Shown in pieces: positions 1 to 64,000 of a DNA stretch of 64,000 nt. The DNA is taken from contig OZ250165.1 in the NCBI GenBank assembly GCA_965238005.1, positions 1,920,001 to 1,984,000 on the forward strand, given 5' to 3'. The notes beneath the pieces are model-generated. The model was not told the origin of the DNA, did not search any database, and was given only the letters and a program-made list of their open reading frames with translations. The position numbers were made by a program, and so were the translations under genes. This DNA comes from Longimicrobiales bacterium. GTDB lineage: Bacteria > Gemmatimonadota > Gemmatimonadetes > Longimicrobiales > Gaopeijiaceae. Within the stretch, counting starts at the first letter, position 1. Each line of letters starts with the position of its first letter.

Positions 1-1177
1 CAAGTACAACTCGTCCCTCCAACTTGACTACGTGGGACAGCCGGCGCTGGGCGTGGGCACGGACCGGTTCGGGAACTACGTGGGTGGTGGTGCCTCGGCG
101 TTCTTCAGCGATATGCTCGGGAATCGGTCCCTGGGCGTCGCGATCCAGGCGAACGGCACCTTCAAGGACGTCGGTGGCCAGATCTACTATTTGAACCAGG
201 AGAAGCGATTGAACTGGGGAGTCGCTGCCGGCAGGATCCCCTTCATCCAGGGCTTCCAGACGTTTGGGACGGACGAGAACGGCAACGATTACATCGGTCT
301 CGTCCGTAACCGGATCTTCCTGTCCCAGACCAGCCTGCTCCTGGCCTATCCGTTCTCGACGACCCGGCGGGTCGAAGGCAACATCGGAATTCAGCGCTTG
401 TCGTTCGACCTCGAGGAGGATCGATTCTTCCTCCGCGGGGGTGGGACCCGGGTGTCGCTGGAGGCGCGGGAGCCCATCAATATGGCCTCGGCATCGATCG
501 CTCTCGTGGGCGACAACTCGCTCACCGGGTTCACGTCACCCGTAGGCGGCGGTCGCTTCCGCCTGGAAGTGGGCCAAACCCTGGGCACGCTCGACTACAC
601 CTCGTTGGTGGTAGACTTCCGGCGCTATCTGAGCCCGACCCGTAACCTCACGTTCGCGGCCCGCGGGCTGCACTTCGGACGCTACGGCAATAACCTCGAT
701 GGGAACCCGAGGACGGCGATCATTCAGCCGTACTTCCTGGGCTGGGAGACCTTCGTCCGTGGATACTCTTACGAGAGTATCGAGTTCGAGGAGTGTGAAT
801 CAACCTCCCTCGAGCCCGGCTCCGTGGCCAGCGACTGTCCCGGCTTCGACCGTCTCTTTGGACATCGGTTGGCAGTGGCCAACCTCGAGATGCGCGTGCC
901 GGTGCTCGGGACCCCGCAGTTCGGGCTCCTGAACTTCCCGTACCTGCCCACCGAGTTCGTGCTCTTCGCCGATGCCGGACTGGCGTGGAACGACCTGGAC
1001 GAGGTGGACTTCGACTTCGTGCGGTCCGGTGGAAGGCGTGTCCCGGTGTTCTCCGCCGGCGCGAGCGCCCGTTTCAACATCCTCGGGTTCCTGGTTCTGG
1101 AGGCTTACTACGCCGTTCCCTTCCAGCGGCCGGACAAGGGAGCGCACTGGGGCTTCCTGTTCTCACCCGGCTGGTAG
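1..1177 (+). CDS. Omp85/BamA-TamA-like outer-membrane beta-barrel, C-terminal part (5' end outside window)
   Basis: Amphipathic beta strands, VRGY motif (FVRGYSY), FADAG motif, aromatic C-terminal residue. Confidence 0.75.
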   Translation, partial: KYNSSLQLDYVGQPALGVGTDRFGNYVGGGASAFFSDMLGNRSLGVAIQANGTFKDVGGQIYYLNQEKRLNWGVAAGRIPFIQGFQTFGTDENGNDYIGLVRNRIFLSQTSLLLAYPFSTTRRVEGNIGIQRLSFDLEEDRFFLRGGGTRVSLEAREPINMASASIALVGDNSLTGFTSPVGGGRFRLEVGQTLGTLDYTSLVVDFRRYLSPTRNLTFAARGLHFGRYGNNLDGNPRTAIIQPYFLGWETFVRGYSYESIEFEECESTSLEPGSVASDCPGFDRLFGHRLAVANLEMRVPVLGTPQFGLLNFPYLPTEFVLFADAGLAWNDLDEVDFDFVRSGGRRVPVFSAGASARFNILGFLVLEAYYAVPFQRPDKGAHWGFLFSPGW

Positions 1178-1210
1178 TCCGCTGCCGGGCCAACCCTTGT
1201 GGCCACATGG

Positions 1211-1242
1211 AAAAGGGCCCGGGCTCCCGTGAGGAGCCCGGG
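1211..1242. terminator. Intrinsic terminator hairpin with U-tract on the minus strand; possibly bidirectional
   Basis: CCCGGGCTCC/GGAGCCCGGG 10-bp stem with AAAA at 1211-1214; lies between convergent genes. Confidence 0.7.
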
Positions 1243-1320
1243 GACGGTCATCCACTAGCGATTGGAAGGTCCCCGCCCTCGGGTCTATACCGTTGTTGTA
1301 GTCCATGCCGCAGCACGGCA

Positions 1321-1375
1321 TCGTACGTATACTCACGATATACAGATACGTATACCTGTCGAAGAGCAACTCGGC
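1321..1375 (-). repeat. 55-bp AT-rich dispersed repeat, copy 1 (promoter/operator-like)
   Basis: 52/55 identical to 27752-27806; TTCGAC-N17-TATCGT on the minus strand with GTATACGTA repeats. Confidence 0.85.
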
Positions 1376-1437
1376 CACCTTTCCCGGGAGGGAGGATCCT
1401 GGGCGTGGAGGAGGTTCGAAAGGGTCTGGGGGGGGTT

Positions 1438-2388
1438 CTAGAAGATCGACAGGTTGATGTAGCGCCCCGGATTGGCCCGTAGGTCGTCCACGAGAAGGCG
1501 CATACTCGCCACGGTCGCGTTCAGGCTCACGTAGAGCGAGTCGTTGACAGAAAGCTGTCCGAGCGTTCCCTCACCCCGCTCCATCCGGCGGAGGATCGTC
1601 TCCAGGGAGGCGGCTGCCCGGTCGAAGCGCGCCGACGTGGCGCTAAGGCTCCCCATGAGGGAGTCGGCCTGCGATACCGTGCTCGAGATGTCGTCCCTGA
1701 GCTCGGGGCCGGTGACATCGGCCAGTCCGTCGGCGGCCCGGTTCAAGGAGGCGATGAGATCCTCGAGCTCTTCGCTCTGGGAGCCCATGAGGTCGGCGAG
1801 CTCGTTCAAGATCGCCTGGAGATCCTGGGCGCTTCCGCCCACGGCGGCGATGGTGGAGTCCGAAAGGAGCGCGGTTATCTGGTCGAGAAAGGCCTCGCCC
1901 TTCTCACCCAACGATTCGGTGTCGTCCAGGAGCCCCTTCACCGCCGTCCCCGGGAGGTTCGCACCGGCCGAAATCTCGCCCGGCCCGTCCCCCGGCACGA
2001 CCATCACGGTCCTAGGGGACATGAGTCCCGGGCTCACGATCTGGGTTCGCGATCCTTCGGGGATGCGCCACTGGCCCTCGATCTCGAGAACGACCAGGAC
2101 GTCCTCTGTGTCCCGCGCCAAATTGAAGTCGTGGACCCGCCCGATATTCACACCTCGCATCTGGACGGGGTCTCCTTTGCGGAGCCCCATCACGTTCTCG
2201 ACGCTGGTGGTGATCTTGTACCTGCCCCGGAAGGTAGCCGGATCCGTCAGGAGATAGAGCAGGTAGATCGTCGCGGCGAGGCCGACGAGCACGAACAATC
2301 CGACCCGGACGTCCCGCCGGCCAGCCTGTTGAGGGACGGCCTGCTCGATCTCCTGGTCCGTGGGGCTCTGGTCGTTCCGTATCTCCAA
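1438..2388 (-). CDS. mlaD: MlaD/MCE family protein
   Basis: N-terminal TM 'VGLFVLVG', MCE motif GLRKGDPVQMRGVNIGRV, helical C-terminus with GTLGQL. Confidence 0.9.
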   Translation of the reverse strand: MEIRNDQSPTDQEIEQAVPQQAGRRDVRVGLFVLVGLAATIYLLYLLTDPATFRGRYKITTSVENVMGLRKGDPVQMRGVNIGRVHDFNLARDTEDVLVVLEIEGQWRIPEGSRTQIVSPGLMSPRTVMVVPGDGPGEISAGANLPGTAVKGLLDDTESLGEKGEAFLDQITALLSDSTIAAVGGSAQDLQAILNELADLMGSQSEELEDLIASLNRAADGLADVTGPELRDDISSTVSQADSLMGSLSATSARFDRAAASLETILRRMERGEGTLGQLSVNDSLYVSLNATVASMRLLVDDLRANPGRYINLSIF

Positions 2389-2421
2389 TGGATGCTCCCG
2401 TATACCCGTTCTAGTGTCCCG

Positions 2422-3219
2422 TTAGGTGACTTCCAACACGTCCAGAGCCGCTATCGCGGCGGCTCGATCGCTAAACGCCTTCACCACCGGATCGTCACTC
2501 ACCCTGAAGGCCTCGGGCGATCCGCAGAATCGAAGCCTCCCGCCCTCCAGCATTGCGACCCGATCGCACATCTCCAGGCCACTCTCCACGTCGTGCGTGA
2601 CGAGGAGCGACGTCGTGTGCAGCTCGTCGGAGAGGCGCGTGATCAGCCTCTCGATGGCGGCGGTGTTTACGGGATCGAGCCCCGTAGTGGGCTCGTCCCA
2701 CAGGAGAATCTCCGGACGGCCCGCGATGGCCCTGGCGATCCCCACTCGCTTCTTCATCCCCCCGGACAGCTCCGCCGGGAGCTTCCCCAGGACCTGACTC
2801 GGCTCGAGGTTCACGAGCTCGAGAGATTCCCAGACCCGGCGCTTCGCTTCAGCTCTGCTCATGCCTCGAAGGGCCTCCTCCGCAATCCCCATCTCGATAT
2901 TCTCGAAGACGGTGAGCGAATCGAAGAGAGCGGAATATTGAAATACGTACCCCACCTTCTCCCGGATCCGCTCCAGTGACCGCCGATCGCCAAAGTAGAC
3001 CGAGTCGCCGGCCACCCGCACATCGCCTTGGTCGGGCGTGATCAACGCCATCGTGGTCTTGAGGAGCACGCTCTTGCCGGTACCCGAGGGACCGAAGAGG
3101 GCGAACATCTCACCCCTCTGCACGGAGAGGCTGACGCCTGAGAGCACGGGAGCGTCGAAGGCCTTGAAGACGTTCATGTACTCGATGACCGGTCCGGATC
3201 CGTTGCCCTGAGTTGGCAC
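2422..3219 (-). CDS. mlaF: MlaF-like ABC ATPase
   Basis: Walker A GPSGTGKS, LSGGMKKRV signature, DEPTTGLDP, VTHD. Confidence 0.92.
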   Translation of the reverse strand: MPTQGNGSGPVIEYMNVFKAFDAPVLSGVSLSVQRGEMFALFGPSGTGKSVLLKTTMALITPDQGDVRVAGDSVYFGDRRSLERIREKVGYVFQYSALFDSLTVFENIEMGIAEEALRGMSRAEAKRRVWESLELVNLEPSQVLGKLPAELSGGMKKRVGIARAIAGRPEILLWDEPTTGLDPVNTAAIERLITRLSDELHTTSLLVTHDVESGLEMCDRVAMLEGGRLRFCGSPEAFRVSDDPVVKAFSDRAAAIAALDVLEVT

Positions 3220-3229
3220 CGTAACCCCC

Positions 3230-4045
3230 CTACTGTAGGAAGAGTGGAGGGAACATGGCGTCGATGATCAGGATGGTCAGAGTCATGAACACGACCGACT
3301 GAGTCGTGGTCCGCCCCACCCCCTCCGCGCCACCGGCTGTTCGCAAACCCATGTGGATCGCGATGATGGGGATCGCCGCCCCGAAGACGAACGCCTTCAG
3401 GAGTGAGTAGAACAGGTCGTAGGAGTGCCAGAAGAGGCGCGCCCCGTAGAAGAACGTCTCGGGACCCAGGCCGAGGGTGAACTGGGCGGAGATCATTCCG
3501 GTCAGGATTCCCACAACGTTGGCCATGGCCACGAGGGCCGGCATGGAGATCATGAGGGCTAGAACCCGTGGGGCCGCCAGAATCTCGACCGGATCCCGAC
3601 CAACGGAGTAGAGGGCGTCGATCTGCTCGGAGACCTTCATGGTTCCCAGCTCCGCGGTGAAGCGCGCGCCCACCCTCCCAATCATGACGATGGCCGTGAG
3701 GACGGGCCCCATCTCGAGAATCACGCTCTCCACGACGACGGAGCCCATGACGTAGAGAGGCAGATTGCTCTGCATCTGATAGCCGCCCTGCTGGCTGGTC
3801 ACGACTCCGATGAGCCCGGCGGCCACCAGGACGATCGGGACGCTCTGGATTCCGACGATGTAGATCTGCCTCAATATGTCCCTGCCCGACACGCGAAAGC
3901 GCGCGAAGGCCACGCCTATGTTCCACACGAGAAGACCCAGCTGTCCGGTGTGCTCGGCGACCAGTCTCGAGGTGCGGCCGAGTGCGGCAAGCATACGGGT
4001 CAGCGCCTCGGGTGGGCGGGCGACCAGAGAGGATTCACGGCTCAC
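3230..4045 (-). CDS. mlaE: MlaE ABC permease
   Basis: EMGPVLTA, GRVGARFTAELGTMKVSEQIDAL, GAEGVGRTTT motifs. Confidence 0.93.
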   Translation of the reverse strand: MSRESSLVARPPEALTRMLAALGRTSRLVAEHTGQLGLLVWNIGVAFARFRVSGRDILRQIYIVGIQSVPIVLVAAGLIGVVTSQQGGYQMQSNLPLYVMGSVVVESVILEMGPVLTAIVMIGRVGARFTAELGTMKVSEQIDALYSVGRDPVEILAAPRVLALMISMPALVAMANVVGILTGMISAQFTLGLGPETFFYGARLFWHSYDLFYSLLKAFVFGAAIPIIAIHMGLRTAGGAEGVGRTTTQSVVFMTLTILIIDAMFPPLFLQ

Positions 4046-4219
4046 AGAGCTCCGAAATGTCAGGATGAGGGCAGTTGAACGCCAAGAAAGAGGCGCAAAA
4101 GGTTCGGGCTTTTTCGGGTGAAAATCAAGGAGTTGTGCCCCGGAGCGCTCGCCAGTGAACGAGACGGGGGTTGCCGTGCCGGACGCTCCCGATTTCAGGC
4201 CTGGAGAACAGCCGTCACG

Positions 4220-4832
4220 GCCTGAGCGACACCCGTGTCACCCATCAGGGTCTGGGATCCCACCGCTACCTGGTCACCTTCACCGGACCCGGAGGACACT
4301 CCTGGGGTGCATTCGGGCTCGTCAATCCGGCCCACGCCATGGGTCGGACGACGCACTACTTCGATCTGGCGGCCGACGCCTACACTCGGAGCGGTCCGAA
4401 GACCAGCTACAACGTGGGCGTCGTGACCGGCGGCACCTCGGTGAACTCGATTCCCTTCGAAGTAGCCATGCAGGTGGACATGCGCTCGGATAGCCAGGAG
4501 CGTCTCGTTGAGATCGACTCGCTCTTTCACCGTGCCATTCGGAGAGCGGTGACCGAGATGAACGCCAGTCGCCGCTCGGGCCCGGCTCTCGCGGTCGACA
4601 TCGAGATGATCGGCGACCGACCCTCGCAAGAGGTGGCCGAAGACGATCCTCTCGTCCAGCGGGCCCTCGCCGCCACCGAGCTCCTGGGTCTGGAGCCGGC
4701 CCTTGGCCGATCGTCCACCGACTCGAACATCCCCATCTCGCTTGGTGTGCCCGCCGTGACCATCGGAGGAGGTGGGTCCGGCGGCGGCGGACACTCGCCA
4801 GGAGAGTGGTACGTGAACGAAAACGGTCCCCC
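4220..4832 (+). pseudogene. M20/M25/M40 peptidase fragment, truncated at both ends
   Basis: GPGGHSWGAFG, GGTSVNSIP, SSTDSNIP and GHSPGEW motifs; no N-terminal metal-binding region; sequence breaks after NENGP. Confidence 0.7.
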
Positions 4833-4841
4833 CAAGAGATC

Positions 4842-4904
4842 TCAGACGACGCGCCGGCCGCCGCCCAGCATGCCGATACGCGGAGCTCCGACGCCCTTCG
4901 TCAG
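4842..4904 (-). pseudogene. Possible N-terminal scrap of purK (RIGMLGGG)
   Basis: Reads LTKGVGAPRIGMLGGG directly after the upstream stop codon, then breaks off. Confidence 0.35.
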
Positions 4905-5980
4905 TTCCTTCGCGAAGCTCCCCACTCGCTGCTCCGGCGTAACGGAAGGGCCGGCACGGAGTCTCCCGGCGCCACGAGCCAATTCTCGAAGCGCTGATAC
5001 CGCTGCAGATACTCGCCGCCGGGCACCTCACGCCAGACGATCGCCTCGCTCGGCAGCAGATAGATCAGCTCGTGACCCGGGAGCGGCGGCGCGAAGACGG
5101 CGCGGCCCCCGGCGTGCTCTACCGGATCCGGCGTCTGGAACAGCCACTCGACGGAGGTGAACGAGGTGTCCCGTGCAAGGGCGATGGTCCCCTTGATAGT
5201 GGGCTTGTTGTCCTTCTTCGGGCAGTAGGCCAGGGTCCATCCGTCGGGACCCTCGTGCTCCACGACGAAGCGATGCCGCTCCCCGAAGAGATCGTCGACG
5301 AAGTGGGGAGCGAAGTCGGCGTCCAGGGGCGGATACACCCAGGAGTCGTAGGGGCGGGCTCCGTCGGTGCGCCGAACCTTGAAGGCGTATCCGTCACGCT
5401 GGATGCGCCGGGTCCAGCTGAAGCGCAGGAGCGACGACGATCCGCGCTGGCTCAGGGCCAGAACAGGCAGGTCCAACGGCCCCAACTTGGAGAGGGGCAC
5501 TACGGTGTCGGCCTCGGCCAGGTACGTCGCTACGCCAAGGGTGTCCATGATTCCGTGGTACCGCAGCCGGGCGAGCTGCCACAGATGCCTCGCCTTTTTG
5601 TCGTCCCGCCCCATCTCGCAGGTGGCTTCTTCCGTCGTCACCACGAGCCCCTCGAGAAGCAGAGGAGCCTCGTCGAGCCGGATGGCGTACTCGTCCACAC
5701 CCTCCTCGACGATGACCTCCCGCGTCTTGAAGCCCAGGGCCCCCACCTGCAGGGTGACGGCCCGAAACGCGATGCTCTCGGAGAAAAAGAAACGCCCATC
5801 GGAGTCGGTGAGACGCGCCGCGATGCGTGCGTTCGCCGTCCAAACCTCGACGGCAACACCCTCCAGCAGTACCCCACCCCTCGCCGTGACGACGCCCGTT
5901 ATCTGGGCCGACGCCCCATCGGCCCATACCCCGGGCAAAACCAGGGCGAGCGTCAGGATCTTTCCAATGTTCCTACTCAC
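4901..5980 (-). CDS. Secreted protein with carboxypeptidase-regulatory-like (prealbumin-fold) N-domain
   Basis: GTG start with GGAGAG RBS, signal peptide, ITGVV...LTDSDGRF...VGALGF pattern. Confidence 0.7.
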   Translation of the reverse strand: MSRNIGKILTLALVLPGVWADGASAQITGVVTARGGVLLEGVAVEVWTANARIAARLTDSDGRFFFSESIAFRAVTLQVGALGFKTREVIVEEGVDEYAIRLDEAPLLLEGLVVTTEEATCEMGRDDKKARHLWQLARLRYHGIMDTLGVATYLAEADTVVPLSKLGPLDLPVLALSQRGSSSLLRFSWTRRIQRDGYAFKVRRTDGARPYDSWVYPPLDADFAPHFVDDLFGERHRFVVEHEGPDGWTLAYCPKKDNKPTIKGTIALARDTSFTSVEWLFQTPDPVEHAGGRAVFAPPLPGHELIYLLPSEAIVWREVPGGEYLQRYQRFENWLVAPGDSVPALPLRRSSEWGASRRN

Positions 5981-6104
5981 ATGACTCTCCGGACCTGCGG
6001 CGGCCGATCCGCCCCTAGCAGCGGCTCGGCTCATCTATGTTCTATCGACCCACCAGCGGCAGGTTCCCCCGTCGCCGTCGCGTGCGACAGCGATGCGAAT
6101 CAAG

Positions 6105-6137
6105 GGGGGGTCGTCTCAAGAACTCAGACGACCCCCC
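6105..6137 (-). terminator. Hairpin terminator downstream of the M14 peptidase
   Basis: GGGGGGTCGTCT / AGACGACCCCCC perfect 12-bp stem. Confidence 0.7.
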
Positions 6138-6230
6138 GTTGGTTTCCGTTAAGGCCATGTGGCCCGTTTGGGACCCAGTGTCCCGTTGCCAAAGTGTCTC
6201 GGTCAGTCGAGGGCATGGTGCATCCGCGGA

Positions 6231-8975
6231 TCAGAGAATCGGCCCCTTCTGAGCCGAGCCGTAGAAGATTCCGTTGAAGAGAAGCGGGAACGCCGCATGG
6301 GACTGGGAACGGAACGTGATCCTGGGCGAGAAGAGGAAGAGCTTCCCGTCTCCGAGGGGCGCTTCGATCAAAGCCGTGCCGTTCTGCATGCGCTCCTGGC
6401 CCCACGCCCACCCGCTTCTCAGGGGCTGATCGGTATCGAACCAGCCGATGCGCTTAACCCCCTGTCGCTCCCACCCGGGCTCGAGTCGGAAGAGAGGGCT
6501 GTGGCTGATGAGAACGTCCAGGCGCTCACCGAGCCCGTGCGTCACCGGGCTGACGTGCTCGAGCTTGAGCGAGTGAACGGATCCGGGCGTGTAGTACTGC
6601 TCTTCCGCCAGCGGCTGGCCATTCTCGACCAAATGGTTGCTCATCGGGAGACCGGCGTAGTAGCCCAGCACCGAGGAGCTGCCGATGGCGATGACGGTCC
6701 CTCCGCCTCGTGCGAACTCCAGGATCTCAGGCACGGTCCTGTCGGCCGTGACAGACCCTAACCGGCCACGGAACTCCTCTGGAATCGTGCCCGGATCCGG
6801 CAGTTGGCGTCGCCGATCTCCACCACTCTGGGCCCCGTCGCTGGGAGCCGGAATCGCACCGTCCTCGAAGACCAGCACGTCGAACCGGTCGCTCAGATTC
6901 CCGTCGGTGAGCTCAGAGGGATAGACCACCTCGAACTCGAACCCGAAGTCCTCCAAGATCATGCGAGTCCACCCCGAGGGCATGGATCCCCCGTAGCGAT
7001 CCCAGAGCCCGATCCGCGGGCGACGCAACCTGAGCGGCTCGCCCATGGGGGCGCTGACCGCCTGGAAGCTCACTCCTGTCTCGGCAGCCAACGTCATCAG
7101 CGCATTGTCGTCGACCTGGCTTTCCGGCACGTAGAAGGCCCCCTCGGCGAAGCCCGCTCCGTCGGGCACCTCGAGGAGCCAGTATACGTCTCTGCCCTGC
7201 GCAAGAAGGCGGTTCAGAACCAGGAAGGAGCCGTTGTGGCGATGATCGAACACGTAGCCGGCCGCTGAGGCCGCGGCCATCACCTGTCCCGGAGGTGTCT
7301 CAGCGAGCCCCTCGATCATCTCGAAGGGTCCGTCGAAGCCGTCCAGAATCCGGTCGAACTCGACGCCCATCTGATAGGCCAGCGTCCATCCCGCGTTGTC
7401 GTACGGAGGCGTGGGAGGTCCGCCCGGATAGGCGAAGTCGTTGGGATGCTGCTGGGGCTCAAACATGTCCATCACGTGTGGCCGGAAGGCCTGATCGGTC
7501 TTCGCCACATACGAGCCTCCGGCGTAGCGCCGACCGGCTACGGTGAAGTCCGCCGTGGCCCGGTGGACGTCCACCCCGTTCTTCAGAAGCGCGTTCACGA
7601 ACTTGGTGGCGGTGGCGAAGTCCGCCTGGTCCCGTGGCACAATGAACCCCCGGGGATCCCGTCCTGCCCGGGGGCGAAGCATTCTCTGGAAGTCCTCGGC
7701 CGATCCGGCCTTCCCGGCACCGAGGCTCTCGGCTGCATCTTCAACCTCGAAGGGCAGCACCGTCCAGGTGTCCCGGCTGCCCCGCTCGATCGAGTTCATG
7801 CCCATGCGCCAGATGTTGTACAGCAGCTGGTCGCGATTCCTGGAGGCGTAGTCGAGGACCGCCCAGTTCGCCGTCTGCGAGTATTCGATCGACTGGCCGA
7901 AGTGCCAGACACCCGGTTCGACGGGCAGCGGAAGGTCGCCGCTCGCCAGCTGGCGCTCGGGCCTGAACGGAATCTCGACGGGCGTCGGGTTGCCGATGGT
8001 CTCCGTGAGGAGACCGATCATGTTCTTGAAGTAGGGCGTGGTGCGCAGTCCGCCGTTCCACCAGGTGGAGTAGCTCGCACCGGAACGCATGGTGGTGCCC
8101 CCCTTCCCCTCGCGAACGAACCGGCCATGCATGGCGGCGCCTACCCCGTCTAGGCTGGTGATGATGATGGGGTCCAGGTTGGGATTCGGGGGATCTCGGA
8201 ACGGGGGCGCGAACATGACGGTGCCCGAAGGACCCGTTTGATGGTGGTTGTATACGATGTGGGGGTACCACTCCCGGTACATCACCCGGTTGATGTTGGT
8301 GGTCTCAGCCAGCGCCGACATGTAGAAGTCCCGGTTGTTGTCATGACCGGCGTACTTGTTGTACAGGACGGGGACGCCGCTCGTGCTCCGCTTCAGCGGA
8401 TCGTCCACCCGCACGTACCAGTCGGACACGAGCTCCATACCGTCGGGGTTCACGTGTACCGCCAGCAAGATCACATCATCCAGGATCCGCAGCGTCTCCG
8501 GGTCCGACCGGCTCACCATCCGGTACACCATCTCCATGAGCTGCTGGGCTCCGAGAACCTCCGTGGCGTGGAGGCCACCGTCGATCCAGACCACGGCCTT
8601 GCCCTCCTGGGACAACGCCCGGGCCTCCTCCTCCGAGACCCCCTTCGCCTTCGCCAGGCGTCGTGAGATCTCACGGTAGCGGTCGAGGTTCAGACGATTC
8701 TCCGGCGACGTGATGATCGCCATGATCTGAGGCCTCCCCTCGGAGGTGAGGCCGATGTCGTGGACCGACATTCGATCCGACTCGCTGGCCAGCTTCTGCC
8801 AGTACTCGTAGAGCTGGGTGTAGTTGGGGAGCTGGTAGTCCGCTCCGATCTCATGCCCGAACTGCTGCTCGGGCGAGGTCACCGCCTCTTGGGCGGTGAC
8901 GAGAGGCGCAAGGGCCGCGAAAAGGAGCGCGACAACTGGGACGGAAGCCTTCATGGGACGCATCGGGATCACCAC
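6231..8975 (-). CDS. Secreted M14 zinc carboxypeptidase with C-terminal glutamine-amidotransferase-like domain
   Basis: Signal peptide; GLHATE, NPDG, DNNRD, HHQT motifs. Confidence 0.88.
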   Translation of the reverse strand: MVIPMRPMKASVPVVALLFAALAPLVTAQEAVTSPEQQFGHEIGADYQLPNYTQLYEYWQKLASESDRMSVHDIGLTSEGRPQIMAIITSPENRLNLDRYREISRRLAKAKGVSEEEARALSQEGKAVVWIDGGLHATEVLGAQQLMEMVYRMVSRSDPETLRILDDVILLAVHVNPDGMELVSDWYVRVDDPLKRSTSGVPVLYNKYAGHDNNRDFYMSALAETTNINRVMYREWYPHIVYNHHQTGPSGTVMFAPPFRDPPNPNLDPIIITSLDGVGAAMHGRFVREGKGGTTMRSGASYSTWWNGGLRTTPYFKNMIGLLTETIGNPTPVEIPFRPERQLASGDLPLPVEPGVWHFGQSIEYSQTANWAVLDYASRNRDQLLYNIWRMGMNSIERGSRDTWTVLPFEVEDAAESLGAGKAGSAEDFQRMLRPRAGRDPRGFIVPRDQADFATATKFVNALLKNGVDVHRATADFTVAGRRYAGGSYVAKTDQAFRPHVMDMFEPQQHPNDFAYPGGPPTPPYDNAGWTLAYQMGVEFDRILDGFDGPFEMIEGLAETPPGQVMAAASAAGYVFDHRHNGSFLVLNRLLAQGRDVYWLLEVPDGAGFAEGAFYVPESQVDDNALMTLAAETGVSFQAVSAPMGEPLRLRRPRIGLWDRYGGSMPSGWTRMILEDFGFEFEVVYPSELTDGNLSDRFDVLVFEDGAIPAPSDGAQSGGDRRRQLPDPGTIPEEFRGRLGSVTADRTVPEILEFARGGGTVIAIGSSSVLGYYAGLPMSNHLVENGQPLAEEQYYTPGSVHSLKLEHVSPVTHGLGERLDVLISHSPLFRLEPGWERQGVKRIGWFDTDQPLRSGWAWGQERMQNGTALIEAPLGDGKLFLFSPRITFRSQSHAAFPLLFNGIFYGSAQKGPIL

Positions 8976-9118
8976 GGATTATGGGCCAAGGGAAAAGTCA
9001 CGGGCTCATCTTCATGCCGGGATCTTCACCCGTCAACCAGACGGGTCCCTGGGCATGGACGGGGATGGCGCTCCCCCACGAGGACGACAGGAGCGCCCAG
9101 TGTCTCGGAAACGGAAGA

Positions 9119-9829
9119 CTAGCCGGTGAGCTCCGAGAGGGTCACCACTCGGCCCTGGGAGGCCCAACGACGGAGAGTCACCTCCTCGTCTTCGAGACCC
9201 AAGCCCCAGGTTGCATCTCGGACCGCCGTGACCCGGTATCCCCTGTCCTGCATGCCATCCACGGCCTGGGTGACGCAGACGTCCCGGGCGACACCGATGA
9301 CCACGAGTTCCAGCTCCCCCTCCACTTCATCCTCGAGGTCAGCCAGGAAGGTTTCGGCGGCGGCGTTGCCCTCGAAGACGTCGAAGCGGTCCTTCTGGAT
9401 GAAGACCGATCGCCCACTCCGGATCGCCTCCCGGGCGGTCTCGGCGGCCTCCGCCCCGGTGGCCCCCATGGGCAGGACCAGTGGATCGGTCGGCCGAACG
9501 ACCCCTATGAGCTCGGCCCCGGCTCGTTCGTCCGGATCGTCGGACCGGCCCATGCAGTGAGGCGGATAGGTGCCCGCCTGCGGGTTTGGGGCGTGAGGAT
9601 CGATCTCGGCGTCGTCGAGGGCGTGCCAATCCCCCGTATAGACGATGACGGTACAGCTCTCCCGCATCCACGCCACCGCATCCCGAAGGGCCGCGACGAT
9701 GGAGGTGGCCCCAGGGTCGGAGGCGTCGCCCAGGTCGCGCACGTAGAGGCGGCCATCGGGCTCCATGAAATCCCTCTGGACGTCCACCACCCACCCGACC
9801 CAGGTGACCGTGCCGGAGCTCGAGGTCAT
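9119..9829 (-). CDS. pncA: Nicotinamidase / isochorismatase-family cysteine hydrolase
   Basis: VDVQRDF, GDWH, PPHC, K in QKDRF, GVARDVCV; ATGA overlap with the upstream PRTase. Confidence 0.75.
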   Translation of the reverse strand: MTSSSGTVTWVGWVVDVQRDFMEPDGRLYVRDLGDASDPGATSIVAALRDAVAWMRESCTVIVYTGDWHALDDAEIDPHAPNPQAGTYPPHCMGRSDDPDERAGAELIGVVRPTDPLVLPMGATGAEAAETAREAIRSGRSVFIQKDRFDVFEGNAAAETFLADLEDEVEGELELVVIGVARDVCVTQAVDGMQDRGYRVTAVRDATWGLGLEDEEVTLRRWASQGRVVTLSELTG

Positions 9830-10926
9830 GAGACGGTCTCCATCCGCGGGTTGGGGCGATGCCAGCGTCCTATCTTTGCCGAAGGGCGGCCCTCCACCAA
9901 TACGACGTCGGCCGTGAAGTCGTAACTGCCTCGCACCAGCGCCGAGCCCACGCCGTAGGAATCCACGGGCACTCCCGCCTCCTTGAAACGACGGATCTTG
10001 TCCGCATCGAAGCCGCCGGATACCACGATCTTCACATGCCTGAACCCCTCCCGGTCGAGGGCGTCTCGCACCTTCTCCACCAATCTCGGATTGACCCCAC
10101 GGGGATCGAAGTCGCCCATCTCCCCCTGAAGGGACTGGTCTACCATGTCGGCGGCCGTGTCGAGGCGGACCCCCCAGAGGCGCTCCCCCAGCGCCCGGGC
10201 CACGGCCAGGGAGGTCCCGACGGAGTCGTTCTCGAAGTCCACCAGCGAGATGATGTTCACGTCTTCCGAGATGTGGCGCACTAGGGCCTCGGTGGCCCTC
10301 ACGGTGTCTCCACCGTAGGCGGCGATGAGCGCGTGGGGAATGGTCCCGTCACCCTCACTCCCCCACCAGGAGGCCTGCGCGTCGGTCGAGACCCCGATGG
10401 CACCGGCCACGTGGGCCGCCCAGCCATCTCCGGTCTGCACCATCCAATGGTCGTGTCGCGCGGGGAAGAACAGGACCGGCTGGGGCCAGGCGGCCTCGAC
10501 GACCTCACGGGTGCTCGTCGCGATCTTGGTGCGACGGCCCAGAACCCCCACGTAGAGCGTCTCGAGATGGGCGAAGGCCGCGTACGGCCCGCGGATCAGC
10601 ATGACCGTCTCCCACGGCTCCACCCGATCCCCGTCCCGCAAGGAGGATACCTCGAGGTCGGAGAAGGAATAGCCATCGGTCAAGCAGAGCTTGAGGATGG
10701 CGATGGCCTCGTCGGTACCGGCCACCCATGCCCGTTTCTTCTGGAAGACTTGCATCGTTACGACAGGGTCGTTCCCGTCGGCGATCAGCACGTCCCGTGC
10801 CCGGACGAAGTACTTGTCCGAGTAGTATCCCGCCCTCATCCTCTCCACGGGGAGCTGGAAGATCTCTGGATCGAGACGATCTCCGTCCCGAATGGGATCC
10901 GGAGGCCCCGCCGAGGCAGTGCTCAC
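9826..10926 (-). CDS. pncB: Nicotinate phosphoribosyltransferase (QAPRTase-like type)
   Basis: GYYSDKYF, FPARHDH, GTIPHALI, GVRLDT, IVVSGGF, YGVGS, DFTADVV. Confidence 0.8.
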   Translation of the reverse strand: MSTASAGPPDPIRDGDRLDPEIFQLPVERMRAGYYSDKYFVRARDVLIADGNDPVVTMQVFQKKRAWVAGTDEAIAILKLCLTDGYSFSDLEVSSLRDGDRVEPWETVMLIRGPYAAFAHLETLYVGVLGRRTKIATSTREVVEAAWPQPVLFFPARHDHWMVQTGDGWAAHVAGAIGVSTDAQASWWGSEGDGTIPHALIAAYGGDTVRATEALVRHISEDVNIISLVDFENDSVGTSLAVARALGERLWGVRLDTAADMVDQSLQGEMGDFDPRGVNPRLVEKVRDALDREGFRHVKIVVSGGFDADKIRRFKEAGVPVDSYGVGSALVRGSYDFTADVVLVEGRPSAKIGRWHRPNPRMETVS

Positions 10927-13900
10927 CAAACCTCCTCTCGCTGTTGCGTCGTGTAGAAGATGATCCGCTCCTTCACCGGCTCATCGGTCAAGCGACTCCA
11001 ACAGGTGGCGTACAACTCCACCTGCCGCCGGTACGCCTCCTCGCGAGCCGGGAAGTCCGGATCCGTGCCCACATCCGTCTTGTAGTCGGCGATCGTCCAG
11101 CCGTCAGCCTCCCGGAACGCCAGATCGATGACGCCCTCCACGTACCGGGATGTCTCCACCTTTCCGGACCTCTCGGCGGTCTCCAACTCCGGGACCCTCG
11201 TCGAGAACGGAACTTCTACCAAGGTCCGCTCGGCAGCCCGTGCCCGCTCCCAGAGCGAAGACGTGCGCACGACTTCCACGAGCGCGACGAGCGAGGCGAG
11301 CTCCGTGGGCTCGCCCTCGGCGTCCAAGGGTCGCTCGTTCTCCAGGAGCAATCCGCGACAGACCCCCACCAGGGCTTCTTCCGACAGGTCGCCTGCCGCG
11401 GCCGCGAGAGCACCGTGCACCACCGTCCCCCAACTGAATCCCCGGGACCGCAGTTCCGGGGGCCGGTCCTCCGTGGGAGCCCCCGTGGGATCCCCCGCGG
11501 ACACCTCGGCGATCTCCGGGCGCCCACTCTCGAGATTCAGAGCCAACTGTGCTTCCCCCTTCTCGGCCGTCTTCGCCACGGATGTCACGGACTGGAATAG
11601 GTATCCGGGCCGACCTTTCTTGTCACGTCTCACGTCTATGCCGACCGCGCGATCGCGAATCGCCCTCCCATCCTCCTCCAGAGTGGCTCGGGGGCGAAGC
11701 GGCTCGATGACCATATCGTCCAGGCGAGCCCCGTGCTCCTCCAACCACGGGTCCAGGAGGGACCACGGTGACTTCGCGATGTGCTCGTCTCTCCGGGCCA
11801 CCACGAGCTCGTCCTCCGCCCGCGTGGCCGCCACGTACATGAGGCGTACCTCTTCGGCGTCATCGAAGCGCTCCTCCGCGGCCTGTCTCTCGAACCAGTC
11901 GGGAGGCATGGCGTGGATGTTCATACCCCACTTCTCGCGCGTCTGAACGACCAGGTATCCGGCGGCCCTCCCCTCGTCCAGCCTGGCGATGTGGTGATCG
12001 GGCTCCCGTCTGGTCTCCCCAACAGGGGCGGCAAGGACCACCACGGGGGCCTGGAGGCCCTTGGCCTTGTGGATGTTCATGACCCGCACGGCGTCGGAGC
12101 GTCCCGGTTGTAGTGGCGCCTCGGGCTCCTTGGCCTCGAGGGCGAGACGGACGGCCTCCAGTGCCCCGGCGATGGACGTGCTTCCCTCGAGGGTCGACGA
12201 CCCCACCGCGTCCAGGACGTAGAGGAGCGCCCCTGAGCGGATCTGTCCGAGCGGGCCCGACGCTGCATGAGGGAGAAGACCGATCTCGTCCGTGATGCGA
12301 GCCAGAACCCCGTCGGCCGGTGCGCGGCGGGTCGCTTCCCACCATCGGTTCAGGCGTCGGAGGGTCTTGGTGACGTCCGTCTCCGGCTGTCCATGGAGGG
12401 ATGTCAGCGTGAACCGGCCGCCCTTCACCCGGTGATCTAGAAGCTGCTCGAAGTCGAGACCGAAGAAGAGCCCCACCAACACGGCTGCCAGCTTCACGGG
12501 ATCGCTGGGATCGGCCAGACACTCCAGGAGACGAACCAGCTCGGAGATCTCCTCCTCTTGCCCCACGGCGACGCCGGAGAGGGCCACGGGCAGGTCCCGT
12601 GCTTCGAGCTCTCGAGCATAGGGATCGAGGTCCTTTCGGTACCGGGTGAGGATCAGGAAGTCTCCAGGTGTGCGGTCGCCTCCTGGAGCGCATCGCCGGC
12701 CGATCCAGGTGGCGAGCTTCGCCGCATCCTCCGAGACCATGGCGTCCCGGGCTGCATTCTCGATCAGGTAGTGGAAGACGCCGTCGGGCTTGTCGGGCCG
12801 CTCCGATCGCTGTGGCAGAAGCGGGGCGAACGCCGCCTGATGAGCCGTCGCCACGGCTGGGAGGCCTGCCCCACCCTCGAAGACGCCGTTCACCAATGCC
12901 GCCACCGCCGGCACAGAGCGGAAGTTGGCCTCCAGTCCCAACACGCTGCCAAACGCCTTGAAGCGATCCTTGACCGCGTTGTACACCGTGATGTCGGCCC
13001 GCCGGAATCGGTAGATACTCTGCTTCGGGTCCCCCACCACGAACAGGGCCCCCGCTCGCGGCTCCAGCACCAACCAGCTCTCCGCAGTCCCACCGGCATC
13101 CCGCCCTCCTCCGTGCACTCCCTTCTCGCCTCCTCCAGGCTCGGTGGCTGCGTCCTCGAGCGGCTCCGCGGCCAGCAGCATGAGGATCTCGGCCTGTATG
13201 GGATCCGTGTCCTGGAACTCGTCCACGAGAACTCGACGATACCGGAGGCCGAATTGGCGGCGGGCCTCGACGCTGGACCGCAAGAGCTTCACCGTAAGCG
13301 TCAGGAGGTCTTGGAAGTTGAGCCGCCCCGTCCGTCGCCTCTCCGCCTCCCACGCCTGCGCCGCTCCGACGACCATTCGGATGGCGACGGCATACCGGTG
13401 CATGCGCCACTGTAACAGGAGCCGCTGACAGGGAGCTCCTTCCGCCACGAAGGCGGAGAACGCCGAAGCCAGCTCCTTGGCTCGGGCCTTGATGGCCGGA
13501 TCGTCCGACCATCTGATCTGAGTCACCTTGTACGTCTTCCGACGAGCCACCCCGGAGAGGGCGTGGAGGAACTCCAAATCCGAGTCCCACCCGATGACGC
13601 GGAGGGAGTATCGGAGACCGTACACCTTCTTCTGCAGGTCGTCCCAGCTCTTCTCGGGCTCCGACCCGGGCATGATCTCCTCGGCCCGGTCCATCAGGCG
13701 CGTCAATTCCTCGCGCACGGCGGTGATCTCCGTCGGATCCGGCCGGGGCACGTCCTCGGCGGGGAACTCCACATCGGGGTGCTCGCAGACTTCGCTGAAC
13801 AGACGCTCGAGCTGCCTCGGGTGCAGCCCGACCTCCGCGAGCTGGGCGAGAATCGGGTCGGCGTCGGCGGCGAGCCTTTCCAGGTGTGCCGCCCAGAACC

Positions 13901-14357
13901 CTGTCGCGAGTTTGTACGAAGTCTCTTCCGTCAGCTCTTGGAAGCCGGGGTCCAAGCCAGCCTCCAGCGGCCGCTCCCGAAGGAGCCGCGCACAGAACGC
14001 ATGGATCGTCCCGATGAACAGTTGGTCAAGCGAAGAGAGAGCCTGGCTCAGCCTAGCGCCCTCGCCCGAGCCGGGTGCCTGGGCCGCCAACACCCGCTCG
14101 AGCTCCACCTGAAAGCGCTCACGAAGCTCGCCTGCGGCCTTGCGGGTGAAGGTCACTGCGGCGATCTCCGACGCTGTTGTGGTGCCCGACCGGATGAGCG
14201 CCACCATGCGGCGCAAGAGCGACGTCGTCTTGCCGGAGCCGGCGCCCGCCTCGACCAGGATGTTCGTATCCAGGTCCGAGTCGATGTCCGTCCTGGCGGC
14301 CTCGTCCGGAAGATGCCGCTTCGCCTCGTCAGGTAGCTGCCGCTCCGCCCCACTCAC
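10923..14357 (-). CDS. addA: AddA-like UvrD helicase with C-terminal PD-(D/E)XK nuclease
   Basis: AGAGSGKTT, VDEFQDT, VGDPKQSIYRFR, NFRS, HKAKGL, YVAATRA; C-terminal GVIDL...DYKT. Confidence 0.85.
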   Translation of the reverse strand: MSGAERQLPDEAKRHLPDEAARTDIDSDLDTNILVEAGAGSGKTTSLLRRMVALIRSGTTTASEIAAVTFTRKAAGELRERFQVELERVLAAQAPGSGEGARLSQALSSLDQLFIGTIHAFCARLLRERPLEAGLDPGFQELTEETSYKLATGFWAAHLERLAADADPILAQLAEVGLHPRQLERLFSEVCEHPDVEFPAEDVPRPDPTEITAVREELTRLMDRAEEIMPGSEPEKSWDDLQKKVYGLRYSLRVIGWDSDLEFLHALSGVARRKTYKVTQIRWSDDPAIKARAKELASAFSAFVAEGAPCQRLLLQWRMHRYAVAIRMVVGAAQAWEAERRRTGRLNFQDLLTLTVKLLRSSVEARRQFGLRYRRVLVDEFQDTDPIQAEILMLLAAEPLEDAATEPGGGEKGVHGGGRDAGGTAESWLVLEPRAGALFVVGDPKQSIYRFRRADITVYNAVKDRFKAFGSVLGLEANFRSVPAVAALVNGVFEGGAGLPAVATAHQAAFAPLLPQRSERPDKPDGVFHYLIENAARDAMVSEDAAKLATWIGRRCAPGGDRTPGDFLILTRYRKDLDPYARELEARDLPVALSGVAVGQEEEISELVRLLECLADPSDPVKLAAVLVGLFFGLDFEQLLDHRVKGGRFTLTSLHGQPETDVTKTLRRLNRWWEATRRAPADGVLARITDEIGLLPHAASGPLGQIRSGALLYVLDAVGSSTLEGSTSIAGALEAVRLALEAKEPEAPLQPGRSDAVRVMNIHKAKGLQAPVVVLAAPVGETRREPDHHIARLDEGRAAGYLVVQTREKWGMNIHAMPPDWFERQAAEERFDDAEEVRLMYVAATRAEDELVVARRDEHIAKSPWSLLDPWLEEHGARLDDMVIEPLRPRATLEEDGRAIRDRAVGIDVRRDKKGRPGYLFQSVTSVAKTAEKGEAQLALNLESGRPEIAEVSAGDPTGAPTEDRPPELRSRGFSWGTVVHGALAAAAGDLSEEALVGVCRGLLLENERPLDAEGEPTELASLVALVEVVRTSSLWERARAAERTLVEVPFSTRVPELETAERSGKVETSRYVEGVIDLAFREADGWTIADYKTDVGTDPDFPAREEAYRRQVELYATCWSRLTDEPVKERIIFYTTQQREEVW

Positions 14358-17300
14358 GTGCCGTCCTCCCAGCCCCTGATCCGGCGAAGCCCGGCGTACT
14401 CCTCCAGAACGAGCATGTTGCGCTCGCCCCACTCGGCCATGGGTGAGGTGAGATTCCAGCCGTCGCCAGAGACCCTGCACACAGACCTGAAGTCACAGAC
14501 CTGACAGTCTTCTTTGTCGTTGGTAGGGAGCAGTCGTCCCGATGCCACCTGGTCCAGCATCACCCCCAGCAGCTCCAGGCCCGGACGCACCGACTCACGA
14601 GTGAACCTCCGTTCCTCGTTGCGCCCTGTCGCCGTCGGGAAGACGTACGCGATGTCGGCCACGTCCTCGCCCAACAGCCGCTCCGCGACTTCGGCGTAGA
14701 TCACGTGCTGCATTCTCCGGCCCCCGTGAAAAACGGCCGATGCGGGCGTGAACCCGTACGGGGAGCCTGTCTTGTAGTCCAGGATGTGGAGTCCGTCCTC
14801 GTCGCGATCGACCCGGTCCACGGCGCCCTGAACCGAGATGGAGCCCCCGCCGACCGTGACTTCCACCGGAGGCGAGTCGTCCCTGCCGAACTTCATCTCC
14901 AGACGAATCCACGGAGCGCCTCGGTCCCGCACGAAGTCGGTGAAGGATCGGACATCCTCCGTCAGAAGCGTCAGCCCATGAGCGTATACGGCCTCGTTGG
15001 GGACCGGCACCGCGTTCCTGAGCCGCCGGGCCTCCTGCTCGAGTACCTCGATGGCCATGTCGTGGAACGCGGGCTCATCCGGCTCGAGACTCTCCTCGCG
15101 CGCCCGTGTGAGTGTTCGTTCGAAGACCCGATGGAGTAGCGCGCCCCGCTGCAGGTGATCCAACCAACGTTCCGGATCGAGAGCCGGGTCGTCGGGCGGC
15201 CGCAACCCGATGCCGTATCGAAGGAGGTACCGGAGCGGGCACGCACCCAAGGCCTCCAGTCGCGTGGCCGAGGCAACGATGAGGGGGTACGCACGTGGAT
15301 CCATCAGCTCGGCACGGGGCGCCACCAGCCCGTGGTGAGCCGACGCCTGGTCCTTCACGCGCTGGCTCCTGGCCTCCATTCCACGACCCAATTCTGGGAA
15401 GGCCTTCTCCAACACTCCCCCGGCATTGAGGAAGCCGCCGTCACGGCCTAGGGTGTCGAGCCAGACGTCGGTGCCGTCCAGAGGCCCCGAGCGCGGGATC
15501 GCACAGACCGGCTCTCCCAGGGCCTTGTGGAAGTCGTCGAAGGTGGCCGCTGGCCTCCCCTTCCAGAGCCTGAACATGTCGAGGAGAACGGACGATGGTT
15601 GAACGACACGTGCTTCCGCCGAGTCCCAGGCAGTATAGCTCGCCGTCACCCGACCCCGGGTCCGGGCCAGAAGCGCCGCCAACTGAAAGCGCCTCTCCGC
15701 GAGGCGTGCCCCCGACGTGGGCAAGCCCGCGGCCAACTCTTTTCGATCGAGGTCCAGGAGGACCGGGTCCTGGGCGCCGGCTCCGGGAAAGCGGCCGGCG
15801 TCCAATCCGACCATGAACGTAGCCCTCCTCCCCGTATATCCCCCGTGGGAGAGGTCGGTGAGGTGGACGTGGCCGCCCGTGGACTTCCAGGGTGGAGACC
15901 CTTCGTCCCAGGCCGCTCGGACACGGATGTCGAGGTGGCTGCGTAGCGCGGCCATGGCCGCATCGAACGAGGTCTTGCGGGTGAGGGTATCGGCGATGCG
16001 GGAGAGGCGCCCGAGGAGATCCTCGCGACCGACCGCATTTGCGCCCTCCCCCTCGGGAACGAGCTGCAAGAAGGCCTGGACTCCCCTGGCGAGCTCCGCC
16101 GCAGAGACGCTTCCGCGCTCCAGCACCAGAGGTCTCGGCGTCCAGGGGGTGGCGTCCTCGAGAACCCCGAGGAGGGACTCCAGAGCCTTCAGCTCCCGCA
16201 CGCGGTGCTCACCGCGCGCCTGGGCCTCTTCGGGAGACTCGTCCCTGAAGGGTTTCACCTTGTGCCCTGCGGCTTCCTCCACCGCGAGCTCCAGCGCCGC
16301 CCGTACCGCCGGGAGGTATCGGGAGCGCCCCCATCCGACGCGGAGCCGTCGGAGAAGTCGGGCCAGCGCGGCCGAGGACACGCCCTCGTACTCGGCCGGA
16401 GCCACGAGGTCGCCGGCCTCCAGGAGACCCCGAAGGACGTCGGCCGGAAAGCCGCTCTCGATCCACCGCAAATAGGCCTCCAGGGCCCGACCGGGTCGTG
16501 TCCGCCGGATCGCCAAACCAACCCCGAAGCTGCAAGGCACGCCCAATTGGTGGGAGAGGGCATCGAGGACGGCGCCGTACGTGCTCGGATCGGGGGTGAC
16601 GATCTCGACGTCGTCCCAGCGGAAGCCGCTCACCATCGTGCGCCGCAGCACCTCCCGGAGCTCGTCCCGGACACTGGCTGCCGCAAACATCTCTACGTCG
16701 GGCACGTCATCACCCGCCGGCGCCCGATCCACGGCGTGGACGAAGGAGAACCGGCCCCTCGCCGGAACAGCCTTCCAGACCATCGCCGTCGGAGGAGGCA
16801 TCCCGACGACCGGATCGGTGGCGAGGACCGTGGCCCCCCGCTGCTGCAAGGCATCGATGAACCGTCCGCCACCCCCCCTGGTGCCGAGACCGGGAAGAAG
16901 AAGGAAGATGGTGTCGTCCGGGCCGCTCGATCCGTCCTGGTTCAGAACCTCGGTAGCCCGGCGCAACACCTCGGCGGGGTCCGCGAGATGCCGCTCCGCC
17001 AAGGTCCTCTGGTAGGACGTCAGGAGCTCCCCAAGAAACGCCCTACGGGCGGGCCCTGAGGCGGGCCCTGAGGCGAGAGACTCGGGGGCCACACCCGACA
17101 GCCGAAGAGCCACAACCGCCCCCAGGATCGCCTCCCGGAATCCCACGCCATGCTCGAGAATACTCAGGTCCGGCCACTCACCCGTCGCGAACACGCCATC
17201 CATGGCCTGGTCCACGAGGGCCCTTTGACCGAATTCGTCCAGGATCGTCAGCCCCACGGCGGCAAGATCCGGCCCCGCGATCTGGGCGGCCAACCGCCCC

Positions 17301-17476
17301 GGGGTCGTGACCTCGAACCCCGCCCATCCTCCCTCGTGGAGCGCAAGCGCACGGAGCAGCTCACTTCCCTCGCCGAACGTCGTGGATATCAAGACCTTCC
17401 GGGAGAGCGGGTGGGCCTTGGCCACGCGGCCAAGCGAGTGGAGAAGCGTGAACCGGGGGCCGAGTCGATCAGCCAC
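14354..17476 (-). CDS. addB: AddB-like PD-(D/E)XK nuclease subunit with 4-Cys Fe-S motif
   Basis: SATRLEALGACPLRY, GAVDRVD, LDYKTG, CQVCDFRSVC; GTGA overlap with addA. Confidence 0.8.
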   Translation of the reverse strand: MADRLGPRFTLLHSLGRVAKAHPLSRKVLISTTFGEGSELLRALALHEGGWAGFEVTTPGRLAAQIAGPDLAAVGLTILDEFGQRALVDQAMDGVFATGEWPDLSILEHGVGFREAILGAVVALRLSGVAPESLASGPASGPARRAFLGELLTSYQRTLAERHLADPAEVLRRATEVLNQDGSSGPDDTIFLLLPGLGTRGGGGRFIDALQQRGATVLATDPVVGMPPPTAMVWKAVPARGRFSFVHAVDRAPAGDDVPDVEMFAAASVRDELREVLRRTMVSGFRWDDVEIVTPDPSTYGAVLDALSHQLGVPCSFGVGLAIRRTRPGRALEAYLRWIESGFPADVLRGLLEAGDLVAPAEYEGVSSAALARLLRRLRVGWGRSRYLPAVRAALELAVEEAAGHKVKPFRDESPEEAQARGEHRVRELKALESLLGVLEDATPWTPRPLVLERGSVSAAELARGVQAFLQLVPEGEGANAVGREDLLGRLSRIADTLTRKTSFDAAMAALRSHLDIRVRAAWDEGSPPWKSTGGHVHLTDLSHGGYTGRRATFMVGLDAGRFPGAGAQDPVLLDLDRKELAAGLPTSGARLAERRFQLAALLARTRGRVTASYTAWDSAEARVVQPSSVLLDMFRLWKGRPAATFDDFHKALGEPVCAIPRSGPLDGTDVWLDTLGRDGGFLNAGGVLEKAFPELGRGMEARSQRVKDQASAHHGLVAPRAELMDPRAYPLIVASATRLEALGACPLRYLLRYGIGLRPPDDPALDPERWLDHLQRGALLHRVFERTLTRAREESLEPDEPAFHDMAIEVLEQEARRLRNAVPVPNEAVYAHGLTLLTEDVRSFTDFVRDRGAPWIRLEMKFGRDDSPPVEVTVGGGSISVQGAVDRVDRDEDGLHILDYKTGSPYGFTPASAVFHGGRRMQHVIYAEVAERLLGEDVADIAYVFPTATGRNEERRFTRESVRPGLELLGVMLDQVASGRLLPTNDKEDCQVCDFRSVCRVSGDGWNLTSPMAEWGERNMLVLEEYAGLRRIRGWEDGT

Positions 17477-18920
17477 CGCTGCTAAGCGACGCGTCCTCAG
17501 GCCGGTCGAGGTCTTCCTTAACGACAAGGGACTGGGGGATCGAGATCGTGAAGACCGATCCCTCACCCAGCGTGCTCTGAACAGAGACCTCCATTCCCAT
17601 GAGCTCGCACAGCGACCGCGATATGGCCAAGCCCAGGCCCGAACCGGAGTGCACCCGCGTAGTCCCACCGTCACCCTGCTCGAAAGCGTCGAAGATGGTG
17701 GACAAGCGCTCCGAGGGGATGCCCACGCCGGTATCTTCCACCCGTATCTCGCGCGGAATCGAATCGGGAGCGTCCAGGACGACGGTGATGGAGCCCTCTT
17801 TGGTGAACTTGACGGCATTGCCCACGAGTTTGATCAAGACTTGACGAAGCCGTGATTCATCCGCCCGGATGCGACGCGGCTCCGGCGGCATCTCGATCCG
17901 AACGGCCACATGTCCCTTCAGCGCCCAGTCCTCGAGCTGGTCCACTGTCTCCTGGATGAGCGAGGCCACGTCCAGCTCTTTGGTCTCGATCGCGATCCCC
18001 CCTTCTTCGATGCGGGCCAGATCCAGAAGGTCGTTGATGAGGTTGAGCAGGTGCAGCGCGTTGAGGCGTATGCGCTGGAGGTAGTTGAGATCGCGGGATT
18101 CGAGGCTCAAGTGCTTGTTCCTGAGCAGGACATTCGTGAATCCCATCACCGAGTGGAGTGGGGTCCGCAACTCGTGGCTCATGCGACCGAGGAATTCGCT
18201 CTTGGCCGCATTCGCCTCCTCGGCCCGGCGGCGGGCGGCATCGAGCTCCGCGGATTGCTCTTCCAGCCGAAGGATGAGGTCTTTGGCCGCGTGCGTTCTC
18301 TTCTGCTGGTGCCAGGGTCCCCCGGCCACTAGCACCAGGAAGACGTTCATGCTCGCCAGCACCATGAGCTTGGCGATCTCGGCACCCCACACCAGATCCT
18401 GCCCCTCCACCAGAGCCAGATACGCCAGTAGGCCCGCGTAGGCGATGGGCCCCAGGCCGGCCATCACCCGGGCCCGGATCCGGTTCAGCCACAGCTGATC
18501 CGCGGTGCGGAGCAGGAATATCGGCCAGAGCAGGCTCTGCGCTCCCCCACTGACATAGATGGCCCAGGTCCACGTCAGCAGATCGAGCACCAGGAAGATG
18601 TCACCCAGGTGGACAGCCGAGACGCGGGTGAAATACGCCCGTAGCAGCCCCCAGGAAACCAGGCAGTAGAGCTCCAGGCCGATGACCAGGGGCAGGTACG
18701 TAGCGAAGTCCAGTTCCCCGAAGACGATCAGGTTGTGGATCGCCACCACGAGGAGGAGAAGGTTGGACCCGATCAGGCGGAGGGCGGGGACCTGGACGAC
18801 GTTGAAGCGGTAGAGCCCCGGCAGGTCCTCGCGGTCAGCCTCCTCCAGATCCAGGGCCCGCTCCACCTCCTCAACGAGGTGGACCTCGAAGGACGTGTCG
18901 TTCTTGGCATCCACACTCAT
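17469..18920 (-). CDS. Membrane sensor histidine kinase (HisKA + HATPase_c)
   Basis: Several TM helices; MSHELRTPL, GNAVKFT, DTGVGI, GSGLGLAI. Confidence 0.92.
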   Translation of the reverse strand: MSVDAKNDTSFEVHLVEEVERALDLEEADREDLPGLYRFNVVQVPALRLIGSNLLLLVVAIHNLIVFGELDFATYLPLVIGLELYCLVSWGLLRAYFTRVSAVHLGDIFLVLDLLTWTWAIYVSGGAQSLLWPIFLLRTADQLWLNRIRARVMAGLGPIAYAGLLAYLALVEGQDLVWGAEIAKLMVLASMNVFLVLVAGGPWHQQKRTHAAKDLILRLEEQSAELDAARRRAEEANAAKSEFLGRMSHELRTPLHSVMGFTNVLLRNKHLSLESRDLNYLQRIRLNALHLLNLINDLLDLARIEEGGIAIETKELDVASLIQETVDQLEDWALKGHVAVRIEMPPEPRRIRADESRLRQVLIKLVGNAVKFTKEGSITVVLDAPDSIPREIRVEDTGVGIPSERLSTIFDAFEQGDGGTTRVHSGSGLGLAISRSLCELMGMEVSVQSTLGEGSVFTISIPQSLVVKEDLDRPEDASLSSGG

Positions 18921-19105
18921 GGATAGGTGGGCATTCCCTGGCGCGGAGTTGACTTCGGTTTTCCCGAGCGAATCGGGCCGGCTTGCCGGGTATCGGCGAA
19001 GAGTAGGGTGGCCCGGCATGGGGCGCCAGGCCCCACCCACGTCCCGTGGGTTGTGCCCCGTGGGCCCTTGTCACCAGACCTGAAGTCATCCGATACTATC
19101 GGTGT

Positions 19106-20335
19106 ATGGCGACGCTGCTATGGGTCCTGGGGGTATCTCTCTCCGTCTCCTTCCTGTGTTCCATCTTGGAGGCCGTCCTCCTCTCCGTAACACACTCCTA
19201 CGTTGAGGTCCTCCGGGAGCAGGGATCCAAAGCCGGAGACTATCTGAGCGCCATGCGAGAGAGGATCGACGAGCCCATCGCGGCGATTCTGACGCTCAAC
19301 ACCATAGCACACACGGCCGGCGCCGCGCTCGGGGGCTCGATCGCGGCCCGCGTCTTCGGTGAGATATGGATCGGGGTATTCACCGGGGTCCTGACCCTGG
19401 TCATCCTCCTCTTCTCCGAGATCGTGCCGAAGACGATCGGGGCTACTTTCTGGCAGAAACTCGCAAAGCCGTCCGCGCACGTCCTGCGCTGGATGATCAT
19501 CCTCATGAAGCCGATCCTGGTGCCTCTCAACCTCTTCAGCCAGGTGCTCCGGGGCTCGCGCGGCCCCACGGTCAGCCGGGCCGAGCTGGAGGTCATGGCC
19601 CAGATCGGCTACGGCGAGGGCACCATCGACGAAGATGAGTGGAAGGTCGTGACCAACGTGATCCGCCTCGACGAGGTCACGGTCGGGGAGGTCATGACGC
19701 CTCGGACGGACATGGTGGCGGTGCCCCGGGACGCCACGGTGGAGGAGGCCATGGCGGTCATGCTGGACGAGGGGCACCTCCGCCTGCCCGTCTACGGGGA
19801 ATCCCTGGACAAGATCGAGGGGCTGCTCGTGGCCCGAGACCTTTGGCGCGGTGACCGGGAGGCCCTGGAGGACATCTCGCGCATCCTCCGCCCCATCAGG
19901 TTCATCCCCACTACCAAGCTGGTGGAGGACCTGATCCCCGAGATGCGGACCAACAGGACGAAGATGGCCATCGTCGTGGACGAGTTCGGCGGAACGGCAG
20001 GTCTGGTGACCCTCGAGGATCTCATCGAGGAGATTATCGGAGAGATCCAGGACGAGCATGAGGCGGACGAGCCTCTGAGCTTCGAGCAGCTATCCGACGG
20101 CCACGTCCTTATCTGGGGTGGAGTACCGGTTCGGGAGGTGAACGACCATCTGGGCCTCGCCCTTTCAGAAGATCTCCACGACACCCTGGGGGGCTACGTC
20201 TTCGGAGCCTTGAACCGTGTCGGGCGCGAGGGGGACATAGTGGAGGTCGAGGGCGGGCGTCTCCGCATCTCGAAGATGCGAGGACGCCGGGTCGAATACG
20301 TCATTCTGGTCCCCAGCGTGCCCGAGGCCGAGTAG
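19106..20335 (+). CDS. Hemolysin-family CNNM/CBS/CorC protein
   Basis: CSILEAVLLS, LNTIAHT, SEIVPKT, VMTPR, VDEFGGTAGLVTLEDLIEEIIGEI. Confidence 0.92.
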   Translation: MATLLWVLGVSLSVSFLCSILEAVLLSVTHSYVEVLREQGSKAGDYLSAMRERIDEPIAAILTLNTIAHTAGAALGGSIAARVFGEIWIGVFTGVLTLVILLFSEIVPKTIGATFWQKLAKPSAHVLRWMIILMKPILVPLNLFSQVLRGSRGPTVSRAELEVMAQIGYGEGTIDEDEWKVVTNVIRLDEVTVGEVMTPRTDMVAVPRDATVEEAMAVMLDEGHLRLPVYGESLDKIEGLLVARDLWRGDREALEDISRILRPIRFIPTTKLVEDLIPEMRTNRTKMAIVVDEFGGTAGLVTLEDLIEEIIGEIQDEHEADEPLSFEQLSDGHVLIWGGVPVREVNDHLGLALSEDLHDTLGGYVFGALNRVGREGDIVEVEGGRLRISKMRGRRVEYVILVPSVPEAE

Positions 20336-20403
20336 GCCGGCACCAGGGCCCCTCGCCGGCCACCAGGGCCCGCACGCCCACCGTCGAGGAATCCCGCTTC
20401 GGC

Positions 20404-21478
20404 TCAGTCGCCCACGCCCCGCTCCACGCCCTCCACGTGGATCGTCTGAGTCGGGTACGCAAACTCGATTCCCTCCTCGGCGAAGCGCTTGAAGATCTCG
20501 AGATTGATGGAGTGGTGTGTGGCTCCGTAGGTCGCGAAGTCCGGGACCTGCATGTGGTACACGATATCGATTGTTCAGCGCCGAGTCGCCGAAGGTCATG
20601 AAGAAGCACCGATCGAAGAGGGTGTTCTCCCGGCTTTCGATGATTTCCTGGATCAAGCCCGGAATCCGCTCGAGCTGCTCGGGAGTGGTGTCGTAGGTCA
20701 CCCCCAGAGTGAAGGCACAGCGTCGCTTCTCCCGGCGCTGGAAGTTCTGGATCCGGCTCCCGAGCAGGTCCGAGTTCGAGAAGACGAGCTGCTCGCCGGT
20801 GAGCGACTTGAGCCGGGTGGTCTTGAGGCCGACGTGCTCTACCGTGCCGACCAGGGTACCGACTTGGATGGAGTCGCCCACCGCGAAGGGCTTGTCGAAG
20901 ATGATGGAGAACGACGCGAAGAGATCGGACAGCGTGCCCTGAAGCGCCAACCCCAAGGCCAGGCCGCCGATGCCCAACGACGCCACGAGAGGACCGACGT
21001 CGATGCCCAGGTTGTCCAGGGCCAGCATGATGAAGGTCGCCCAGACCCCGAAGCGGATGAGAAAGCCCACCGAGTCCATGGCCGTGGTGATGGTCGGGTC
21101 GCCCTCGAACTTCCTCGCTGCCCAGCTCCCGAGGAGGTAGTTGACGACGCCGTTGGCCCAGAACGCTCCCTGGATGAGGAAGCCGACAACGAGGAGGCGC
21201 GTGAAGATCGAATCGATTTCGGGTGCAAGCTCGAGGGTGCGCGCCCCGGCGTAGACGGCGACCAGCGCCACGAACAGGCCCTTGGTCTTCTCCAGGAGCT
21301 CGGTGACGAGATCGTCGATGTCCGTCTCCGTCTGTGCAGCCAGGGCCTTCATCCGGCTCAACACGATGCGGAAAACGATCCGGACGGCGGCCCACACGAC
21401 TGCCGCGACCACCAGCGCGATGATCCAATCGAGGGCCGTGTTGCCCAGGAACAACGACCTGCTCAGGAAATCCTGTAT
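20404..21478 (-). pseudogene. mscS: MscS mechanosensitive channel with +1 frameshift at ~20572 and ATA at the expected start
   Basis: LGIGGLALGLALQ, DKPFAVGD, GLKTTRL; the C-terminus IEFAYPTQTIHV lies in another frame. Confidence 0.8.
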
Positions 21479-21589
21479 GACGTCTCCAGCGATGCGTGAA
21501 ACCGAACACGGATTTGGGCGGATGCCCAGGAAAACTGTCGGTGATGAAGCGGGGGAGCAACCGTAACAGGGATGATCCCCACGCAAAGG

Positions 21590-21618
21590 TTGACACGCCC
21601 TGGAGGCTTATCTATCAT
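21590..21618 (+). promoter_or_regulatory. Sigma70-type promoter upstream of glnA
   Basis: TTGACA-N17-TATCAT. Confidence 0.75.
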
Positions 21619-21692
21619 CGCACGTGCCGCATATGATTTTACCGTCGGTAGAGGCCCCATGAGGGCCGTCGACCCTCGGTCGGAATTCTCCG

Positions 21693-21731
21693 ACCAGGCC
21701 GTGGAGGAGGTGTCTCCTCCGGCCTGGTTTT
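21693..21731 (+). terminator. Terminator-like hairpin within the glnA 5' leader
   Basis: ACCAGGCC..GGAGGA / TCCTCC GGCCTGGT followed by TTT(T)CGCTTTT. Confidence 0.5.
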
Positions 21732-21801
21732 CGCTTTTAGGTGAGCCGAGCCCCGTGCGTTCCACCCCCTTCCACACCCAGCACCTAGAGGAGTTGTGCC
21801 C

Positions 21802-23220
21802 ATGAGCCTCGATTCCCTCGTGTATGACGTCGAAGCGTTTCGTGAAGAGATGGAGGACTACGTCGACGAGCTGGACTCCCGAGACGGGCTGTCGCTGAGC
21901 ACGTCCGAGGACGTTCTCAACTACGTCGAGGAGTACGGAATCTCGTCGATCCGCATTTGGTTCACCGACATGATCGGATTCCTCAAGTCGTTCTCCATCA
22001 CACCCAAGGAGCTCAAGGGAGCTTTCGACGAGGGGATGGGCTTCGACGGTTCGTCCATCGAGGGTTATCGGCGCATCCAGAAGAGCGACATGGTGGCGCT
22101 GCCCATCGCCTCCACGGCCCAGGCGCTCCCTTTCCGGCCCGGCGGCTCGCGCTCGATCCGCATGTTCGCCGAGATCCGAACTCCGGACGGGAGCCCGTAT
22201 ATTTCGGATCCCCGGGTCATTCTCTCGCAGACCCTCCAGCGTCTGAACGATCACGGCTTCTCGCACATGAACATCGGACCCGAGGCCGAGTTCTTCTACT
22301 TCAAGGACGAGACGGGTCCGACGCTGCTGGACAACGCAGGGTACTTCGACAACCATCCCGTGGACGTGGGAGACGACCTTCGAGAGGCCACGGTCTTCGC
22401 CCTGGAGGCCATGGGCGTGCCCGTCGAGTATCACCACTCAGAGGTCGGGCCGTCGCAGCACGAGATCGACATCCGCTATCAGGAGGCGTTGCGGATGGCC
22501 GACAACCTCCAGACCTACAAGTATCTGGTGAAGGAGGTCGCCCGGCGCTGCGGAGTGTTCGCCACGTTCATGCCCAAGCCCATCGCCGACGAGAACGGCA
22601 GCGGCATGCACGTGCACTTGTCGATCTTCAGGGATCAGTCCACCAACGCGTTCTACGACAAGAGCGACCCGCATCACCTGAGCGCCACGGCCAAGCACTT
22701 CATCGCCGGCGTCCTGGACCACGCCAGGGAGATCGCGCTCATCACGAACCAGATGCACAACTCGTACAAGCGCCTGGTGCCCGGCTACGAAGCTCCCGTC
22801 TACATCGCCTGGGCCGAGGCGAACCGGTCCGCCGCCGTGCGGATCCCGCTCTACAAGCCAGGTAAGGAAGTAGCCACCCGGATGGAGCTGCGCTTCCCGG
22901 ATGCGACCTGTAACCCCTACCTGGCGTTCAGTGTCATGCTTTCCGCCGGGTTTGACGGGTTAGACAAAGAGATGGCGTGTCCGGAGCCCATGACGATGGA
23001 CCTCTACAGCCTAACCACGGTCGAGCGGGAAGAGATGGATATCGCCGCCCTTCCCCACGACCTGTTCGAGGCCGTCCACGTGGCCGAACACAGCGAGTTT
23101 CTGAAGACCGCCCTCGGCGCCGATGTCCACAAGAAGCTGATGGAGACCAAGCTTGTCGAGGCCGACAAGTTCAGGCTGCACGTCTCGGAGATGGACCTCA
23201 GGGAGCACCTGAAGCTCTGA
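21802..23220 (+). CDS. glnA: Glutamine synthetase type I
   Basis: FDGSSIEG, GPEAEFF, HHSEV, FMPKP, NGSGMHVH, NSYKRLVPGYEAP, ELRFPD; GAGGAG RBS. Confidence 0.95.
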   Translation: MSLDSLVYDVEAFREEMEDYVDELDSRDGLSLSTSEDVLNYVEEYGISSIRIWFTDMIGFLKSFSITPKELKGAFDEGMGFDGSSIEGYRRIQKSDMVALPIASTAQALPFRPGGSRSIRMFAEIRTPDGSPYISDPRVILSQTLQRLNDHGFSHMNIGPEAEFFYFKDETGPTLLDNAGYFDNHPVDVGDDLREATVFALEAMGVPVEYHHSEVGPSQHEIDIRYQEALRMADNLQTYKYLVKEVARRCGVFATFMPKPIADENGSGMHVHLSIFRDQSTNAFYDKSDPHHLSATAKHFIAGVLDHAREIALITNQMHNSYKRLVPGYEAPVYIAWAEANRSAAVRIPLYKPGKEVATRMELRFPDATCNPYLAFSVMLSAGFDGLDKEMACPEPMTMDLYSLTTVEREEMDIAALPHDLFEAVHVAEHSEFLKTALGADVHKKLMETKLVEADKFRLHVSEMDLREHLKL

Positions 23221-23787
23221 TCAGACCGCCCTCGTGACGGAATCCTCGGCCGGCGCGGCCGGGTCCTCTGGGTGAGATGACGAGTCGCCAGCCGACACCG
23301 CAGTGGACCCATCCCTCCTCTCCTCCCGCCAGAACGAGATGGCGAGTAGGACGGCGCCGCACGAGATCGCCATGTCCGCGACGTTGAAGATCGGCCAGAG
23401 CATGACGCCGAGATCGATGGGTCCGATGAAGTCGACGACACCCCGATCCCACCGGAGCCGATCGTAGAGATTCCCCAAGGCTCCTGAGATGACCAGCGAG
23501 ACGGAAACGAACCGAAGGCGATCCTGTGGACCCGCCTGCCTCAGCAGGACGAGAAGCAGAATCAGCGCCAGAATCGTAATGGGTATGAAGAACCAGCGGG
23601 GATCGTTGCCCAAGGAGAGTCCGAAGGCCGCACCCCGATTGAATGCGAGGGTCAGGGGGACGTAGCCGAAGAACAGCTCCATCCGTCGGCCACCGTCCAA
23701 GGCGGCAAGAGCCCAGTTTTTCGTGATCAGGTCCAGCACGATCACGATCGGGAAGATCCCGAGGAAAACGAGTAGTTTCTGTTTCAC
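23221..23787 (-). CDS. lspA: Lipoprotein signal peptidase II
   Basis: DLITK, NRGAAFG, GALGNLYDRL, VVDFI, FNVAD. Confidence 0.95.
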   Translation of the reverse strand: MKQKLLVFLGIFPIVIVLDLITKNWALAALDGGRRMELFFGYVPLTLAFNRGAAFGLSLGNDPRWFFIPITILALILLLVLLRQAGPQDRLRFVSVSLVISGALGNLYDRLRWDRGVVDFIGPIDLGVMLWPIFNVADMAISCGAVLLAISFWREERRDGSTAVSAGDSSSHPEDPAAPAEDSVTRAV

Positions 23788-23964
23788 GAGCCTTCGATTG
23801 CAGTGGAAATCCCGGATTTGAGGCCCCCGAATCTCGCGGCGAGCCTCATCGCACGCCAGAGGGGTGCAACGCGGTCCTCGACGTGAGAGGCACGGGGTAC
23901 ATCTTTAACGGGAGGGACGCTCGACACGTCTAGGTATCAGAAGCGACCCTATCGGGAGTCGGCC

Positions 23965-25719
23965 ATGAGCGCACTCGCACGAGCCTCGCTCTACATCGCA
24001 GTTCTTCTACTCCCTGGCCTGGCCAGGGCTCCGCTGGCGTACGCCCAGGAAGCCGAAGGCGCGGACCGGGCCCGGGCCGTCCATCTCCTGCAGAGAGCCA
24101 CCTACGGGCCTCGACCGCAGGATATCGACGCGGTGCTCTCGGCCGGGATCACCGACTGGTTGGATCGGCAGCTCCACCCCGAGCGCATCGACGACTCGGA
24201 GCTCGAGCCTCTGCTGACCGGGGCTCCCGTGGCATCCATGAGCCTTGCCGAGCTCCTGAAGCAGTACCCTCCTGGTCGGGTGCTCCAGCCCCTTCGAGAG
24301 CTCGTCCAGGACGACTCGCTCTCCAGGGGTGAGCGGCGCAGGCTTCGTCGCGAACTGGGGGAGCACAGCCCGAGACGCATCCTCGCCGACCTGGCCACCG
24401 CCCGCCTCACGAGGGCCGTCCACTCGGAGCGACAGCTCCAGGAGATGATGACGGCGTTCTGGTTCGACCACTTCAACGTGTTCTGGGGCAAAGGCGCCAC
24501 CCGTTGGCTGGTCCCCGATTACGAGCAACACGCCATTCGGCCCCACGTGCTCGGAAGGTTCGAGGACATGGTTCTGGCTACGGCCCAGCATCCCGCCATG
24601 CTCTTCTACCTCGACAACTTCCAGAGCGTCGCGCCCGACAGCTCGCTTCAGGCCCGGGAGAGGCGCGAAGTCATGGCCCGGCGCATGGGCAGGATGCCGG
24701 CGCGGGGCCGGGAGCGCATGAGGCAGCGTATGGAGGAGGAGCGGCGCCGGCCCCGGCCCGGCCTCAACGAGAACTACGCCCGTGAGCTCTTGGAGCTCCA
24801 TACGCTCGGTGTGGACGGAGGCTATACCCAGGCGGACGTCATCGACGTCGCCCGCATCCTCACGGGCTGGACCTTCCTACAGGCCGGGAACCGTATGGAC
24901 ATGCGTCAGGCCCGGGCGTCCTACGAGGACGGGCGCCTCGTGCTGCCCGACCTCGACTATGGGGAGGCGTACCGTTTCCGGTTCCGCTCCGAGCTCCATG
25001 ACAGCGGCGAGAAGACCGTCATGGGGCATGTCTTCGAGGCGGGCGGCGGCCAGGAGGAGGGTGTCGAGCTGATTCGCATGCTCGCCCGCCACCCATCCAC
25101 GGCCCGGCACGTCGCGACCCAGCTGGTCACCCGCTTCGTGGCGGACGAGCCGCCCACCGCCCTGGTGGACCACCTCGCCGACGTCTTCCTGGACACCGAC
25201 GGTGATCTGCGCGAGGTGACGAGGGCGCTGTTCACGGCCGACGAGTTCTACGATCCGTCTGTCGTGGCCAACCGCGTGAAGTCCCCGTTCCTTCTGGTGA
25301 CCAGCACGCTGCGGATGACCCGCGGCCACATGCCCAATGCACGGGTCCTGGTGGAGCCACTTCGCTCCCTCGGTGAGGCGCCCTATCTGGCCGAGCCCCC
25401 CACTGGATACCCGGAGACGAGCGCCCAGTGGGCCTCGAGCGGAGCCATGCTGACCCGCATGAACTTCGCCACCTCCTACGTGACCGGCGAGCTGCGGGGG
25501 GTGGGGCCCGACGGCGATCGCCTCTTCGGAGAGATCCGCAAACGGGGCGGTGACGGTCTTCCCGGCCTCGTGGACGCACTTCTTCCGGGCACCGACTCGT
25601 CGGAGCTCATGGCCGTCATCCAGGAGGACCTCCAGGCGAATCCTCCTGAGGAGGAGAACCAGGGCGGTGTCCGAGCCCTGAGCTTGATCCTGGGCTCACC
25701 TGAATTCCAGAGGCACTGA
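23965..25719 (+). CDS. DUF1800 family protein
   Basis: FWFDHFNV, HPAMLFYLDN, NENYARELLELHTLG, SPEFQRH. Confidence 0.9.
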   Translation: MSALARASLYIAVLLLPGLARAPLAYAQEAEGADRARAVHLLQRATYGPRPQDIDAVLSAGITDWLDRQLHPERIDDSELEPLLTGAPVASMSLAELLKQYPPGRVLQPLRELVQDDSLSRGERRRLRRELGEHSPRRILADLATARLTRAVHSERQLQEMMTAFWFDHFNVFWGKGATRWLVPDYEQHAIRPHVLGRFEDMVLATAQHPAMLFYLDNFQSVAPDSSLQARERREVMARRMGRMPARGRERMRQRMEEERRRPRPGLNENYARELLELHTLGVDGGYTQADVIDVARILTGWTFLQAGNRMDMRQARASYEDGRLVLPDLDYGEAYRFRFRSELHDSGEKTVMGHVFEAGGGQEEGVELIRMLARHPSTARHVATQLVTRFVADEPPTALVDHLADVFLDTDGDLREVTRALFTADEFYDPSVVANRVKSPFLLVTSTLRMTRGHMPNARVLVEPLRSLGEAPYLAEPPTGYPETSAQWASSGAMLTRMNFATSYVTGELRGVGPDGDRLFGEIRKRGGDGLPGLVDALLPGTDSSELMAVIQEDLQANPPEEENQGGVRALSLILGSPEFQRH

Positions 25720-27041
25720 TGAACGGCATCGGGAGACGAGTCTTCGTCAAACAGGGCGCTCTGGCCCTCCTGGCTCTTGGGCTACCGCCCGACTTCCTGC
25801 TCCAGCCGTTGGTCGCTGGCACACTGGGCCTGGACCGCAAGAAGACGCTCATCTGCATCTTCCAGCGAGGGGCCGTAGACGGGCTGTCCATGGTGGTCCC
25901 CTTCGGAGAGCCCGGGTACTACGACTCCCGCCGCAGCATCGCGATCCAGGCTCCCGGATCGCGGGAGGGGAGCGCTCTCGATCTGGACGGCTTCTTCGGG
26001 CTGCACCCGGCCCTGAAGCCCCTCGAGGAGCTCTACGGCCGTAGCGAGATGGCCGTCGTCCACGCCGTGGGATCACCCCACCCGACCCGTTCCCACTTCG
26101 ACGCCCAGGACTTCATGGAGACCGGGACGCCCGGCGTGAAGTCCACGAGCGACGGCTGGCTCAATCGTGTGCTGCAGGACACCGCGTGCGCCCAGTGCGA
26201 AGGCCGCACCCTCCAGAACCCCGCAGCCCACGCGGCGGACCACGCCGCCGGCCAGGTGGCCATGGCCACGGTCCCGTCCCTGAGGGGAGTCTCGCTGACC
26301 AGTGCCCTGCCCCGGGCGCTGCGGGGCGGTCATCCGGCCCTCGCCATTTCGAACCTGAGCGACTTCGGAGTGCGCCGTGACGATCAGGTGGGATCGGCCT
26401 TCCGGCGCCTCTATCGCACCGAGGGAGGAGACGCCGTCTCGGCCGCGGCCGAGGAGGCGTTCGAGGCGGTTCGCGTCTTGGAGACCATCGATCCCGGTCG
26501 CTACGAGCCGTCGGGTGGAGCCGAGTACCCGAACAGAGACTTCGGCCGGTCTCTCCGGCAGATCGCCCAGCTCGTGAAGGCCGACGTGGGCGTGGAGATC
26601 GCCTTCGCGGACCTCGGTGGATGGGATACGCACGTACGGCAGGGCGGCGTGCAGGGGCAGCTGGCCGGCCGCCTCGTGCAGCTGAGCCAGGGAATCCGGG
26701 CTCTGTACGACGACCTGGGCGATCGCATGGAGGACGTCGTGATCCTGACCATGTCCGAGTTCGGACGCACCGTGGCGGAGAACGGCTCGGGCGGGACGGA
26801 TCACGGGCACGCTAACTGCATTCTGGCTCTCGGCGGATCCGTGAAAGGCGGTCGCATCCTAGGTGACTGGCCGGGTCTCGAGCGCGAGCAGCTCTACGAA
26901 GGTCGTGACCTGGCCGTCACCACGGACTTCCGGGACGTGTTCGCAGAAGTGGTCTCGGGTCACCTGGGTGCCGAGCACCTGGATCGGATCTTCCCCGGGT
27001 ACGGCGGTGATCCCGCACGCTACCGCGGGGTGCTGGGGTAG
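25719..27041 (+). CDS. DUF1501 family protein (Tat-like leader)
   Basis: RRVFVK, FQRGAVDGLS, RSHFDAQ, GWDTH, SEFGRT, GTDHG. Confidence 0.9.
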   Translation: MNGIGRRVFVKQGALALLALGLPPDFLLQPLVAGTLGLDRKKTLICIFQRGAVDGLSMVVPFGEPGYYDSRRSIAIQAPGSREGSALDLDGFFGLHPALKPLEELYGRSEMAVVHAVGSPHPTRSHFDAQDFMETGTPGVKSTSDGWLNRVLQDTACAQCEGRTLQNPAAHAADHAAGQVAMATVPSLRGVSLTSALPRALRGGHPALAISNLSDFGVRRDDQVGSAFRRLYRTEGGDAVSAAAEEAFEAVRVLETIDPGRYEPSGGAEYPNRDFGRSLRQIAQLVKADVGVEIAFADLGGWDTHVRQGGVQGQLAGRLVQLSQGIRALYDDLGDRMEDVVILTMSEFGRTVAENGSGGTDHGHANCILALGGSVKGGRILGDWPGLEREQLYEGRDLAVTTDFRDVFAEVVSGHLGAEHLDRIFPGYGGDPARYRGVLG

Positions 27042-27121
27042 ACGCGTCTGGCGGTCCTACCGGGTCGAGCGCAGCTTATCCGGATGGAGGCGTCACATCC
27101 GGCCCAACAGGAGAGACCGCC

Positions 27122-27651
27122 ATGTCGTCGCGCCCATGGAGCGTCGCCCCCGTCACAGTTCTGGCCCTGTGCGCCCTCGCTGTCGGTCCCGCTCCCGCAT
27201 GGGGCCAGAGCTTGGAGCCGAGAGCCACAGAGCGTCCCTGGCCTCCTGTGGCGACCTTCTCGATCCTCGGCTACGACTCGGCCACCGGAGAGGTCGGCGT
27301 AGCGGTCCAATCGCGCGTCTTCTCGGTGGGCAACGGCGTGATCTGGGGAGAGGCTGGGGCAGGCGTCGTGGCGACGCAGGCCATCGTGGACGTGAGCTAC
27401 GGTCCCCAGGCCCTGGAGCTACTGAGACAGGGCCTCTCCCCCGCCCAAGTCGTGGAGCGCGTCCTCGAGAACGATCCCGACCCACGACCGGACCGCTGGA
27501 CCAAATGCTCATCGTCAAGGAGGACGGAGGCGTGTGGCTGAACAACGACGTGGTGCTCCGGCTCCACGTCGACGATCATGTCGAGCCGATCCAGGAGCTT
27601 CGGAGGCTCGTCGAGTTGGCGGCGGCCCGGCGGGAGCGGCGGCGGCGGTAG
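27122..27651 (+). pseudogene. DUF1028 (Ntn-hydrolase-like) protein with internal deletion at ~27504
   Basis: TFSILGYD...VAVQSR...VATQA N-part is joined out of frame to C-terminal LRLHVDDHVEPIQELRRL. Confidence 0.8.
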
Positions 27652-27751
27652 GCTGGGGGCTACCGCTCCTCGTCATCGTTCCGTGGATTGGCCGCGTCAA
27701 CCAGCCCCTCCCGGTGCGCCGCCATCACTACATACTCAGCCACCGGACTCC

Positions 27752-27806
27752 TCGTACGTATACTCACGATATAAAGATACGTACACCTCTCGAAGAGCAA
27801 CTCGGC
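27752..27806 (-). repeat. 55-bp AT-rich dispersed repeat, copy 2
   Basis: 52/55 identical to 1321-1375. Confidence 0.85.
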
Positions 27807-27808
27807 GG

Positions 27809-27990
27809 CTAGGGTCCCGCCTGCCTGGGCTGCGCCATCTCGCGGATCCGCTGGGAGGGGTCGTCCTTGTGCTCGGACAGAATGGCCACCGCCCTGGGCG
27901 TGGCAATCTGGTAGAGGCCCACCGCGGCCACCGCGCGTACCTCCTCGTCCCAGTGGTAGCCCAGGAACCCCAGCTTCTTCTTGGACAGGA
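27809..27990 (-). pseudogene. HEAT-repeat protein C-terminal fragment
   Basis: DEEVRAVAAVGLYQIATPRAV...DPSQRIREMA; no start codon, abuts the cupin fragment. Confidence 0.5.
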
Positions 27991-28295
27991 TTCCCCAGTT
28001 CGAGAACGAGCACGTACAGGTCTGGAAAAGCGTCATCGTTCCGAACCAACCGCTCACCATGCACAGGCACGACAACCCGCGGGCGATCATCGCCCTCAAG
28101 GGTGGCACCCTGCGAGTCGTCAACGAAGCCGGGGAATCTCATGATATTGCGTGGGAGACCGGGAGTGCCTACTGGCTGGACGCCGACCCACCCGGAGAGC
28201 TTCACGGCGACGTGAACGAAGGTCCCGAGCCGGTCGAGGTGATCGTCGTCCAGCTGAAGGGAGTCGGAGGCGAAAACACCACAGGCGGCCGTTGA
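27981..28295 (+). pseudogene. Cupin-domain protein lacking its N-terminus
   Basis: FENEHVQVW, MHRH, LHGDVN, EVIVVQLK. Confidence 0.6.
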
Positions 28296-28362
28296 TTGGA
28301 TCGAACCGCGGCGAGAGAATTGCGAGGTTGAAGGCGAACGTGGGGAGTGCTTCGGCTTCTTC

Positions 28363-28743
28363 TCAGAGCTTGTCGTGCTCCTCCGGAAGGACGTCCGATG
28401 GGGGTGGTCCTTTGGAGTCATCATCCGGCCTAGCACCGTCCTCGGTGCCGCCGGTGCCGGGCGGGTCGCCGTGGTAGATGTAACCGGAGGGCGCACCGTC
28501 GCCCATGAGCCGGCCCGCAAGGGGCGGCACGATACTCCATGCCATCGCCACGCTGAGAACCCAGCCGGTGGACGTCCATCCCCAGAACGGGAAGAGGGCG
28601 CCTCCGACCAGGAGGATCAGCGTGACCCATCCGAAGTGGATGAAGGTCGAGTCCCGGCCTTCGAGCCACTGGCTTACGCCGTTCAGTATGATCGCCCCGA
28701 CGAGCAGAACGACCAGCGCGCCAATCCAACTCAGAATCGCCAT
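28363..28743 (-). CDS. Small membrane protein
   Basis: ATG with GGGAGGG RBS; three hydrophobic segments. Confidence 0.55.
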   Translation of the reverse strand: MAILSWIGALVVLLVGAIILNGVSQWLEGRDSTFIHFGWVTLILLVGGALFPFWGWTSTGWVLSVAMAWSIVPPLAGRLMGDGAPSGYIYHGDPPGTGGTEDGARPDDDSKGPPPSDVLPEEHDKL

Positions 28744-29000
28744 CTGACCCTCCCATCTTTGAGCCACCCGAGAGCCCTGGACGGATAGGAAATGCAACCG
28801 ACGTACCGGGGCGGAACGGTAGGTCGGGGCGTGGCAGACGACAACGCTATACGTCCTCGGGCTTTGCCCGAATCCGCACGGGTTCGCCTCCCGCCGCTTT
28901 GGTGTTTTACTAGGTGCATGTGTGTGCGGGGTGTGTGAGCCGGTCCCGGTCCGTGATATCAGATTCGGGATACTTCATACCCATGCATATTCGGGAAGCT

Positions 29001-29051
29001 TGGGGGTCGGCGGTGAGATTTGCTCCGGCGACCTCCTGCTCCCAAAGCAGG
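29001..29051 (-). pseudogene. Degenerate 3' half of tRNA-Pro(TGG), possible att remnant
   Basis: Minus strand CCTGC-TTTGGGA-GCAGG anticodon arm, AGGTC, GCCGG, decayed T-loop (AGCAAAT), ...CCGACC. Confidence 0.6.
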
Positions 29052-29156
29052 AATCGCGAACTGGGTTCTCGTGAAAATGGCTTGAACATTGGACTTCCCT
29101 TCTCCGAACTCGGGACCTTAACGCAGATATCGCACGCGATTTTCACGGAGTTGCGG

Positions 29157-29252
29157 GTATTGTCAACTTGAGCCCGGCTCCCGCAGATTTGGTGATGACA
29201 ACGACTGCAGCCAATTATAGTGGCTACCGGTTTCCTGCTGAGATCATCGGTC
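29157..29252 (+). mobile_element. IS6-family left-end scrap
   Basis: GGTATTGTCAACTT end followed by MTTTAANYSGYRFPAEIIGH, the typical IS6 transposase start. Confidence 0.65.
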
Positions 29253-29395
29253 ACAGCGCGACCACATTCTTTTCTTTGAAGTACTCTTTTCGTTTGAGGA
29301 GACCCCCAACGGCGAGAGCCCCTGAACCTTCGACGACTAGACGATGCTGCTCGAACAGAAAGCGGATAGAATCTTCGATCTCTGTTTCGGTGAAC
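29253..29395 (-). pseudogene. C-terminal fragment of threonine dehydratase paralogous to 53868-54845
   Basis: TETEIEDSIRFLFEQHRLVVEGSGALAVGGLLKRKE is nearly identical to the intact copy. Confidence 0.8.
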
Positions 29396-29439
29396 AAGCT
29401 GCCGAGTTGCGCAGCCTCTGAACAGGGGGACAAATCATC

Positions 29440-30573
29440 GTGAGTGGCACTGTGACGTTTGAGGAAGCGCCGCCGGCGGGCACAATCAACCTGGGCATCG
29501 GCCAGCCTTCAGCCGACCTGTTGCCTGTCGACCTGCTTCGCCAAGCCAGCGAGTCGTTTTTCAGTGAAGCACAGCCGTTCGAGCTGAACTACGGTGTCTT
29601 GCCAGGCGACGAGCGTTTTCTGGAATCGCTGGCGGGATATCTGAGCGAAGGATACGACGCCACCGTCAGTCCGGAGTCGCTGTTTGTTACCGCAGGCAAC
29701 TCGCAGGCGTTGGATTTCGTATCGACGGTGTTTAGCAAATCGGGCGACACCGTGTTTGTTGAGGAGCCGAGCTACTTTCTGGCCTTTCAGATCTTTCGCG
29801 ACCACGGATTGAATGTGGTTGGCGTCCCGATCGATGACAACGGCATGCAAATCGATGCGCTTGAGGCACTGCTGAATGAACACAACCCGGCTTTTGTATA
29901 CATCATCCCCAGCTACCACAATCCGGGCGGACACTGCATGAGCACCGAGCGCCGTGCTCGCCTGATCGAACTCAGCCAACAGCATGGCTTTCTGATCGTC
30001 GCAGACGAGGTTTATCAGCTTCTTTACTACTATGACGAGCCGCCACCAGCATTGGGCACGATGATCGAGAGCGACACTATTCTGTCGCTCGGCTCATTCT
30101 CGAAAATTCTCGCCCCGGGGATGCGCCTTGGCTGGATACAGACCGGCCCCGGGTTGCGCAAGCGCCTCCTCGATAACGGCTTCATCAACAGTGGCGGCAG
30201 CATCAATCACTATTCCTCGCATATCGTCCGACACGCAATTGATCTCGGCCTGCAACGGGCACATGTTAGAGAGCTTAAACGCACTTATCGCAATCGCGTC
30301 GAGGCAATGCAGGACTCGCTGCAATCACAGTTCGGCGATCTGGCCACCTGGAAGCGACCTGACGGCGGCTACTTTTTCTGGCTGCGCTTTGACGATGACG
30401 TCGACACTGCGCCCTTTCGCGACAGGGCAAGGGAACTTCAGACAGGGTTTCAGCCCGGGTCCGTTTTTTCCAGCGACGGCAGGCTCAGCAACTTCCTGCG
30501 CCTGTCTTTTGCACATTACGACGAAGATGATATCCGCGATGGTATCGCACGAATGCGGTCAATGTTCGACTGA
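29440..30573 (+). CDS. PLP-dependent aminotransferase class I/II (MocR/LysN-like)
   Basis: EEPSY, PSYHNPGG, ADEVY, GSFSKILAPGMRLGW, LRLSF. Confidence 0.9.
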   Translation: MSGTVTFEEAPPAGTINLGIGQPSADLLPVDLLRQASESFFSEAQPFELNYGVLPGDERFLESLAGYLSEGYDATVSPESLFVTAGNSQALDFVSTVFSKSGDTVFVEEPSYFLAFQIFRDHGLNVVGVPIDDNGMQIDALEALLNEHNPAFVYIIPSYHNPGGHCMSTERRARLIELSQQHGFLIVADEVYQLLYYYDEPPPALGTMIESDTILSLGSFSKILAPGMRLGWIQTGPGLRKRLLDNGFINSGGSINHYSSHIVRHAIDLGLQRAHVRELKRTYRNRVEAMQDSLQSQFGDLATWKRPDGGYFFWLRFDDDVDTAPFRDRARELQTGFQPGSVFSSDGRLSNFLRLSFAHYDEDDIRDGIARMRSMFD

Positions 30574-30605
30574 GCTAAAGGCAGTTCCTATCCATAGGGA
30601 ACGAC

Positions 30606-30996
30606 ATGGATTTCACGGACAAGCGGGTTGTAGTTACGGGCAGCAGTCGGAGTAGCGGCTTTGCTATCGCAAAGGCCTTTCTCGACGCTGGCGCGCGTGT
30701 CGCTATCAACGGCAGAACAGAGCAATCCGTGAGCGCCGCCACCGAGAGACTGGGCGGTGGTGAGCGCCTGGTCGCGGCGCCCGGCGATATTGGAACCGTT
30801 CCCGGCTGCGAGTCAGTGGCAAAGACTGCAATCGACGCCCTCGGCGGCCTCGACATCCTGGTGAACAGCGCCGGTATCGGTGCTGGCAGACCCATAGAGG
30901 ATTGCGACGAGGCGATGTGGGACGCTCACGTCGACGTCAATCTGAAGGGCACATTCTTCTGTTGCCGTGCGGCGTTACCTGCATTGCGCAAGTCGG
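30606..30996 (+). pseudogene. SDR oxidoreductase, truncated paralog of 56526-57284
   Basis: First ~130 codons near-identical to the intact copy; lacks the YxxxK region. Confidence 0.85.
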
Positions 30997-31461
30997 CGCA
31001 ATCTGCCAGACGCGAGACAACGGCTGCCAGCATGTCGATGAGTTATTTGCAAATGTTGTGGATCAGTGGATTTGATCAGGCAGCGTCTTCGCTAGCGATG
31101 AGGTGAACTCCGTCCACAAAGGCGACGCCCTGCATTCTGTCCGTTGGTGGACTTCTAGATATCAAACGCCAGTCCGAAGCTCAACAAGCCTCGCATACAG
31201 GCAGGCTTTATCGGCAGCCATCTCATGGGTGTAGAGGATTTTGGTGGGAGTCCCCGGTACGTCGCAATCGGTGAAACCGCCCATTCCCAGAGTGTATTGC
31301 TCACCCTCGATTGCGAGGATTTTGGTCTGAAGCGGTTCGGAGGCGATGGTCACCTTTTCTCCACACGGAGGGTCGTTCGGAGCGTCGGGAATTTCATCGT
31401 CCCCCGGTTTCTCTGGACAGTAGATTGGCAAAGAGAGCGGGTCCAGAGAGAAAGGGACGTG

Positions 31462-31821
31462 ATGGCCCAGAAGCCGAGGGAAAAGAAGGCGACCGAAGGT
31501 CGTGAGAAGGTACCCGAGCGGTGGAGCGCACAGCATAAGACGGAGGTGGTGCTGCGCCTGCTGCGGGGGGAGGATCTGGTGGAGGTCAGCCGCGAGGTGC
31601 AGGTCTCACCACCGGAGTTGGAGGAATGGCGGCGGGTGTTTCTGGAGACCGGTCAGCAGGGGCTGAGGCGCCGGGGCCGGGACCCTGGAGAACGAGAGCT
31701 GACCCGGACCCAGGCGAAGCTGGGAGAGTTGACGATGCGACTGGAGCTTGCGAGAGAGCTCCTGGAAAAAAGGGGGTACGGGGACGAGCTACGGACGCTC
31801 TTGAAGCGTGGACGCGAGTGA
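31462..31821 (+). CDS. IS3-family OrfA (HTH plus coiled coil)
   Basis: RWSAQHKTEVVLRLLRGEDL...WRRVFL; A6G run at 31766-31772. Confidence 0.88.
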   Translation: MAQKPREKKATEGREKVPERWSAQHKTEVVLRLLRGEDLVEVSREVQVSPPELEEWRRVFLETGQQGLRRRGRDPGERELTRTQAKLGELTMRLELARELLEKRGYGDELRTLLKRGRE

Positions 31822-32702
31822 GTCCGGGGACCGGGCGGCCCTACCCTCTGACGATGATCTGCGAGGCCTGGCGGGTGGGGCGCTCGACGGTCTATGCGGC
31901 CCGGGATCGAGAAGAGAGCGAGGGGCCGGCAGAGCCGAAGAAACGAGGACCGAAGACGAAGCTGAGCGACGAGGAGTTGGTAGAGGAGATCCGACAGGTG
32001 CTGAAGCAGAGCGACTTCCTGGGCGAGGGTCATCGAAAGGTGAGGGCGCGCCTGAGGCCGAAGGGGATCCATGTGGGCAAGAACCGCGTGCTCAGGCTGA
32101 TGCGGGAGAATGGGCTGCTGGCCCCTGTACGACGCGGGAAGCATCCGCATGGGGACCGGAGCCACAGTGGCCGGATCACGACGGACGTGCCGAACGAGCT
32201 GTGGGGCACGGACGCGACGCGGTTCTACACGAAGGAGGATGGGTGGTGCTGGTTTTTCGTGGCGGTGGATCACTGCGTCACGGACGTGGTGGGCTGGCAC
32301 GTGGCGAAGAAGGGCGATCGGTGGGCAGCGCTCGAGCCGATCCGCCAGGGCGTACGGACCCACATGGACGACTACGCGCCCAAGATCGCTCTGGGGCTCG
32401 GCCTACGGCACGACTGGGGACCGCAGTACACGGCGCATCAGTTCCAGGGGGAGCTGGCCTGGCTCGGGATCCGCTCGACGGCCTCGTACGTGGGAGAGCC
32501 GGAGTGCAACGGCGTCGCAGAGCGCTTCATGCGGACGCTGAAGGAGGAGTGCTTGTACCTCCACGACTTCAAGAGTCTCGAGGAGGCCAGACAGGAGATC
32601 GACGCGTTTATCGAACGCTACAACCGCGGGTGGCTCCTAGAGCGGCATGGGTATCGGACCCCGGCCCAGGTCCGTCAGGAGCTCACCCTGAAGGCGGCTT
32701 GA
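31818..32702 (+). CDS. IS3-family OrfB DDE transposase
   Basis: WGTDAT, RHDWGPQY, NGVAERFMRTLKEE; lies in the -1 frame with GTGA overlap to orfA. Confidence 0.9.
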   Translation: MSPGTGRPYPLTMICEAWRVGRSTVYAARDREESEGPAEPKKRGPKTKLSDEELVEEIRQVLKQSDFLGEGHRKVRARLRPKGIHVGKNRVLRLMRENGLLAPVRRGKHPHGDRSHSGRITTDVPNELWGTDATRFYTKEDGWCWFFVAVDHCVTDVVGWHVAKKGDRWAALEPIRQGVRTHMDDYAPKIALGLGLRHDWGPQYTAHQFQGELAWLGIRSTASYVGEPECNGVAERFMRTLKEECLYLHDFKSLEEARQEIDAFIERYNRGWLLERHGYRTPAQVRQELTLKAA

Positions 32703-33399
32703 TTAGGCCGCCGACTTGTCCAGCAAACCGGAACCGGTACAGTTTAGCGTCATTGACGGTTTCAACGAGGGTTATGGTGTACTGGAGCGCCGCATTAACG
32801 CTCCCGGAAAACGTAATAGTGAGCGGAACGTTCTCCATCGGGTTGTAATCGGCCAGGTCAACATTAGTGACGCTGTTATAGTGTGTGAATGTTCCCAGCT
32901 TGAACGATGTTCCATCGGTGGGCATGTTGGTGCCGTAGACTCCTTCAAAACCGAATCCGCTCTGGCCGGCAAAATCAAGACAAGGCGGAGGGTCATCGTT
33001 TACGTCCTGAGCCCCATAACGGATTTGGTTTTCGTCGTTTGTCGCCTGGTTCTGAATGCCCGGGTCGGTGTCGCTGATGGCGCTCGGGCTACCACCCGGC
33101 CCCGTCGCCCAGCGGTCACAGTTGGCGCCTTGTCCATCGGTTCCTTGGTCGGGGATTCCCCAGACGCCGTCAATGTCGACGGCGAGACGGTCTTGGGTGG
33201 CGGCCGATAGCAGGGGCGCCTCGGAATCGCCCTCGCTCGCCGTGGCCACGGCCGCCGACCACACCAGCGCCACGATCAACCACGTTCGTGACATGCGTCT
33301 TCTCCCTGGAAAAAGATGGCGAATCTCAATTTATGAGAGAGTATATGCACTTCTGAATCACGGCAACATTTGTATTTCTGCTGCGGGTACGATGCTAAC

Positions 33400-34066
33400 C
33401 GGGCTAGCGCTACGCGAGCCGCCACCGCAAGAGCAAGCCCCCGGGGCGCCCGACTCGGGGGGCCTGACTTTTCTCCACCGATTCGGCTCTTCGCTGAACA
33501 TGCATGGCGTCGTTGCCCCGAACGCAAAGCTTCGTGCCGCCGTCGTAGCGATCGGTCGGCCTGGAGTCGAGAGTCCGGAGGTTGTTGCGGGGGGCGAGAT
33601 GAAGATTCTCGCGTTTCTCACCGACCCGCCTGTCGTTTCGAGAATCCTCCTGCACCTCGACCTGCACCATCTACCCCCGCCCCTCTCGCCCGCGCGAGGG
33701 CCGCCCCGAGGCGACTTCCTGCTGGATCAGACGTCGGGGTTCGATGCGCTGAGGCCGAGCCCGTTCCCGAGTTCGTGTTTGATCAGTCGCTACCCGAGAG
33801 GTTCGAGGACTGAGGCCGCGGACGGCGCAAGAACCCTGATTCGCCTCACGGCGTGACCGAATACGACCCGACACGCCCCGGGAAATTTCCGCCTATCCAC
33901 GCATCTCGGTGGCCCATCCGAAGTATCGCGTCGATTTGAGCCATCACGAGGCGCTCAGGACCTCGGCGCGGGAACCACAGTCACGAGTCTTTCCTCTCCG
34001 GGATCTCACCGCCGGCCCACCCTACCTGGGATGTTGCACCTATAGCGCGATTGGAATACCTATCCC
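33400..34066 (+). mobile_element. Internally deleted IS91/ISCR remnant ending in an oriIS-like sequence
   Basis: FLHRFGSSLNMH, GVVAPNAKLR, GGEMKILAFLTDPPVVSRIL...ARGPP; GCGATTGGAATACCTATCCC resembles the ISCR oriIS end. Confidence 0.75.
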
Positions 34067-34129
34067 TAACGATCCGAAGTGAGATTGCCCGCTGGGCCAG
34101 GCCTGCCCGCCCTGTCCATGGAGATGGCC

Positions 34130-36640
34130 ATGAATGCGATTCGCATTGTCACCCGAGTCGGCTTGAGGACGTGCTCCACTACGTTTATTGCCCTCCTTGT
34201 CCTGTTCGGATGCCGCGGCAACTCTAGTGACGTGGGCATGGGCGAAGTCGTCCTCGCCGAGTACCCCAGCGTGGATGCCAGCTTTCTCTCGGCCCTCGAG
34301 TGGCGGTTCGTGGGGCCGTACCGTGGAGGGCGTGTCGTTGCGGTGGCCGGAGTTCCCGACGACCCCCTCGTCTACTATTTCGGCGCTGCCCACGGCGGAG
34401 TGTGGAAGACCACCGATGCCGGAAGGTATTGGCGGAACGTGTCGGGCGGCTTCTTCAAGTTCCCTTCGGTGGGTGCCCTGGACGTGTCACCCTCCGATCC
34501 CGATGTCATTTTCGCGGGGACGGGTGAGGGGCTTCAACGACAATTCATCTCGCCCGGAGACGGGGTCTACAAATCCACCGACGGAGGAGACACGTGGACC
34601 AACGTGGGCCTTCGGGAGACCCGGCACATCGCCAAGCTCCGTATTCATCCAACCAATCCCGATATCGTGTACGTGGCGGCCATGGGGGACATGTTCGGCC
34701 CAAACCCGGATCGCGGCATCTATCGAACCACGGATGGAGGCGAGACGTGGGAACGCATCCTGTATAAGGGCGAGACTACCGGTGCGGTGGATCTGTCTAT
34801 TGATCCCACGAACCCGAGGGTGATCATCGCATCCCTGAACCACCACGTGACGTACCCGTGGGACGAGGAGAGCGGCGGCCCCACCACCGGCCTTTTCAAG
34901 ACCACAGATGGCGGGGACACCTGGACGGACATCACCCGCAACCCCGGTATGCCAGAGGGGCTGATCGGGAAGATCGGTATATCCATCTCACCGGCGCGCT
35001 CCAACCGGGTGTATGCGTTCATCGAGGCTGACGAAGGCGAAGGCGGGATCTATAGTTCCGATGACGGCGCGTCCACCTGGCAGAGGACGCATCAAGACCC
35101 CGGCGAGATGGAGATCCCCAATTCATACAACCACATCACCGCCGACCCCCAGGATCCCGACGTCGTCTATATCCAGCCCATCACCGGTTTACTGAAGTCC
35201 ACGGACGCGGGCCGGACCTTCAAACGTGTACGCATGGAGAACTGGGACCCTCATGCGTTATGGATCGATCCAAACGACTCTCGCCGAATGATCGAAGGAG
35301 GGGACGGAGGGGCCTCGGTGACGTTGAACGGAGGTGAGTCCTGGTCGAGCCTCGAGAACCAGCCCACCGCAGACCTTCTCAGTCTGGCGGTGGACGACCA
35401 GGAGCCCTACTGGCTCTACGGCTCTCAGAACGACAACAGTCACATCGGGATTCCAAGTCGAACCGACGATCGGTCCATCGGATGGACGCACTACCTTCCC
35501 ATTCCGGCCGGCGAGGGCGGGCAGACGGCGGTGAAGCCCGACGGCAGCGTGGTCTATGCAAATGATAGGTCCAGGATGGTCCGTTTTGACCGGGAAACCG
35601 GGCAGGCTCCGCACATCAGCGTTTGGCCCGAGTGGGTGTTCGGAACGCCCACCAAAGACGTGAAGTACCGTTTCTACTACTCGTTCCCAGTGCTCCTCTC
35701 GCCGCACGATCCTGGCGTTCTCTACACGGCGGCCCAGTTCGTCTTCCGATCCACTGACGAAGGCAGCTCCTGGGACCAGATCAGTTCCGACCTCACGCGG
35801 AACCGCCAGGACGTGATGGGCGAAATATCCGGAGGGCCCATTAGCTCCAATGCGTCCTCGCTCTTTCACGTGAGTCTCATCCGGAGCCTTGCCGAGTCTC
35901 CCCTCCAAGAGGGGGAGCTCTGGGTGGGCACCGACGACAGTACCGTTCAGGTTTCGCGAGATGGTGGCCGCAATTGGCGCGACGTCTCGCCGCCGGATCT
36001 TCCGGAGTGGACCACGATCACGGCCATCGACGTATCTCCCCACCGGCGGGGGACGGTCTACATCTCCGGAGAACGGCACAGAGTGAGCGATCGCACGCCG
36101 TATCTCTACAAGACCACGGACTACGGCAGCACGTGGCAGCGGATCACGAACGGGATTCGGGAAAACGACTACTCGTGGGTCATCCGTGAGGATCCGGTGC
36201 GGCCGGGTCTCCTCTACGCGGGAACAGAAACTGGCGCGTACGTCTCCTTCGACGCCGGGGACTCCTGGCAGTCCCTACAGCGCAACCTGCCGCCGGTGAT
36301 CGTCATGCAGATGCTCGTGAAGGACGACGACCTGGTGGTGGCGACCCATGGGCGGGGCTTTTGGATCATGGATAACATCTCGTCCCTGCGTGGCATCACG
36401 CCCGAAGTCGCCTCGGCCCCGGTGCATCTGTTTGAAGTAGTCCCCGCTCTTCGTCAACTTCGGGGAGGGAGAGGGTCGACACAGACGGGACCTTCGGACG
36501 CAGCGAGGAACCCGCCGAGGGGGGTGATGATCGAATATTTCCTGGCCCAAGCATCCACCGGTGACGTGATGTTCACCATCACGGATGCGGGCGGCGAGAT
36601 CATCCAGCAATTCTCCAGCGGGTCGCAGGAACGCCGTAGC
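34130..36640 (+). pseudogene. BNR/VPS10-repeat glycosyl-hydrolase-like lipoprotein, N-terminal part (split by inversion)
   Basis: WRFVGPYRGGRV, repeated KSTDGGDTW Asp-boxes, ATHGRGFWI; continues in frame at 61221 on the minus strand. Confidence 0.88.
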
Positions 36641-36960
36641 TGTACCGTTTTCGGAGTAGCCCGCGGCGATCAGAAAGTCGACGTAGCGCTGGCACGCTGG
36701 GTGGAGCTCGGGGCCCAGATCGAGAGACCTGGCCTGGGCGTGCGCCTCGAACCAGTCGAGCTCGACGTCGAGGGCCGAGAGGCCCGCGATCAAGGCGCTC
36801 TGCCCCGGCCTGGGCGTCTTCGCGACCGTCAGGGACGCGAAGACGGCAAACCCTCTCACGAACAGGTAGTCCTGCACGAGCCAGCGGCTGAACGCATCCT
36901 CGGGCAGCGAGCCGTCGCCGACCGCGTTCAGGAACTCCGCGCGTGTACCGAGATCCCGCA
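36641..36960 (-). pseudogene. tenA: TenA-family (TenA_E-like) N-terminal half
   Basis: FLNAVGDGSLPEDAFSRWLVQDYLFV...ELDWF...YVDFL; bounded by IS IR scraps. Confidence 0.8.
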
Positions 36961-37008
36961 AACCGGAACCGGTTTAACTGTTCATGATAGCGTTGAGTCG
37001 ATGGTTAA

Positions 37009-37290
37009 GTGGAGCGGCCACGGCTCAGGCAACGAGGCCGAGGTGAGGGAGGCGAGGTCGAGGTGCCGGCGTACGAAGCGATGAGGAGGCCGGGGCGGCT
37101 GGCGGACCGGATGCTCGAGATCCTGATGGCTGGGGTCAGCACGCGGAAGTACGGCCGGGTGATCCCCGAGATGGCCGACACGGTGGGGGTGAGCAAGTCG
37201 GCGGTGAGCCGAGAGACGATCGAAGCCTCAGAGCGGGTGCTGAAGGAACTGATGGAACGGCGCCTGGACGCGTGGGACCTGCTGGTGATC
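37009..37290 (+). mobile_element. IS256-family transposase fragment
   Basis: ERPRLR, GVSTRKY, GVSKSAVSR, ERRLD. Confidence 0.8.
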
Positions 37291-37810
37291 CGGGGCATCG
37301 GAGAGAAGTTCGCGGCGAACCCTGTCGCCTGCAATCGCCGTCTAGGCGCCTTCGGGATTTATTCGGCATCCTGGGTAGGCCGGAGCGTCCTCGTGGCTTA
37401 GAGGGCCGTTATCGTCGCGTCCTTGTCTGGGCGAACGGCAAGCGTGCACATTGGCCTGGCAACGGCCATGGGTTCTTTGTCCCTCCAAGGACAGGAACGA
37501 GATGGATGGAAGTTCAGCAAGAAGGTCGGGTCGGTGAGCGCCGAGGACCTGATCGGCGCGGCGGCGGAGAGAGACGGATCGGCAAGGGACGCCGTATCTG
37601 GAACCGTCGCATCAATGAGGTTCCTGTAGAGGACGACCAGCGTGAGGCGGTTCGCCGTATAGGTTTCGGCCTCCATCCTGCCAGGTACCTGTCAGCCAGA
37701 GCGAACCTGGCACCCCCTCTAGGTAAAGCCGAAGCACGTCTCGGTGTGCCACGCGGCGCTCCCGCAGCCACCCTCCTTCCCAATCAGGACCAAAGCTTCA
37801 TGGATTGACG

Positions 37811-37839
37811 TTGGAGGGTCCACGGCGAACCCTCCAACC
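37811..37839 (-). terminator. Hairpin downstream of lemA
   Basis: TTGGAGGGT / ACCCTCCAA stem. Confidence 0.55.
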
Positions 37840-37851
37840 CGGCTTCTTCAA

Positions 37852-38406
37852 TCACTCAAAACTCACAGTTGGCACGTCTCGCACTTCTTCAGACGTGACT
37901 TCGAAATACTCTCGCGCCTCGGCGCCGGTCGCCTTGGCGGTCAGCACTTGCGGAAATCGCCGAATGAAACCGTTGTAGGTTCGCACAGCGTCATTGTAAT
38001 CCTGCCGCGCCGTTGCAATTCTGTTTTCGGTGCCTTCCAACTGAACTTGCAACTCCATGAAGTTCTGGTTCGAACGCAGTTCCGGGTATGCCTCGGATAT
38101 TACGAGCAGGCGTCCCAGCCCCTGCGTAAGAGACTGATTGGTTTCCGCCATCTGGCCCAGGTCTCCCGATTGGATTGCACCACCCAGGCGGGAACGAGCC
38201 TCGGCGATTGAAGTGAACACTTCCTCTTCTTGATCGGCGAAGCCCCGGACAGTTGCGACGAGATTGGGGATCAGATCAGAACGCCTCTGCAGTTGCACTT
38301 CTATCTGACTCTTGAATGCGTTGATCTCTTCGTCGTAGGTCTGAATGCGGTTGTAGCCGCAACCACTCAACGAGACGAGGGCCAATCCAATTACTACGCG
38401 CTTCAT
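37852..38406 (-). CDS. lemA: LemA family lipoprotein
   Basis: LSGCGYN lipobox, QRRSDLIPNLV, EAYPELRSNQNF, EGTENRI. Confidence 0.93.
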   Translation of the reverse strand: MKRVVIGLALVSLSGCGYNRIQTYDEEINAFKSQIEVQLQRRSDLIPNLVATVRGFADQEEEVFTSIAEARSRLGGAIQSGDLGQMAETNQSLTQGLGRLLVISEAYPELRSNQNFMELQVQLEGTENRIATARQDYNDAVRTYNGFIRRFPQVLTAKATGAEAREYFEVTSEEVRDVPTVSFE

Positions 38407-38441
38407 ATAATGATCTCCTTGGTAGAAAACCCCATCGGTCG

Positions 38442-39155
38442 TCATGCCTGGTCTACGTAGTTGGTCAACTTCTGTATTTCATCCACGTAGCGTGCGGCAA
38501 TAGGGTCGTCACTCCGGAGGGCTTTCACCTTGTCTCCCGCAATCTTGTCGACGACCCAACCAAAAGCTCCTACATCGAGGCCCGCGATACTCGCTGCCTG
38601 TTCAACAAGTCTTGCCGGCTTCGCCTCGGGCGTCTGACCTTCGAGACGCACCAGCGCCCTCATCAAAACGAAGAAAGTCGAAGCCGAGTCGATCAACAGT
38701 CGCGTCAAGGCTCTCCCGTTTGGGGCGAAAGCAGCGTGCTGAGCTCGCAGCTGTAGAAGTTTGCCCCGAACCTCCCGCTCCAATTCCTGGCGAAGGTCAT
38801 CCCTGTTAATGACAATCCCCTCGAACGGATCGGTTCCCGCAACGAGTTTGTGTGCTTCCCTCATATCCTCGATTTCGATTGGGAAGACGTCGGTCGATCC
38901 TTCCCATTCCACTCGCTCGAAAATAAGCGGGGCCGCATTTCCTTTCTTGACCCATGCAGCAAGTGATTTCTCGATCGGTCCAATCGCTTCGGTTGACGCG
39001 TCCTCAACCATCACCATGATGTTCACTTCCTGGTGCGCGGGTGCGTAACCGCCACGTATTGCCGTACCGAATAACATCATCGACTTCAGGTTTTCGCCCA
39101 GGTCGGTGGCGATCTGCGCTGCGACTTTTTCTGCCTGCTGTATCTTGTCCGCCAT
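38442..39155 (-). CDS. Nucleotidyltransferase-like protein of lemA/TPM loci
   Basis: LFGTAIRG, DVFPIEIEDM, LRQELERE; genomic context. Confidence 0.7.
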   Translation of the reverse strand: MADKIQQAEKVAAQIATDLGENLKSMMLFGTAIRGGYAPAHQEVNIMVMVEDASTEAIGPIEKSLAAWVKKGNAAPLIFERVEWEGSTDVFPIEIEDMREAHKLVAGTDPFEGIVINRDDLRQELEREVRGKLLQLRAQHAAFAPNGRALTRLLIDSASTFFVLMRALVRLEGQTPEAKPARLVEQAASIAGLDVGAFGWVVDKIAGDKVKALRSDDPIAARYVDEIQKLTNYVDQA

Positions 39156-39158
39156 TCT

Positions 39159-39929
39159 CTAAAAGCCCCCTGATGAGCCGCCACCACTGAAGCCACCTCC
39201 GCCTCCGAAACCGCCAAAACCGCCGCCGCCGAAGCCGCCACCGCCGAAGCCGCCACCGCCGTGGTAATGGCCTCCTCTTCCCCCGCTAAGCAACATGCCG
39301 AGCAGGAGCCACCGGCCCGATCCTCGTCCGCCGAATAGGAAGAACACGACAAGTAACAGCAGCCAGGAGTAGCTTACTCCTGTGCGCCCCGACGGCCGTC
39401 CTTGCGGGATCGGTCGAGCGGCCTGGCCCGTCAACGTCACACCGAATTCTTCGGCGTATTCTCGCGCGAGCAGCTGAACACCGACGGCGAGACCCTCGGC
39501 GTAGCTCCCTGATCTCGTCGCGGCTTCCCCAATGGCATCGCGAATCCGCAGGGTTTCAGCGTCCGTTATGAATCCTTCCGCGCCGCGCCCGGTGGATATT
39601 GCGAGATCGGCCGTGCCGTCCCCCGGCCGTTGACCCGGTACCAGCAGCAGAACCACTCCGGCATTGCTCGCCTGCGATCCCGCTCTCCGTTCTGCGCCCA
39701 CGCCCCACTGGCGTCCGATGTCACGAGCGACATCGATCGACGCTCGACCTTCCAGGTCCCGCAGAGTCACCACGGCGATTTCACCGCCTGTTTTCTGTTG
39801 GACCTCGGTTATCAGGGTTGTCATCGCCCCTTCAAGGCGTGAATCAATCAAGCCAGCGAAGTCGTTGACGTAGCCCTGTGGGGCCGGTATCTGCAGCTGA
39901 ACTGCTATGACCAGGACGTTGAGTAGCAT
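39159..39929 (-). CDS. TPM-domain protein with Gly-rich tail
   Basis: GYVNDFAG, EIAVVT, WGVG, TM helix, GGGFSGGGSSGGF. Confidence 0.88.
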   Translation of the reverse strand: MLLNVLVIAVQLQIPAPQGYVNDFAGLIDSRLEGAMTTLITEVQQKTGGEIAVVTLRDLEGRASIDVARDIGRQWGVGAERRAGSQASNAGVVLLLVPGQRPGDGTADLAISTGRGAEGFITDAETLRIRDAIGEAATRSGSYAEGLAVGVQLLAREYAEEFGVTLTGQAARPIPQGRPSGRTGVSYSWLLLLVVFFLFGGRGSGRWLLLGMLLSGGRGGHYHGGGGFGGGGFGGGGFGGFGGGGGFSGGGSSGGF

Positions 39930-40067
39930 CCGATAATTATAACCGTCCGTTGAACGCGCATCCTGCAATCCCGGCGTGATGTCGGAATGCAACACACCAC
40001 CTGAGGCCACCAAGTCGACAATACCCTTGTCGAGTCGGCTGATGCGACACCTCAGTCCACGACTTGA

Positions 40068-42273
40068 CTAACTGCCTAGCCATGCCTGCAGAAAGGCCTT
40101 GATCTGGTTCCCCCAAAGCATGCTCAGGAGTGCGACGGTGAGCAGAGCGGCCAGTAGGGAAACCAGGCCCACACGAGTCCAACGAAACGCGCCGTGTCCG
40201 GTCTGGCGTAGAAAGAGGGTGACCAGGTCGCGCCGTTCCTTGCGTACCCCTTCGGGCAAGTGGGGCGTGTGGCTGAAGAGGTAGCCGAGCCGTCGCGTCA
40301 TGTACATGCGGAAATTCACCGCCCAGCCGCACGCCTCCAACAGAGCGCTCATGTCCCGCTTGCGAAGCTTGTTCCAACCCGAAAGTGCACTGAACAGGGC
40401 CACCACCAGCAGCAGGGTCACCAAGACAAGGGCGGCGTTCAGAGGGTTGATCGTGGAAAGTGTGTCGAGCAGGTAGACCAGCGAGGAACCGACGGCTGCG
40501 AAGGCAATGCCGCCGGCCAGCACCAGGTCGCGCATGCCAGAGCCGGAAGGGGGTGCCGCTCCCGCCGACGGCACCTGGGCAGGCTGCTGGAGCGACTCGC
40601 CTTTTTCCATCTTCGTTGTGATCTCGGTGGTGGCCTTTTCCAGGTACCCGGCCCGGGTGCCTGCAAAGGCTTCAAGCTTCTCGGATAATAGCTCTTTGGC
40701 TTTCACAAAAGGCGATTTGATGGCCTCCCACAGGCTGATGGGGTTCTCGACCATATCCACCACTCGTGCGTCCCACTCCTTGCCCTGGAGGTCATAGAAG
40801 ATACCGCGCTTGCCGATTTCGATGGCCCCCTGGCCGCCACCCGTGAGGGCGGCGGCAATCTCGAAACTCCGGCGCTGCTCCTGGGAAACCAGTGATCTCG
40901 GCGTACACCAGGAACATTTTGCTGGCTTGGGCGATCTTCTTGTGCTCGGTGCGGTTTCGGACCTTCATTGTGAAGGCGAGTTCACGGCCGTCAATGATCA
41001 GGTTGCCCAATTCAAACAGGGCACGGCGCCTGGGGTCGTACAGCGCGGAGAAACTCACGAAGTTGTTGGCCAGTTCCAGGAGCCAGCGCTGGTACAGGGT
41101 GAGCTTCTCCAGGGCAGCCACTTGCTTCACCTCATCCTTCACCGCCAGATCCTCCAGCAGGAGCTGGAGAAGTTTTTTCTGAGCCGGACCATACAAATAT
41201 TCTTTCAGCGTGGTCTCACTCAGCTCACCTACGCCATCCGATGGCTTCTCCGCCTGCCACGCACAGTAGGGCTCGAAGATGGCCTTGACCCGCTGCCAGC
41301 CGATCCGCGTGAGAGTTTCGTGGGAGTCCGGCTGGGCACGGGCAAGGACCCGGTTTTGTAATTCGTCCATCTGATCCTGGTAGTACGGATTGACGGGGCC
41401 CTCCAAATTCAGCACGCCTTCAGCATTTGGCGTTTGCAGTGGCGCTTGCGCGAGCTGTCTTTCCGTGGCCCGGAGGTCGGAGCCGTCCAGGTTCTCGAGA
41501 GCTTGTTCACTCAGGCAGAACCGTTCGGCGGTGCGGGCATCGAGCTTGACCAGGTCGCACTGCCAGAAGAACTGATCGATCTTGGCATCGAATTCAGAGG
41601 TGAGCTCCACGGCGGCCGCCGTGTCGTCGCCCCAGGGCAGAATCCCTGCCGCGCCGTCATCTTCGGCGAGTGCCTTCCAGGCCAGATACTTCCTCGCACC
41701 ATCCAGGAATTGGCTCAGGTGACCTTCGTTGATGCCGTCTGCGCCACTTATATCCTTGGTACCGCCCACCTGCTCGAGTACGTCATTCGCCAACTGTGCG
41801 GCAGCCGGATCCGAAACGTGCTGGGGGGGGAGCACGCCGTCGCCGTTGGGGGAGGTCATCCCGTACGTATTTCGAAAGATGCGCACCTGTTCCAGGCCGA
41901 TCTCGTCCAGGTTCTCCACCTGCAGTTGTGCCAGGATATGGATCGCGGCTTCCTTGAGCTGCCGGCCCTCCTCGTGGCTGGTATCCAGGTCCGCGAGCTG
42001 CAGGACGTCTGAGGAAGCCGCCATTCGGTCGCGGTTTGCCATCATACGTAAGATCCATGTCACTGCCGCCCGCAAATGCTCGGCACGGATGGTCCCGCTG
42101 CCGTCCTGATTCAAGTACTCGAGGAACGCAGGATCGCACTGTAGGCTCTCGATCTGCACGCTGGTAGCGGCCCAGCGAGCTGGATGGAGCTGGCGGATGA
42201 AGGCAAGATCCTCCGCGCTCTCGATGCGCAGTTGGTGGATCCCGCCGTATTTTTGGAAGACCATGGGCTTCAT
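40068..42273 (-). CDS. Large uncharacterised protein with C-terminal TM helices; +1 frameshift at ~40887
   Basis: Two ORFs join by removing one T (GGTTTCCC), giving ...GKRGIFYDLQGKEWDARVVDMVENPISL... Confidence 0.65.
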
Positions 42274-42427
42274 AACGCACATTCTACTCTGTCGCAGGGA
42301 ATGTAAGCCAGCACGAGATCTGAACAGGTCAAAGTTATGGCTCAGGATAGGAAGTTGCTTTTCCCTTTCCTAAGTATCCCCTTCGTACTGGAGGCGTCCA
42401 GCCAGTGGGATGAGGGTACCGGTCCTG

Positions 42428-42752
42428 TGGCGAAGACCCAGGATCCGTGGTGGAACGGATGCGTGTTCTCGAGCCCGGTGCCTCCGACCGTGGCCCGGCG
42501 GACGTGCGCCACGGCGGTGGTGGCATGCGCCCGTTCGGCGACGCGAGAGAAGTGCTCTCCATAAAAGGCGGGCGAGGCCTGCTTCTCCACCTTGGGAGTG
42601 CCGTTCCGGTAGGTGGCGACGCCCCAGCCGTGGGCGTGCTCCCTTCCCGTGAGGTCTCCCTCCGCCTGAACGATGAGCGCGTTCTGAGCGTGTACCAGTG
42701 TGCACTCGACCTTGGTCTCTTCCGTCGCCCTGAACCCGTATAACCTGCACAT
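42428..42752 (-). pseudogene. Class II glutamine amidotransferase (YafJ/EgtC-like), N-terminal fragment
   Basis: MCRL start, HGWGV, AHVRRAT, NTHPF; truncated just before HNG. Confidence 0.8.
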
Positions 42753-42894
42753 GGATGTCGTCCTATCACTGAGCCACGAGGCATGCTCGAAGCGGCGTTC
42801 CGCGACGATCACGCCGTTGCGCTCAAGCCACCGGACCATCGGATACTCCGAGTTGAACGGCATGTTGACCGCCCGGTAGTGGCGTGTCTCGGAT

Positions 42895-45800
42895 TCAGTA
42901 GCCTACAACGGCGCTTGCGACTGCCCGGGGCTGTGGCTCCAGGGCGTAGACGTTGCGCTCGTAGTCCCGGTTGTAGGGTGAGATGTTCAGGGTCTCGCCG
43001 TCCACGACCAGGGTGGCACTGCCACCGGGGTCGAAGCCCATGGCGGTGCGCATGCCTCGCGCCCGCAGGATCTCCGCCATTTCCACGTGTGTGGCGCCGA
43101 CGGACTCGCGGATCCGGCCGTTGACGACCAGCACGGCGAGGTTTCCTTCGTCGTCGAGACCGATGGCGATCTTCGGCCCCCGCATGTCGAGGTAGTCGAG
43201 GCGTGCCGCCTGAGTCCGAATGGAATTCGACGTGGTCCAGCCCTCACCGTCCATGTCGATGCAGACCTCGCCGCCCGCGAGCAGCATCGGCCCGGCTTCG
43301 ATGGCGCTGGCGACCCCGGACAGGCCGTTGAGTTCGAGCGTGAGCTCCCGACCCTCGGTCCATCCTACGGGCAACTCTCCCTTGGGAAACGAGAACACCA
43401 GACCCACCGGGAGCACGGGCACGGCCTCGCCGGGGTTGGTCGAACGCATCTCCATGATCCGAGTACCCACCAAGCGAACGATGGTCCGACCGTCGCCCGG
43501 AAATGACTCACCGGCGTAGAGAAGATCGTAGAAACAGGGCGCTGGGCCGGGGGATGTCGGGTTGCGGCTCTCGGCGGGGAATTCGACGACGGCGCGGCCG
43601 AACCGGGCGCTCAGGCCCGACGCACAGCTGACCCGGCGGATGCCGAGCGATCGGTCTTCCGACACGACGAACGCCGGCTTGTCGAAGAGTGCCGGGCTGA
43701 GCATACGGCCTTGGGACACGATGAGACCGAGGGGCGAGCCGACGTACGATTCCGGTAGGCCGAGCTTGCCCACCAACTCGGCATTCAGGATATAGCCACC
43801 GTTCCAGGCGATCCGTGCTCGGCGGCGGGGCGATCGGTTGAACTTGCGAACGAACTCGGGAACCGTCTGGCTTCCCGCCTTGGCCGACAGGATCGAATAG
43901 CGCAGTCGACTGTCGGCGGCGACCCGCGCGATCACTCCCGACCAGGGACAACCATCCTCGTACACACCGTTGAGGCCCTCGGATTCGACGGGCCCTCGCC
44001 TCGACCGTTCCGACCGGCTCAGTCGCGAGAACACGACTTCGACGGGGGAGCCGCAATCCTCAGCATCCTCTCGTAGCGCGGTCAGGACCGTGTCTCTGCC
44101 CATCCGCTTGCACAGCCGTCGAAAACGCCGGCTGCGAAGCGTGTCACTCAGGGACTTCGCAGTCTGCACCGGTGTCGGATAGGCCAGGGCGCAGCGGAGT
44201 CCGCCAGGAGCCCACTGCACGAAGCCAGTGCCGATCGGAATGCCGAGGATGTTGGCGGTCAGGGGATCGTCTGCCCGACCGACGTGGAAGCGCTCGAGCG
44301 CGACTCCGTCGGTGGTCATCGCTGCCTGGGCGCACAGGGCGATGACGAATCCCTTCCGCTGACGAATCTCAACAAGGCTCCGAAGTGCGGCCTCGCCGAG
44401 TTGCCTGAAGTCGATCCCTACGGAGAGCTGACTGCTCCCGACGACCCGGCAGATCCCCTTATCGTGTAGCAGCTGGAGTTCCTTGTTGGCACCGCTCTTC
44501 AAGTGTGCCTCGAGGGAGGCGGCGTCCAACCCGCCAGGGAGCGCTTCCTCGCGCTCGATGATGGTGATCGGGGTAAGACGGTCCAGGCGGCTCGGCGGGG
44601 TGGCAGAGAGGTTCTCGTGTATCCCAAGACCAAGACGAATCCGGGCTGTCTGGAGCACGAAGACCTCGAGCTCGTGCTCGGTGCGATCACCCAGGAAGAG
44701 CGCGAACGGCACGTTCTCGCTCAAGCGCGCCAGCATGGGCTTACGGTCATCGATCCTGAGCGGCCCCCCGCAGCACCGGGCGACCATCTGGTTCCAGTTG
44801 GCCAGCTGGTGTGCGATCTCTTCCGTCACCGGGGACGATTCCCACGGACCGAACATCTCGTGATCGAGCAGTACGATCACCGCGGTGAGCTCCTGTGGCG
44901 TCAATTCTCGGTACCGGTAATGCCAGCGATTGCGGTGCCGGTACGCTAGCGAATGATCGATGCGAATCGGCATCTCGCCGGCACGGATCAGAAACAAGCT
45001 GTCGACCCTGTTGAAGAACTCGACTTCATCCAAGGGGTCGAGGCACGTGACGCGGCTCCGACTGGCCACCAACCCGCGAGCGAAGGCGTAGGCCATGCCG
45101 CGATTACGCTGCTCCTCGACGCGGAAGTAGCTGGGGTCGATCAGCGACTTGAGCATCAACATGAAGCCCATGCGCCCAAAGCCAGGGAGATACTCGCGGC
45201 GCCTCGTCGCGAGCAGCCCGGCGAGACTTGGCCCCGGGGCACGGATCCGGTCGGCGAATCTGTCGAAGGCCGCGCCAGCCTTGGCGATCGCGGATTCGCT
45301 CGAACCCAGCTGGTGGTGCAACCGACGCAAGAAGCCTTCCAGATCACGGGCCAGCCCCTGCAAGCTGAATCTTCTCTGGATGACCCTGCGGTTGTGCCGG
45401 TTGACCTCCGAGAGTTTCTCCGGAGCGAGGAGGCACTCCCGCACCTCAGCAATTACCTCGGACTCGAGTCGCCACCCTTTGAACATGCGCACGTCCAGAC
45501 GGTCCTCACGGGCCAGGTTCTCTCCGATGACAGCGGCGAAGACCTCCTCTGGTTCGTAGCGCCGCGTGAGGATCGGGACGCCGCACGCCGCTGACTCGAT
45601 GATCGGCAGGCCACGACCCTCGGCCTCGCTCGGCAACACGACGAGCGTCGAGATGTTGTAGAGCACAGTTTAGCGCCCCCGGTTTCTCTGGACAGTAGAT
45701 TGGCAAAGAGAGCGGGTCCAGAGAGAAAGGGACGTGATGGCCCAGAAGCCGAGGGAAAAGAAGGCGACCGAAGGTCGTGAGAAGGTACCCGAGCGGTGGA

Positions 45801-48393
45801 GCGCACAGCATAAGACGGAGGTGGTGCTGCGCCTGCTGCGGGGGGAGGATCTGGTGGAGGTCAGCCGCGAGGTGCAGGTCTCACCACCGGAGTTGGAGGA
45901 ATGGCGGCGGGTGTTTCTGGAGACCGGTCAGCAGGGGCTGAGGCGCCGGGGCCGGGACCCTGGAGAACGAGAGCTGACCCGGACCCAGGCGAAGCTGGGA
46001 GAGTTGACGATGCGACTGGAGCTTGCGAGAGAGCTCCTGGAAAAAAGGGGGTACGGGGACGAGCTACGGACGCTCTTGAAGCGTGGACGCGAGTGAGTCC
46101 GGGGACCGGGCGGCCCTACCCTCTGACGATGATCTGCGAGGCCTGGCGGGTGGGGCGCTCGACGGTCTATGCGGCCCGGGATCGAGAAGAGAGCGAGGGG
46201 CCGGCAGAGCCGAAGAAACGAGGACCGAAGACGAAGCTGAGCGACGAGGAGTTGGTAGAGGAGATCCGACAGGTGCTGAAGCAGAGCGACTTCCTGGGCG
46301 AGGGTCATCGAAAGGTGAGGGCGCGCCTGAGGCCGAAGGGGATCCATGTGGGCAAGAACCGCGTGCTCAGGCTGATGCGGGAGAATGGGCTGCTGGCCCC
46401 TGTACGACGCGGGAAGCATCCGCATGGGGACCGGAGCCACAGTGGCCGGATCACGACGGACGTGCCGAACGAGCTGTGGGGCACGGACGCGACGCGGTTC
46501 TACACGAAGGAGGATGGGTGGTGCTGGTTTTCGTGGCGGTGGATCACTGCGTCACGGACGTGGTGGGCTGGCACGTGGCGAAGAAGGGCGATCGGTGGGC
46601 AGCGCTCGAGCCGATCCGCCAGGGCGTACGGACCCACATGGACGACTACGCGCCCAAGATCGCTCTGGGGCTCGGCCTACGGCACGACTGGGGACCGCAG
46701 TACACGGCGCATCAGTTCCAGGGGGAGCTGGCCTGGCTCGGGATCCGCTCGACGGCCTCGTACGTGGGAGAGCCGGAGTGCAACGGCGTCGCAGAGCGCT
46801 TCATGCGGACGCTGAAGGAGGAGTGCTTGTACCTCCACGACTTCAAGAGTCTCGAGGAGGCCAGACAGGAGATCGACGCGTTTATCGAACGCTACAACCG
46901 CGGGTGGCTCCTAGAGCGGCATGGGTATCGGACCCCGGCCCAGGTCCGTCAGGAGCTCACCCTGAAGGCGGCTTGATTAGGCCGCCGACTTGTCCAGCAA
47001 ACCGGAACCGGTACTCCGGTATCTCGATCGGTCGGTCGTAGCGTTCTCGATACGAAGGGTGGTCGAATTCGCTGAACAGCAGTGCGAGGTAGATCCGGGA
47101 CCGAATCGACTCGTCGACCTTCTGCACGAGCCGGGCGAAGTCGCGAACCAGCTTCTCGAGGTACTTGTCGTTGCCAGTAGCGACCGGACCGGAGATGAGC
47201 AGCGTGAGCTTCCGCGACTTGTCGGCCCGCAAGGCCGCGGCAAAATCGCTGTCGGCCAACAGGCTGGCGATCAGGGTGAAGTTGAACTCGATTCGTTTCC
47301 GCGCGAGGATCCGTGTCGGCTGCAACAGAACCATGTTGTTGCCGACGAAGTCGACTTGGGACTGATTCTTCGCGGCGATCAGGATCGGGCGGCGGGAGTC
47401 TGGCGCGAGCAGGCCCTTCTCGATAACGTCCGCGGCGGCGACAGCCTGCAGGCGCGTTCGAGTTCCCGTGAGAATCTCACACAACTGGTGCCACACCTCC
47501 TTCGTCTGGCCCCGATCCATGGGCGTGTAGCGATCCACGTCGATACCCGTGCAGATCTCACAGACGTTGGCCGGATTGAGTCCGAATCGTTCGCTGATAG
47601 AGTCCGCCTGTTTGGAGTTGATGCAGACTGTGAGCCAGCTTCGGGCATCCCAGGGGTACAGCACCTCGATCAGTGAAAACACCTCGCCCACGTGGACGTT
47701 GGTGAAGAAGTGATCTCGCGGTCCACGCGGGAGGCCCAGGACCTCGCGATCGATCTCGCTGTGCCCGCTCTCCCAGTAGAAGTCGTGGCAGTTGTTGATC
47801 ACGGGGACGCGGAGGTGCTCGGAGATCAGAACCGTTGCCAGGGCGAGGGCGGGATTGCCCGGGTTGGAGTTCACGTTGACCAGGTAGAGCAGTTGGATGT
47901 CGTTCGCCTCGACAACTCGCCCCAGTCGCTCGCAGAGCTCGAGAACCGCTTCCCAGAACCTCCGGATCAGCTTGTTGTACAGGGGGCTGCCACGTTCGAG
48001 TCTGCGACCGAAGAAGCTGCGATACAGCGGCCAGCGGTCGAAACCGTCCATCGCATCGATCTGGTGCCACGGCGACTCGGGATCGATGATGCTCTCCGTC
48101 AGTTCGGCGAACTCGCCTGCGATGTAGTGGATTCTGGCGCCTCGTAGCAACGCGGCGAACGTACGCGCGTACTTGGCGACCTCCATCGTCACCCCATCGA
48201 CTCCGTAGTTGAACGTCACGAACGCGACCCCTCGTGCGACACGACGCTTGAACTCCGCGAAGTCGCTCTCGACAGCGATGCCCGCCGGCCGATTCTCTCG
48301 CAAGCGGTCGATGAGCAGGCCGAGATCGAACCAGGTCTCGACATTCTCGGCGCGCAGGTCCGAGATCATCCGTTCGGTACGGGGGTGGGCCAT
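42895..48393 (-). pseudogene. ~1382-aa GT4 glycosyltransferase - unknown domain - phosphodiester glycosidase (NAGPA-like) fusion, interrupted by IS3 copy 2
   Basis: DGVTMEVAKY, HDFYWE, PTRILARKRIE, EGRGLPIIES; C-terminal WNGGY, AGPMLL, GPKIAIG, VNGR, FDPGGSA; IS removal gives IPE-LYN in frame. Confidence 0.8.
45665..47014 (+). mobile_element. IS3-family element, copy 2 (permuted ends; orfB frameshifted at ~46530)
   Basis: Starts ACAG then IRL (45669-45694); ends ...CCGGTAC; orfA 45737-46096; T4 instead of T5 in orfB. Confidence 0.93.
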
Positions 48394-48429
48394 CGTGTTT
48401 TGGAGGCTCGGAGCTGGCAGCCTACCCTG

Positions 48430-48472
48430 GGGGGTAACTCAGGCGGAGACTAGGGGGTAACTCAGACGGAGA
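48430..48472. repeat. Tandem 20-bp duplication of the GT gene 3' end
   Basis: GGGGGTAACTCAG(G/A)CGGAGA twice, 23-bp period. Confidence 0.6.
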
Positions 48473-49739
48473 AGAGAACCTCGAGCTTCCTGTGCAGTAC
48501 TTTGTACGAGAAATACTTGCTGCCTAGTTCAAAGTTATGCTCCGTGATCTCGGTCTGCAAATTCTCATCGTGGAGTACTTCGCTGACCCGATCCACGGCT
48601 TCGTCCGTGAGTTCGTTGTCCTCGAGCACGACACACTCGAAGCCCTTGCTGCCAATGTCGGGCCAGAATACGGGCTTGTAGTTGTTGACAAAGATCGGGC
48701 GCTTCGCCAGCACCGCCTCGACGAAGGCGTTGCCGAATCCTTCGAAGGTGCTGAAGTAGGTGCAGGCGACGGCCTGAGCGTAGGCGTCGGACAGCGAGTA
48801 GCGCTTCTGGCCTGTCCGGGTGCGGCCACGGCTGCTGAGAATGCGGCGGTACGCGAATCGCACGCGTTTTCCAAGGCCCCGACTCTCGACGCGATCGACG
48901 AGTTTCTTGTAGTAGCCCTTGCGCGGGTCGTCTGCTGCGCTTCCGGTGATGACGAGCTTAATCTTCGGGTCTTCGAGTCGGCTGACGAGGTCGATCGCCA
49001 CTTCGATTCCCTTGCGCTCGATGATCCGCGTGATCTGGAAGAGGGTGATGTCATCCCGATCGAGTCCGATCTGGCTGAGCAGATCCTTGTTGTAGTCATC
49101 CACCGATCCAAAGGGCTTCTCGAAGTCCATGACGTTCGGCACCACCACCGCGACGATTCCGAATCGCTCCTCGAGCTCGTGGCGGGCATCCGAGTTGATC
49201 ACTGCGTGGCGGAGGTTGGGGATGGACTGCAGGGGAAACGTCTCTTTGATCAGCTTTCGGATCTCGGGGAAGGGCGAGTCGTAGCGATCGCCGCGCTCCC
49301 ACGCGTAGTCGTGGTCGTGGGTCACGACGCGGACGTCCATGTTCTCCACGGCCATCCTGATCCCCAACCCCATGGAGAGGTGACACGGCAGGGCGGCGCA
49401 GTTCTCCAGGAGCAATACCTCGATCTTGTTGCGAATGACCCAGCCGAAGATCGCAGTAGAGATGCGGTGTGCGTTCTCGTCGATCGTCATCACGAGTTCA
49501 TCGGGATCGTCCGGAGGAAAGAAGAAGGCGCGGTTCTGCTCCCACTCGCACTCGGGCGAGAAGAACGACAGGATCGGGAGGTGTGTCTGGCGTTCCGGAG
49601 CGACGATCTGACCCTTGAAGATGCCGGACAGGATGAAGATCTCATGGCCCATGCGCCGAAGGACCTGGATCCACTTCTCTGTCTCGAGCGCGACGCCGTC
49701 CACGTCGCCGATTCGTCCGATGATGATCCCGATGTTCAT
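48462..49739 (-). CDS. GT4 glycosyltransferase, mannosylglucosylglycerate-synthase (MggS)-like
   Basis: MNIGIIIGRIGDVDGVALETEKW, HDHDYAWER, TRIIERKGIE, FEGFGNAFVEA. Confidence 0.8.
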   Translation of the reverse strand: MNIGIIIGRIGDVDGVALETEKWIQVLRRMGHEIFILSGIFKGQIVAPERQTHLPILSFFSPECEWEQNRAFFFPPDDPDELVMTIDENAHRISTAIFGWVIRNKIEVLLLENCAALPCHLSMGLGIRMAVENMDVRVVTHDHDYAWERGDRYDSPFPEIRKLIKETFPLQSIPNLRHAVINSDARHELEERFGIVAVVVPNVMDFEKPFGSVDDYNKDLLSQIGLDRDDITLFQITRIIERKGIEVAIDLVSRLEDPKIKLVITGSAADDPRKGYYKKLVDRVESRGLGKRVRFAYRRILSSRGRTRTGQKRYSLSDAYAQAVACTYFSTFEGFGNAFVEAVLAKRPIFVNNYKPVFWPDIGSKGFECVVLEDNELTDEAVDRVSEVLHDENLQTEITEHNFELGSKYFSYKVLHRKLEVLFSV

Positions 49740-50264
49740 TCTGCTTGAAACCCCCTCAGTGGCACCCTGCCAACTGTCAGCCCTCGCACAGGAGAATTCG
49801 GAAGAACCGGCGTGAATCTGTACGTCTGAGACGCGATCCCCAGGATGCCCATATGGGCTCATCGCTCCTCGGCGTCAATACCTGCGGCTGGGTCGGTTAT
49901 GGCCGGAAGATGTGCCTAACTTGCGCCAGGCCACAAGCATTGCCCGCTCCCATCTGCTTCTTTGGCCCGGCAGCATAGTGGGCATCGAGTTGAGAACTCT
50001 CGCTGGTACTGGCGATTCAGCCAGCCGGTGCCTCGCTGTCGAGGAGAAGTGGTCCTTCGTGCGGGGTGGCACCAATAGCGCACCGTTCGGTTCGGTGTTG
50101 GGGCTGTTGTAGCTGGCTCCGGGACACGAAGCGGACACAGCGATCCTCCCCAAAGGCCCACAACGCCAGCAGCGGGCGAGGCTTCTCAAGGGTCTCGACC
50201 TCTGCCCCCCCGGGGGATTGTGGCCCCCCCCCGAAGAAGAAAACTGTGGGAGGGGGCGCCACCG

Positions 50265-51725
50265 TCACATGTAGATCGTCTGGACGGAACCCGTGTTGCG
50301 GCGCATGTGCCCCATCGAGTGCGCGAGTCCGATCACTACAGCGTCGAGGCGATCTGGAGACCGCCCGAGCTGTCCGCGGATCAGGTCCTTCGAAAGAATC
50401 TGGATCTTGCCGGCGTGATTGAGCGCCCACTCGATCGCCAGCGCTTCTTCCTCGAGGAGGGGGTCCCGTGGGAGGGCGACCTTGCCCTCCTCGAGGAGCG
50501 TGCGGAGAATCCAGTGTGAGTGCGAGCGAGCGTTGGCGAACCTGGTCTCGTCCGCGGGCCTCGATGCTCCGTTGAAGCCGTGCGTGTTCCACCCTTTGGC
50601 CTTGAGCAGGTCGACGACTCCGCCCCCGAGTCCCGGTTCGTCCACGTAGATCATGGGACTCCGTCCCCTCGGGGCCGTCGCCCGCACGCGGTTAGCGTGC
50701 TCGATCGTGCGCTCGACGGTCTCGACGGTCGAGGCTCCCCTCCACGACACGAGCTCTTGGACGATGGGGCCACGGACGACGGCGAGCACGCTTTCGTCCG
50801 GTCCGTAGCGCGCGGGATCGAGGGCCAGGATCGGAGTGACCCAAGCGGCCGCGTCGGTGAGGGCTCCCGTCTCGTGGCGCTTGAACGCGGCCCGGAGCCA
50901 ATCCCGGCGAATCAGGCCCTCGATCGAATCCTCGGGGAACTCGGCAAGCACGCGCGAGCGGTAGATCGAGGAGCCGACGCCGTACTCTTCCCGCATCGAT
51001 TCGATCCACTCCCGAGAAACGGCGCCGGGGATCTCCTCGCAGCCGGAGATGACGTTGGGGTGCTCGGACGCGGCGATCCGGAGCCGCGCCCAATTCCCCG
51101 AGTGAGCGACACGGTAAAACGGGCCGGTGGGGCGCGTCGGGTTGCCGTACACGAACACACGGTTCTCCGGGCCCGTCGCGCACGCCTGGAGGGCCTCGTA
51201 GGCGTCCTCAGAGACGCCTTGGCCCTCTGTCACGCAGATGAGCAAGCGCGGATGGTGGAAGCCTGTCAGGCGGTCGGCGTTGTCAGAGGTGAAGGCGAGG
51301 ACGCCGGCCTCGCCTTGCTCATCCACCCGGAGCTCCATCGAGTACAGCTCCCCGGGGAGTTCAGGGGCACGAGCGAACGCCCGACGCACCTCACGCATCA
51401 AGATCTGTTTGACCTGTCTTTCGGTCGGACCCGTGAGGATGACGAGGCCCCGGCGTGCGAAAACCCACCACAGAGCCATGCGGGCCGTTATCCAGTCCTT
51501 GCCGAGGCCGTTGGCAGTCACTACGACGGTGCGCGGGTTGTCTCGCACGAGCTCCGCCATCTCGTGCTGCTTGGCCCAAGGCGCACAGCGGAGAACGTCC
51601 TGGAAGAATCCGCCTGAATCGTCCTCGAACTTCAAGAAATCCGAGATGTCTCGGGCTCGGTCGTGACGGGCTATGACCTCGCCCACCTCGACCCCAAGGC
51701 GTTCGACGACGGCGGTAGAAGTCAT
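50265..51725 (-). CDS. Phage terminase large subunit-like protein
   Basis: ANGLGKD Walker A variant, VTEGQG, GNPT, LALDPARYGPDES RNase H-like motif, VDEPGLGGGV, RSPDRLDA. Confidence 0.85.
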   Translation of the reverse strand: MTSTAVVERLGVEVGEVIARHDRARDISDFLKFEDDSGGFFQDVLRCAPWAKQHEMAELVRDNPRTVVVTANGLGKDWITARMALWWVFARRGLVILTGPTERQVKQILMREVRRAFARAPELPGELYSMELRVDEQGEAGVLAFTSDNADRLTGFHHPRLLICVTEGQGVSEDAYEALQACATGPENRVFVYGNPTRPTGPFYRVAHSGNWARLRIAASEHPNVISGCEEIPGAVSREWIESMREEYGVGSSIYRSRVLAEFPEDSIEGLIRRDWLRAAFKRHETGALTDAAAWVTPILALDPARYGPDESVLAVVRGPIVQELVSWRGASTVETVERTIEHANRVRATAPRGRSPMIYVDEPGLGGGVVDLLKAKGWNTHGFNGASRPADETRFANARSHSHWILRTLLEEGKVALPRDPLLEEEALAIEWALNHAGKIQILSKDLIRGQLGRSPDRLDAVVIGLAHSMGHMRRNTGSVQTIYM

Positions 51726-52153
51726 GCCATCCCCAACCGGCCCGGCCGCTTCTGCGCCTCAGCCAACTCGGCCCGAAGCTCTTGGATCTGGCGCTCGAGG
51801 TCGCGTTTCTCTACCGCAGCCTTGAAAGCATTCACGAGGTAGCCAATCTCGTGGGCGGTCCTAGCGTCGATTCTCCCACACGCCACCCCGTGTATGGCCC
51901 ATGAGCTCCACGTAACAGCGTCCTGGAGGGTACGGGGTGCCGTCGGCACATCGTCGGGGTCGGCGGTCTTCCTGTCCCGCTTGGCCACCGCCGACGCGAC
52001 GCCCCCGGCCTGTGTCACCCGCAAACGCTCCTCTGCTCTCGACGTATCGTGCATGAGACACCGACCTCCGTCGCCGAGGTTGAGCGTGGATCTGCACGGC
52101 GCTCCGGCTTTCGTCAGGCCACCGGCGTCACCGCATGTAGGCTTATCAGTCAT
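51722..52153 (-). CDS. Small Cys/His-containing protein, possible terminase small subunit analogue
   Basis: TCG..TKAGAPCR...GRCLMH; C-terminal coiled coil; ATGA overlap with the terminase. Confidence 0.55.
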   Translation of the reverse strand: MTDKPTCGDAGGLTKAGAPCRSTLNLGDGGRCLMHDTSRAEERLRVTQAGGVASAVAKRDRKTADPDDVPTAPRTLQDAVTWSSWAIHGVACGRIDARTAHEIGYLVNAFKAAVEKRDLERQIQELRAELAEAQKRPGRLGMA

Positions 52154-52870
52154 GATTGCCGCCCTGAGCCCACGGCTCGACCTGTGTGTTTCAGTGAAGT
52201 CCGCATAGGAGCGCCTCTCGCGCTCTTGGGGGCTTTTGGCGTGCACGGAGCTGGACGTCGGTGGAGGCGGCGGGAGGCGAAGCCGCGCGGACTTGGGCGA
52301 AGCCCGAGGACGCATCGCGGGGGCGAGCCGAGGAGCACGAGCGGTGTCGAAGACCCTCCCGCTGACCGACGAGACGATCGAGGATTCGCCGAAGGCGAAC
52401 CGCAGATCACTCCCGCCGCCTCCACTCATGTCGCAGGATGGTATTGGAAGAGTGTCGCATAACTAAGCGGCTTTTCGATATCGGGGTAATTCCGGAAATG
52501 CTATTCCGACCCCGATCCGCACAGACATCGGCCCGTGGCGCGGGGAGCGCGGCGGGCCGATTGTTTTCTCATCGTTGACAATCAAGCGTGCGCTCAGATA
52601 TTCGCAGTGCTCGAATGGGAAGAACGCATGCGTAGATGGGCGGAGGTGGGTGAGCGGGGGTGGACCCTCAAACCAGAGCGACGAAGGCATGGGGGTGTGC
52701 TCTCAGTCTGGCAGCGACTGATCGAATTCGAGGGCACCGCGCGAAGCGTGGTCGGGAATGGGTTCCGGTTCGGTGGGGTCGAACCCGCCGGTCTGATGGA
52801 ACTCGAAGATGCCCGACCACGCTTCGCAAGAAAGATGCTGTTCTATGATTTGTAACTTCCAACACGAGGC

Positions 52871-53842
52871 ATGCCAGTGACAACCGTACTCGAACTCGAT
52901 GAGATCAAGCGTCTACTCGACGTCCCACAGCTGATCCAGGAAATCGAGATTGGATTTGTTCTCTATTCCGACGGCAAGGTGAACGTCCCGCCGGTTGGAT
53001 TCTTGCACTTTGACGACCCTCCAGGCGACGTTCACATCAAGTACGGCTTCGTATCCGGTGGCGAATACTACGTCTTGAAGATGGCATCCGGATTCTACAA
53101 CAACCCCGAGCTCGACCTGCCGGTCGCCGATGGCGTAATCTTGGTTTTCAGTCAGAAGACCGGAGAGCTCAAGCTGATTCTATTGGACAAATGCTGGCTC
53201 ACCGATATGCGCACCGCTGCCGCGGGGGCGGTCGCAGCGAAGCACCTGGCGCCAAAAACTATCCATCACATCGGAATCGTCGGAACTGGCGTGCAGGCGA
53301 GGATGCAACTCGAAATGCTTCGCACTGTCGTCGACTGCGAGAGTTGCTTCATCTGGGGTAGGGATTCGACCAAAGTGCAAGGCATGCTCGACGATCTTCG
53401 AGCGAGCGAGAGCATTCAGGCTTGGGGATTGGATATCCAAGCGGCGGAGACACTAGATGACCTGGTTTCGCAGTGCAATCTCATCGTCACCGCGACCTCG
53501 GCCAAGAGTCCTTTGATCCGGGCCGATCAAGTGAGAAGGGGTACGCATATCACCGCGATGGGGTCCGACGATCTTGGCAAGCAGGAGCTCGAAGCCGAGC
53601 TCTTGGCGAAGGCGGATCTAGTGGTCGCGGACAGCATTTCACAATGTGGCCAATACGGCGAGTGCCTTCATGCGATTCAAGGAGGACTGATCGACGAAGG
53701 TTCCATTCTGGAATTGGGCCAGGTGATCAAGAACCCCGCGATTGGACGAACCAGCGAGGACCAGATCACGGTTGCGGATCTGACCGGCGTCGCGGTCCAA
53801 GACATTCAAATCGCCAAGATGGTCGACCGCGCTCGTCGGTAA
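52871..53842 (+). CDS. Ornithine cyclodeaminase / mu-crystallin family protein
   Basis: LTDMRTAAAG, GTGVQA, AMGSD, DLTGVAVQD. Confidence 0.9.
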   Translation: MPVTTVLELDEIKRLLDVPQLIQEIEIGFVLYSDGKVNVPPVGFLHFDDPPGDVHIKYGFVSGGEYYVLKMASGFYNNPELDLPVADGVILVFSQKTGELKLILLDKCWLTDMRTAAAGAVAAKHLAPKTIHHIGIVGTGVQARMQLEMLRTVVDCESCFIWGRDSTKVQGMLDDLRASESIQAWGLDIQAAETLDDLVSQCNLIVTATSAKSPLIRADQVRRGTHITAMGSDDLGKQELEAELLAKADLVVADSISQCGQYGECLHAIQGGLIDEGSILELGQVIKNPAIGRTSEDQITVADLTGVAVQDIQIAKMVDRARR

Positions 53843-53867
53843 GAACAGCACAAGCGAGGCGACACTC

Positions 53868-54845
53868 ATGATTACTGAAGTTCAGCAGCAGCTTGATATA
53901 CCCCAGTTGGTTCTGGAGGCCAGCAAGAGATGCAAGGACCACCTTTCGCCCACACCTCTCGAGTACTCCATGTATCTCAGCGAGCAGATCGATGGCGAAG
54001 TCTGGCTCAAGCTGGACTCGATGCAGCGAACCTCTTCATTCAAATTTCGTGGTGCGATCAATAAGATCCTCTCGCTCACGGAAGCAGAACTCGACCAGGG
54101 GGTGGTCTCGGCCTCGACAGGAAATTACGCCCTGGCGGTTGCCGAGGCCGTGAGAATCAGAGGACACCGCGCCACCATCTACGTGGCCGAGGACATGGAT
54201 CCATCACGCCTGGAACTGTTGAGGTCCCATGGGCTGGATCTGGTGATACATGGCGCCCTTGCGTGGGATGCGGAGAAGGAGGCCCGGCGCGTTGCGGAAG
54301 AAGACGACAAGATCTACGTGTCGCCCTACAACGATCCCATCGTAGTCGGCGGACAGGGGACGTGCGGGTACGAGATCTCCAGGCAACTTCCCGATCTGGA
54401 TGCGGGCTTCTTCGCTTGCGGAGCGGGGGGATTACTCACCGGATCGGCGGGCTGGCTGAAGTCCCACAACCCCGATGTAGAGGCCTTCGGAGTCTCACCG
54501 GAGAACTCTCCCGTGATGTACGAATCCATGCGAACCAACAAGATGGTCGAGATGGAGACTTACCCGACTCTGGCGGACACCTGCGCCGGCGGCGTGGATC
54601 TGGACAGCATCACTCTGGATCTTTGCCGACGATACGTGGATGAGATTCTGCTGCTCACCGAGACCGAGATCGAGGACTCCATCCGCACGCTGTTCGAGCA
54701 ACATCGTCTGGTGGTGGAGGGTTCAGGGGCGCTGGCCGTCGGGGGTCTCCTCAAGCGAAAAGAGCAATTCAAGGGCAAGAAGGTCGTCGCAGTCGTCTGC
54801 GGACGGAACATCGATCTGGAGGTCTTCAAACGAATCATTCGGTAG
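53868..54845 (+). CDS. Threonine/serine dehydratase (PLP fold II)
   Basis: SFKFRGA, SASTGN, GQGT, GAGGL, EGSGA, CGRNID. Confidence 0.9.
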   Translation: MITEVQQQLDIPQLVLEASKRCKDHLSPTPLEYSMYLSEQIDGEVWLKLDSMQRTSSFKFRGAINKILSLTEAELDQGVVSASTGNYALAVAEAVRIRGHRATIYVAEDMDPSRLELLRSHGLDLVIHGALAWDAEKEARRVAEEDDKIYVSPYNDPIVVGGQGTCGYEISRQLPDLDAGFFACGAGGLLTGSAGWLKSHNPDVEAFGVSPENSPVMYESMRTNKMVEMETYPTLADTCAGGVDLDSITLDLCRRYVDEILLLTETEIEDSIRTLFEQHRLVVEGSGALAVGGLLKRKEQFKGKKVVAVVCGRNIDLEVFKRIIR

Positions 54846-55086
54846 GGAGGCTGTGGACGACGAGGCAGTGGTGCATGAATCCATTCCCAAAGCTTCCTCA
54901 GCCAACAAGTCCTTCCGATCTCGACTTGAAGTTCTTTGGCGGCGATTGGGCTAGCTGGACATGACGGTGAGATAGACAGACCGATATTCTCCTTATACTC
55001 TCCCGCTGCGAAGAGGGCTAAAGCGGTCCGAGCGGCTCGGGCGCGCCCCGTCCCTGCCATAATGGATAAAGGAGTATGATGGGAGG

Positions 55087-56454
55087 ATGACGAAAGACGA
55101 CTTAGCTCAAAAACGAACACAATGGGAATTTCTTATCCTCGGTTGCATGTTTATAGGCTACATGGGATTCATTCTCTCTAGGACAGCTCTCCCAGTTGCA
55201 AGCCCGGAAATGTTAAAAGATCCGACGCTCGGACTTGACGAAGCCAGCTACGGGGATATTGCAGCCTGGGGAATGGCGGGAATGATTACGGGAAAACTCC
55301 TTACCGGAGTGATCGCAGATTGGCTCGGTGGACGGAGAGTATTCTTAGTGGCTCTCTCTATCACAGCCCTGCTCACAGTTACCTTTAGCTGGGGCACCTC
55401 TGCTACCATCTTTGCCAGTATAAACTTCCTTTTGCTGTTCGCAATGGCAGCAAGCTGGCCCTCCATGGCAAGTATCATTTCGGTATGGTATCCCTCGACA
55501 AAATATGGAAGAGTGTGGGGAATGCTTTCAGTCAGTTCTCGTCTTGGTGCTTCCTTATCAATGATATTGTTGGGAACGCTGCTCACAGTGTTCTCCTGGC
55601 AAAATGTATTTCGTACTGCTGGAGTCGTGGGTCTTTCCGTAGTAGCATGTATCTCTTTCTATCTAAGAGCGAACCCAAAGGATGTTGGGCTTCCAGCTTT
55701 AGAGGATCAAGTCGCGCCAGAAGGTTCTGATAGACAAGATGAACCAAATACTGAACAGAAGGCACCTCACTTTCTAGACGACAAGAATCCAGCCGAAGCA
55801 CTATGGGCTTTCGCAGGAAGCGGACGTTTCTGGCTAATATGCTCGAGTCTTATGTGTACGACCATATTAATGGACTTTATCCTTTTTCTGCCGCTTTATC
55901 TTACTTCTTTTGAAGGAGTATCGTCTGCTCAGGCCGGTTCTTGGGCCTCCGCATTTCCAATCGGATGTTTGGTTGCCTTGGTTGGGGCAGGATTCATGTA
56001 TGACAGCGTCTCACGAAAGGGAAGAGTCGGTCTCTTGGGTGGACTATTGGGAGCTACCTGCGTTTGCGTTGCAGCACTGTGGAGTTTGAAGGGACTGCCG
56101 ATGATTCCGGATTCTTTCAAATTTCCGCTTGCGATTATAATCCTGTTCTTTTACGGATTCACACTTGCTCCAGCATACTATCTGCCAGCGAGTGTCTTTT
56201 CTAATGAATTTGGTGGAAAACACTGCGCTCTCTTAGTAGGGCTGGTAGATGTTGCTGCCTACTCCGCTTCAATGCTATATCTCATTGCAGGGGGTAGAAT
56301 GGTTATGAATTGGGGTTGGCAGAGTATGATTCAGTTATTCTTGGTGATAGCTGTATTGGCAACCCTGATTACAATCTGGTTCGCCTTCGAAGATTACAGA
56401 CGTTTCGTACCAACCGTCGGGGAAGGTCAGCGTCTAAGTTTCGTTAGCACCTGA
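55087..56454 (+). CDS. MFS transporter (GlpT/UhpT-like), visibly lower GC than its surroundings
   Basis: About 12 TM helices, GVIADWLGGRR motif A, WYP...GRVWG. Confidence 0.85.
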   Translation: MTKDDLAQKRTQWEFLILGCMFIGYMGFILSRTALPVASPEMLKDPTLGLDEASYGDIAAWGMAGMITGKLLTGVIADWLGGRRVFLVALSITALLTVTFSWGTSATIFASINFLLLFAMAASWPSMASIISVWYPSTKYGRVWGMLSVSSRLGASLSMILLGTLLTVFSWQNVFRTAGVVGLSVVACISFYLRANPKDVGLPALEDQVAPEGSDRQDEPNTEQKAPHFLDDKNPAEALWAFAGSGRFWLICSSLMCTTILMDFILFLPLYLTSFEGVSSAQAGSWASAFPIGCLVALVGAGFMYDSVSRKGRVGLLGGLLGATCVCVAALWSLKGLPMIPDSFKFPLAIIILFFYGFTLAPAYYLPASVFSNEFGGKHCALLVGLVDVAAYSASMLYLIAGGRMVMNWGWQSMIQLFLVIAVLATLITIWFAFEDYRRFVPTVGEGQRLSFVST

Positions 56455-56525
56455 ACGCGTCCAGGGGAGCCGATGCTTGGCTTCCCACCCCTCATTCGGA
56501 CTTCCCGGTGGGAACCGACGCAAAC

Positions 56526-57284
56526 TCAATGGCCAGCAGTCGAGCCACCATCAATCGGTAACGCGGCACCAGTAACGAAACGTGCCGCGAATGAAGCCAG
56601 ATAGAGGACCGCCTGGCTGATCTCGGCTGGCGTTGCAATGCGCTTCAGCGGTGCATAGTCGATCATCCTCTGCTCTGCGGCGGCTGGGTCGTCTTTCTTG
56701 TCGATATGGTCGCGGCGGATCATGTCGGTATCGACATAACCCGGGCATACGCAATTGACCCGTACGTCCGGCGCTACTTCCAACGCCATGGCCCGGGTCA
56801 TGTTTACGACCCCACCCTTTGAAGCGCAGTATACGGTGATCCCTGGCACCCCTATCAGCCCGGCATCCGAGGCGATGTTGACGATGTTGCCATCGGATTT
56901 GCGCAACGCAGGTAACGCCGCACGACAACAGAAGAATGTGCCTTTCAGATTGACGTCGACGTGAGCGTCCCACATCGCCTCGTCAGAATCTTCAATGGGT
57001 CTACCAGCACCGACACCGGCGCTGTTCACCAGGATGTCGAGGCCGCCGAAGGCGTCGATCGCAGTCTCTACCACTGACTCGCAGCCGGGAACCGTTCCAA
57101 TATCGCCGGGCGCCGCGACCACGTGCTCACCACCGCCCAGTCTATCGATGGCGGCGCTCACGGATTGCTCTGTTCTGCCGTTGAGGGCGACACGAGCGCC
57201 AGCGTCGACAAAGGCTTCTGCAATGGCAAAACCGATACCCCGACTGCTGCCCGTCACCAGGACCCGCTTGTCCGTGAAGTCCAT
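56526..57284 (-). CDS. SDR oxidoreductase
   Basis: TGSSRGIG, NSAG, YCASKGG, PGYVDT, IDGG. Confidence 0.92.
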   Translation of the reverse strand: MDFTDKRVLVTGSSRGIGFAIAEAFVDAGARVALNGRTEQSVSAAIDRLGGGEHVVAAPGDIGTVPGCESVVETAIDAFGGLDILVNSAGVGAGRPIEDSDEAMWDAHVDVNLKGTFFCCRAALPALRKSDGNIVNIASDAGLIGVPGITVYCASKGGVVNMTRAMALEVAPDVRVNCVCPGYVDTDMIRRDHIDKKDDPAAAEQRMIDYAPLKRIATPAEISQAVLYLASFAARFVTGAALPIDGGSTAGH

Positions 57285-57433
57285 GTCGTTCCCTCCGCTT
57301 CTATTGAATGACTCACTTGAACACTTCGCCAGCGCAGATCAGCGAACAGGCGACGGCGCGACCCTGGGCGGCCCCGTCAGCACCCTTCCCACCGCGCGTG
57401 GACCGGAGCGGGCCGCGGACTGGGGGCACCAGC

Positions 57434-58414
57434 TCAAGATGTACAGGTCGTGAGCTTCGCTGCGCCCACGCCGAACTCTACCGCTGTGCGGTCTGGGCTC
57501 ATCCGGGCGATGATGGCCATGATCAATGTGAGACCGACGAAGACTCCTTGCATCTCGACCAGATACCAGCGCCACTGGCTCAGCCCGTAGACAAGGAGGA
57601 CCATAGCGATGCCAACGGCGGCTAGGACCAGCTTGTGCGTGGTCGTCATCGGAGGATGGTCTACCCCGGCCTCTCCATCTCCGCCACTGGAGATCGACAC
57701 GCCTTCGGGCGCGCTCACGTCGGCCACCAGGCTCGCCGCCGGATCCCGCCCCACCTTCTTCGCATATGACCAGACGTGGTGAATGCCAATCGGCAGGAAG
57801 ACGACCATGAGCGCCACGCGGTACCAGAGCCCCGATGCGGGTTGGAGTCCTGCGATGTCCTGGGCGATAAGAACGGTGAAGGGGTTGATGAGGGCAGCGC
57901 CGTAACCAACGCCGTACCCAACCATGATGATCCCCACAGCCGTGATCCTGTCGTATCCAAGGGCGAGAGCCAGGGTGATGAGGACGGGTACGAAGGGAAA
58001 ATACTCTTCGCCGAATCCGATGGTGCTCGACCCAACAGCGAACAGGAGAGTTCCGCCGGCCACCAACCAGAAGGGTCGGTCCCCCCAGCGCCTGAGGAGG
58101 GCTCCCATACCGGCATCCACGGCCCCCGTGGCCCGAAGAACGGCGAATGCACCCCCTATGATGAAGACGAAGAAGATGATCTCGTGTGCTCCGCTGAAAC
58201 CCTTGGGAATGGCTGTCAGGCTGGCCGCAGGCGACAACGCCGGAGCATCCGGGGTGAAGTGGAAGCTGCCGGGCACCACCTGGAGTCGTCCGGCGGCATT
58301 CTCCACCCGCTCGAACGACCCGGCGGGAAGCAGGTATGAGAAGACCTGGGCCAGGATCACCATCCCGAAGAGGAGAACCAGAGTGTGTGGGACCTTGAAT
58401 CTGCCTTTCGTCAC
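57434..58414 (-). pseudogene. YfcC-family transporter, C-terminally truncated
   Basis: PHTLVLLF, PAGSFER, NPFTVLIAQ, SGLWYR; ends abruptly after GAAKLTT. Confidence 0.75.
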
Positions 58415-58498
58415 AATGGAATCTTTCTTCCCACACTTGCGGCCATCCTTTGACGGAACGGGCACGCAACCGTTCGCAGGGCGCTATGAACCGGAATG

Positions 58499-60511
58499 TC
58501 AGCCCTTCACGTATTTGTCGAACCAGGCGAGAAAGCGCTCGAGCAGGTCCTGGTGATAGATGGGCCGACGGATGCCGTGGTGTGCGTCGGGGTAGACCAC
58601 GAGCAGGGTCTCGCGGCCCAACCGCTTCATCGCCTGGTACATCTGCTCGGAGTTGATGATCGGGACGTTCCAGTCCTTCTCCCCTCCTATCCAGAGCGTT
58701 GGCGTGGTGATGTTCTGGACCTTGTTGAAAGGCGAAACACTCTCCCAGACCTCGCGGCTCTCCCAGGGCAGGCCGAGCTCCGCCTCGTACCAGTCCTGGT
58801 AGACGTCGTGGCCGTAGTTGGTGATCCACAGCCCGTTGCCGGCCCCGGAGACGGCGCCCGCGAAGCGATCCGTGGAGGTGATCACGTAGTTCGTGAGGAT
58901 GCCTCCGTACGACCAGCCGCCAATGCCGAGCCGTTCGGGGTCGGCGTAGCCCAGCTCCACGACGTGGTCGGTGGCGACGAGCACGTCCTCGGCGTCGTGG
59001 GTGCCCCAGGCGCCCCAGTTCGAGAGTGTGAAGTCGAGCCCCCTGCCTCCGGATCCTCGAACGTTCGGCATCACGACCACATAGCCGTTGGCCGCGAAGA
59101 GCTGCACCCGGAAGTTGAAACCATAGTCGTACTGCGCCTCCTGGCCGCCGTGAAGCCAGAGCAGGGTCGGGTAACGGAGATTCGGGTCGAAGGACGGCGG
59201 CTTGTAGACGAAGGCCTGGATCTGAGTTCCGTCAAGGGTGGGGAAGCGCTCCTCCTCCGCGTCCGCCAGCGCGATCGTCTTCAGCAGCTCCTGGTTGACG
59301 TGCGTGAGGCGGCGTAGCCCCGAGGAGGCGGAGGGCTCGGCATCGAGGACGAACAGCTCGGCCGGCAACCGGGGCTCGCTGACGAGGGCGACGACGGCGC
59401 CGTCGGGTGCCACCGTGGCCGCCTCCACCCGGCGTCGTCCGGCGATCGGCCGGCTCAGGCTGCCGCCGTCGACCGACACGGCGGCCAGATGGACCTGGCC
59501 CCAATCCTCGAGCAGGACGTAGACGCTGCCCCCGTCGGGCGCGAAATGCGGTTGGTAGACCTTCCGGTCGAGGGACTCCGTGAGAAGCACGGGCCCGTCC
59601 TCACCGACACGGATGAGCGCTAGTTTCGTCTGCAGGTAGCCCTGGGGGATCTCGGGCCGGGTCGTCGTGATGTAGGCGAGCCGCTCGCCGTCGGGGTGCC
59701 AGACTGGCCCGTCGTCAGACCCGGGGTTAGAGGTGACCCGGACCGGCTTCTGCCTGTCGTGGGGGATGTCGGGCTTCACCAGCCAGATGTCGCTGTTGTA
59801 GTTGGCGTCTGGCTCGTCGGTGCGGTTGCTGGTGAAGGCGATCAGGCTCCCATCCGGAGACCAGGCCGGACCGGAGTCCTCATAGTCCCCGGAGGTGATC
59901 TGCACGGTGGCCTTCGTCTCGACGTCAAAGACATAAAGATGGGCACGCAGACGATTCAGATAACCCACATAGTCTGCCTTGAACTGCAAGCGGTCGACCA
60001 CCCAGGGCCCTGGGCCCTCCTCCTGGCTCTGATCGCGGATCAGGAGCACGAGTCGTTTCCCGTCGGGCGACCACTCGTAGCCCTCGACTCCCTGCTTGAC
60101 ACTGGTGAGCTGAACGCGCTCCCCGCCGCGTAGGTCCAGGGTGAAGACCTGCGAGCCCTGGTCCCCGCTGCTCGCCATGAAGGTCAGGTACTCGCCGTCC
60201 GGGCTCCACCTGGGCCGCCCGGCGGAGCTGCCCTTGGCCGTCATGGGGAGGGCCTCGCCACCGGCGGTCGGGACCATCCATAGCCGCGTTTCGGAGCGGT
60301 CATTCTCGAGGTCTTTGGAAGCGACCGTGTAAGCGACCCAGGCGCCGTCTGGGCTGATGCGCGGGCCGCCCACGCTCTTCAGGGCGAAGTAGTCATCGAC
60401 CTGGAGATGACGGAGAGCGCCGGCATCCTGGGCCAAGGCCTGGGACCCCGCGTTCGCGTCTAGCAGCAGGAACGCGAGCAAAGTGAGCTTGATCAACGAA
60501 CGCGCTCTCAT
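58499..60511 (-). CDS. S9 family (acylaminoacyl/dipeptidyl) peptidase with TolB-like propeller
   Basis: WSPDG repeats, HGG, GWSYGG, GEKDWNVP, YPDAHH. Confidence 0.92.
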   Translation of the reverse strand: MRARSLIKLTLLAFLLLDANAGSQALAQDAGALRHLQVDDYFALKSVGGPRISPDGAWVAYTVASKDLENDRSETRLWMVPTAGGEALPMTAKGSSAGRPRWSPDGEYLTFMASSGDQGSQVFTLDLRGGERVQLTSVKQGVEGYEWSPDGKRLVLLIRDQSQEEGPGPWVVDRLQFKADYVGYLNRLRAHLYVFDVETKATVQITSGDYEDSGPAWSPDGSLIAFTSNRTDEPDANYNSDIWLVKPDIPHDRQKPVRVTSNPGSDDGPVWHPDGERLAYITTTRPEIPQGYLQTKLALIRVGEDGPVLLTESLDRKVYQPHFAPDGGSVYVLLEDWGQVHLAAVSVDGGSLSRPIAGRRRVEAATVAPDGAVVALVSEPRLPAELFVLDAEPSASSGLRRLTHVNQELLKTIALADAEEERFPTLDGTQIQAFVYKPPSFDPNLRYPTLLWLHGGQEAQYDYGFNFRVQLFAANGYVVVMPNVRGSGGRGLDFTLSNWGAWGTHDAEDVLVATDHVVELGYADPERLGIGGWSYGGILTNYVITSTDRFAGAVSGAGNGLWITNYGHDVYQDWYEAELGLPWESREVWESVSPFNKVQNITTPTLWIGGEKDWNVPIINSEQMYQAMKRLGRETLLVVYPDAHHGIRRPIYHQDLLERFLAWFDKYVKG

Positions 60512-60585
60512 GGCAACTGGCCTCTCTAGTTAGTGTGACGAGTCACGCCAGCACCTGCGGGGCCCTTGAATTGCCTATCCCTCCC

Positions 60586-61226
60586 TCAGGGGGACAGCAG
60601 AGGTTGAACCTCTTGCTCAATGACCTGGTTCAACCGGTTCCGTTGGACCTCGAAGCGTTCCGAGAGGTTCTCGAATACCGCGTACATCGATTCCGTGGGT
60701 CTGGCATCGGCCGCGCCGACAGCCCTTGAGAGCGAGCTCAGCTTTTCGGTCAACCCCGGGGGGCTCCACATCATGGGGTGAGCCTGGGACCCCATCCATA
60801 TCGTGAGAATGCCCTCGATCTCCCTCAACTGCTTTAGGATCCCGTCGGCCTCGACCCTAGAATTCTCTGGTAGCTCAGCCTGACGCCCGTCAACCTGGGC
60901 TCGGACTTCTCTGATCCTGATCACGGCGTCGGCCACTTCCGAAAACCGATCCCGGAGGTCAACCATGAGCTCGAACTGGGCCCTGAGATCGGCGTCGCTG
61001 GCCTTTACTCTCGGGTCTTTCCGAATCTCGAAAGGCTGCTCGTAAGCCTGTCCGCCCACAGAGAGTCGGACGATGTATCGTCCGGGAGGCGCAGTCGGCG
61101 ATGCGGGCGGTGAGTAATCGATGCTCAGGAAACCGTCCAATGCTCCAGGGGACGGGGGCATCTGGGTACCCGGATATCGCATGTCCCAGAAGAATCGGCT
61201 CATTCCTGCCCTGGTGGAGGGGCTAC
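60586..61226 (-). pseudogene. BNR/VPS10 hydrolase C-terminal part (inversion partner of 34130-36640)
   Basis: PSTRAGMSRFFWDMRYPG...PPGRYIVRL...KDPRV...QFEL; in frame with the N-part through shared GTAGC. Confidence 0.85.
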
Positions 61227-61241
61227 TTTAGCGCCCCCGGT

Positions 61242-61484
61242 TTCCAGGTGCTGCTGGCACTCTTCTACGGCGTCGAGGTGGCCTATACGGTCGCGTGGGG
61301 TCGTCTTGAGGCCCAGGGGCCGTACGCCGAGTTTATCGCCCGGTGGACCCATGAGGACTTCCAAGCCTACGTGCGTGTCTTGTCGAGGCTCGTGGACGAG
61401 CATCCCCATCCCCGTCAGCAAGCGATGTTCAACGAGGTGATGCGCCATGAGCGGGATTTTTGGCGCATGACTTGGGAAGGCTGA
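61242..61484 (+). pseudogene. tenA: TenA-family C-terminal half (partner of 36641-36960)
   Basis: FQVLLALFYGVEVAY...FIARWT...HERDFWRM; preceded by the IS IRL tip. Confidence 0.8.
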
Positions 61485-61491
61485 ACCGATC

Positions 61492-62132
61492 ATGGCGGCC
61501 GAACCGCTCCACAAGACGTTATGGCAGGGAAACCAGGCACTAGCCGAAGAATGTTTGGCCCATCCGTTCGTCCGCGGCTTGGGAGACGGTAGCTTGGATC
61601 CCGAGGTCTTCAAGCACTATCTGGCTCAGGACGCTTTCTTTCTGCAGGCCCTTTTCAGCGCCTACGCCCTGGGCGCCGTTCGAGCAGTGGAGAGACGGGA
61701 GGTCGTACAGAGGCTCCACGGGCTCATGCGCGGCGTACTGGATGAGCTGAAGCTCTCCACGAAGGCTACGCTAAGAGTCTTGCAATCGATTTGGGGAACG
61801 TCCGACCCCATCCGGCCACCCGCGCTTATACCGATTTCTTGCTTCGGACCGCGTGGACGGCCGAGGTCGGTGAGATTATGGCGGCGATGACCCCCTGCAT
61901 GCGCCTCTATGCATACTTAGGACAGGAGTTGGCCCGAGAGGATCACTCCCAGAACCCCTATCGGGAGTGGATCGAGACCTACTCGAGCGAGGAGTTCGAG
62001 GCGCTGGCAGCCGAGCTCGAGTCGCTGCTCGACCAGCTAGCCGAGGGCACGCACACGGTCTCTCTGGCCTACCGTTACGCGATGCGCTGTGAGCTCGGCT
62101 TCTTCTCCGCCTCGCTTGACGAGGGGAGGTGA
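61492..62132 (+). CDS. tenA: TenA (thiaminase II, Cys type) with 2-nt insertion frameshift at ~61755
   Basis: HPFVRGL, YLAQDAFF, PCMRLY, NPYREWIETY. Confidence 0.8.
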
Positions 62133-62198
62133 ACGCTAACTCCATCGCATCGGTGAAATGTCTACGATGGCGCGGCAGCACTGCCCAAAGCTGCACCG

Positions 62199-63215
62199 TC
62201 AACCACCCCGCGTGTGCATCTCCCGGTGCGGATCTTTACGTAGAGCCTTGATCTGATAGAGAGGGCCTCGCACGCCCAGCGCCTTCCGATCTTCGGCCCC
62301 ACGATCGGCACGATTTGTCCACCCGCGCACGATCAGCGACCTGATCTCGTCTTGGGAGGCCCCCTCTCGCAGAGGCCGCCGAAGGTCGATCCCGTGGGCT
62401 CCGTACAGGCACAGGAACCACATCCCATCGGCAGTGAGCCGGCTCCGGTCGCAGGCACGGCAGAATGGTTCGGTTGTCGAGGCGATGATGCCGAAGGTCG
62501 TCCCGTCGGGCAGCGCATAGCGGTTCGCCGGAGCCGAGCCATTGTCGCGAAGCGGCTCGATCGGTCCATGGTGCCTCGCCAGCCGGCTCAGTATCTCCCT
62601 ACTCGAAACGACCAAGTCCATCGTCCACCGCATCGCGCCGCCCACGTCCATGTATTCGATGAACCGGACTTCTGCGCCCCTATCTCTAGCGAAGTCGATC
62701 AAGTCGGTGAGCTCGTCGTCGTTGTACCCGCGCATGACCACGGTATTGATCTTGAGGGGTTTCAACCCGCCCTCCGCGGCGGCATCGATCCCTTCGAGCA
62801 CGTCGGGGAGACGGTTGCGGCGTGTGAGCTGCTCGAACCGCTGCGGCCGTAGCGTATCCAGGCTCACGCTGACCCGGTCCAGTCCCGCGCTCCGGAGCGA
62901 CTCCGCCTGCTTCGCCAGCAACACACCATTGGTGGTCATGCTCAGGTCACGAACGTCCGGGTTTGCCGCTAGCCGCTCCACCACATCCACAACTTCGCGG
63001 CGGAGCAGCGGCTCGCCGCCTGTGAGCCGCACCTTGTCCACTCCAAGCTCGCTGAAGACATCGACGAGATCGCCGATCTCTTCGACGGTGAGGATGTCGT
63101 CGCGGGGCAACCAGACATACTCCTCCTCGGGCATACAGTACTGGCAACGCAGGTTGCATTTGTCGATCAGTGAGACCCGGAGGCTCTTAAGAGGCCGGCC
63201 GAACGTGTCCAGCAC
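62199..63215 (-). CDS. moaA: GTP 3',8-cyclase MoaA
   Basis: DTFGR, CNLRCQYC, LTGGEPL, RFIEYM, FCRACDRSRLTADG...CL, C-terminal GG. Confidence 0.95.
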   Translation of the reverse strand: MLDTFGRPLKSLRVSLIDKCNLRCQYCMPEEEYVWLPRDDILTVEEIGDLVDVFSELGVDKVRLTGGEPLLRREVVDVVERLAANPDVRDLSMTTNGVLLAKQAESLRSAGLDRVSVSLDTLRPQRFEQLTRRNRLPDVLEGIDAAAEGGLKPLKINTVVMRGYNDDELTDLIDFARDRGAEVRFIEYMDVGGAMRWTMDLVVSSREILSRLARHHGPIEPLRDNGSAPANRYALPDGTTFGIIASTTEPFCRACDRSRLTADGMWFLCLYGAHGIDLRRPLREGASQDEIRSLIVRGWTNRADRGAEDRKALGVRGPLYQIKALRKDPHREMHTRGG

Positions 63216-63262
63216 TGTGCGCCTTCTCCTCGGTCTCAGCTGCCTGGCGGCGAAACTTGAAA

Positions 63263-63553
63263 TCAAACGCCGCCGTGCTTCGTGGACGGTGAATCTTCGA
63301 GATTGGGACCCGGGTTCAGCGCATGGAGTGCTTGCAGCACCCGGTCTAGAATATCCGACGGTTGCTCGCTTCCCATGTTCTCTTCGTCCGCGACTTGAAG
63401 TTGTAGCGCGTCGAATTTCCACCGACGCAAGACTTCGATCTTCTGTTCCCGAGTCAACTCGTCCCGTTTAAGCACATCCTCGGGACCAAGGAATACAAGC
63501 GCCGGGTTCAGCAGTGCTTTCCTGAGATCGATCCGCTGTTCGCTGTTTGCCAC
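63263..63553 (-). CDS. Small hypothetical protein
   Basis: Natural-looking helical sequence (KALLNPA..F..PEDVL...KIEVLRRW..DA). Confidence 0.6.
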   Translation of the reverse strand: MANSEQRIDLRKALLNPALVFLGPEDVLKRDELTREQKIEVLRRWKFDALQLQVADEENMGSEQPSDILDRVLQALHALNPGPNLEDSPSTKHGGV

Positions 63554-63700
63554 CTCGCAACGCTCCGATCTTATGGAAATTCGATTTTCTTACGTTATCT
63601 ATTTCTCATACCCAGCACGAATTGGGAAAGTTATGGCACTCCTGGGGCGTTGTGGGTATTCTTCGGCGCTCCCCGCCCCGAACGCCTTCACCAGTCGTCC

Positions 63701-63877
63701 ATGAACTTCGACCGTACAGAACAAGACCCGGGCGCCAGGCTCCTGTTCGTCCTGGCGTGCCCGGTCGTCGTAGTGTACGGGCTCGCGATCATCATCCCGG
63801 TCATCATGAACGTCGCCGCGGTCGGCCTGCTCATTCTGTTCGCGAGCCAGTCGGCGTCCGAGCCGGGAGGGGGCTGA
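63701..63877 (+). CDS. Possible small membrane protein
   Basis: Long hydrophobic stretch only. Confidence 0.3.
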   Translation: MNFDRTEQDPGARLLFVLACPVVVVYGLAIIIPVIMNVAAVGLLILFASQSASEPGGG

Positions 63878-64000
63878 CGTGTCACGAGTACCGTTCGAAG
63901 TGCTGCCGGGCCATGGCCGCCTCTGGGTCTTTCCGGCGAGCCGGACCCTGACGGACGTCGAGGCCCGAGCGTGCCTGGAGGCGGTCGACGAGTTTCTGGC

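Follow-up and report, generated by a model that had tools for sequence, protein, structure and literature searches.

Transposition by copy-out/paste-in forms the main mobility route of several large insertion sequence (IS) families, and in general its integration step is taken to be precise. What is known of an imprecise, one-ended side pathway comes mostly from IS911 and IS30 assays on plasmids. The portions cited here of the work on IS30 inverted repeat (IR) targeting and IS911 targeted insertion describe a single-strand transfer beside an IR, a nicked Holliday junction, branch migration, sequence conversion and dependence on RecG (PMC9333248, PMC7986276). By analogy, these targeted insertions appear to be the closest precedent for the two IS copies described below. 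As far as those portions go, the likeness would lie in an abutted IR-IR circle that reacts with a sequence resembling its own end, in a transposase that transfers one end, in a branched, Holliday-like intermediate that host functions (RecG, presumably RuvC) complete, converting sequence in the targeted repeat, and in a new IRR-IRL-type junction (right and left IR, respectively) left in the product. The reactions they report involve full-length IR targets, plasmids and overproduced or OrfA-free transposase. Here, unlike in those systems, the targets would be short, imperfect IRL look-alikes in chromosomal genes, unit-length permutations of the element are fixed in a natural genome, and irregular products are the majority (10/11 copies). 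IS2 offers a second comparison, and the cited sections of its description report an IRL that exceeds the IRR by 1 bp and does not act as donor in the first step, together with a junction spacer of 1 bp (PMC3299598).

The window, that is, the whole stretch of DNA analysed (64,000 nt, whose positions are used throughout), contains two copies of one element, which we call copy 1 (genome copy B) and copy 2 (genome copy E). The features of copy 1 and its surroundings are as follows.

31162-31400, minus strand: host gene interrupted by copy 1, downstream half (...DEIPDAPND...)
31392-31400, plus strand: host TTTCATCGT adjoining copy 1 on the left, similar to the IRL tip (compare TTTAGCG)
31401-32749, plus strand: IS copy 1, circularly permuted, from IRL position 8 to the IRR, then the spacer G and IRL positions 1-7
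31462-31821, plus strand: orfA, 119 aa, helix-turn-helix (HTH_28, HTH_Tnp_1)
31626-32702, plus strand: orfB reading frame, DDE / rve integrase core
31766-31772, plus strand: A6G slippery site, predicted to give a -1 frameshift into orfB, conserved in relatives
32706-32741, plus strand: IRR of copy 1, terminus ...AACCGGAACCGGTACA
32742-32742, plus strand: spacer G, the single base of the circle junction retained in copy 1
32743-32749, plus strand: displaced IRL tip TTTAGCG at the right end of copy 1
32750-33294, minus strand: host gene interrupted by copy 1, upstream half (...TLVETVND)

Judging from its sequence, the element belongs to the IS3 family, with a DDE (rve) transposase and overlapping orfA and orfB joined by a -1 frameshift motif. 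The IS3 family model NCBIfam NF033516 gives 179.4 bits against a cut-off of 160, and the transposase also matches Pfam rve, rve_2, rve_3 and HTH_21. The 5'-TG...CA-3' ends of the family are not found as such: the IRR ends in CA, and the IRL of this element and of every relative examined starts with TT. IS2, whose place in the family is accepted, has a comparable exception, according to the sections of its description cited here (PMC3299598). A duplication of 3-5 bp, as expected of the family, accompanies 14 of 18 copies in relatives and copy I of this genome, and is absent or ambiguous in the other 10 copies here. The element resembles what those sections report for IS2 in its A6G frameshift, an IRL one base longer and without a terminal CA, a one-base spacer and a donor-competent IRR (PMC3299598). 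It differs in that duplications are 4 bp in most relatives, not the 5 bp of IS2, and the IS2 TnpB model NF006918 gives 53.5 bits against a cut-off of 597, placing it outside the IS2 subgroup.

Copy 1 lacks the first 7 nt of the IRL at its left end, and those 7 nt stand after the IRR, as ...GGTACA-G-TTTAGCG. On the left, host ...TTTCATCGT is followed directly by CCCCCGGTTTC; on the right, ...CCGGTACA runs to 32741, then come the G at 32742, TTTAGCG at 32743-32749 and host TCATTGAC. The empty site is seen in a 748-nt Logan contig from a relative of about 92% identity, which joins window position 31391 to 32748 through 15 letters of its own and reads ...CAT, then CGTCATTGAC, with an identical joint in a second run. 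CATCGT to the left of copy 1 is thus host sequence, being present in this empty site, and the TTT beside it could be native or IS-derived. In the relative, 12 other letters replace the three T's, so the T's may not be native. A promoter-like TTGTCC-N16-TACAGT arrangement spans the retained junction at 32716-32743, as the preliminary description noted, but a junction promoter is not supported: the motif matches only 8/12 consensus positions, and a promoter scan of the retained junction with a threshold of 9/12 reported nothing.

Copy 2 is opened at a different place and interrupts a glycosyltransferase gene.

42895-45664, minus strand: glycosyltransferase gene interrupted by copy 2, C-terminal part
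45665-47014, plus strand: IS copy 2, consisting of ACAG, the full IRL, the body and the IRR without its last A (or CA)
45665-45668, plus strand: ACAG, the IRR tip ACA plus the spacer G, at the left of copy 2
45669-45675, plus strand: IRL tip TTTAGCG of copy 2
46528-46531, plus strand: T4 run in copy 2, against T5 in copy 1 (32253-32257)
47015-48393, minus strand: glycosyltransferase gene interrupted by copy 2, N-terminal part

Its left junction reads host ...GTAGAGC, then ACAG, TTTAGCG and CCCCCGG, and its right junction ...CCGGTAC (to 47014), then host TCCGG. The glycosyltransferase halves read ...RPIEIP and (V)LYNISTLVVLPSEAEGRG, and the second half enters the 172-position Pfam Glycos_transf_1 profile at position 89. 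The halves would rejoin in frame on removal of the copy; no empty site was found among the contigs listed. Taken with the left flank (TTGTAGAGC), the first bases to the right of copy 2 (TCCGGTATCTC) are similar to IRL positions 1-20.

The cores of the two copies (31401-32740 and 45676-47014) are 100% identical save for one T missing from a T-run; the resulting T4 run, which copy I also has, puts the orfB of copy 2 out of frame and may be a homopolymer sequencing error. The 9 nt AGTTTAGCG that follow the core in copy 1 are the 9 nt that precede it in copy 2, an agreement with a chance of about 4e-6, and both copies reconstruct one abutted IRR-G-IRL junction, which copy 1 retains and copy 2 keeps in part. 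The shared junction and identical core confirm the observation of the preliminary description that the two copies are different permutations of one IRR-G-IRL circle, and the analysis supports single insertions of that circle, opened at different, non-canonical places. Its statement that removing either copy restores the host sequence likewise holds, with duplicated or ambiguous bases amounting to 0-1 bp at copy 2 and 1-4 bp at copy 1. On its sequence context, TTTAGCG is the genuine IRL tip, because it heads related elements in other genera and 18/18 full copies in related metagenome-assembled genomes (MAGs). Outside IS copies it is rare, occurring 81 times in this genome versus about 312 expected from composition, and the IRL aligns from position 1 with the reverse complement of the IRR (TTTAGCG / TGTACCG), being 1 nt longer. 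Scanning 201 genomes of the order for IRR-N(0-8)-TTTAGCG gave 8 matches, a number similar to that for a reversed control pattern; only the match in this genome lies in an IS context, and three in a single genome (G128) lie in an unrelated repeat. A scan of metagenome contigs for the IRR-G-IRL junction gave 14 matches, all in unrelated sequence.

Such shifted ends could in principle be assembly or polishing artefacts at repeat boundaries, since the assembly is a single contig for which the sequencing technology is not given, the homopolymer differences between copies (T4/T5, C4/C5) could be read errors, and the comparison uses contigs rather than raw reads, with neither junction of copy 1 among the contig pieces listed. 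Both junctions of copy 2, however, are matched with 0 differences in contigs of two runs (X19 and X20) from two studies. Further, 9/9 copies of a control IS, which belongs to another family and lies in this assembly, end cleanly at identical positions with 8-bp duplications, a polishing error is implausible for the shift of a 7-nt tip plus ACAG, and a related fragment in genome G002 of the same genus likewise has the IRR followed by AGCGCCC (IRL positions 4-10). The repeat-collapse artefact against which the preliminary description advised a check is not borne out by the independent contigs or the control IS, and we regard an artefact as extremely unlikely.

We surveyed 11 full copies in this genome (A-K), at least 99.85% identical. 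Both tips are intact in only two of them (H and I), and canonical tips with a 4-bp duplication (CCCT) occur in I only, H having no duplication; the question whether most other copies are canonical is thus answered in the negative (1/11). Irregular insertion appears to be the habit of the element in this genome. Three left ends (B, D, G) lie at IRL position 8/9 and seven are precise at the IRL tip, with no spacer G ahead. Four right ends (A, C, D, E) stop at GGTA(C), 1-2 nt short, those of F, G and J lie 5-6 nt inside, and that of K lies 33 nt inside. The breakpoints are recurrent, near the junction and roughly symmetric, which argues for an element-specific cut over random breakage. IRL positions 4-14 differ among copies H, I, K, B, G and D, which are otherwise identical, as expected if the left end is rebuilt at insertion, and the left tips of B, G and K are mosaic. 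IRL-tip-like sequence flanks both sides of A (TATTTAGC twice), K (GGCTTTAGCCACGG twice) and G (CCGCCTTGAGCT / CCGCCTTTAGCT, with one G/T difference), and the left side only of B. Thus sequence conversion or mosaic ends, as well as a new IRR-IRL junction, both expected of IR-targeted insertion, are found here, the latter as the IRR-G-TTTAGCG kept by copy 1.

Part of this irregularity could have arisen later, from canonical insertions or tandem dimers altered by deletions, IS-mediated adjacent deletions or recombination between copies. Copy G lies between non-contiguous flanks, with an integrase gene fragment on one side only, so later rearrangement contributes at G; the perfect tips of H without a duplication, the IS-rich islands around H, F, G and K, and a 493-bp deletion at the K site in the congeneric genome G001 also fit such a history. 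For copy 1, however, it would need a dimer and two small deletions that restore the host to within 1-4 bases, the empty site of the relative has no pre-existing TTTAGCG, and the flanks of copy 2 would rejoin in frame. The matched 8-bp duplications in all nine control IS copies argue that recombination between copies is not rampant, and as a general account we find secondary rearrangement highly unlikely. Orthologous empty sites in two congeneric genomes (G001 and G002) were found for none of the A, B, C, E, F and H flanks, only the gene of K and one G flank being present there, and for this reason most native sites are inferred or assumed, those of A, C, D, F, H and J being assumptions.

Members of the same IS clade at 82-93% nucleotide identity (18 full copies in 4 MAGs of related Longimicrobiales) behave differently. 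They share the TTTAGCG tip, the GGTACA end, orfA and the A6G site with the element here, and they have both tips (TTTAGCG / GGTACA) intact in 18/18 copies with 3-5-bp duplications in 14/18. The non-canonical TT tip of the IRL, offered earlier as a cause of the off-register integration, is present in these well-behaved relatives as well, which speaks against that explanation. The relatives have A at IRL position 14 where the element here has G, and one IRR base differs (CCAGG vs CCAGC). A comparison of OrfA, the frameshift site and the start codon with the canonical relatives revealed no difference that accounts for the misbehavior, and residue differences in the fusion protein are uninterpretable, given the frameshifts in copy I and in the L047 group.

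The targets in this genome may also differ from those of the relatives. In a test of nine of the 11 copies (G and K having no reconstructable targets, and several native sites being assumed), reconstructed targets tended to resemble the IRL in the same orientation, with P = 0.012 for E, 0.004 for I, 0.053 for A and 0.10 for B. Fisher's combined P over the nine is 0.008, or 0.02 without A, and is driven by E, I, A and B, the targets of C, D, F, H and J showing no IRL-likeness (P 0.3-1.0). The same test for IRR-likeness gave P = 0.996, and the canonical targets of the relatives, unlike the combined result here, are not IRL-like (P = 0.22). IR-like sequence within 150 nt of the copies exceeded the random 95th percentile, weakly, only to the right of K (12.0) and to the left of J (11.5) and H (10.0), and unanchored similarity of the native sites to the IRs gave 0.52 for B and 0.07 for E.

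We give slightly less than an even chance to the reading that both copies in the window are real single insertions of a minicircle opened near its junction, probably by single-strand transfer of the right end and finished by the host. Single-end transfer plus host repair, the mechanism that the preliminary description had put forward, thus stays the best-fitting class. We infer the order of the chemical steps and the host factors as follows. The substrate would be the intermediate of copy-out, a double-stranded minicircle in which a single G lies between the abutted IRR and IRL. The transposase reaction would be one-ended, the right end being cut after GGTACA or GGTA and transferred next to or into a target resembling the element's own left repeat. 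For copy 1, the circle would have been opened inside the IRL between positions 5-9, leaving the IRL tip on the IRR, and for copy 2, on both strands at the IRR tip, leaving ACA-G on the IRL. Circle and target would be joined with almost no stagger (0-1 bp), compared with the 4-bp stagger of the relatives. The branched, Holliday-like intermediate would then be finished by host branch migration, resolution and repair, which may sometimes copy a few target bases into the IRL tip. The strand pair untouched by the transposase would yield exactly the structure seen in copy 1, consisting of the target pseudo-tip, the IS from position 8 through the IRR, the G, the tip and the target.

Copy 2 departs from the published IS911/IS30 scheme. 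Against branch migration as drawn there, its target is split at pseudo-IRL position 8/9 and its circle at the IRR tip, with AC (or A) at both ends; mirror-image branch migration, worked by hand for copy 2 and for F and J as mirrors of copy 1, did not reproduce the observed junctions. The internally truncated right ends of F, G, J and K speak against the right end as a precise initiating end, and the homology between the copy 1 target and the IRL tip is short (TTT..CG), with a P of 0.10 on its own. The seven precise IRL-tip left ends indicate that normal left-end cleavage also occurs.

Two other routes would use the same minicircle. The transposase, or a nuclease that attacks the distorted junction, could linearize it near that point, after which the ends would be nibbled or filled in and ligated by Ku/LigD into a chromosomal double-strand break. 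This end-joining capture fits the 0-2 nt microhomologies and 0-1 bp target stagger at both window copies, the variable truncation of right ends (1-2, 5-6 or 33 nt) and the lack of any duplication in most copies; the 1-2 nt IS duplication (AC) of copy 2 could be the fill-in of a staggered cut, and Ku is encoded in the genome (PF02735, 172 bits), within an open frame of 906 aa. Nibbling, however, would scatter the breakpoints, which instead recur (IRL 7|8 three times, GGTA| four times), and a coincident chromosomal break would be required for each of about 10 insertions. Neither the IRL-like targets nor the two-sided tip-like repeats of A, G and K are predicted by end joining, and the control IS is without sign of such events, so that we consider it unlikely.

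Alternatively, a nascent target strand could switch at a short match to the IRL tip, copy a nicked minicircle once and return at the same match, which would leave a permuted insert of unit length with mosaic junctions. Copy-choice replication of this kind reproduces copy 1 exactly, including the extra T, with departure after CATCGT and return on CG, and it agrees with the mosaic left ends of copies B, G and K. Strand switching at 2-4-bp microhomologies during copy-out has been proposed for the loss of ISApl1 and in the IS629/IEE system, in the parts of that study cited here (bioRxiv 10.1101/2023.06.07.543989). There too, as far as those parts describe it, the events are linked to copy-out, the microhomologies lie at or just inside the IS ends and boundaries shift by a few bases, but the model explains deletion of an IS from its donor site and not integration of a permuted unit. 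Essentially no microhomology exists at either junction of copy 2, and, with about 1350 positions available, copy-choice alone does not account for the clustering of switches a few bases from the junction, which makes it distinctly unlikely by itself; with a transposase nick added, it merges with the one-ended transfer favored above.

A search of the literature for "circularly permuted" together with insertion sequence, IS3 family or minicircle listed no paper that contains the phrase, which is only weak evidence that such copies are undescribed. The imprecise, one-ended side pathway appears in this natural genome as the dominant outcome, and unit-length circular permutations that still carry the circle junction are a natural record of the spacer G and of the sites at which the circle was opened. 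For IS annotation the finding is a caution, as tools that look for inverted repeats and duplications would set wrong boundaries for 10/11 copies or class them as partial. The IS2 description, in the sections cited here, reports direct-repeat flanks and mentions no permuted products (PMC3299598). The element and its 82-93% relatives form a matched pair, differing only at a single base in the IRL, a single base in the IRR and a few residues, so what enforces two-ended, in-register integration is directly testable. It is possible, if somewhat unlikely, that the lineage has shifted from two-ended paste-in with a 4-bp stagger to a mainly conservative, crossover-like integration of the minicircle at IRL-like sites, with one transposase transfer and resolution by the host. 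If so, the permuted copies would be a by-product, the left tip would be rebuilt from target DNA, and the process could be a natural route to new IS termini.

The genome containing the window (4.84 Mb, one contig, here G000:C1; window at 1920001-1984000) carries a 1.34-kb element that we found by repeat search and by reading the sequence as two direct copies in the window. The core common to both (31401-32740 and 45676-47014) differs only by one T in a T-run, and its predicted products identify it as an IS3-family insertion sequence (IS):

31401-32749: copy 1 (copy B of the genome)
31462-31821: orfA, with helix-turn-helix matches
31766-31772: A6G slippery site
orfB: rve DDE core, matching the NCBIfam model 'IS3 family transposase' at 179.4 bits (cut-off 160)
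45665-47014: copy 2 (copy E of the genome)

At copy 1, host sequence ...TTTCATCGT directly precedes the IS start CCCCCGGTTTC, and the right boundary reads ...CCGGTACA-G-TTTAGCG before host TCATTGAC. Copy 2 follows host ...GTAGAGC with ACAG-TTTAGCG-CCCCCGG and ends ...CCGGTAC ahead of host TCCGG. TTTAGCG is the true tip of the left inverted repeat (IRL): related elements in other genera begin with it, as does every one of the 18 full copies in related MAGs, and it aligns base for base with TGTACCG, the reverse complement of the right end. The two copies are therefore permutations of one circle, ...GGTACA-G-TTTAGCGCCCCC..., in which the right inverted repeat (IRR) and IRL abut across one G, and the boundaries and the genuine tip thus bear out the preliminary description.

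Contigs from two public runs, which belong to two studies and of which one run may be the source sample, match both junctions of copy 2 with zero differences (left, 42855-45698 and 42826-45698; right, 46986-48000). The contig pieces listed did not include copy 1's own junctions. In a relative (~92% identical), a 748-nt contig passes from window position 31391 to 32748 with 15 letters of its own in between, so the copy 1 site is empty in that relative, reading ...CAT then CGTCATTGAC without TTTAGCG; the same joint occurs in a second run. As a control, an IS of another family in the same assembly has identical ends and matched 8-bp duplications in 9 of 9 copies, so the assembly is sound at repeat boundaries, and IS-IS recombination has not generally scrambled flanks in this genome. 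This control IS (G000:C1:985916-987173 and 8 other sites; ends GAAGCTGTCCC...GGGACACCATC) also occurs in dozens of copies, about 100% identical, in G001 and G002, two congeneric genomes, a pattern suggestive of a recent burst, or of exchange, among members of the genus; some 190 nt present in the other copies are missing from the one at 985916. Elsewhere in the window, summed contig depth at 36924-37507 is very high (1532 in run X19 and 400 in run X22, against tens elsewhere) and three runs share a short-sided joint 36920->47119, probably reflecting a repeat or conserved segment common to other organisms in the samples. Two tandem 23-nt units (CTGGGGGGTAACTCAGGCGGAGA), 91% alike, lie at 48427-48472.

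Comparison of filled copy 1 (host CATCGT, IS to TTTAGCG, host TCATTGAC) with its empty site shows that the whole circle is present, opened between IRL positions 5 and 9, with one (T) to four (CGTC) host bases duplicated or ambiguous. The gene halves at copy 2 (...RPIEIP and LYNISTLVVLPSEAEGRG, the second starting at profile position 89 of 172) together form a glycosyltransferase domain and would rejoin in frame with no duplication or a single C. The earlier observation that removing either element restores its host with few extra bases thus holds. In copy 2 the opening of the circle lies at the tip of IRR, and A or AC stands at each end. For both copies, the cuts in the two strands nearly coincide, in the circle as well as in the target, a geometry of crossover or blunt joining and not of 4-bp-staggered DDE integration.

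Genome-wide, we found 11 near-full copies (A-K; at least 99.85% identical), with strikingly heterogeneous ends, and 3 right-end fragments. The tabulation of ends and flanks proposed in the preliminary description shows most copies to be irregular. TTTAGCG is present at the left end of 8 copies (preceded by ACAG in E, with a 3-nt internal deletion in K) and absent from B, D and G, which all begin at IRL position 8 or 9. On the right, B, H, I and each of the 3 fragments keep GGTACA; A, C, D and E stop at GGTA or GGTAC; F, G and J lack 5-6 nt, and K lacks 33 nt. Copy I alone is fully canonical (TTTAGCG...GGTACA between CCCT duplications); H has both tips intact without a duplication. IRL-tip-like strings flank A (TATTTAGC twice), G (CCGCCTTGAGCT and CCGCCTTTAGCT) and K (GGCTTTAGCCACGG twice) on both sides, and IRL positions 4-14 vary among copies that are identical elsewhere (I has CCCAC and H has CCCCCTTG, with further variants in K, B, G and D). 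Later rearrangement plays a part as well, because the flanks of copy G are non-contiguous. Abutting that copy on the left (G000:C1:995932-996380) is a truncated tyrosine-integrase gene (...LKAEKLAGLEKLKGSLWHAYRRKWA) with intact homologues in G001 and G002; the upstream part of the truncated gene does not lie beyond the IS. About 630 nt from copy H there is a 75-nt stretch, possibly a tRNA gene, that is 100% identical to G001, so this part of the genome may represent a genomic island.

Members of this IS clade are found at 82-93% nucleotide identity in four related Longimicrobiales MAGs. The TT, rather than TG, tip of the IRL had been offered as a possible cause of off-register insertion; however, these relatives share that tip and insert normally, with TTTAGCG...GGTACA intact in 18 of 18 full copies and duplications of 3-5 bp in 14 of the 18 (4 bp in 10 of those 14), so the tip alone is not the cause. 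Comparison with these relatives found orfA, its start codon and the A6G site conserved; in cis, the differences that can be seen are at IRL position 14, which is G here and A in the relatives, and at a single base of IRR. In G002 (L032, G002:C3:543100-544900, about 154-331), a related IS (83% identity) is represented by 133 nt of its right end, which terminates in ...CCGGTTCA and runs directly into AGCGCCC, IRL positions 4-10; this copy-1-like relic is a hint that the genus of the host could play a role. An isolated left-end piece of a diverged relative of the IS (TTTAGCGCACCCGATTTCCCTGGACAGTAGATTGGC...) lies at G000:C1:322983-323048.

The native site of copy 2 (TTGTAGAG-C before the split, TCCGGTATCTC after it) matches IRL positions 1-20 at 15 of 20 positions with one gap, in the orientation of the IS, and is split at pseudo-position 8/9. 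At the copy 1 site, TTTCATCG precedes the split, and CGGTTTC follows it at a distance of seven bases. We scored IRL-likeness by anchored alignment against 5000 random genomic windows for nine of the 11 copies, namely all but G and K, whose native sites could not be reconstructed. P was 0.004 for I, 0.012 for E, 0.053 for A, 0.10 for B and 0.3-1.0 for C, D, F, H and J (Fisher's combined P 0.008; 0.02 when A is dropped, its native site being an assumption). Scored in the same way for IRR-likeness, the sites gave P 0.996, and the relatives' canonical targets showed no IRL bias (P = 0.22). The likeness of the reconstructed targets to IRL is suggestive rather than decisive, several native sites being inferred with choices made in reconstruction.

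The IRR 12-mer AACCGGAACCGG occurs only 4 times outside IS copies, once 64-71 nt from copy K. Compared with G000:C1:979192-980991, G001 (L061, G001:C4, around 1505) has lost 493 bp of the amidohydrolase-like gene that copy K interrupts; the deletion is joined at a GGT microhomology, and on its right side it stops exactly where an IRR-like 12-mer (CCGGTTCCGGTT) lies within the host gene. Between the two window copies, a solo 20-mer at 36954-36973 (TCCCGCAAACCGGAACCGGT; 19/20 match to the IS right repeat) is followed by TTTAAC, resembling the IRL tip TTTAGC. The 20-mer, which could be the scar of an excision or of a junction, or else a natural target resembling an IR, lies a short way upstream of a gene on the minus strand (product start ...RDLGTRAEFLNAVGDGSLPEDAFSRWLVQDYLF). 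In another genome of the order (G128; L102, L108, L109), the three copies of a >1.5-kb repeat unrelated to the IS each contain, 29 nt in from the left boundary, CCGGTTCA-G-TTTAGCG, the IRR-G-IRL-tip string of related elements.

The mechanism literature was consulted in excerpts (an IS2 transpososome paper, an IS30 network paper, an IS6 review and an ISCth4 paper). According to the excerpts, ends in the IS3 family are asymmetric: in IS2 the first step uses IRR alone as donor, IRL exceeds IRR in length by 1 bp, and a 1-bp spacer separates the two at the junction (PMC3299598). Our element works somewhat alike, but falls outside the IS2 subgroup by its 4-bp duplications and a model score far below cut-off. 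Excerpts on IS911 'targeted' insertion and IS30 IR-targeting describe transfer of one circle-junction end next to an IR, after which a nicked Holliday junction branch-migrates and is resolved by the host, yielding sequence conversion and a new IR-IR junction (PMC9333248, PMC7986276). By analogy, copy 1 would arise by IRR transfer one base upstream of the target's pseudo-tip and junction migration across the 7-8-nt tip, and the two strands untouched by transposase would read host, pseudo-tip, IS position 8 to IRR, G, IS tip, host. The observed structure is this product bar one extra T. Copy-choice replication reproduces copy 1 too. Copy A (IRR, CTA, TTTAGC) looks like a direct strand-transfer product beside a tip-like target.

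The branch-migration scheme does not fit copy 2, which is better described as IRR transfer without migration: IRR would be cut after GGTA or GGTAC and transferred into pseudo-IRL position 8/9, with cuts in the opposite strands at the branch point, about 2 nt off. The genome encodes Ku (PF02735, 172 bits; L094, G000:C1:4193169-4193708), perhaps fused to another end-joining domain since it sits in a 906-aa open frame, and the presence of Ku makes host end joining a serious alternative for copy 2 and for those copies that lack duplications. IRR transfer does not account for the internal truncation seen at the right ends in F, G, J and K, and explains the insertions only in part. Although similar to IS911/IS30 targeted insertion, the pathway differs in its targets, which are short, imperfect look-alikes, and in its products, unit-length permutations that are fixed in the chromosome and form the majority class in this genome. 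The irregular insertion of this IS is of interest to transposition specialists.

Follow-up and report, generated by a model that had tools for sequence, protein, structure and literature searches.

How can a chromosomal segment be inverted between the tips of an insertion sequence (IS) when an IS copy is absent from both joints? Inversions driven by an IS are usually detected through the IS copies remaining at their ends. The window, a 64,000-nt stretch of the single 4.84-Mb contig of a Longimicrobiales bacterium (OZ250165.1, positions 1,920,001 to 1,984,000), contains two genes, tenA and one encoding a BNR/sortilin-type protein (here the hydrolase gene), that are each split in two. Here we report that the 24.6-kb inversion between them is real, that this one flip accounts for both split genes, and that it was started by the transposase of a 1347-bp element placed by its sequence in the IS3 family. 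The features on which this rests are as follows.

34079..36640, plus strand: N-terminal 854 codons of the BNR/Asp-box, sortilin-VPS10-type protein (Pfam PF15902, PF02012, PF13088), breaking after GTAGC
36636..36640, plus strand: target duplication, copy 1, GTAGC; an intact hydrolase allele requires one copy only
36641..61226, no strand assigned: inverted segment of 24,586 bp, with LemA, TPM, glycosyltransferases, IS copy 2, OCD, PALP, MFS, SDR, truncated DcuC/YfcC, S9 peptidase and the hydrolase C part
36641..36650, plus strand: IRR-tip scrap TGTACCGTTT, reverse complement of the IRR tip (7 exact, 9/10), outer end against GTAGC, foreign to tenA
36651..36953, minus strand: tenA N-half (about codons 21-122; PF03070), 97% identical to an intact paralogue
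36954..36975, plus strand: second IS-derived scrap, IRR, matching the IS right end at 19/20; it takes the place of the tenA 5' end and joins codon ~21 by its inner side, and the paralogue alignment ends here
57437..58483, minus strand: DcuC/YfcC-family carrier gene, truncated (profile positions 2-317 of 461)
58502..60511, minus strand: S9 prolyl-oligopeptidase-family peptidase
60589..61221, minus strand: hydrolase C-terminal 211 codons, matching the C termini of 1040-1100-aa proteins in 20/30 relatives
61222..61226, plus strand: target duplication, copy 2, GCTAC, inverted (reverse complement of GTAGC)
61227..61241, plus strand: IRL tip, its outer end abutting GCTAC; these 15 nt are foreign to tenA, and IRL identity extends to 61244
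61242..61484, plus strand: tenA C-half; downstream genes are collinear with the paralogous locus to 63245

An intact hydrolase allele (P0001, 1048 aa) reads SQERRSPSTRAGMNRFFWDMRY across the break site. The N piece in the window (residues 18-854) is identical to residues 1-837 of this allele at 820 of 837 positions (98.0%) and the C piece to residues 838-1048 at 206 of 211 (97.6%), the two meeting at residues 837/838 with zero gap and zero overlap. Flipped with one GTAGC removed, the gene reads ...SQERRS/PSTRAGMSRFF... in frame, whereas the frame is broken when both copies are retained; this alignment bears out the in-frame rejoining proposed in the initial annotation. Homologues of the protein carry the annotation glycosyl hydrolase. 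The same annotation had the flip rebuild a hydrolase-S9 peptidase-YfcC gene string, in which the neighbour of the S9 gene proves to be the truncated DcuC/YfcC gene and not the 496-aa ORF at 57339-58829, rejected as non-coding (GC3 0.48). Neither an S9 nor a DcuC gene was found downstream of hydrolase homologues in 10 fetched loci, nor any close DNA match to the hydrolase/S9 region in G001, G002 and G005, where congener synteny is uninformative on the hydrolase side.

The tenA side can be compared within the genome itself: window positions 36651-36957 (97%) and 61242-63245 (93%) match one contiguous paralogous locus (1544616..1542369) in opposite relative orientation, and in congener G002 the tenA halves lie 4 nt apart. 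The halves are therefore adjacent in both comparisons, as had been claimed for the flipped arrangement. A single flip of 36641-61226 rejoins both split genes without loss at the target, while in tenA the IS tips stand in place of four native bases (GCCG), leaving the gene a net 21 nt longer and still in frame (1 in 3 by chance).

At the left joint GTAGC (36636-36640) is followed by TGTACCG (36641-36647), and at the right joint GCTAC (61222-61226) is followed by TTTAGCGCCCCCGGTTTC (61227-61244), all at the positions first annotated. Each joint carries one copy of the 5-bp duplication, in inverted orientation, abutting the outer IS tip (GTAGC/TGTACCG; GCTAC/TTTAGCG). Of 13 alignment rows extending to the IS right end, 7, among them IS copy 1 of the window, read ...CCGGTACA with the terminus ...GGTACA, and TGTACCG is therefore the reverse complement of the IRR tip. 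At up to three mismatches the TTTAGCGCCCCCGGTTTC 18-mer occurs at two places in the window, the right joint and the left end of IS copy 2 (45669), with 0.02 expected by chance; the IRL 15-mer occurs at 10 places in the genome, 8 of them IS ends. The 18-nt identity to IRL first noted at the right joint holds, but only 15 of these bases are foreign to tenA, the final TTC being native. IS-derived DNA thus amounts to only 10 and 15 nt at the joints, with tenA sequence following directly.

A 5-bp-staggered cut in the hydrolase gene received two 3' ends, one from an IRR and one from an IRL, and for this reason both outer tips stand against GTAGC and its complement. This geometry is that expected of IRR and IRL ends attacking an intramolecular target in the inversion sense. 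Flipping the segment in silico yields ...CGGTACA/TTTAGCG..., in IRR-IRL order with zero spacer, within the 0-3 bp of an abutted junction, a reconstruction rather than an observed allele. Inverted-repeat-like native target sites in tenA and the hydrolase gene were considered and dropped, as scores equally high occur at 7628 and 16161 of 20000 random positions in the genome.

The element that supplied the tips has 11 near-identical copies of full or nearly full length in the genome; two copies lie in the window.

31401..32749, plus strand: IS copy 1, circularly permuted (positions 8-1347, G, positions 1-7), interrupting a 258-codon gene, with a 4-bp duplication TCAT
45669..47014, plus strand: IS copy 2 (IS3-family type, orfA/orfB, A6G motif), with full left end, inside the inverted segment; no target duplication visible

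Its orfA matches PF13518/PF01527 (helix-turn-helix) and its orfB PF13683/PF13333 (DDE, rve); the best NCBIfam match for both is NF033516 IS3, below cut-off with the ORFs scored separately. An A6G frameshift motif (AAAAAAG) lies at IS position 373, within the orfA/orfB overlap, and this two-ORF, A6G organisation is that of the IS3 family, in which -1 frameshifting joins orfA to orfB. Terminal inverted repeats of that family end 5'-TG...CA-3'; the left end here is TTTAGCG, not TG, in all seven copies with an intact left tip and in three related elements of Gemmatimonadetes metagenome-assembled genomes, and the left end of IS2 is likewise atypical. Target duplications in the family are of fixed length, 3-5 bp. 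Ordinary insertions show 4 bp at copy 2500600 (CCCT) and at IS copy 1, and none is visible at the other copies with both ends readable; the inversion shows 5 bp.

Several copies and fragments depart from the intact form. In at least three copies a tip has degenerated or been replaced, IS copy 1 contains an IRR-G-IRL junction at 32735-32749, and a solitary exact 15-nt IRL tip lies at genome position 1670041, flanked by ORFs without homologues in 30 relatives or a Pfam match. The best partner for this tip among CGGGC+TGTACC candidates (745539) was rejected, since it belongs to the native sequence of an IS1595-like transposase gene. Other solitary IRL tips, with two mismatches (894479, 1068668 and others), are no more frequent than chance predicts, with about 9 expected and 7 seen; one such match falls where a CocE/S15-type gene has a poly-G frameshift. 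The IS was not found in G001, G002 and G005, and a scan of 596 Gb of genome contigs with the IRL 18-mer returned the three related Gemmatimonadetes IS ends and four non-IS matches, where about 17 were expected by chance.

The inner sides of the scraps are of another kind. The trinucleotide TTC is common to IRL and native tenA at the IRL/tenA-C joint; the IRR/tenA-N joint shows either a CGG match after one mismatch or three filler bases (TTT), and the IRR scrap (TGTACCGtTT) has one mismatch against all genomic IS copies. These joins, with TTC shared and 4 nt of native sequence lost, resemble microhomology joining rather than transposase chemistry. Comparison of the 30-mers of both IS ends defines an inner block common to IRL and IRR (CCGGTTT..CTGGACA, about positions 11-26), which is absent from the IRR scrap and represented by its first five bases in the IRL scrap; the tips are therefore unlikely substrates on their own.

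Based on these observations, we tentatively favour, at a little under even confidence, an aberrant intramolecular transposition by a physically present IS copy, the body of which was lost on resolution through short-homology strand switching or end joining. Most simply, a whole copy would have resided in tenA, 24.6 kb from the hydrolase gene, and would have attacked that gene in the inversion sense; in the mirror case, the copy may have resided in the hydrolase gene and the break have fallen in tenA. Because no IS-bearing allele of tenA or of the hydrolase gene was seen, this resident copy can only be inferred. The intermediate would not have been completed normally: synthesis from the cut target ends would have filled the 5-base gap and run no further than 10 and 15 bases into the IS ends. 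The strands would then have switched, through very short homologies (TTC at one of the joints), to the flanking tenA DNA, or Ku-type joining would have sealed the four ends, the IS body and four tenA bases (GCCG) being lost. One replication round would then give the present IS-free inversion, a single round sufficing because both IS-free strands would be on the same chromosome strand.

Both halves of this scheme have precedents. Inversions produced by attack of an IR-IR junction or IS end are described in the part of PMC9333248 drawn on here, and the available text of 10.1101/2023.06.07.543989 describes transposase-dependent IS loss in copy-out-paste-in elements, by strand switching during replication at 2-4-bp microhomologies, with scars that may extend into the IS. 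The initial annotation had noted that no IS body sits at the breakpoints and had concluded that the transposase acted in trans; the first point stands, but absence of the body now does not show that it was absent earlier, and a past IS body is compatible with the present state because losses of this kind are described. Similar scraps in the genome (the 20-nt IRR piece at tenA codon ~21, the 1670041 tip and the permuted IS) favour a resident IS, and the Ku gene encoded in the genome was likewise counted in favour of this mechanism.

Several observations count against it. IS3-family elements are known to move by copy-out-paste-in, not by two-ended attack from a resident copy, and such an attack by a resident IS, or by an unreleased circle, would be an aberrant reaction. 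The mismatch in the IRR scrap is unpredicted for a fresh IS copy unless one allows for filler bases or polymerase error, and the duplication is 5 bp against 4 bp at the two interpretable ordinary insertions. There is no match in the genome to an IEE-type PrimPol (PF09250), which is also a point against it, as is the in-frame gain of 21 nt, which would be expected of a junction relic that a functional tenA had accommodated.

That last point leads to the donor originally proposed, a bare junction acted on in trans: a 25-bp in-frame relic in tenA (10 nt of IRR and 15 nt of IRL, no IS body) that the transposase of other copies cut, transferring both ends to the hydrolase gene. The flipped tips abut without spacer in IRR-IRL order, as in a circle or dimer junction, the insert leaves tenA in frame, a chromosomal IRR-G-IRL junction does exist at IS copy 1, junction attack is an established source of inversions (PMC9333248, in the portion used), and an extra loss event is unnecessary. 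We nevertheless consider this donor improbable: its ends would be reduced to 10 nt (with one mismatch) and 15 nt, without the inner block common to both IRs, the origin of such a relic would itself be a rare event, and tenA with the 25-bp insert was not found. The 7-residue insert is absent from the four closest cluster representatives, each with a native 200-aa-type site; among the 28 listed of 51 members in three clusters, every one of the 27 full-length proteins (at least 199 aa) has a length of exactly 200 aa; among 300 genomes searched, the 11 further family members in which a close tenA occurs have native-length frames; and two exact-pattern scans of metagenome contigs gave zero matches to the joint sequences or the pre-inversion DNA. 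Such absence, in clusters, genomes and metagenomes alike, is weak evidence. What stands of the first proposal is a single inversion with the strand-transfer signature of a transposase; the bare donor and action in trans are possible, not favoured. A stepwise route, which we judge unlikely but rank second, after the favoured reading, would begin with one IS in tenA and a second inserted in opposite orientation in the hydrolase gene with a 5-bp direct duplication, followed by a RecA flip and the later loss of each hybrid IS with a microhomology scar. Every step is known biology, scars of IS loss are described (10.1101/2023.06.07.543989, as far as available), and one-sided IS-end scraps occur elsewhere (1670041; 36954-36975). 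The target duplication is visible at two IS copies only, as if flanks had been swapped by recombination between copies, but no pair of swapped flanks was found. This route also requires five events, including independent loss of both copies, with the hydrolase-side tip in both scars and the tenA-side duplication in neither; with 11 full-length or nearly full-length copies surviving against two or three scraps, a double loss at one inversion is unlikely.

The two remaining explanations dispense with a transposase or with the inversion itself. Two breaks joined by Ku/LigD, with the IS bases an older excision footprint in the hydrolase gene (25 bp, between direct GTAGC repeats) broken mid-way, would suit the presence of Ku, the 4-nt loss and possible TTT filler, which resemble end joining, and the order of the scraps, which from the hydrolase side is that of a classic excision footprint; yet the break must hit exactly between both tips of the footprint, and the intact allele P0001 is without one, and we regard this as very unlikely. 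An assembly or amplification chimera, with the inversion absent from cells, is extremely unlikely. Support from sequencing runs comes from Logan contigs only: a 331-nt contig of run X20 spans 36640/36641 without difference, but this sole bridging contig may come from the sample behind the genome, and contigs of X21 and X22 match the hydrolase to 36640 and then differ from the window for 158 and 351 nt; another arrangement therefore exists in other samples. Against this reading, chimeras do not produce a reciprocal pair of joints bearing IS tips and an exact 5-bp duplication in inverted orientation, the genome is in one contig, and GC skew within the segment (+0.017) is opposite to that of both flanks (-0.004 to -0.044).

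Under the favoured reading, with a resident IS copy whose body was lost, this locus is a natural case linking intramolecular attack by IS ends with transposase-dependent microhomology loss of the IS, so far described separately. It suggests that some seemingly IS-free rearrangements are in fact transposase-made, and offers a searchable signature, namely a short inverted duplication and an IR tip of up to about 15 nt at each joint. What is new here is that the tips replace four tenA bases and lack the inner IR block, with no tenA allele carrying the junction found. If instead a bare mini-junction were active in trans, scraps far below full IR length could drive large chromosomal inversions, and IS-free genes could conceal active recombination sites.

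RecA inversion between inverted IS copies is common in IS-rich genomes like this one and is likewise an IS-linked inversion, but it needs and keeps two IS copies, makes no new duplication, and splits nothing new while swapping flanks. Replicative inversion of the IS26/Tn3 type similarly leaves an inverted target duplication at the segment ends (PMC4471558, abstract); there the element is duplicated and two inverted IS copies bound the segment, and both family and chemistry differ from those seen here. Similar on the inner side are the losses of IS629 with IEE, of ISApl1 from Tn6330 and of IS30 by illegitimate excision, in which, as here, the IS is absent and a few end bases are kept; their joints fall at 2-4-bp homologies, against 3 nt (TTC) at one joint here, strand switching in transposition-linked replication being the proposed cause (10.1101/2023.06.07.543989, in the text available). 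Those losses delete DNA locally, over roughly one IS length, and bring collinearity back, whereas the sites here are 24.6 kb apart, in opposite orientation, and affected at both ends at once; the IS629 type differs further in its IEE, this genome being without a PF09250 match. Similar on the outer side are the dimers and minicircles of (IS30)2, (IS911)2, IS21 and IS2, in which, as in the present case, IRR and IRL are joined to one staggered target, the flip is in the inversion sense and a pair of inverted duplications results, and the present element shares their general type (orfA/orfB, A6G motif, chromosomal IRR-G-IRL junction). An IS-free state after junction transposition arises, in the relevant part of PMC9333248, only via very rare illegitimate recombination. 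In those systems whole IS copies flank the junction and remain at the joints, whereas here each joint retains 10 or 15 nt.

Re-inverting 36641-61226 in silico repairs both a hydrolase gene and tenA in a single step, confirming the 24.6-kb inversion proposed in the initial annotation. On alignment to homologues, the check suggested there, the rejoined hydrolase is contiguous in P0001, an intact 1048-aa allele encoded on a 222-kb contig of another assembly and found by protein search, and the tenA halves are contiguous in an intact paralogue within the same genome (one contig, 4.84 Mb, 64.8% G+C). The window covers positions 1920001-1984000 of that contig. The GC skew of the segment against that of its flanks (+0.017 vs -0.004 to -0.044) agrees with a rather recent flip. 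The genes on the hydrolase side are:

34079 onward, + strand: ORF of the hydrolase N piece, a BNR/Asp-box, sortilin-VPS10-type protein
60589-61221, - strand: hydrolase C piece, the last 211 codons
57437-58483, same strand as the hydrolase and S9 peptidase after the flip: DcuC/YfcC-family gene, truncated

In 20 of the 30 relatives searched, proteins of 1040-1100 aa have C termini that match the C piece. Joined with one GTAGC, the pieces give an open frame and an indel-free alignment to a 1040-aa homologue; keeping both GTAGC copies breaks the frame. P0001, which reads SQERRSPSTRAGMNRFFWDMRY across the joint, aligns to the N piece over residues 1-837 (identity 820/837) and to the C piece over residues 838-1048 (206/211), and because the pieces meet there with neither gap nor overlap, the inverted 5-bp duplication GTAGC/GCTAC is genuine. 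The gene string hydrolase-S9 peptidase-YfcC is restored insofar as all three lie on one strand after the flip, but the DcuC/YfcC-family gene is truncated; it covers profile positions 2-317 of 461 and ends where it meets a short-chain dehydrogenase (SDR) gene.

At the left joint, 36636-36647 reads GTAGC then TGTACCG, and the latter is, as first described, the reverse complement of the tip of the right inverted repeat (IRR) of an insertion sequence (IS), whose right end, where an aligned copy or fragment extends that far, runs ...CCGGTACA in 7 of 13 cases. The right joint, 61222-61244, reads GCTAC then TTTAGCGCCCCCGGTTTC, an 18-mer found at two sites in the window at three or fewer mismatches (61227 and the IS left end at 45669) against a chance expectation of 0.02.

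The tenA parts, 36651-36957 (-) and 61242-63245 (+), correspond to one contiguous same-genome locus, 1544616..1542369, at 97% and 93% identity, and in G002, a genome of the same genus, the halves are separated by 4 nt. Compared base by base with the paralogue, the native site TCCGA-GCCG-TTCCAG has become TCCGA-AAACGGTACA-TTTAGCGCCCCCGGT-TTCCAG in the flipped window. Four native bases are thus exchanged for 25 foreign ones, a net gain of 21 nt that stays in frame and turns YSE-P-FQ into YSE-NGTFSAPG-FQ. The foreign bases comprise 10 nt of IRR (identity 9/10, one mismatch to the AACCGGTACA found at all genomic IS copies) and 15 nt of the left inverted repeat (IRL); the TTC that follows is found in the IS as well as in native tenA. 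In both scraps the inner side, where the IS body would be expected, adjoins tenA, and the outer tip adjoins the hydrolase and its duplication. This geometry identifies the hydrolase as the strand-transfer target and places tenA on the donor side, or as joined later.

The surroundings of tenA hold further debris. At 36954-36975, sequence matching the IS right end at 19/20 positions stands in place of the initial ~20 codons of the window tenA. Its inner side is fused to tenA, here at codon ~21, as is that of each scrap at the inversion joints, and the 313-bp N fragment is thus flanked on both sides by outward-facing IRR scraps. At 37009-37290 lies part (282 bp) of a transposase gene of the Mutator family (IS256-type), 88% identical to 11 copies in the genome and to many in G002 and two other comparison genomes, G001 and G005. 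Downstream, a second TenA-like gene (61492-62132) is probably frameshifted, since it falls into two ORFs that overlap and match PF03070 at profile positions 5-64 and 95-180 respectively. Public tenA relatives are often truncated, and four different 78-aa products share one start Val just past the break site.

The genome is IS-rich. The 1347-bp element encodes orfA, with a helix-turn-helix, and orfB, with an rve-type DDE domain; an AAAAAAG motif lies within their overlap, and each scores best against the IS3 family in NCBIfam. Eleven copies are full-length or nearly so (99.8-100% identity), besides fragments. The left tip is TTTAGCG in 7/7 copies where intact, at least three copies have degenerate or replaced tips, and a target duplication is discernible at just two, both readable ordinary insertions with 4 bp. 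Copy 1 (31394-32753) is circularly permuted: IS positions 8-1347 come first and are followed by G and positions 1-7, and the left end has TCATCGT where the initial 7 nt of IRL would stand. It interrupts a 258-codon gene with the 4-bp duplication TCAT; deleting the copy and one TCAT restores an ORF with a signal-peptide-like start. From the permuted ends and the restorable ORF, copy 1 seems to derive from a minicircle whose IS ends were separated by 1 nt; it would have been opened within IRL, 7 nt from the tip, and its insertion would have produced the 4-bp duplication and added three bases (CGT). Copy 2 (45669-47014) interrupts a large glycosyltransferase/NAGPA gene (42898-48438, -) in frame, with no visible target duplication and a final T for the usual A.

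Elsewhere in the genome, 1670041-1670055 is a solitary exact 15-nt IRL tip, the same length as the scrap at 61227, with no IS body and with different coding frames on either side; a search for its partner joint and homologues found neither. Together with the scrap at 36954-36975, it indicates that breaks a few bases within IS ends recur in this genome. A further element, seen near 1670820 and at least 1.18 kb long, is present in 17 copies that are near-identical along that length, besides two fragments. Inverted repeats within the window include 30596-30994/56896-57294 (399 nt, 91% identity), 29258-29396/54652-54790 and 28845-28897/52267-52319, and the inverted segment contains a full SDR gene to which a truncated SDR fragment beside copy 1 (30606-31106) is paralogous.

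Joint support was examined with Logan contigs. A 331-nt contig from sequencing run X20, which may be the source sample, spans 36640/36641 with zero differences. Chimeras do not look like a reciprocal pair of joints that carry an exact duplication and IS tips, and an assembly or amplification artefact is most improbable. Contigs from runs X21 (a single difference over 271 nt) and X22 follow the window to precisely 36640, beyond which their next 158 and 351 nt are unlike it, so other samples contain another arrangement at exactly that point. Such an arrangement agrees with the intact allele P0001, whereas the match to an allele bearing the IS would be expected to extend ~14 bases further.

That a transposase made the inversion, as originally proposed, stands. 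The accompanying proposal, a bare abutted IRR-IRL junction in tenA served by transposase in trans, is not favoured. After the flip the tips do abut in IRR-IRL order without a spacer, resembling a circle or dimer junction; inversions are an established product of attack by junctions of this kind (PMC9333248); copy 1 provides a chromosomal IRR-G-IRL junction in this very window; and the in-frame tenA insert lends the relic mild support. Yet the scraps lack the block common to both inverted repeats (about positions 11-26), and the proposal requires a rare relic as well as activity on very short ends. Nor was a donor allele found: all four of the closest cluster representatives read YSEPFQ, without the 7-residue insert; among the 28 members listed of 51, drawn from three of the four closest clusters, 27/27 full-length proteins (at least 199 aa) have exactly 200 residues and none 207; in a search of 300 genomes of the family, a close tenA turned up in 11 others, each with a native-length frame; and two metagenome scans with the joint sequences gave no match. 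This absence is weak evidence against such a donor. A stepwise history of two IS copies, RecA inversion and two separate IS losses uses ordinary steps only, but it adds up to five events, and both IS copies of the inversion would have to vanish although 11 copies persist in the genome; we consider it unlikely.

Our favoured reading, held tentatively, is that an IS once present made an aberrant intramolecular attack and lost its body at resolution. Both ends of a copy in tenA, with IRL towards the N half, would attack the hydrolase in the orientation that inverts the intervening DNA. From each 3' end of the cut target, synthesis would then fill the 5-base gap and run on into the IS end, and a jump to the tenA flanks would give A-GTAGC-IRR'tip-tenA-N' and hydC'-GCTAC-IRLtip-tenA-C exactly. 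Since the two strands free of the IS would both belong to the + strand of the window, a single round of replication would be enough to fix an IS-free inversion. Were the IS instead resident in the hydrolase and the break in tenA, the product would be identical, and events may have taken this mirror course. A Ku gene is present, making four-end joining an alternative way of sealing the joints; no IEE-type PrimPol was found in the genome, and no IS-bearing intermediate was seen. The weak points of a resident IS are the mismatch in the IRR scrap, a 5-bp duplication vs 4 bp at the two readable ordinary insertions, and the frame of the insert, which mildly favours the relic.

With a resident IS, one event would explain why both scraps are target-side, why both IS copies are gone together and why a few tenA bases were lost. 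For copy-out-paste-in elements, 10.1101/2023.06.07.543989 describes IS loss that depends on transposase, in which a flank-primed strand copies a bit of the IS end and switches at 2-4-bp homologies, and the scars may extend into the IS.
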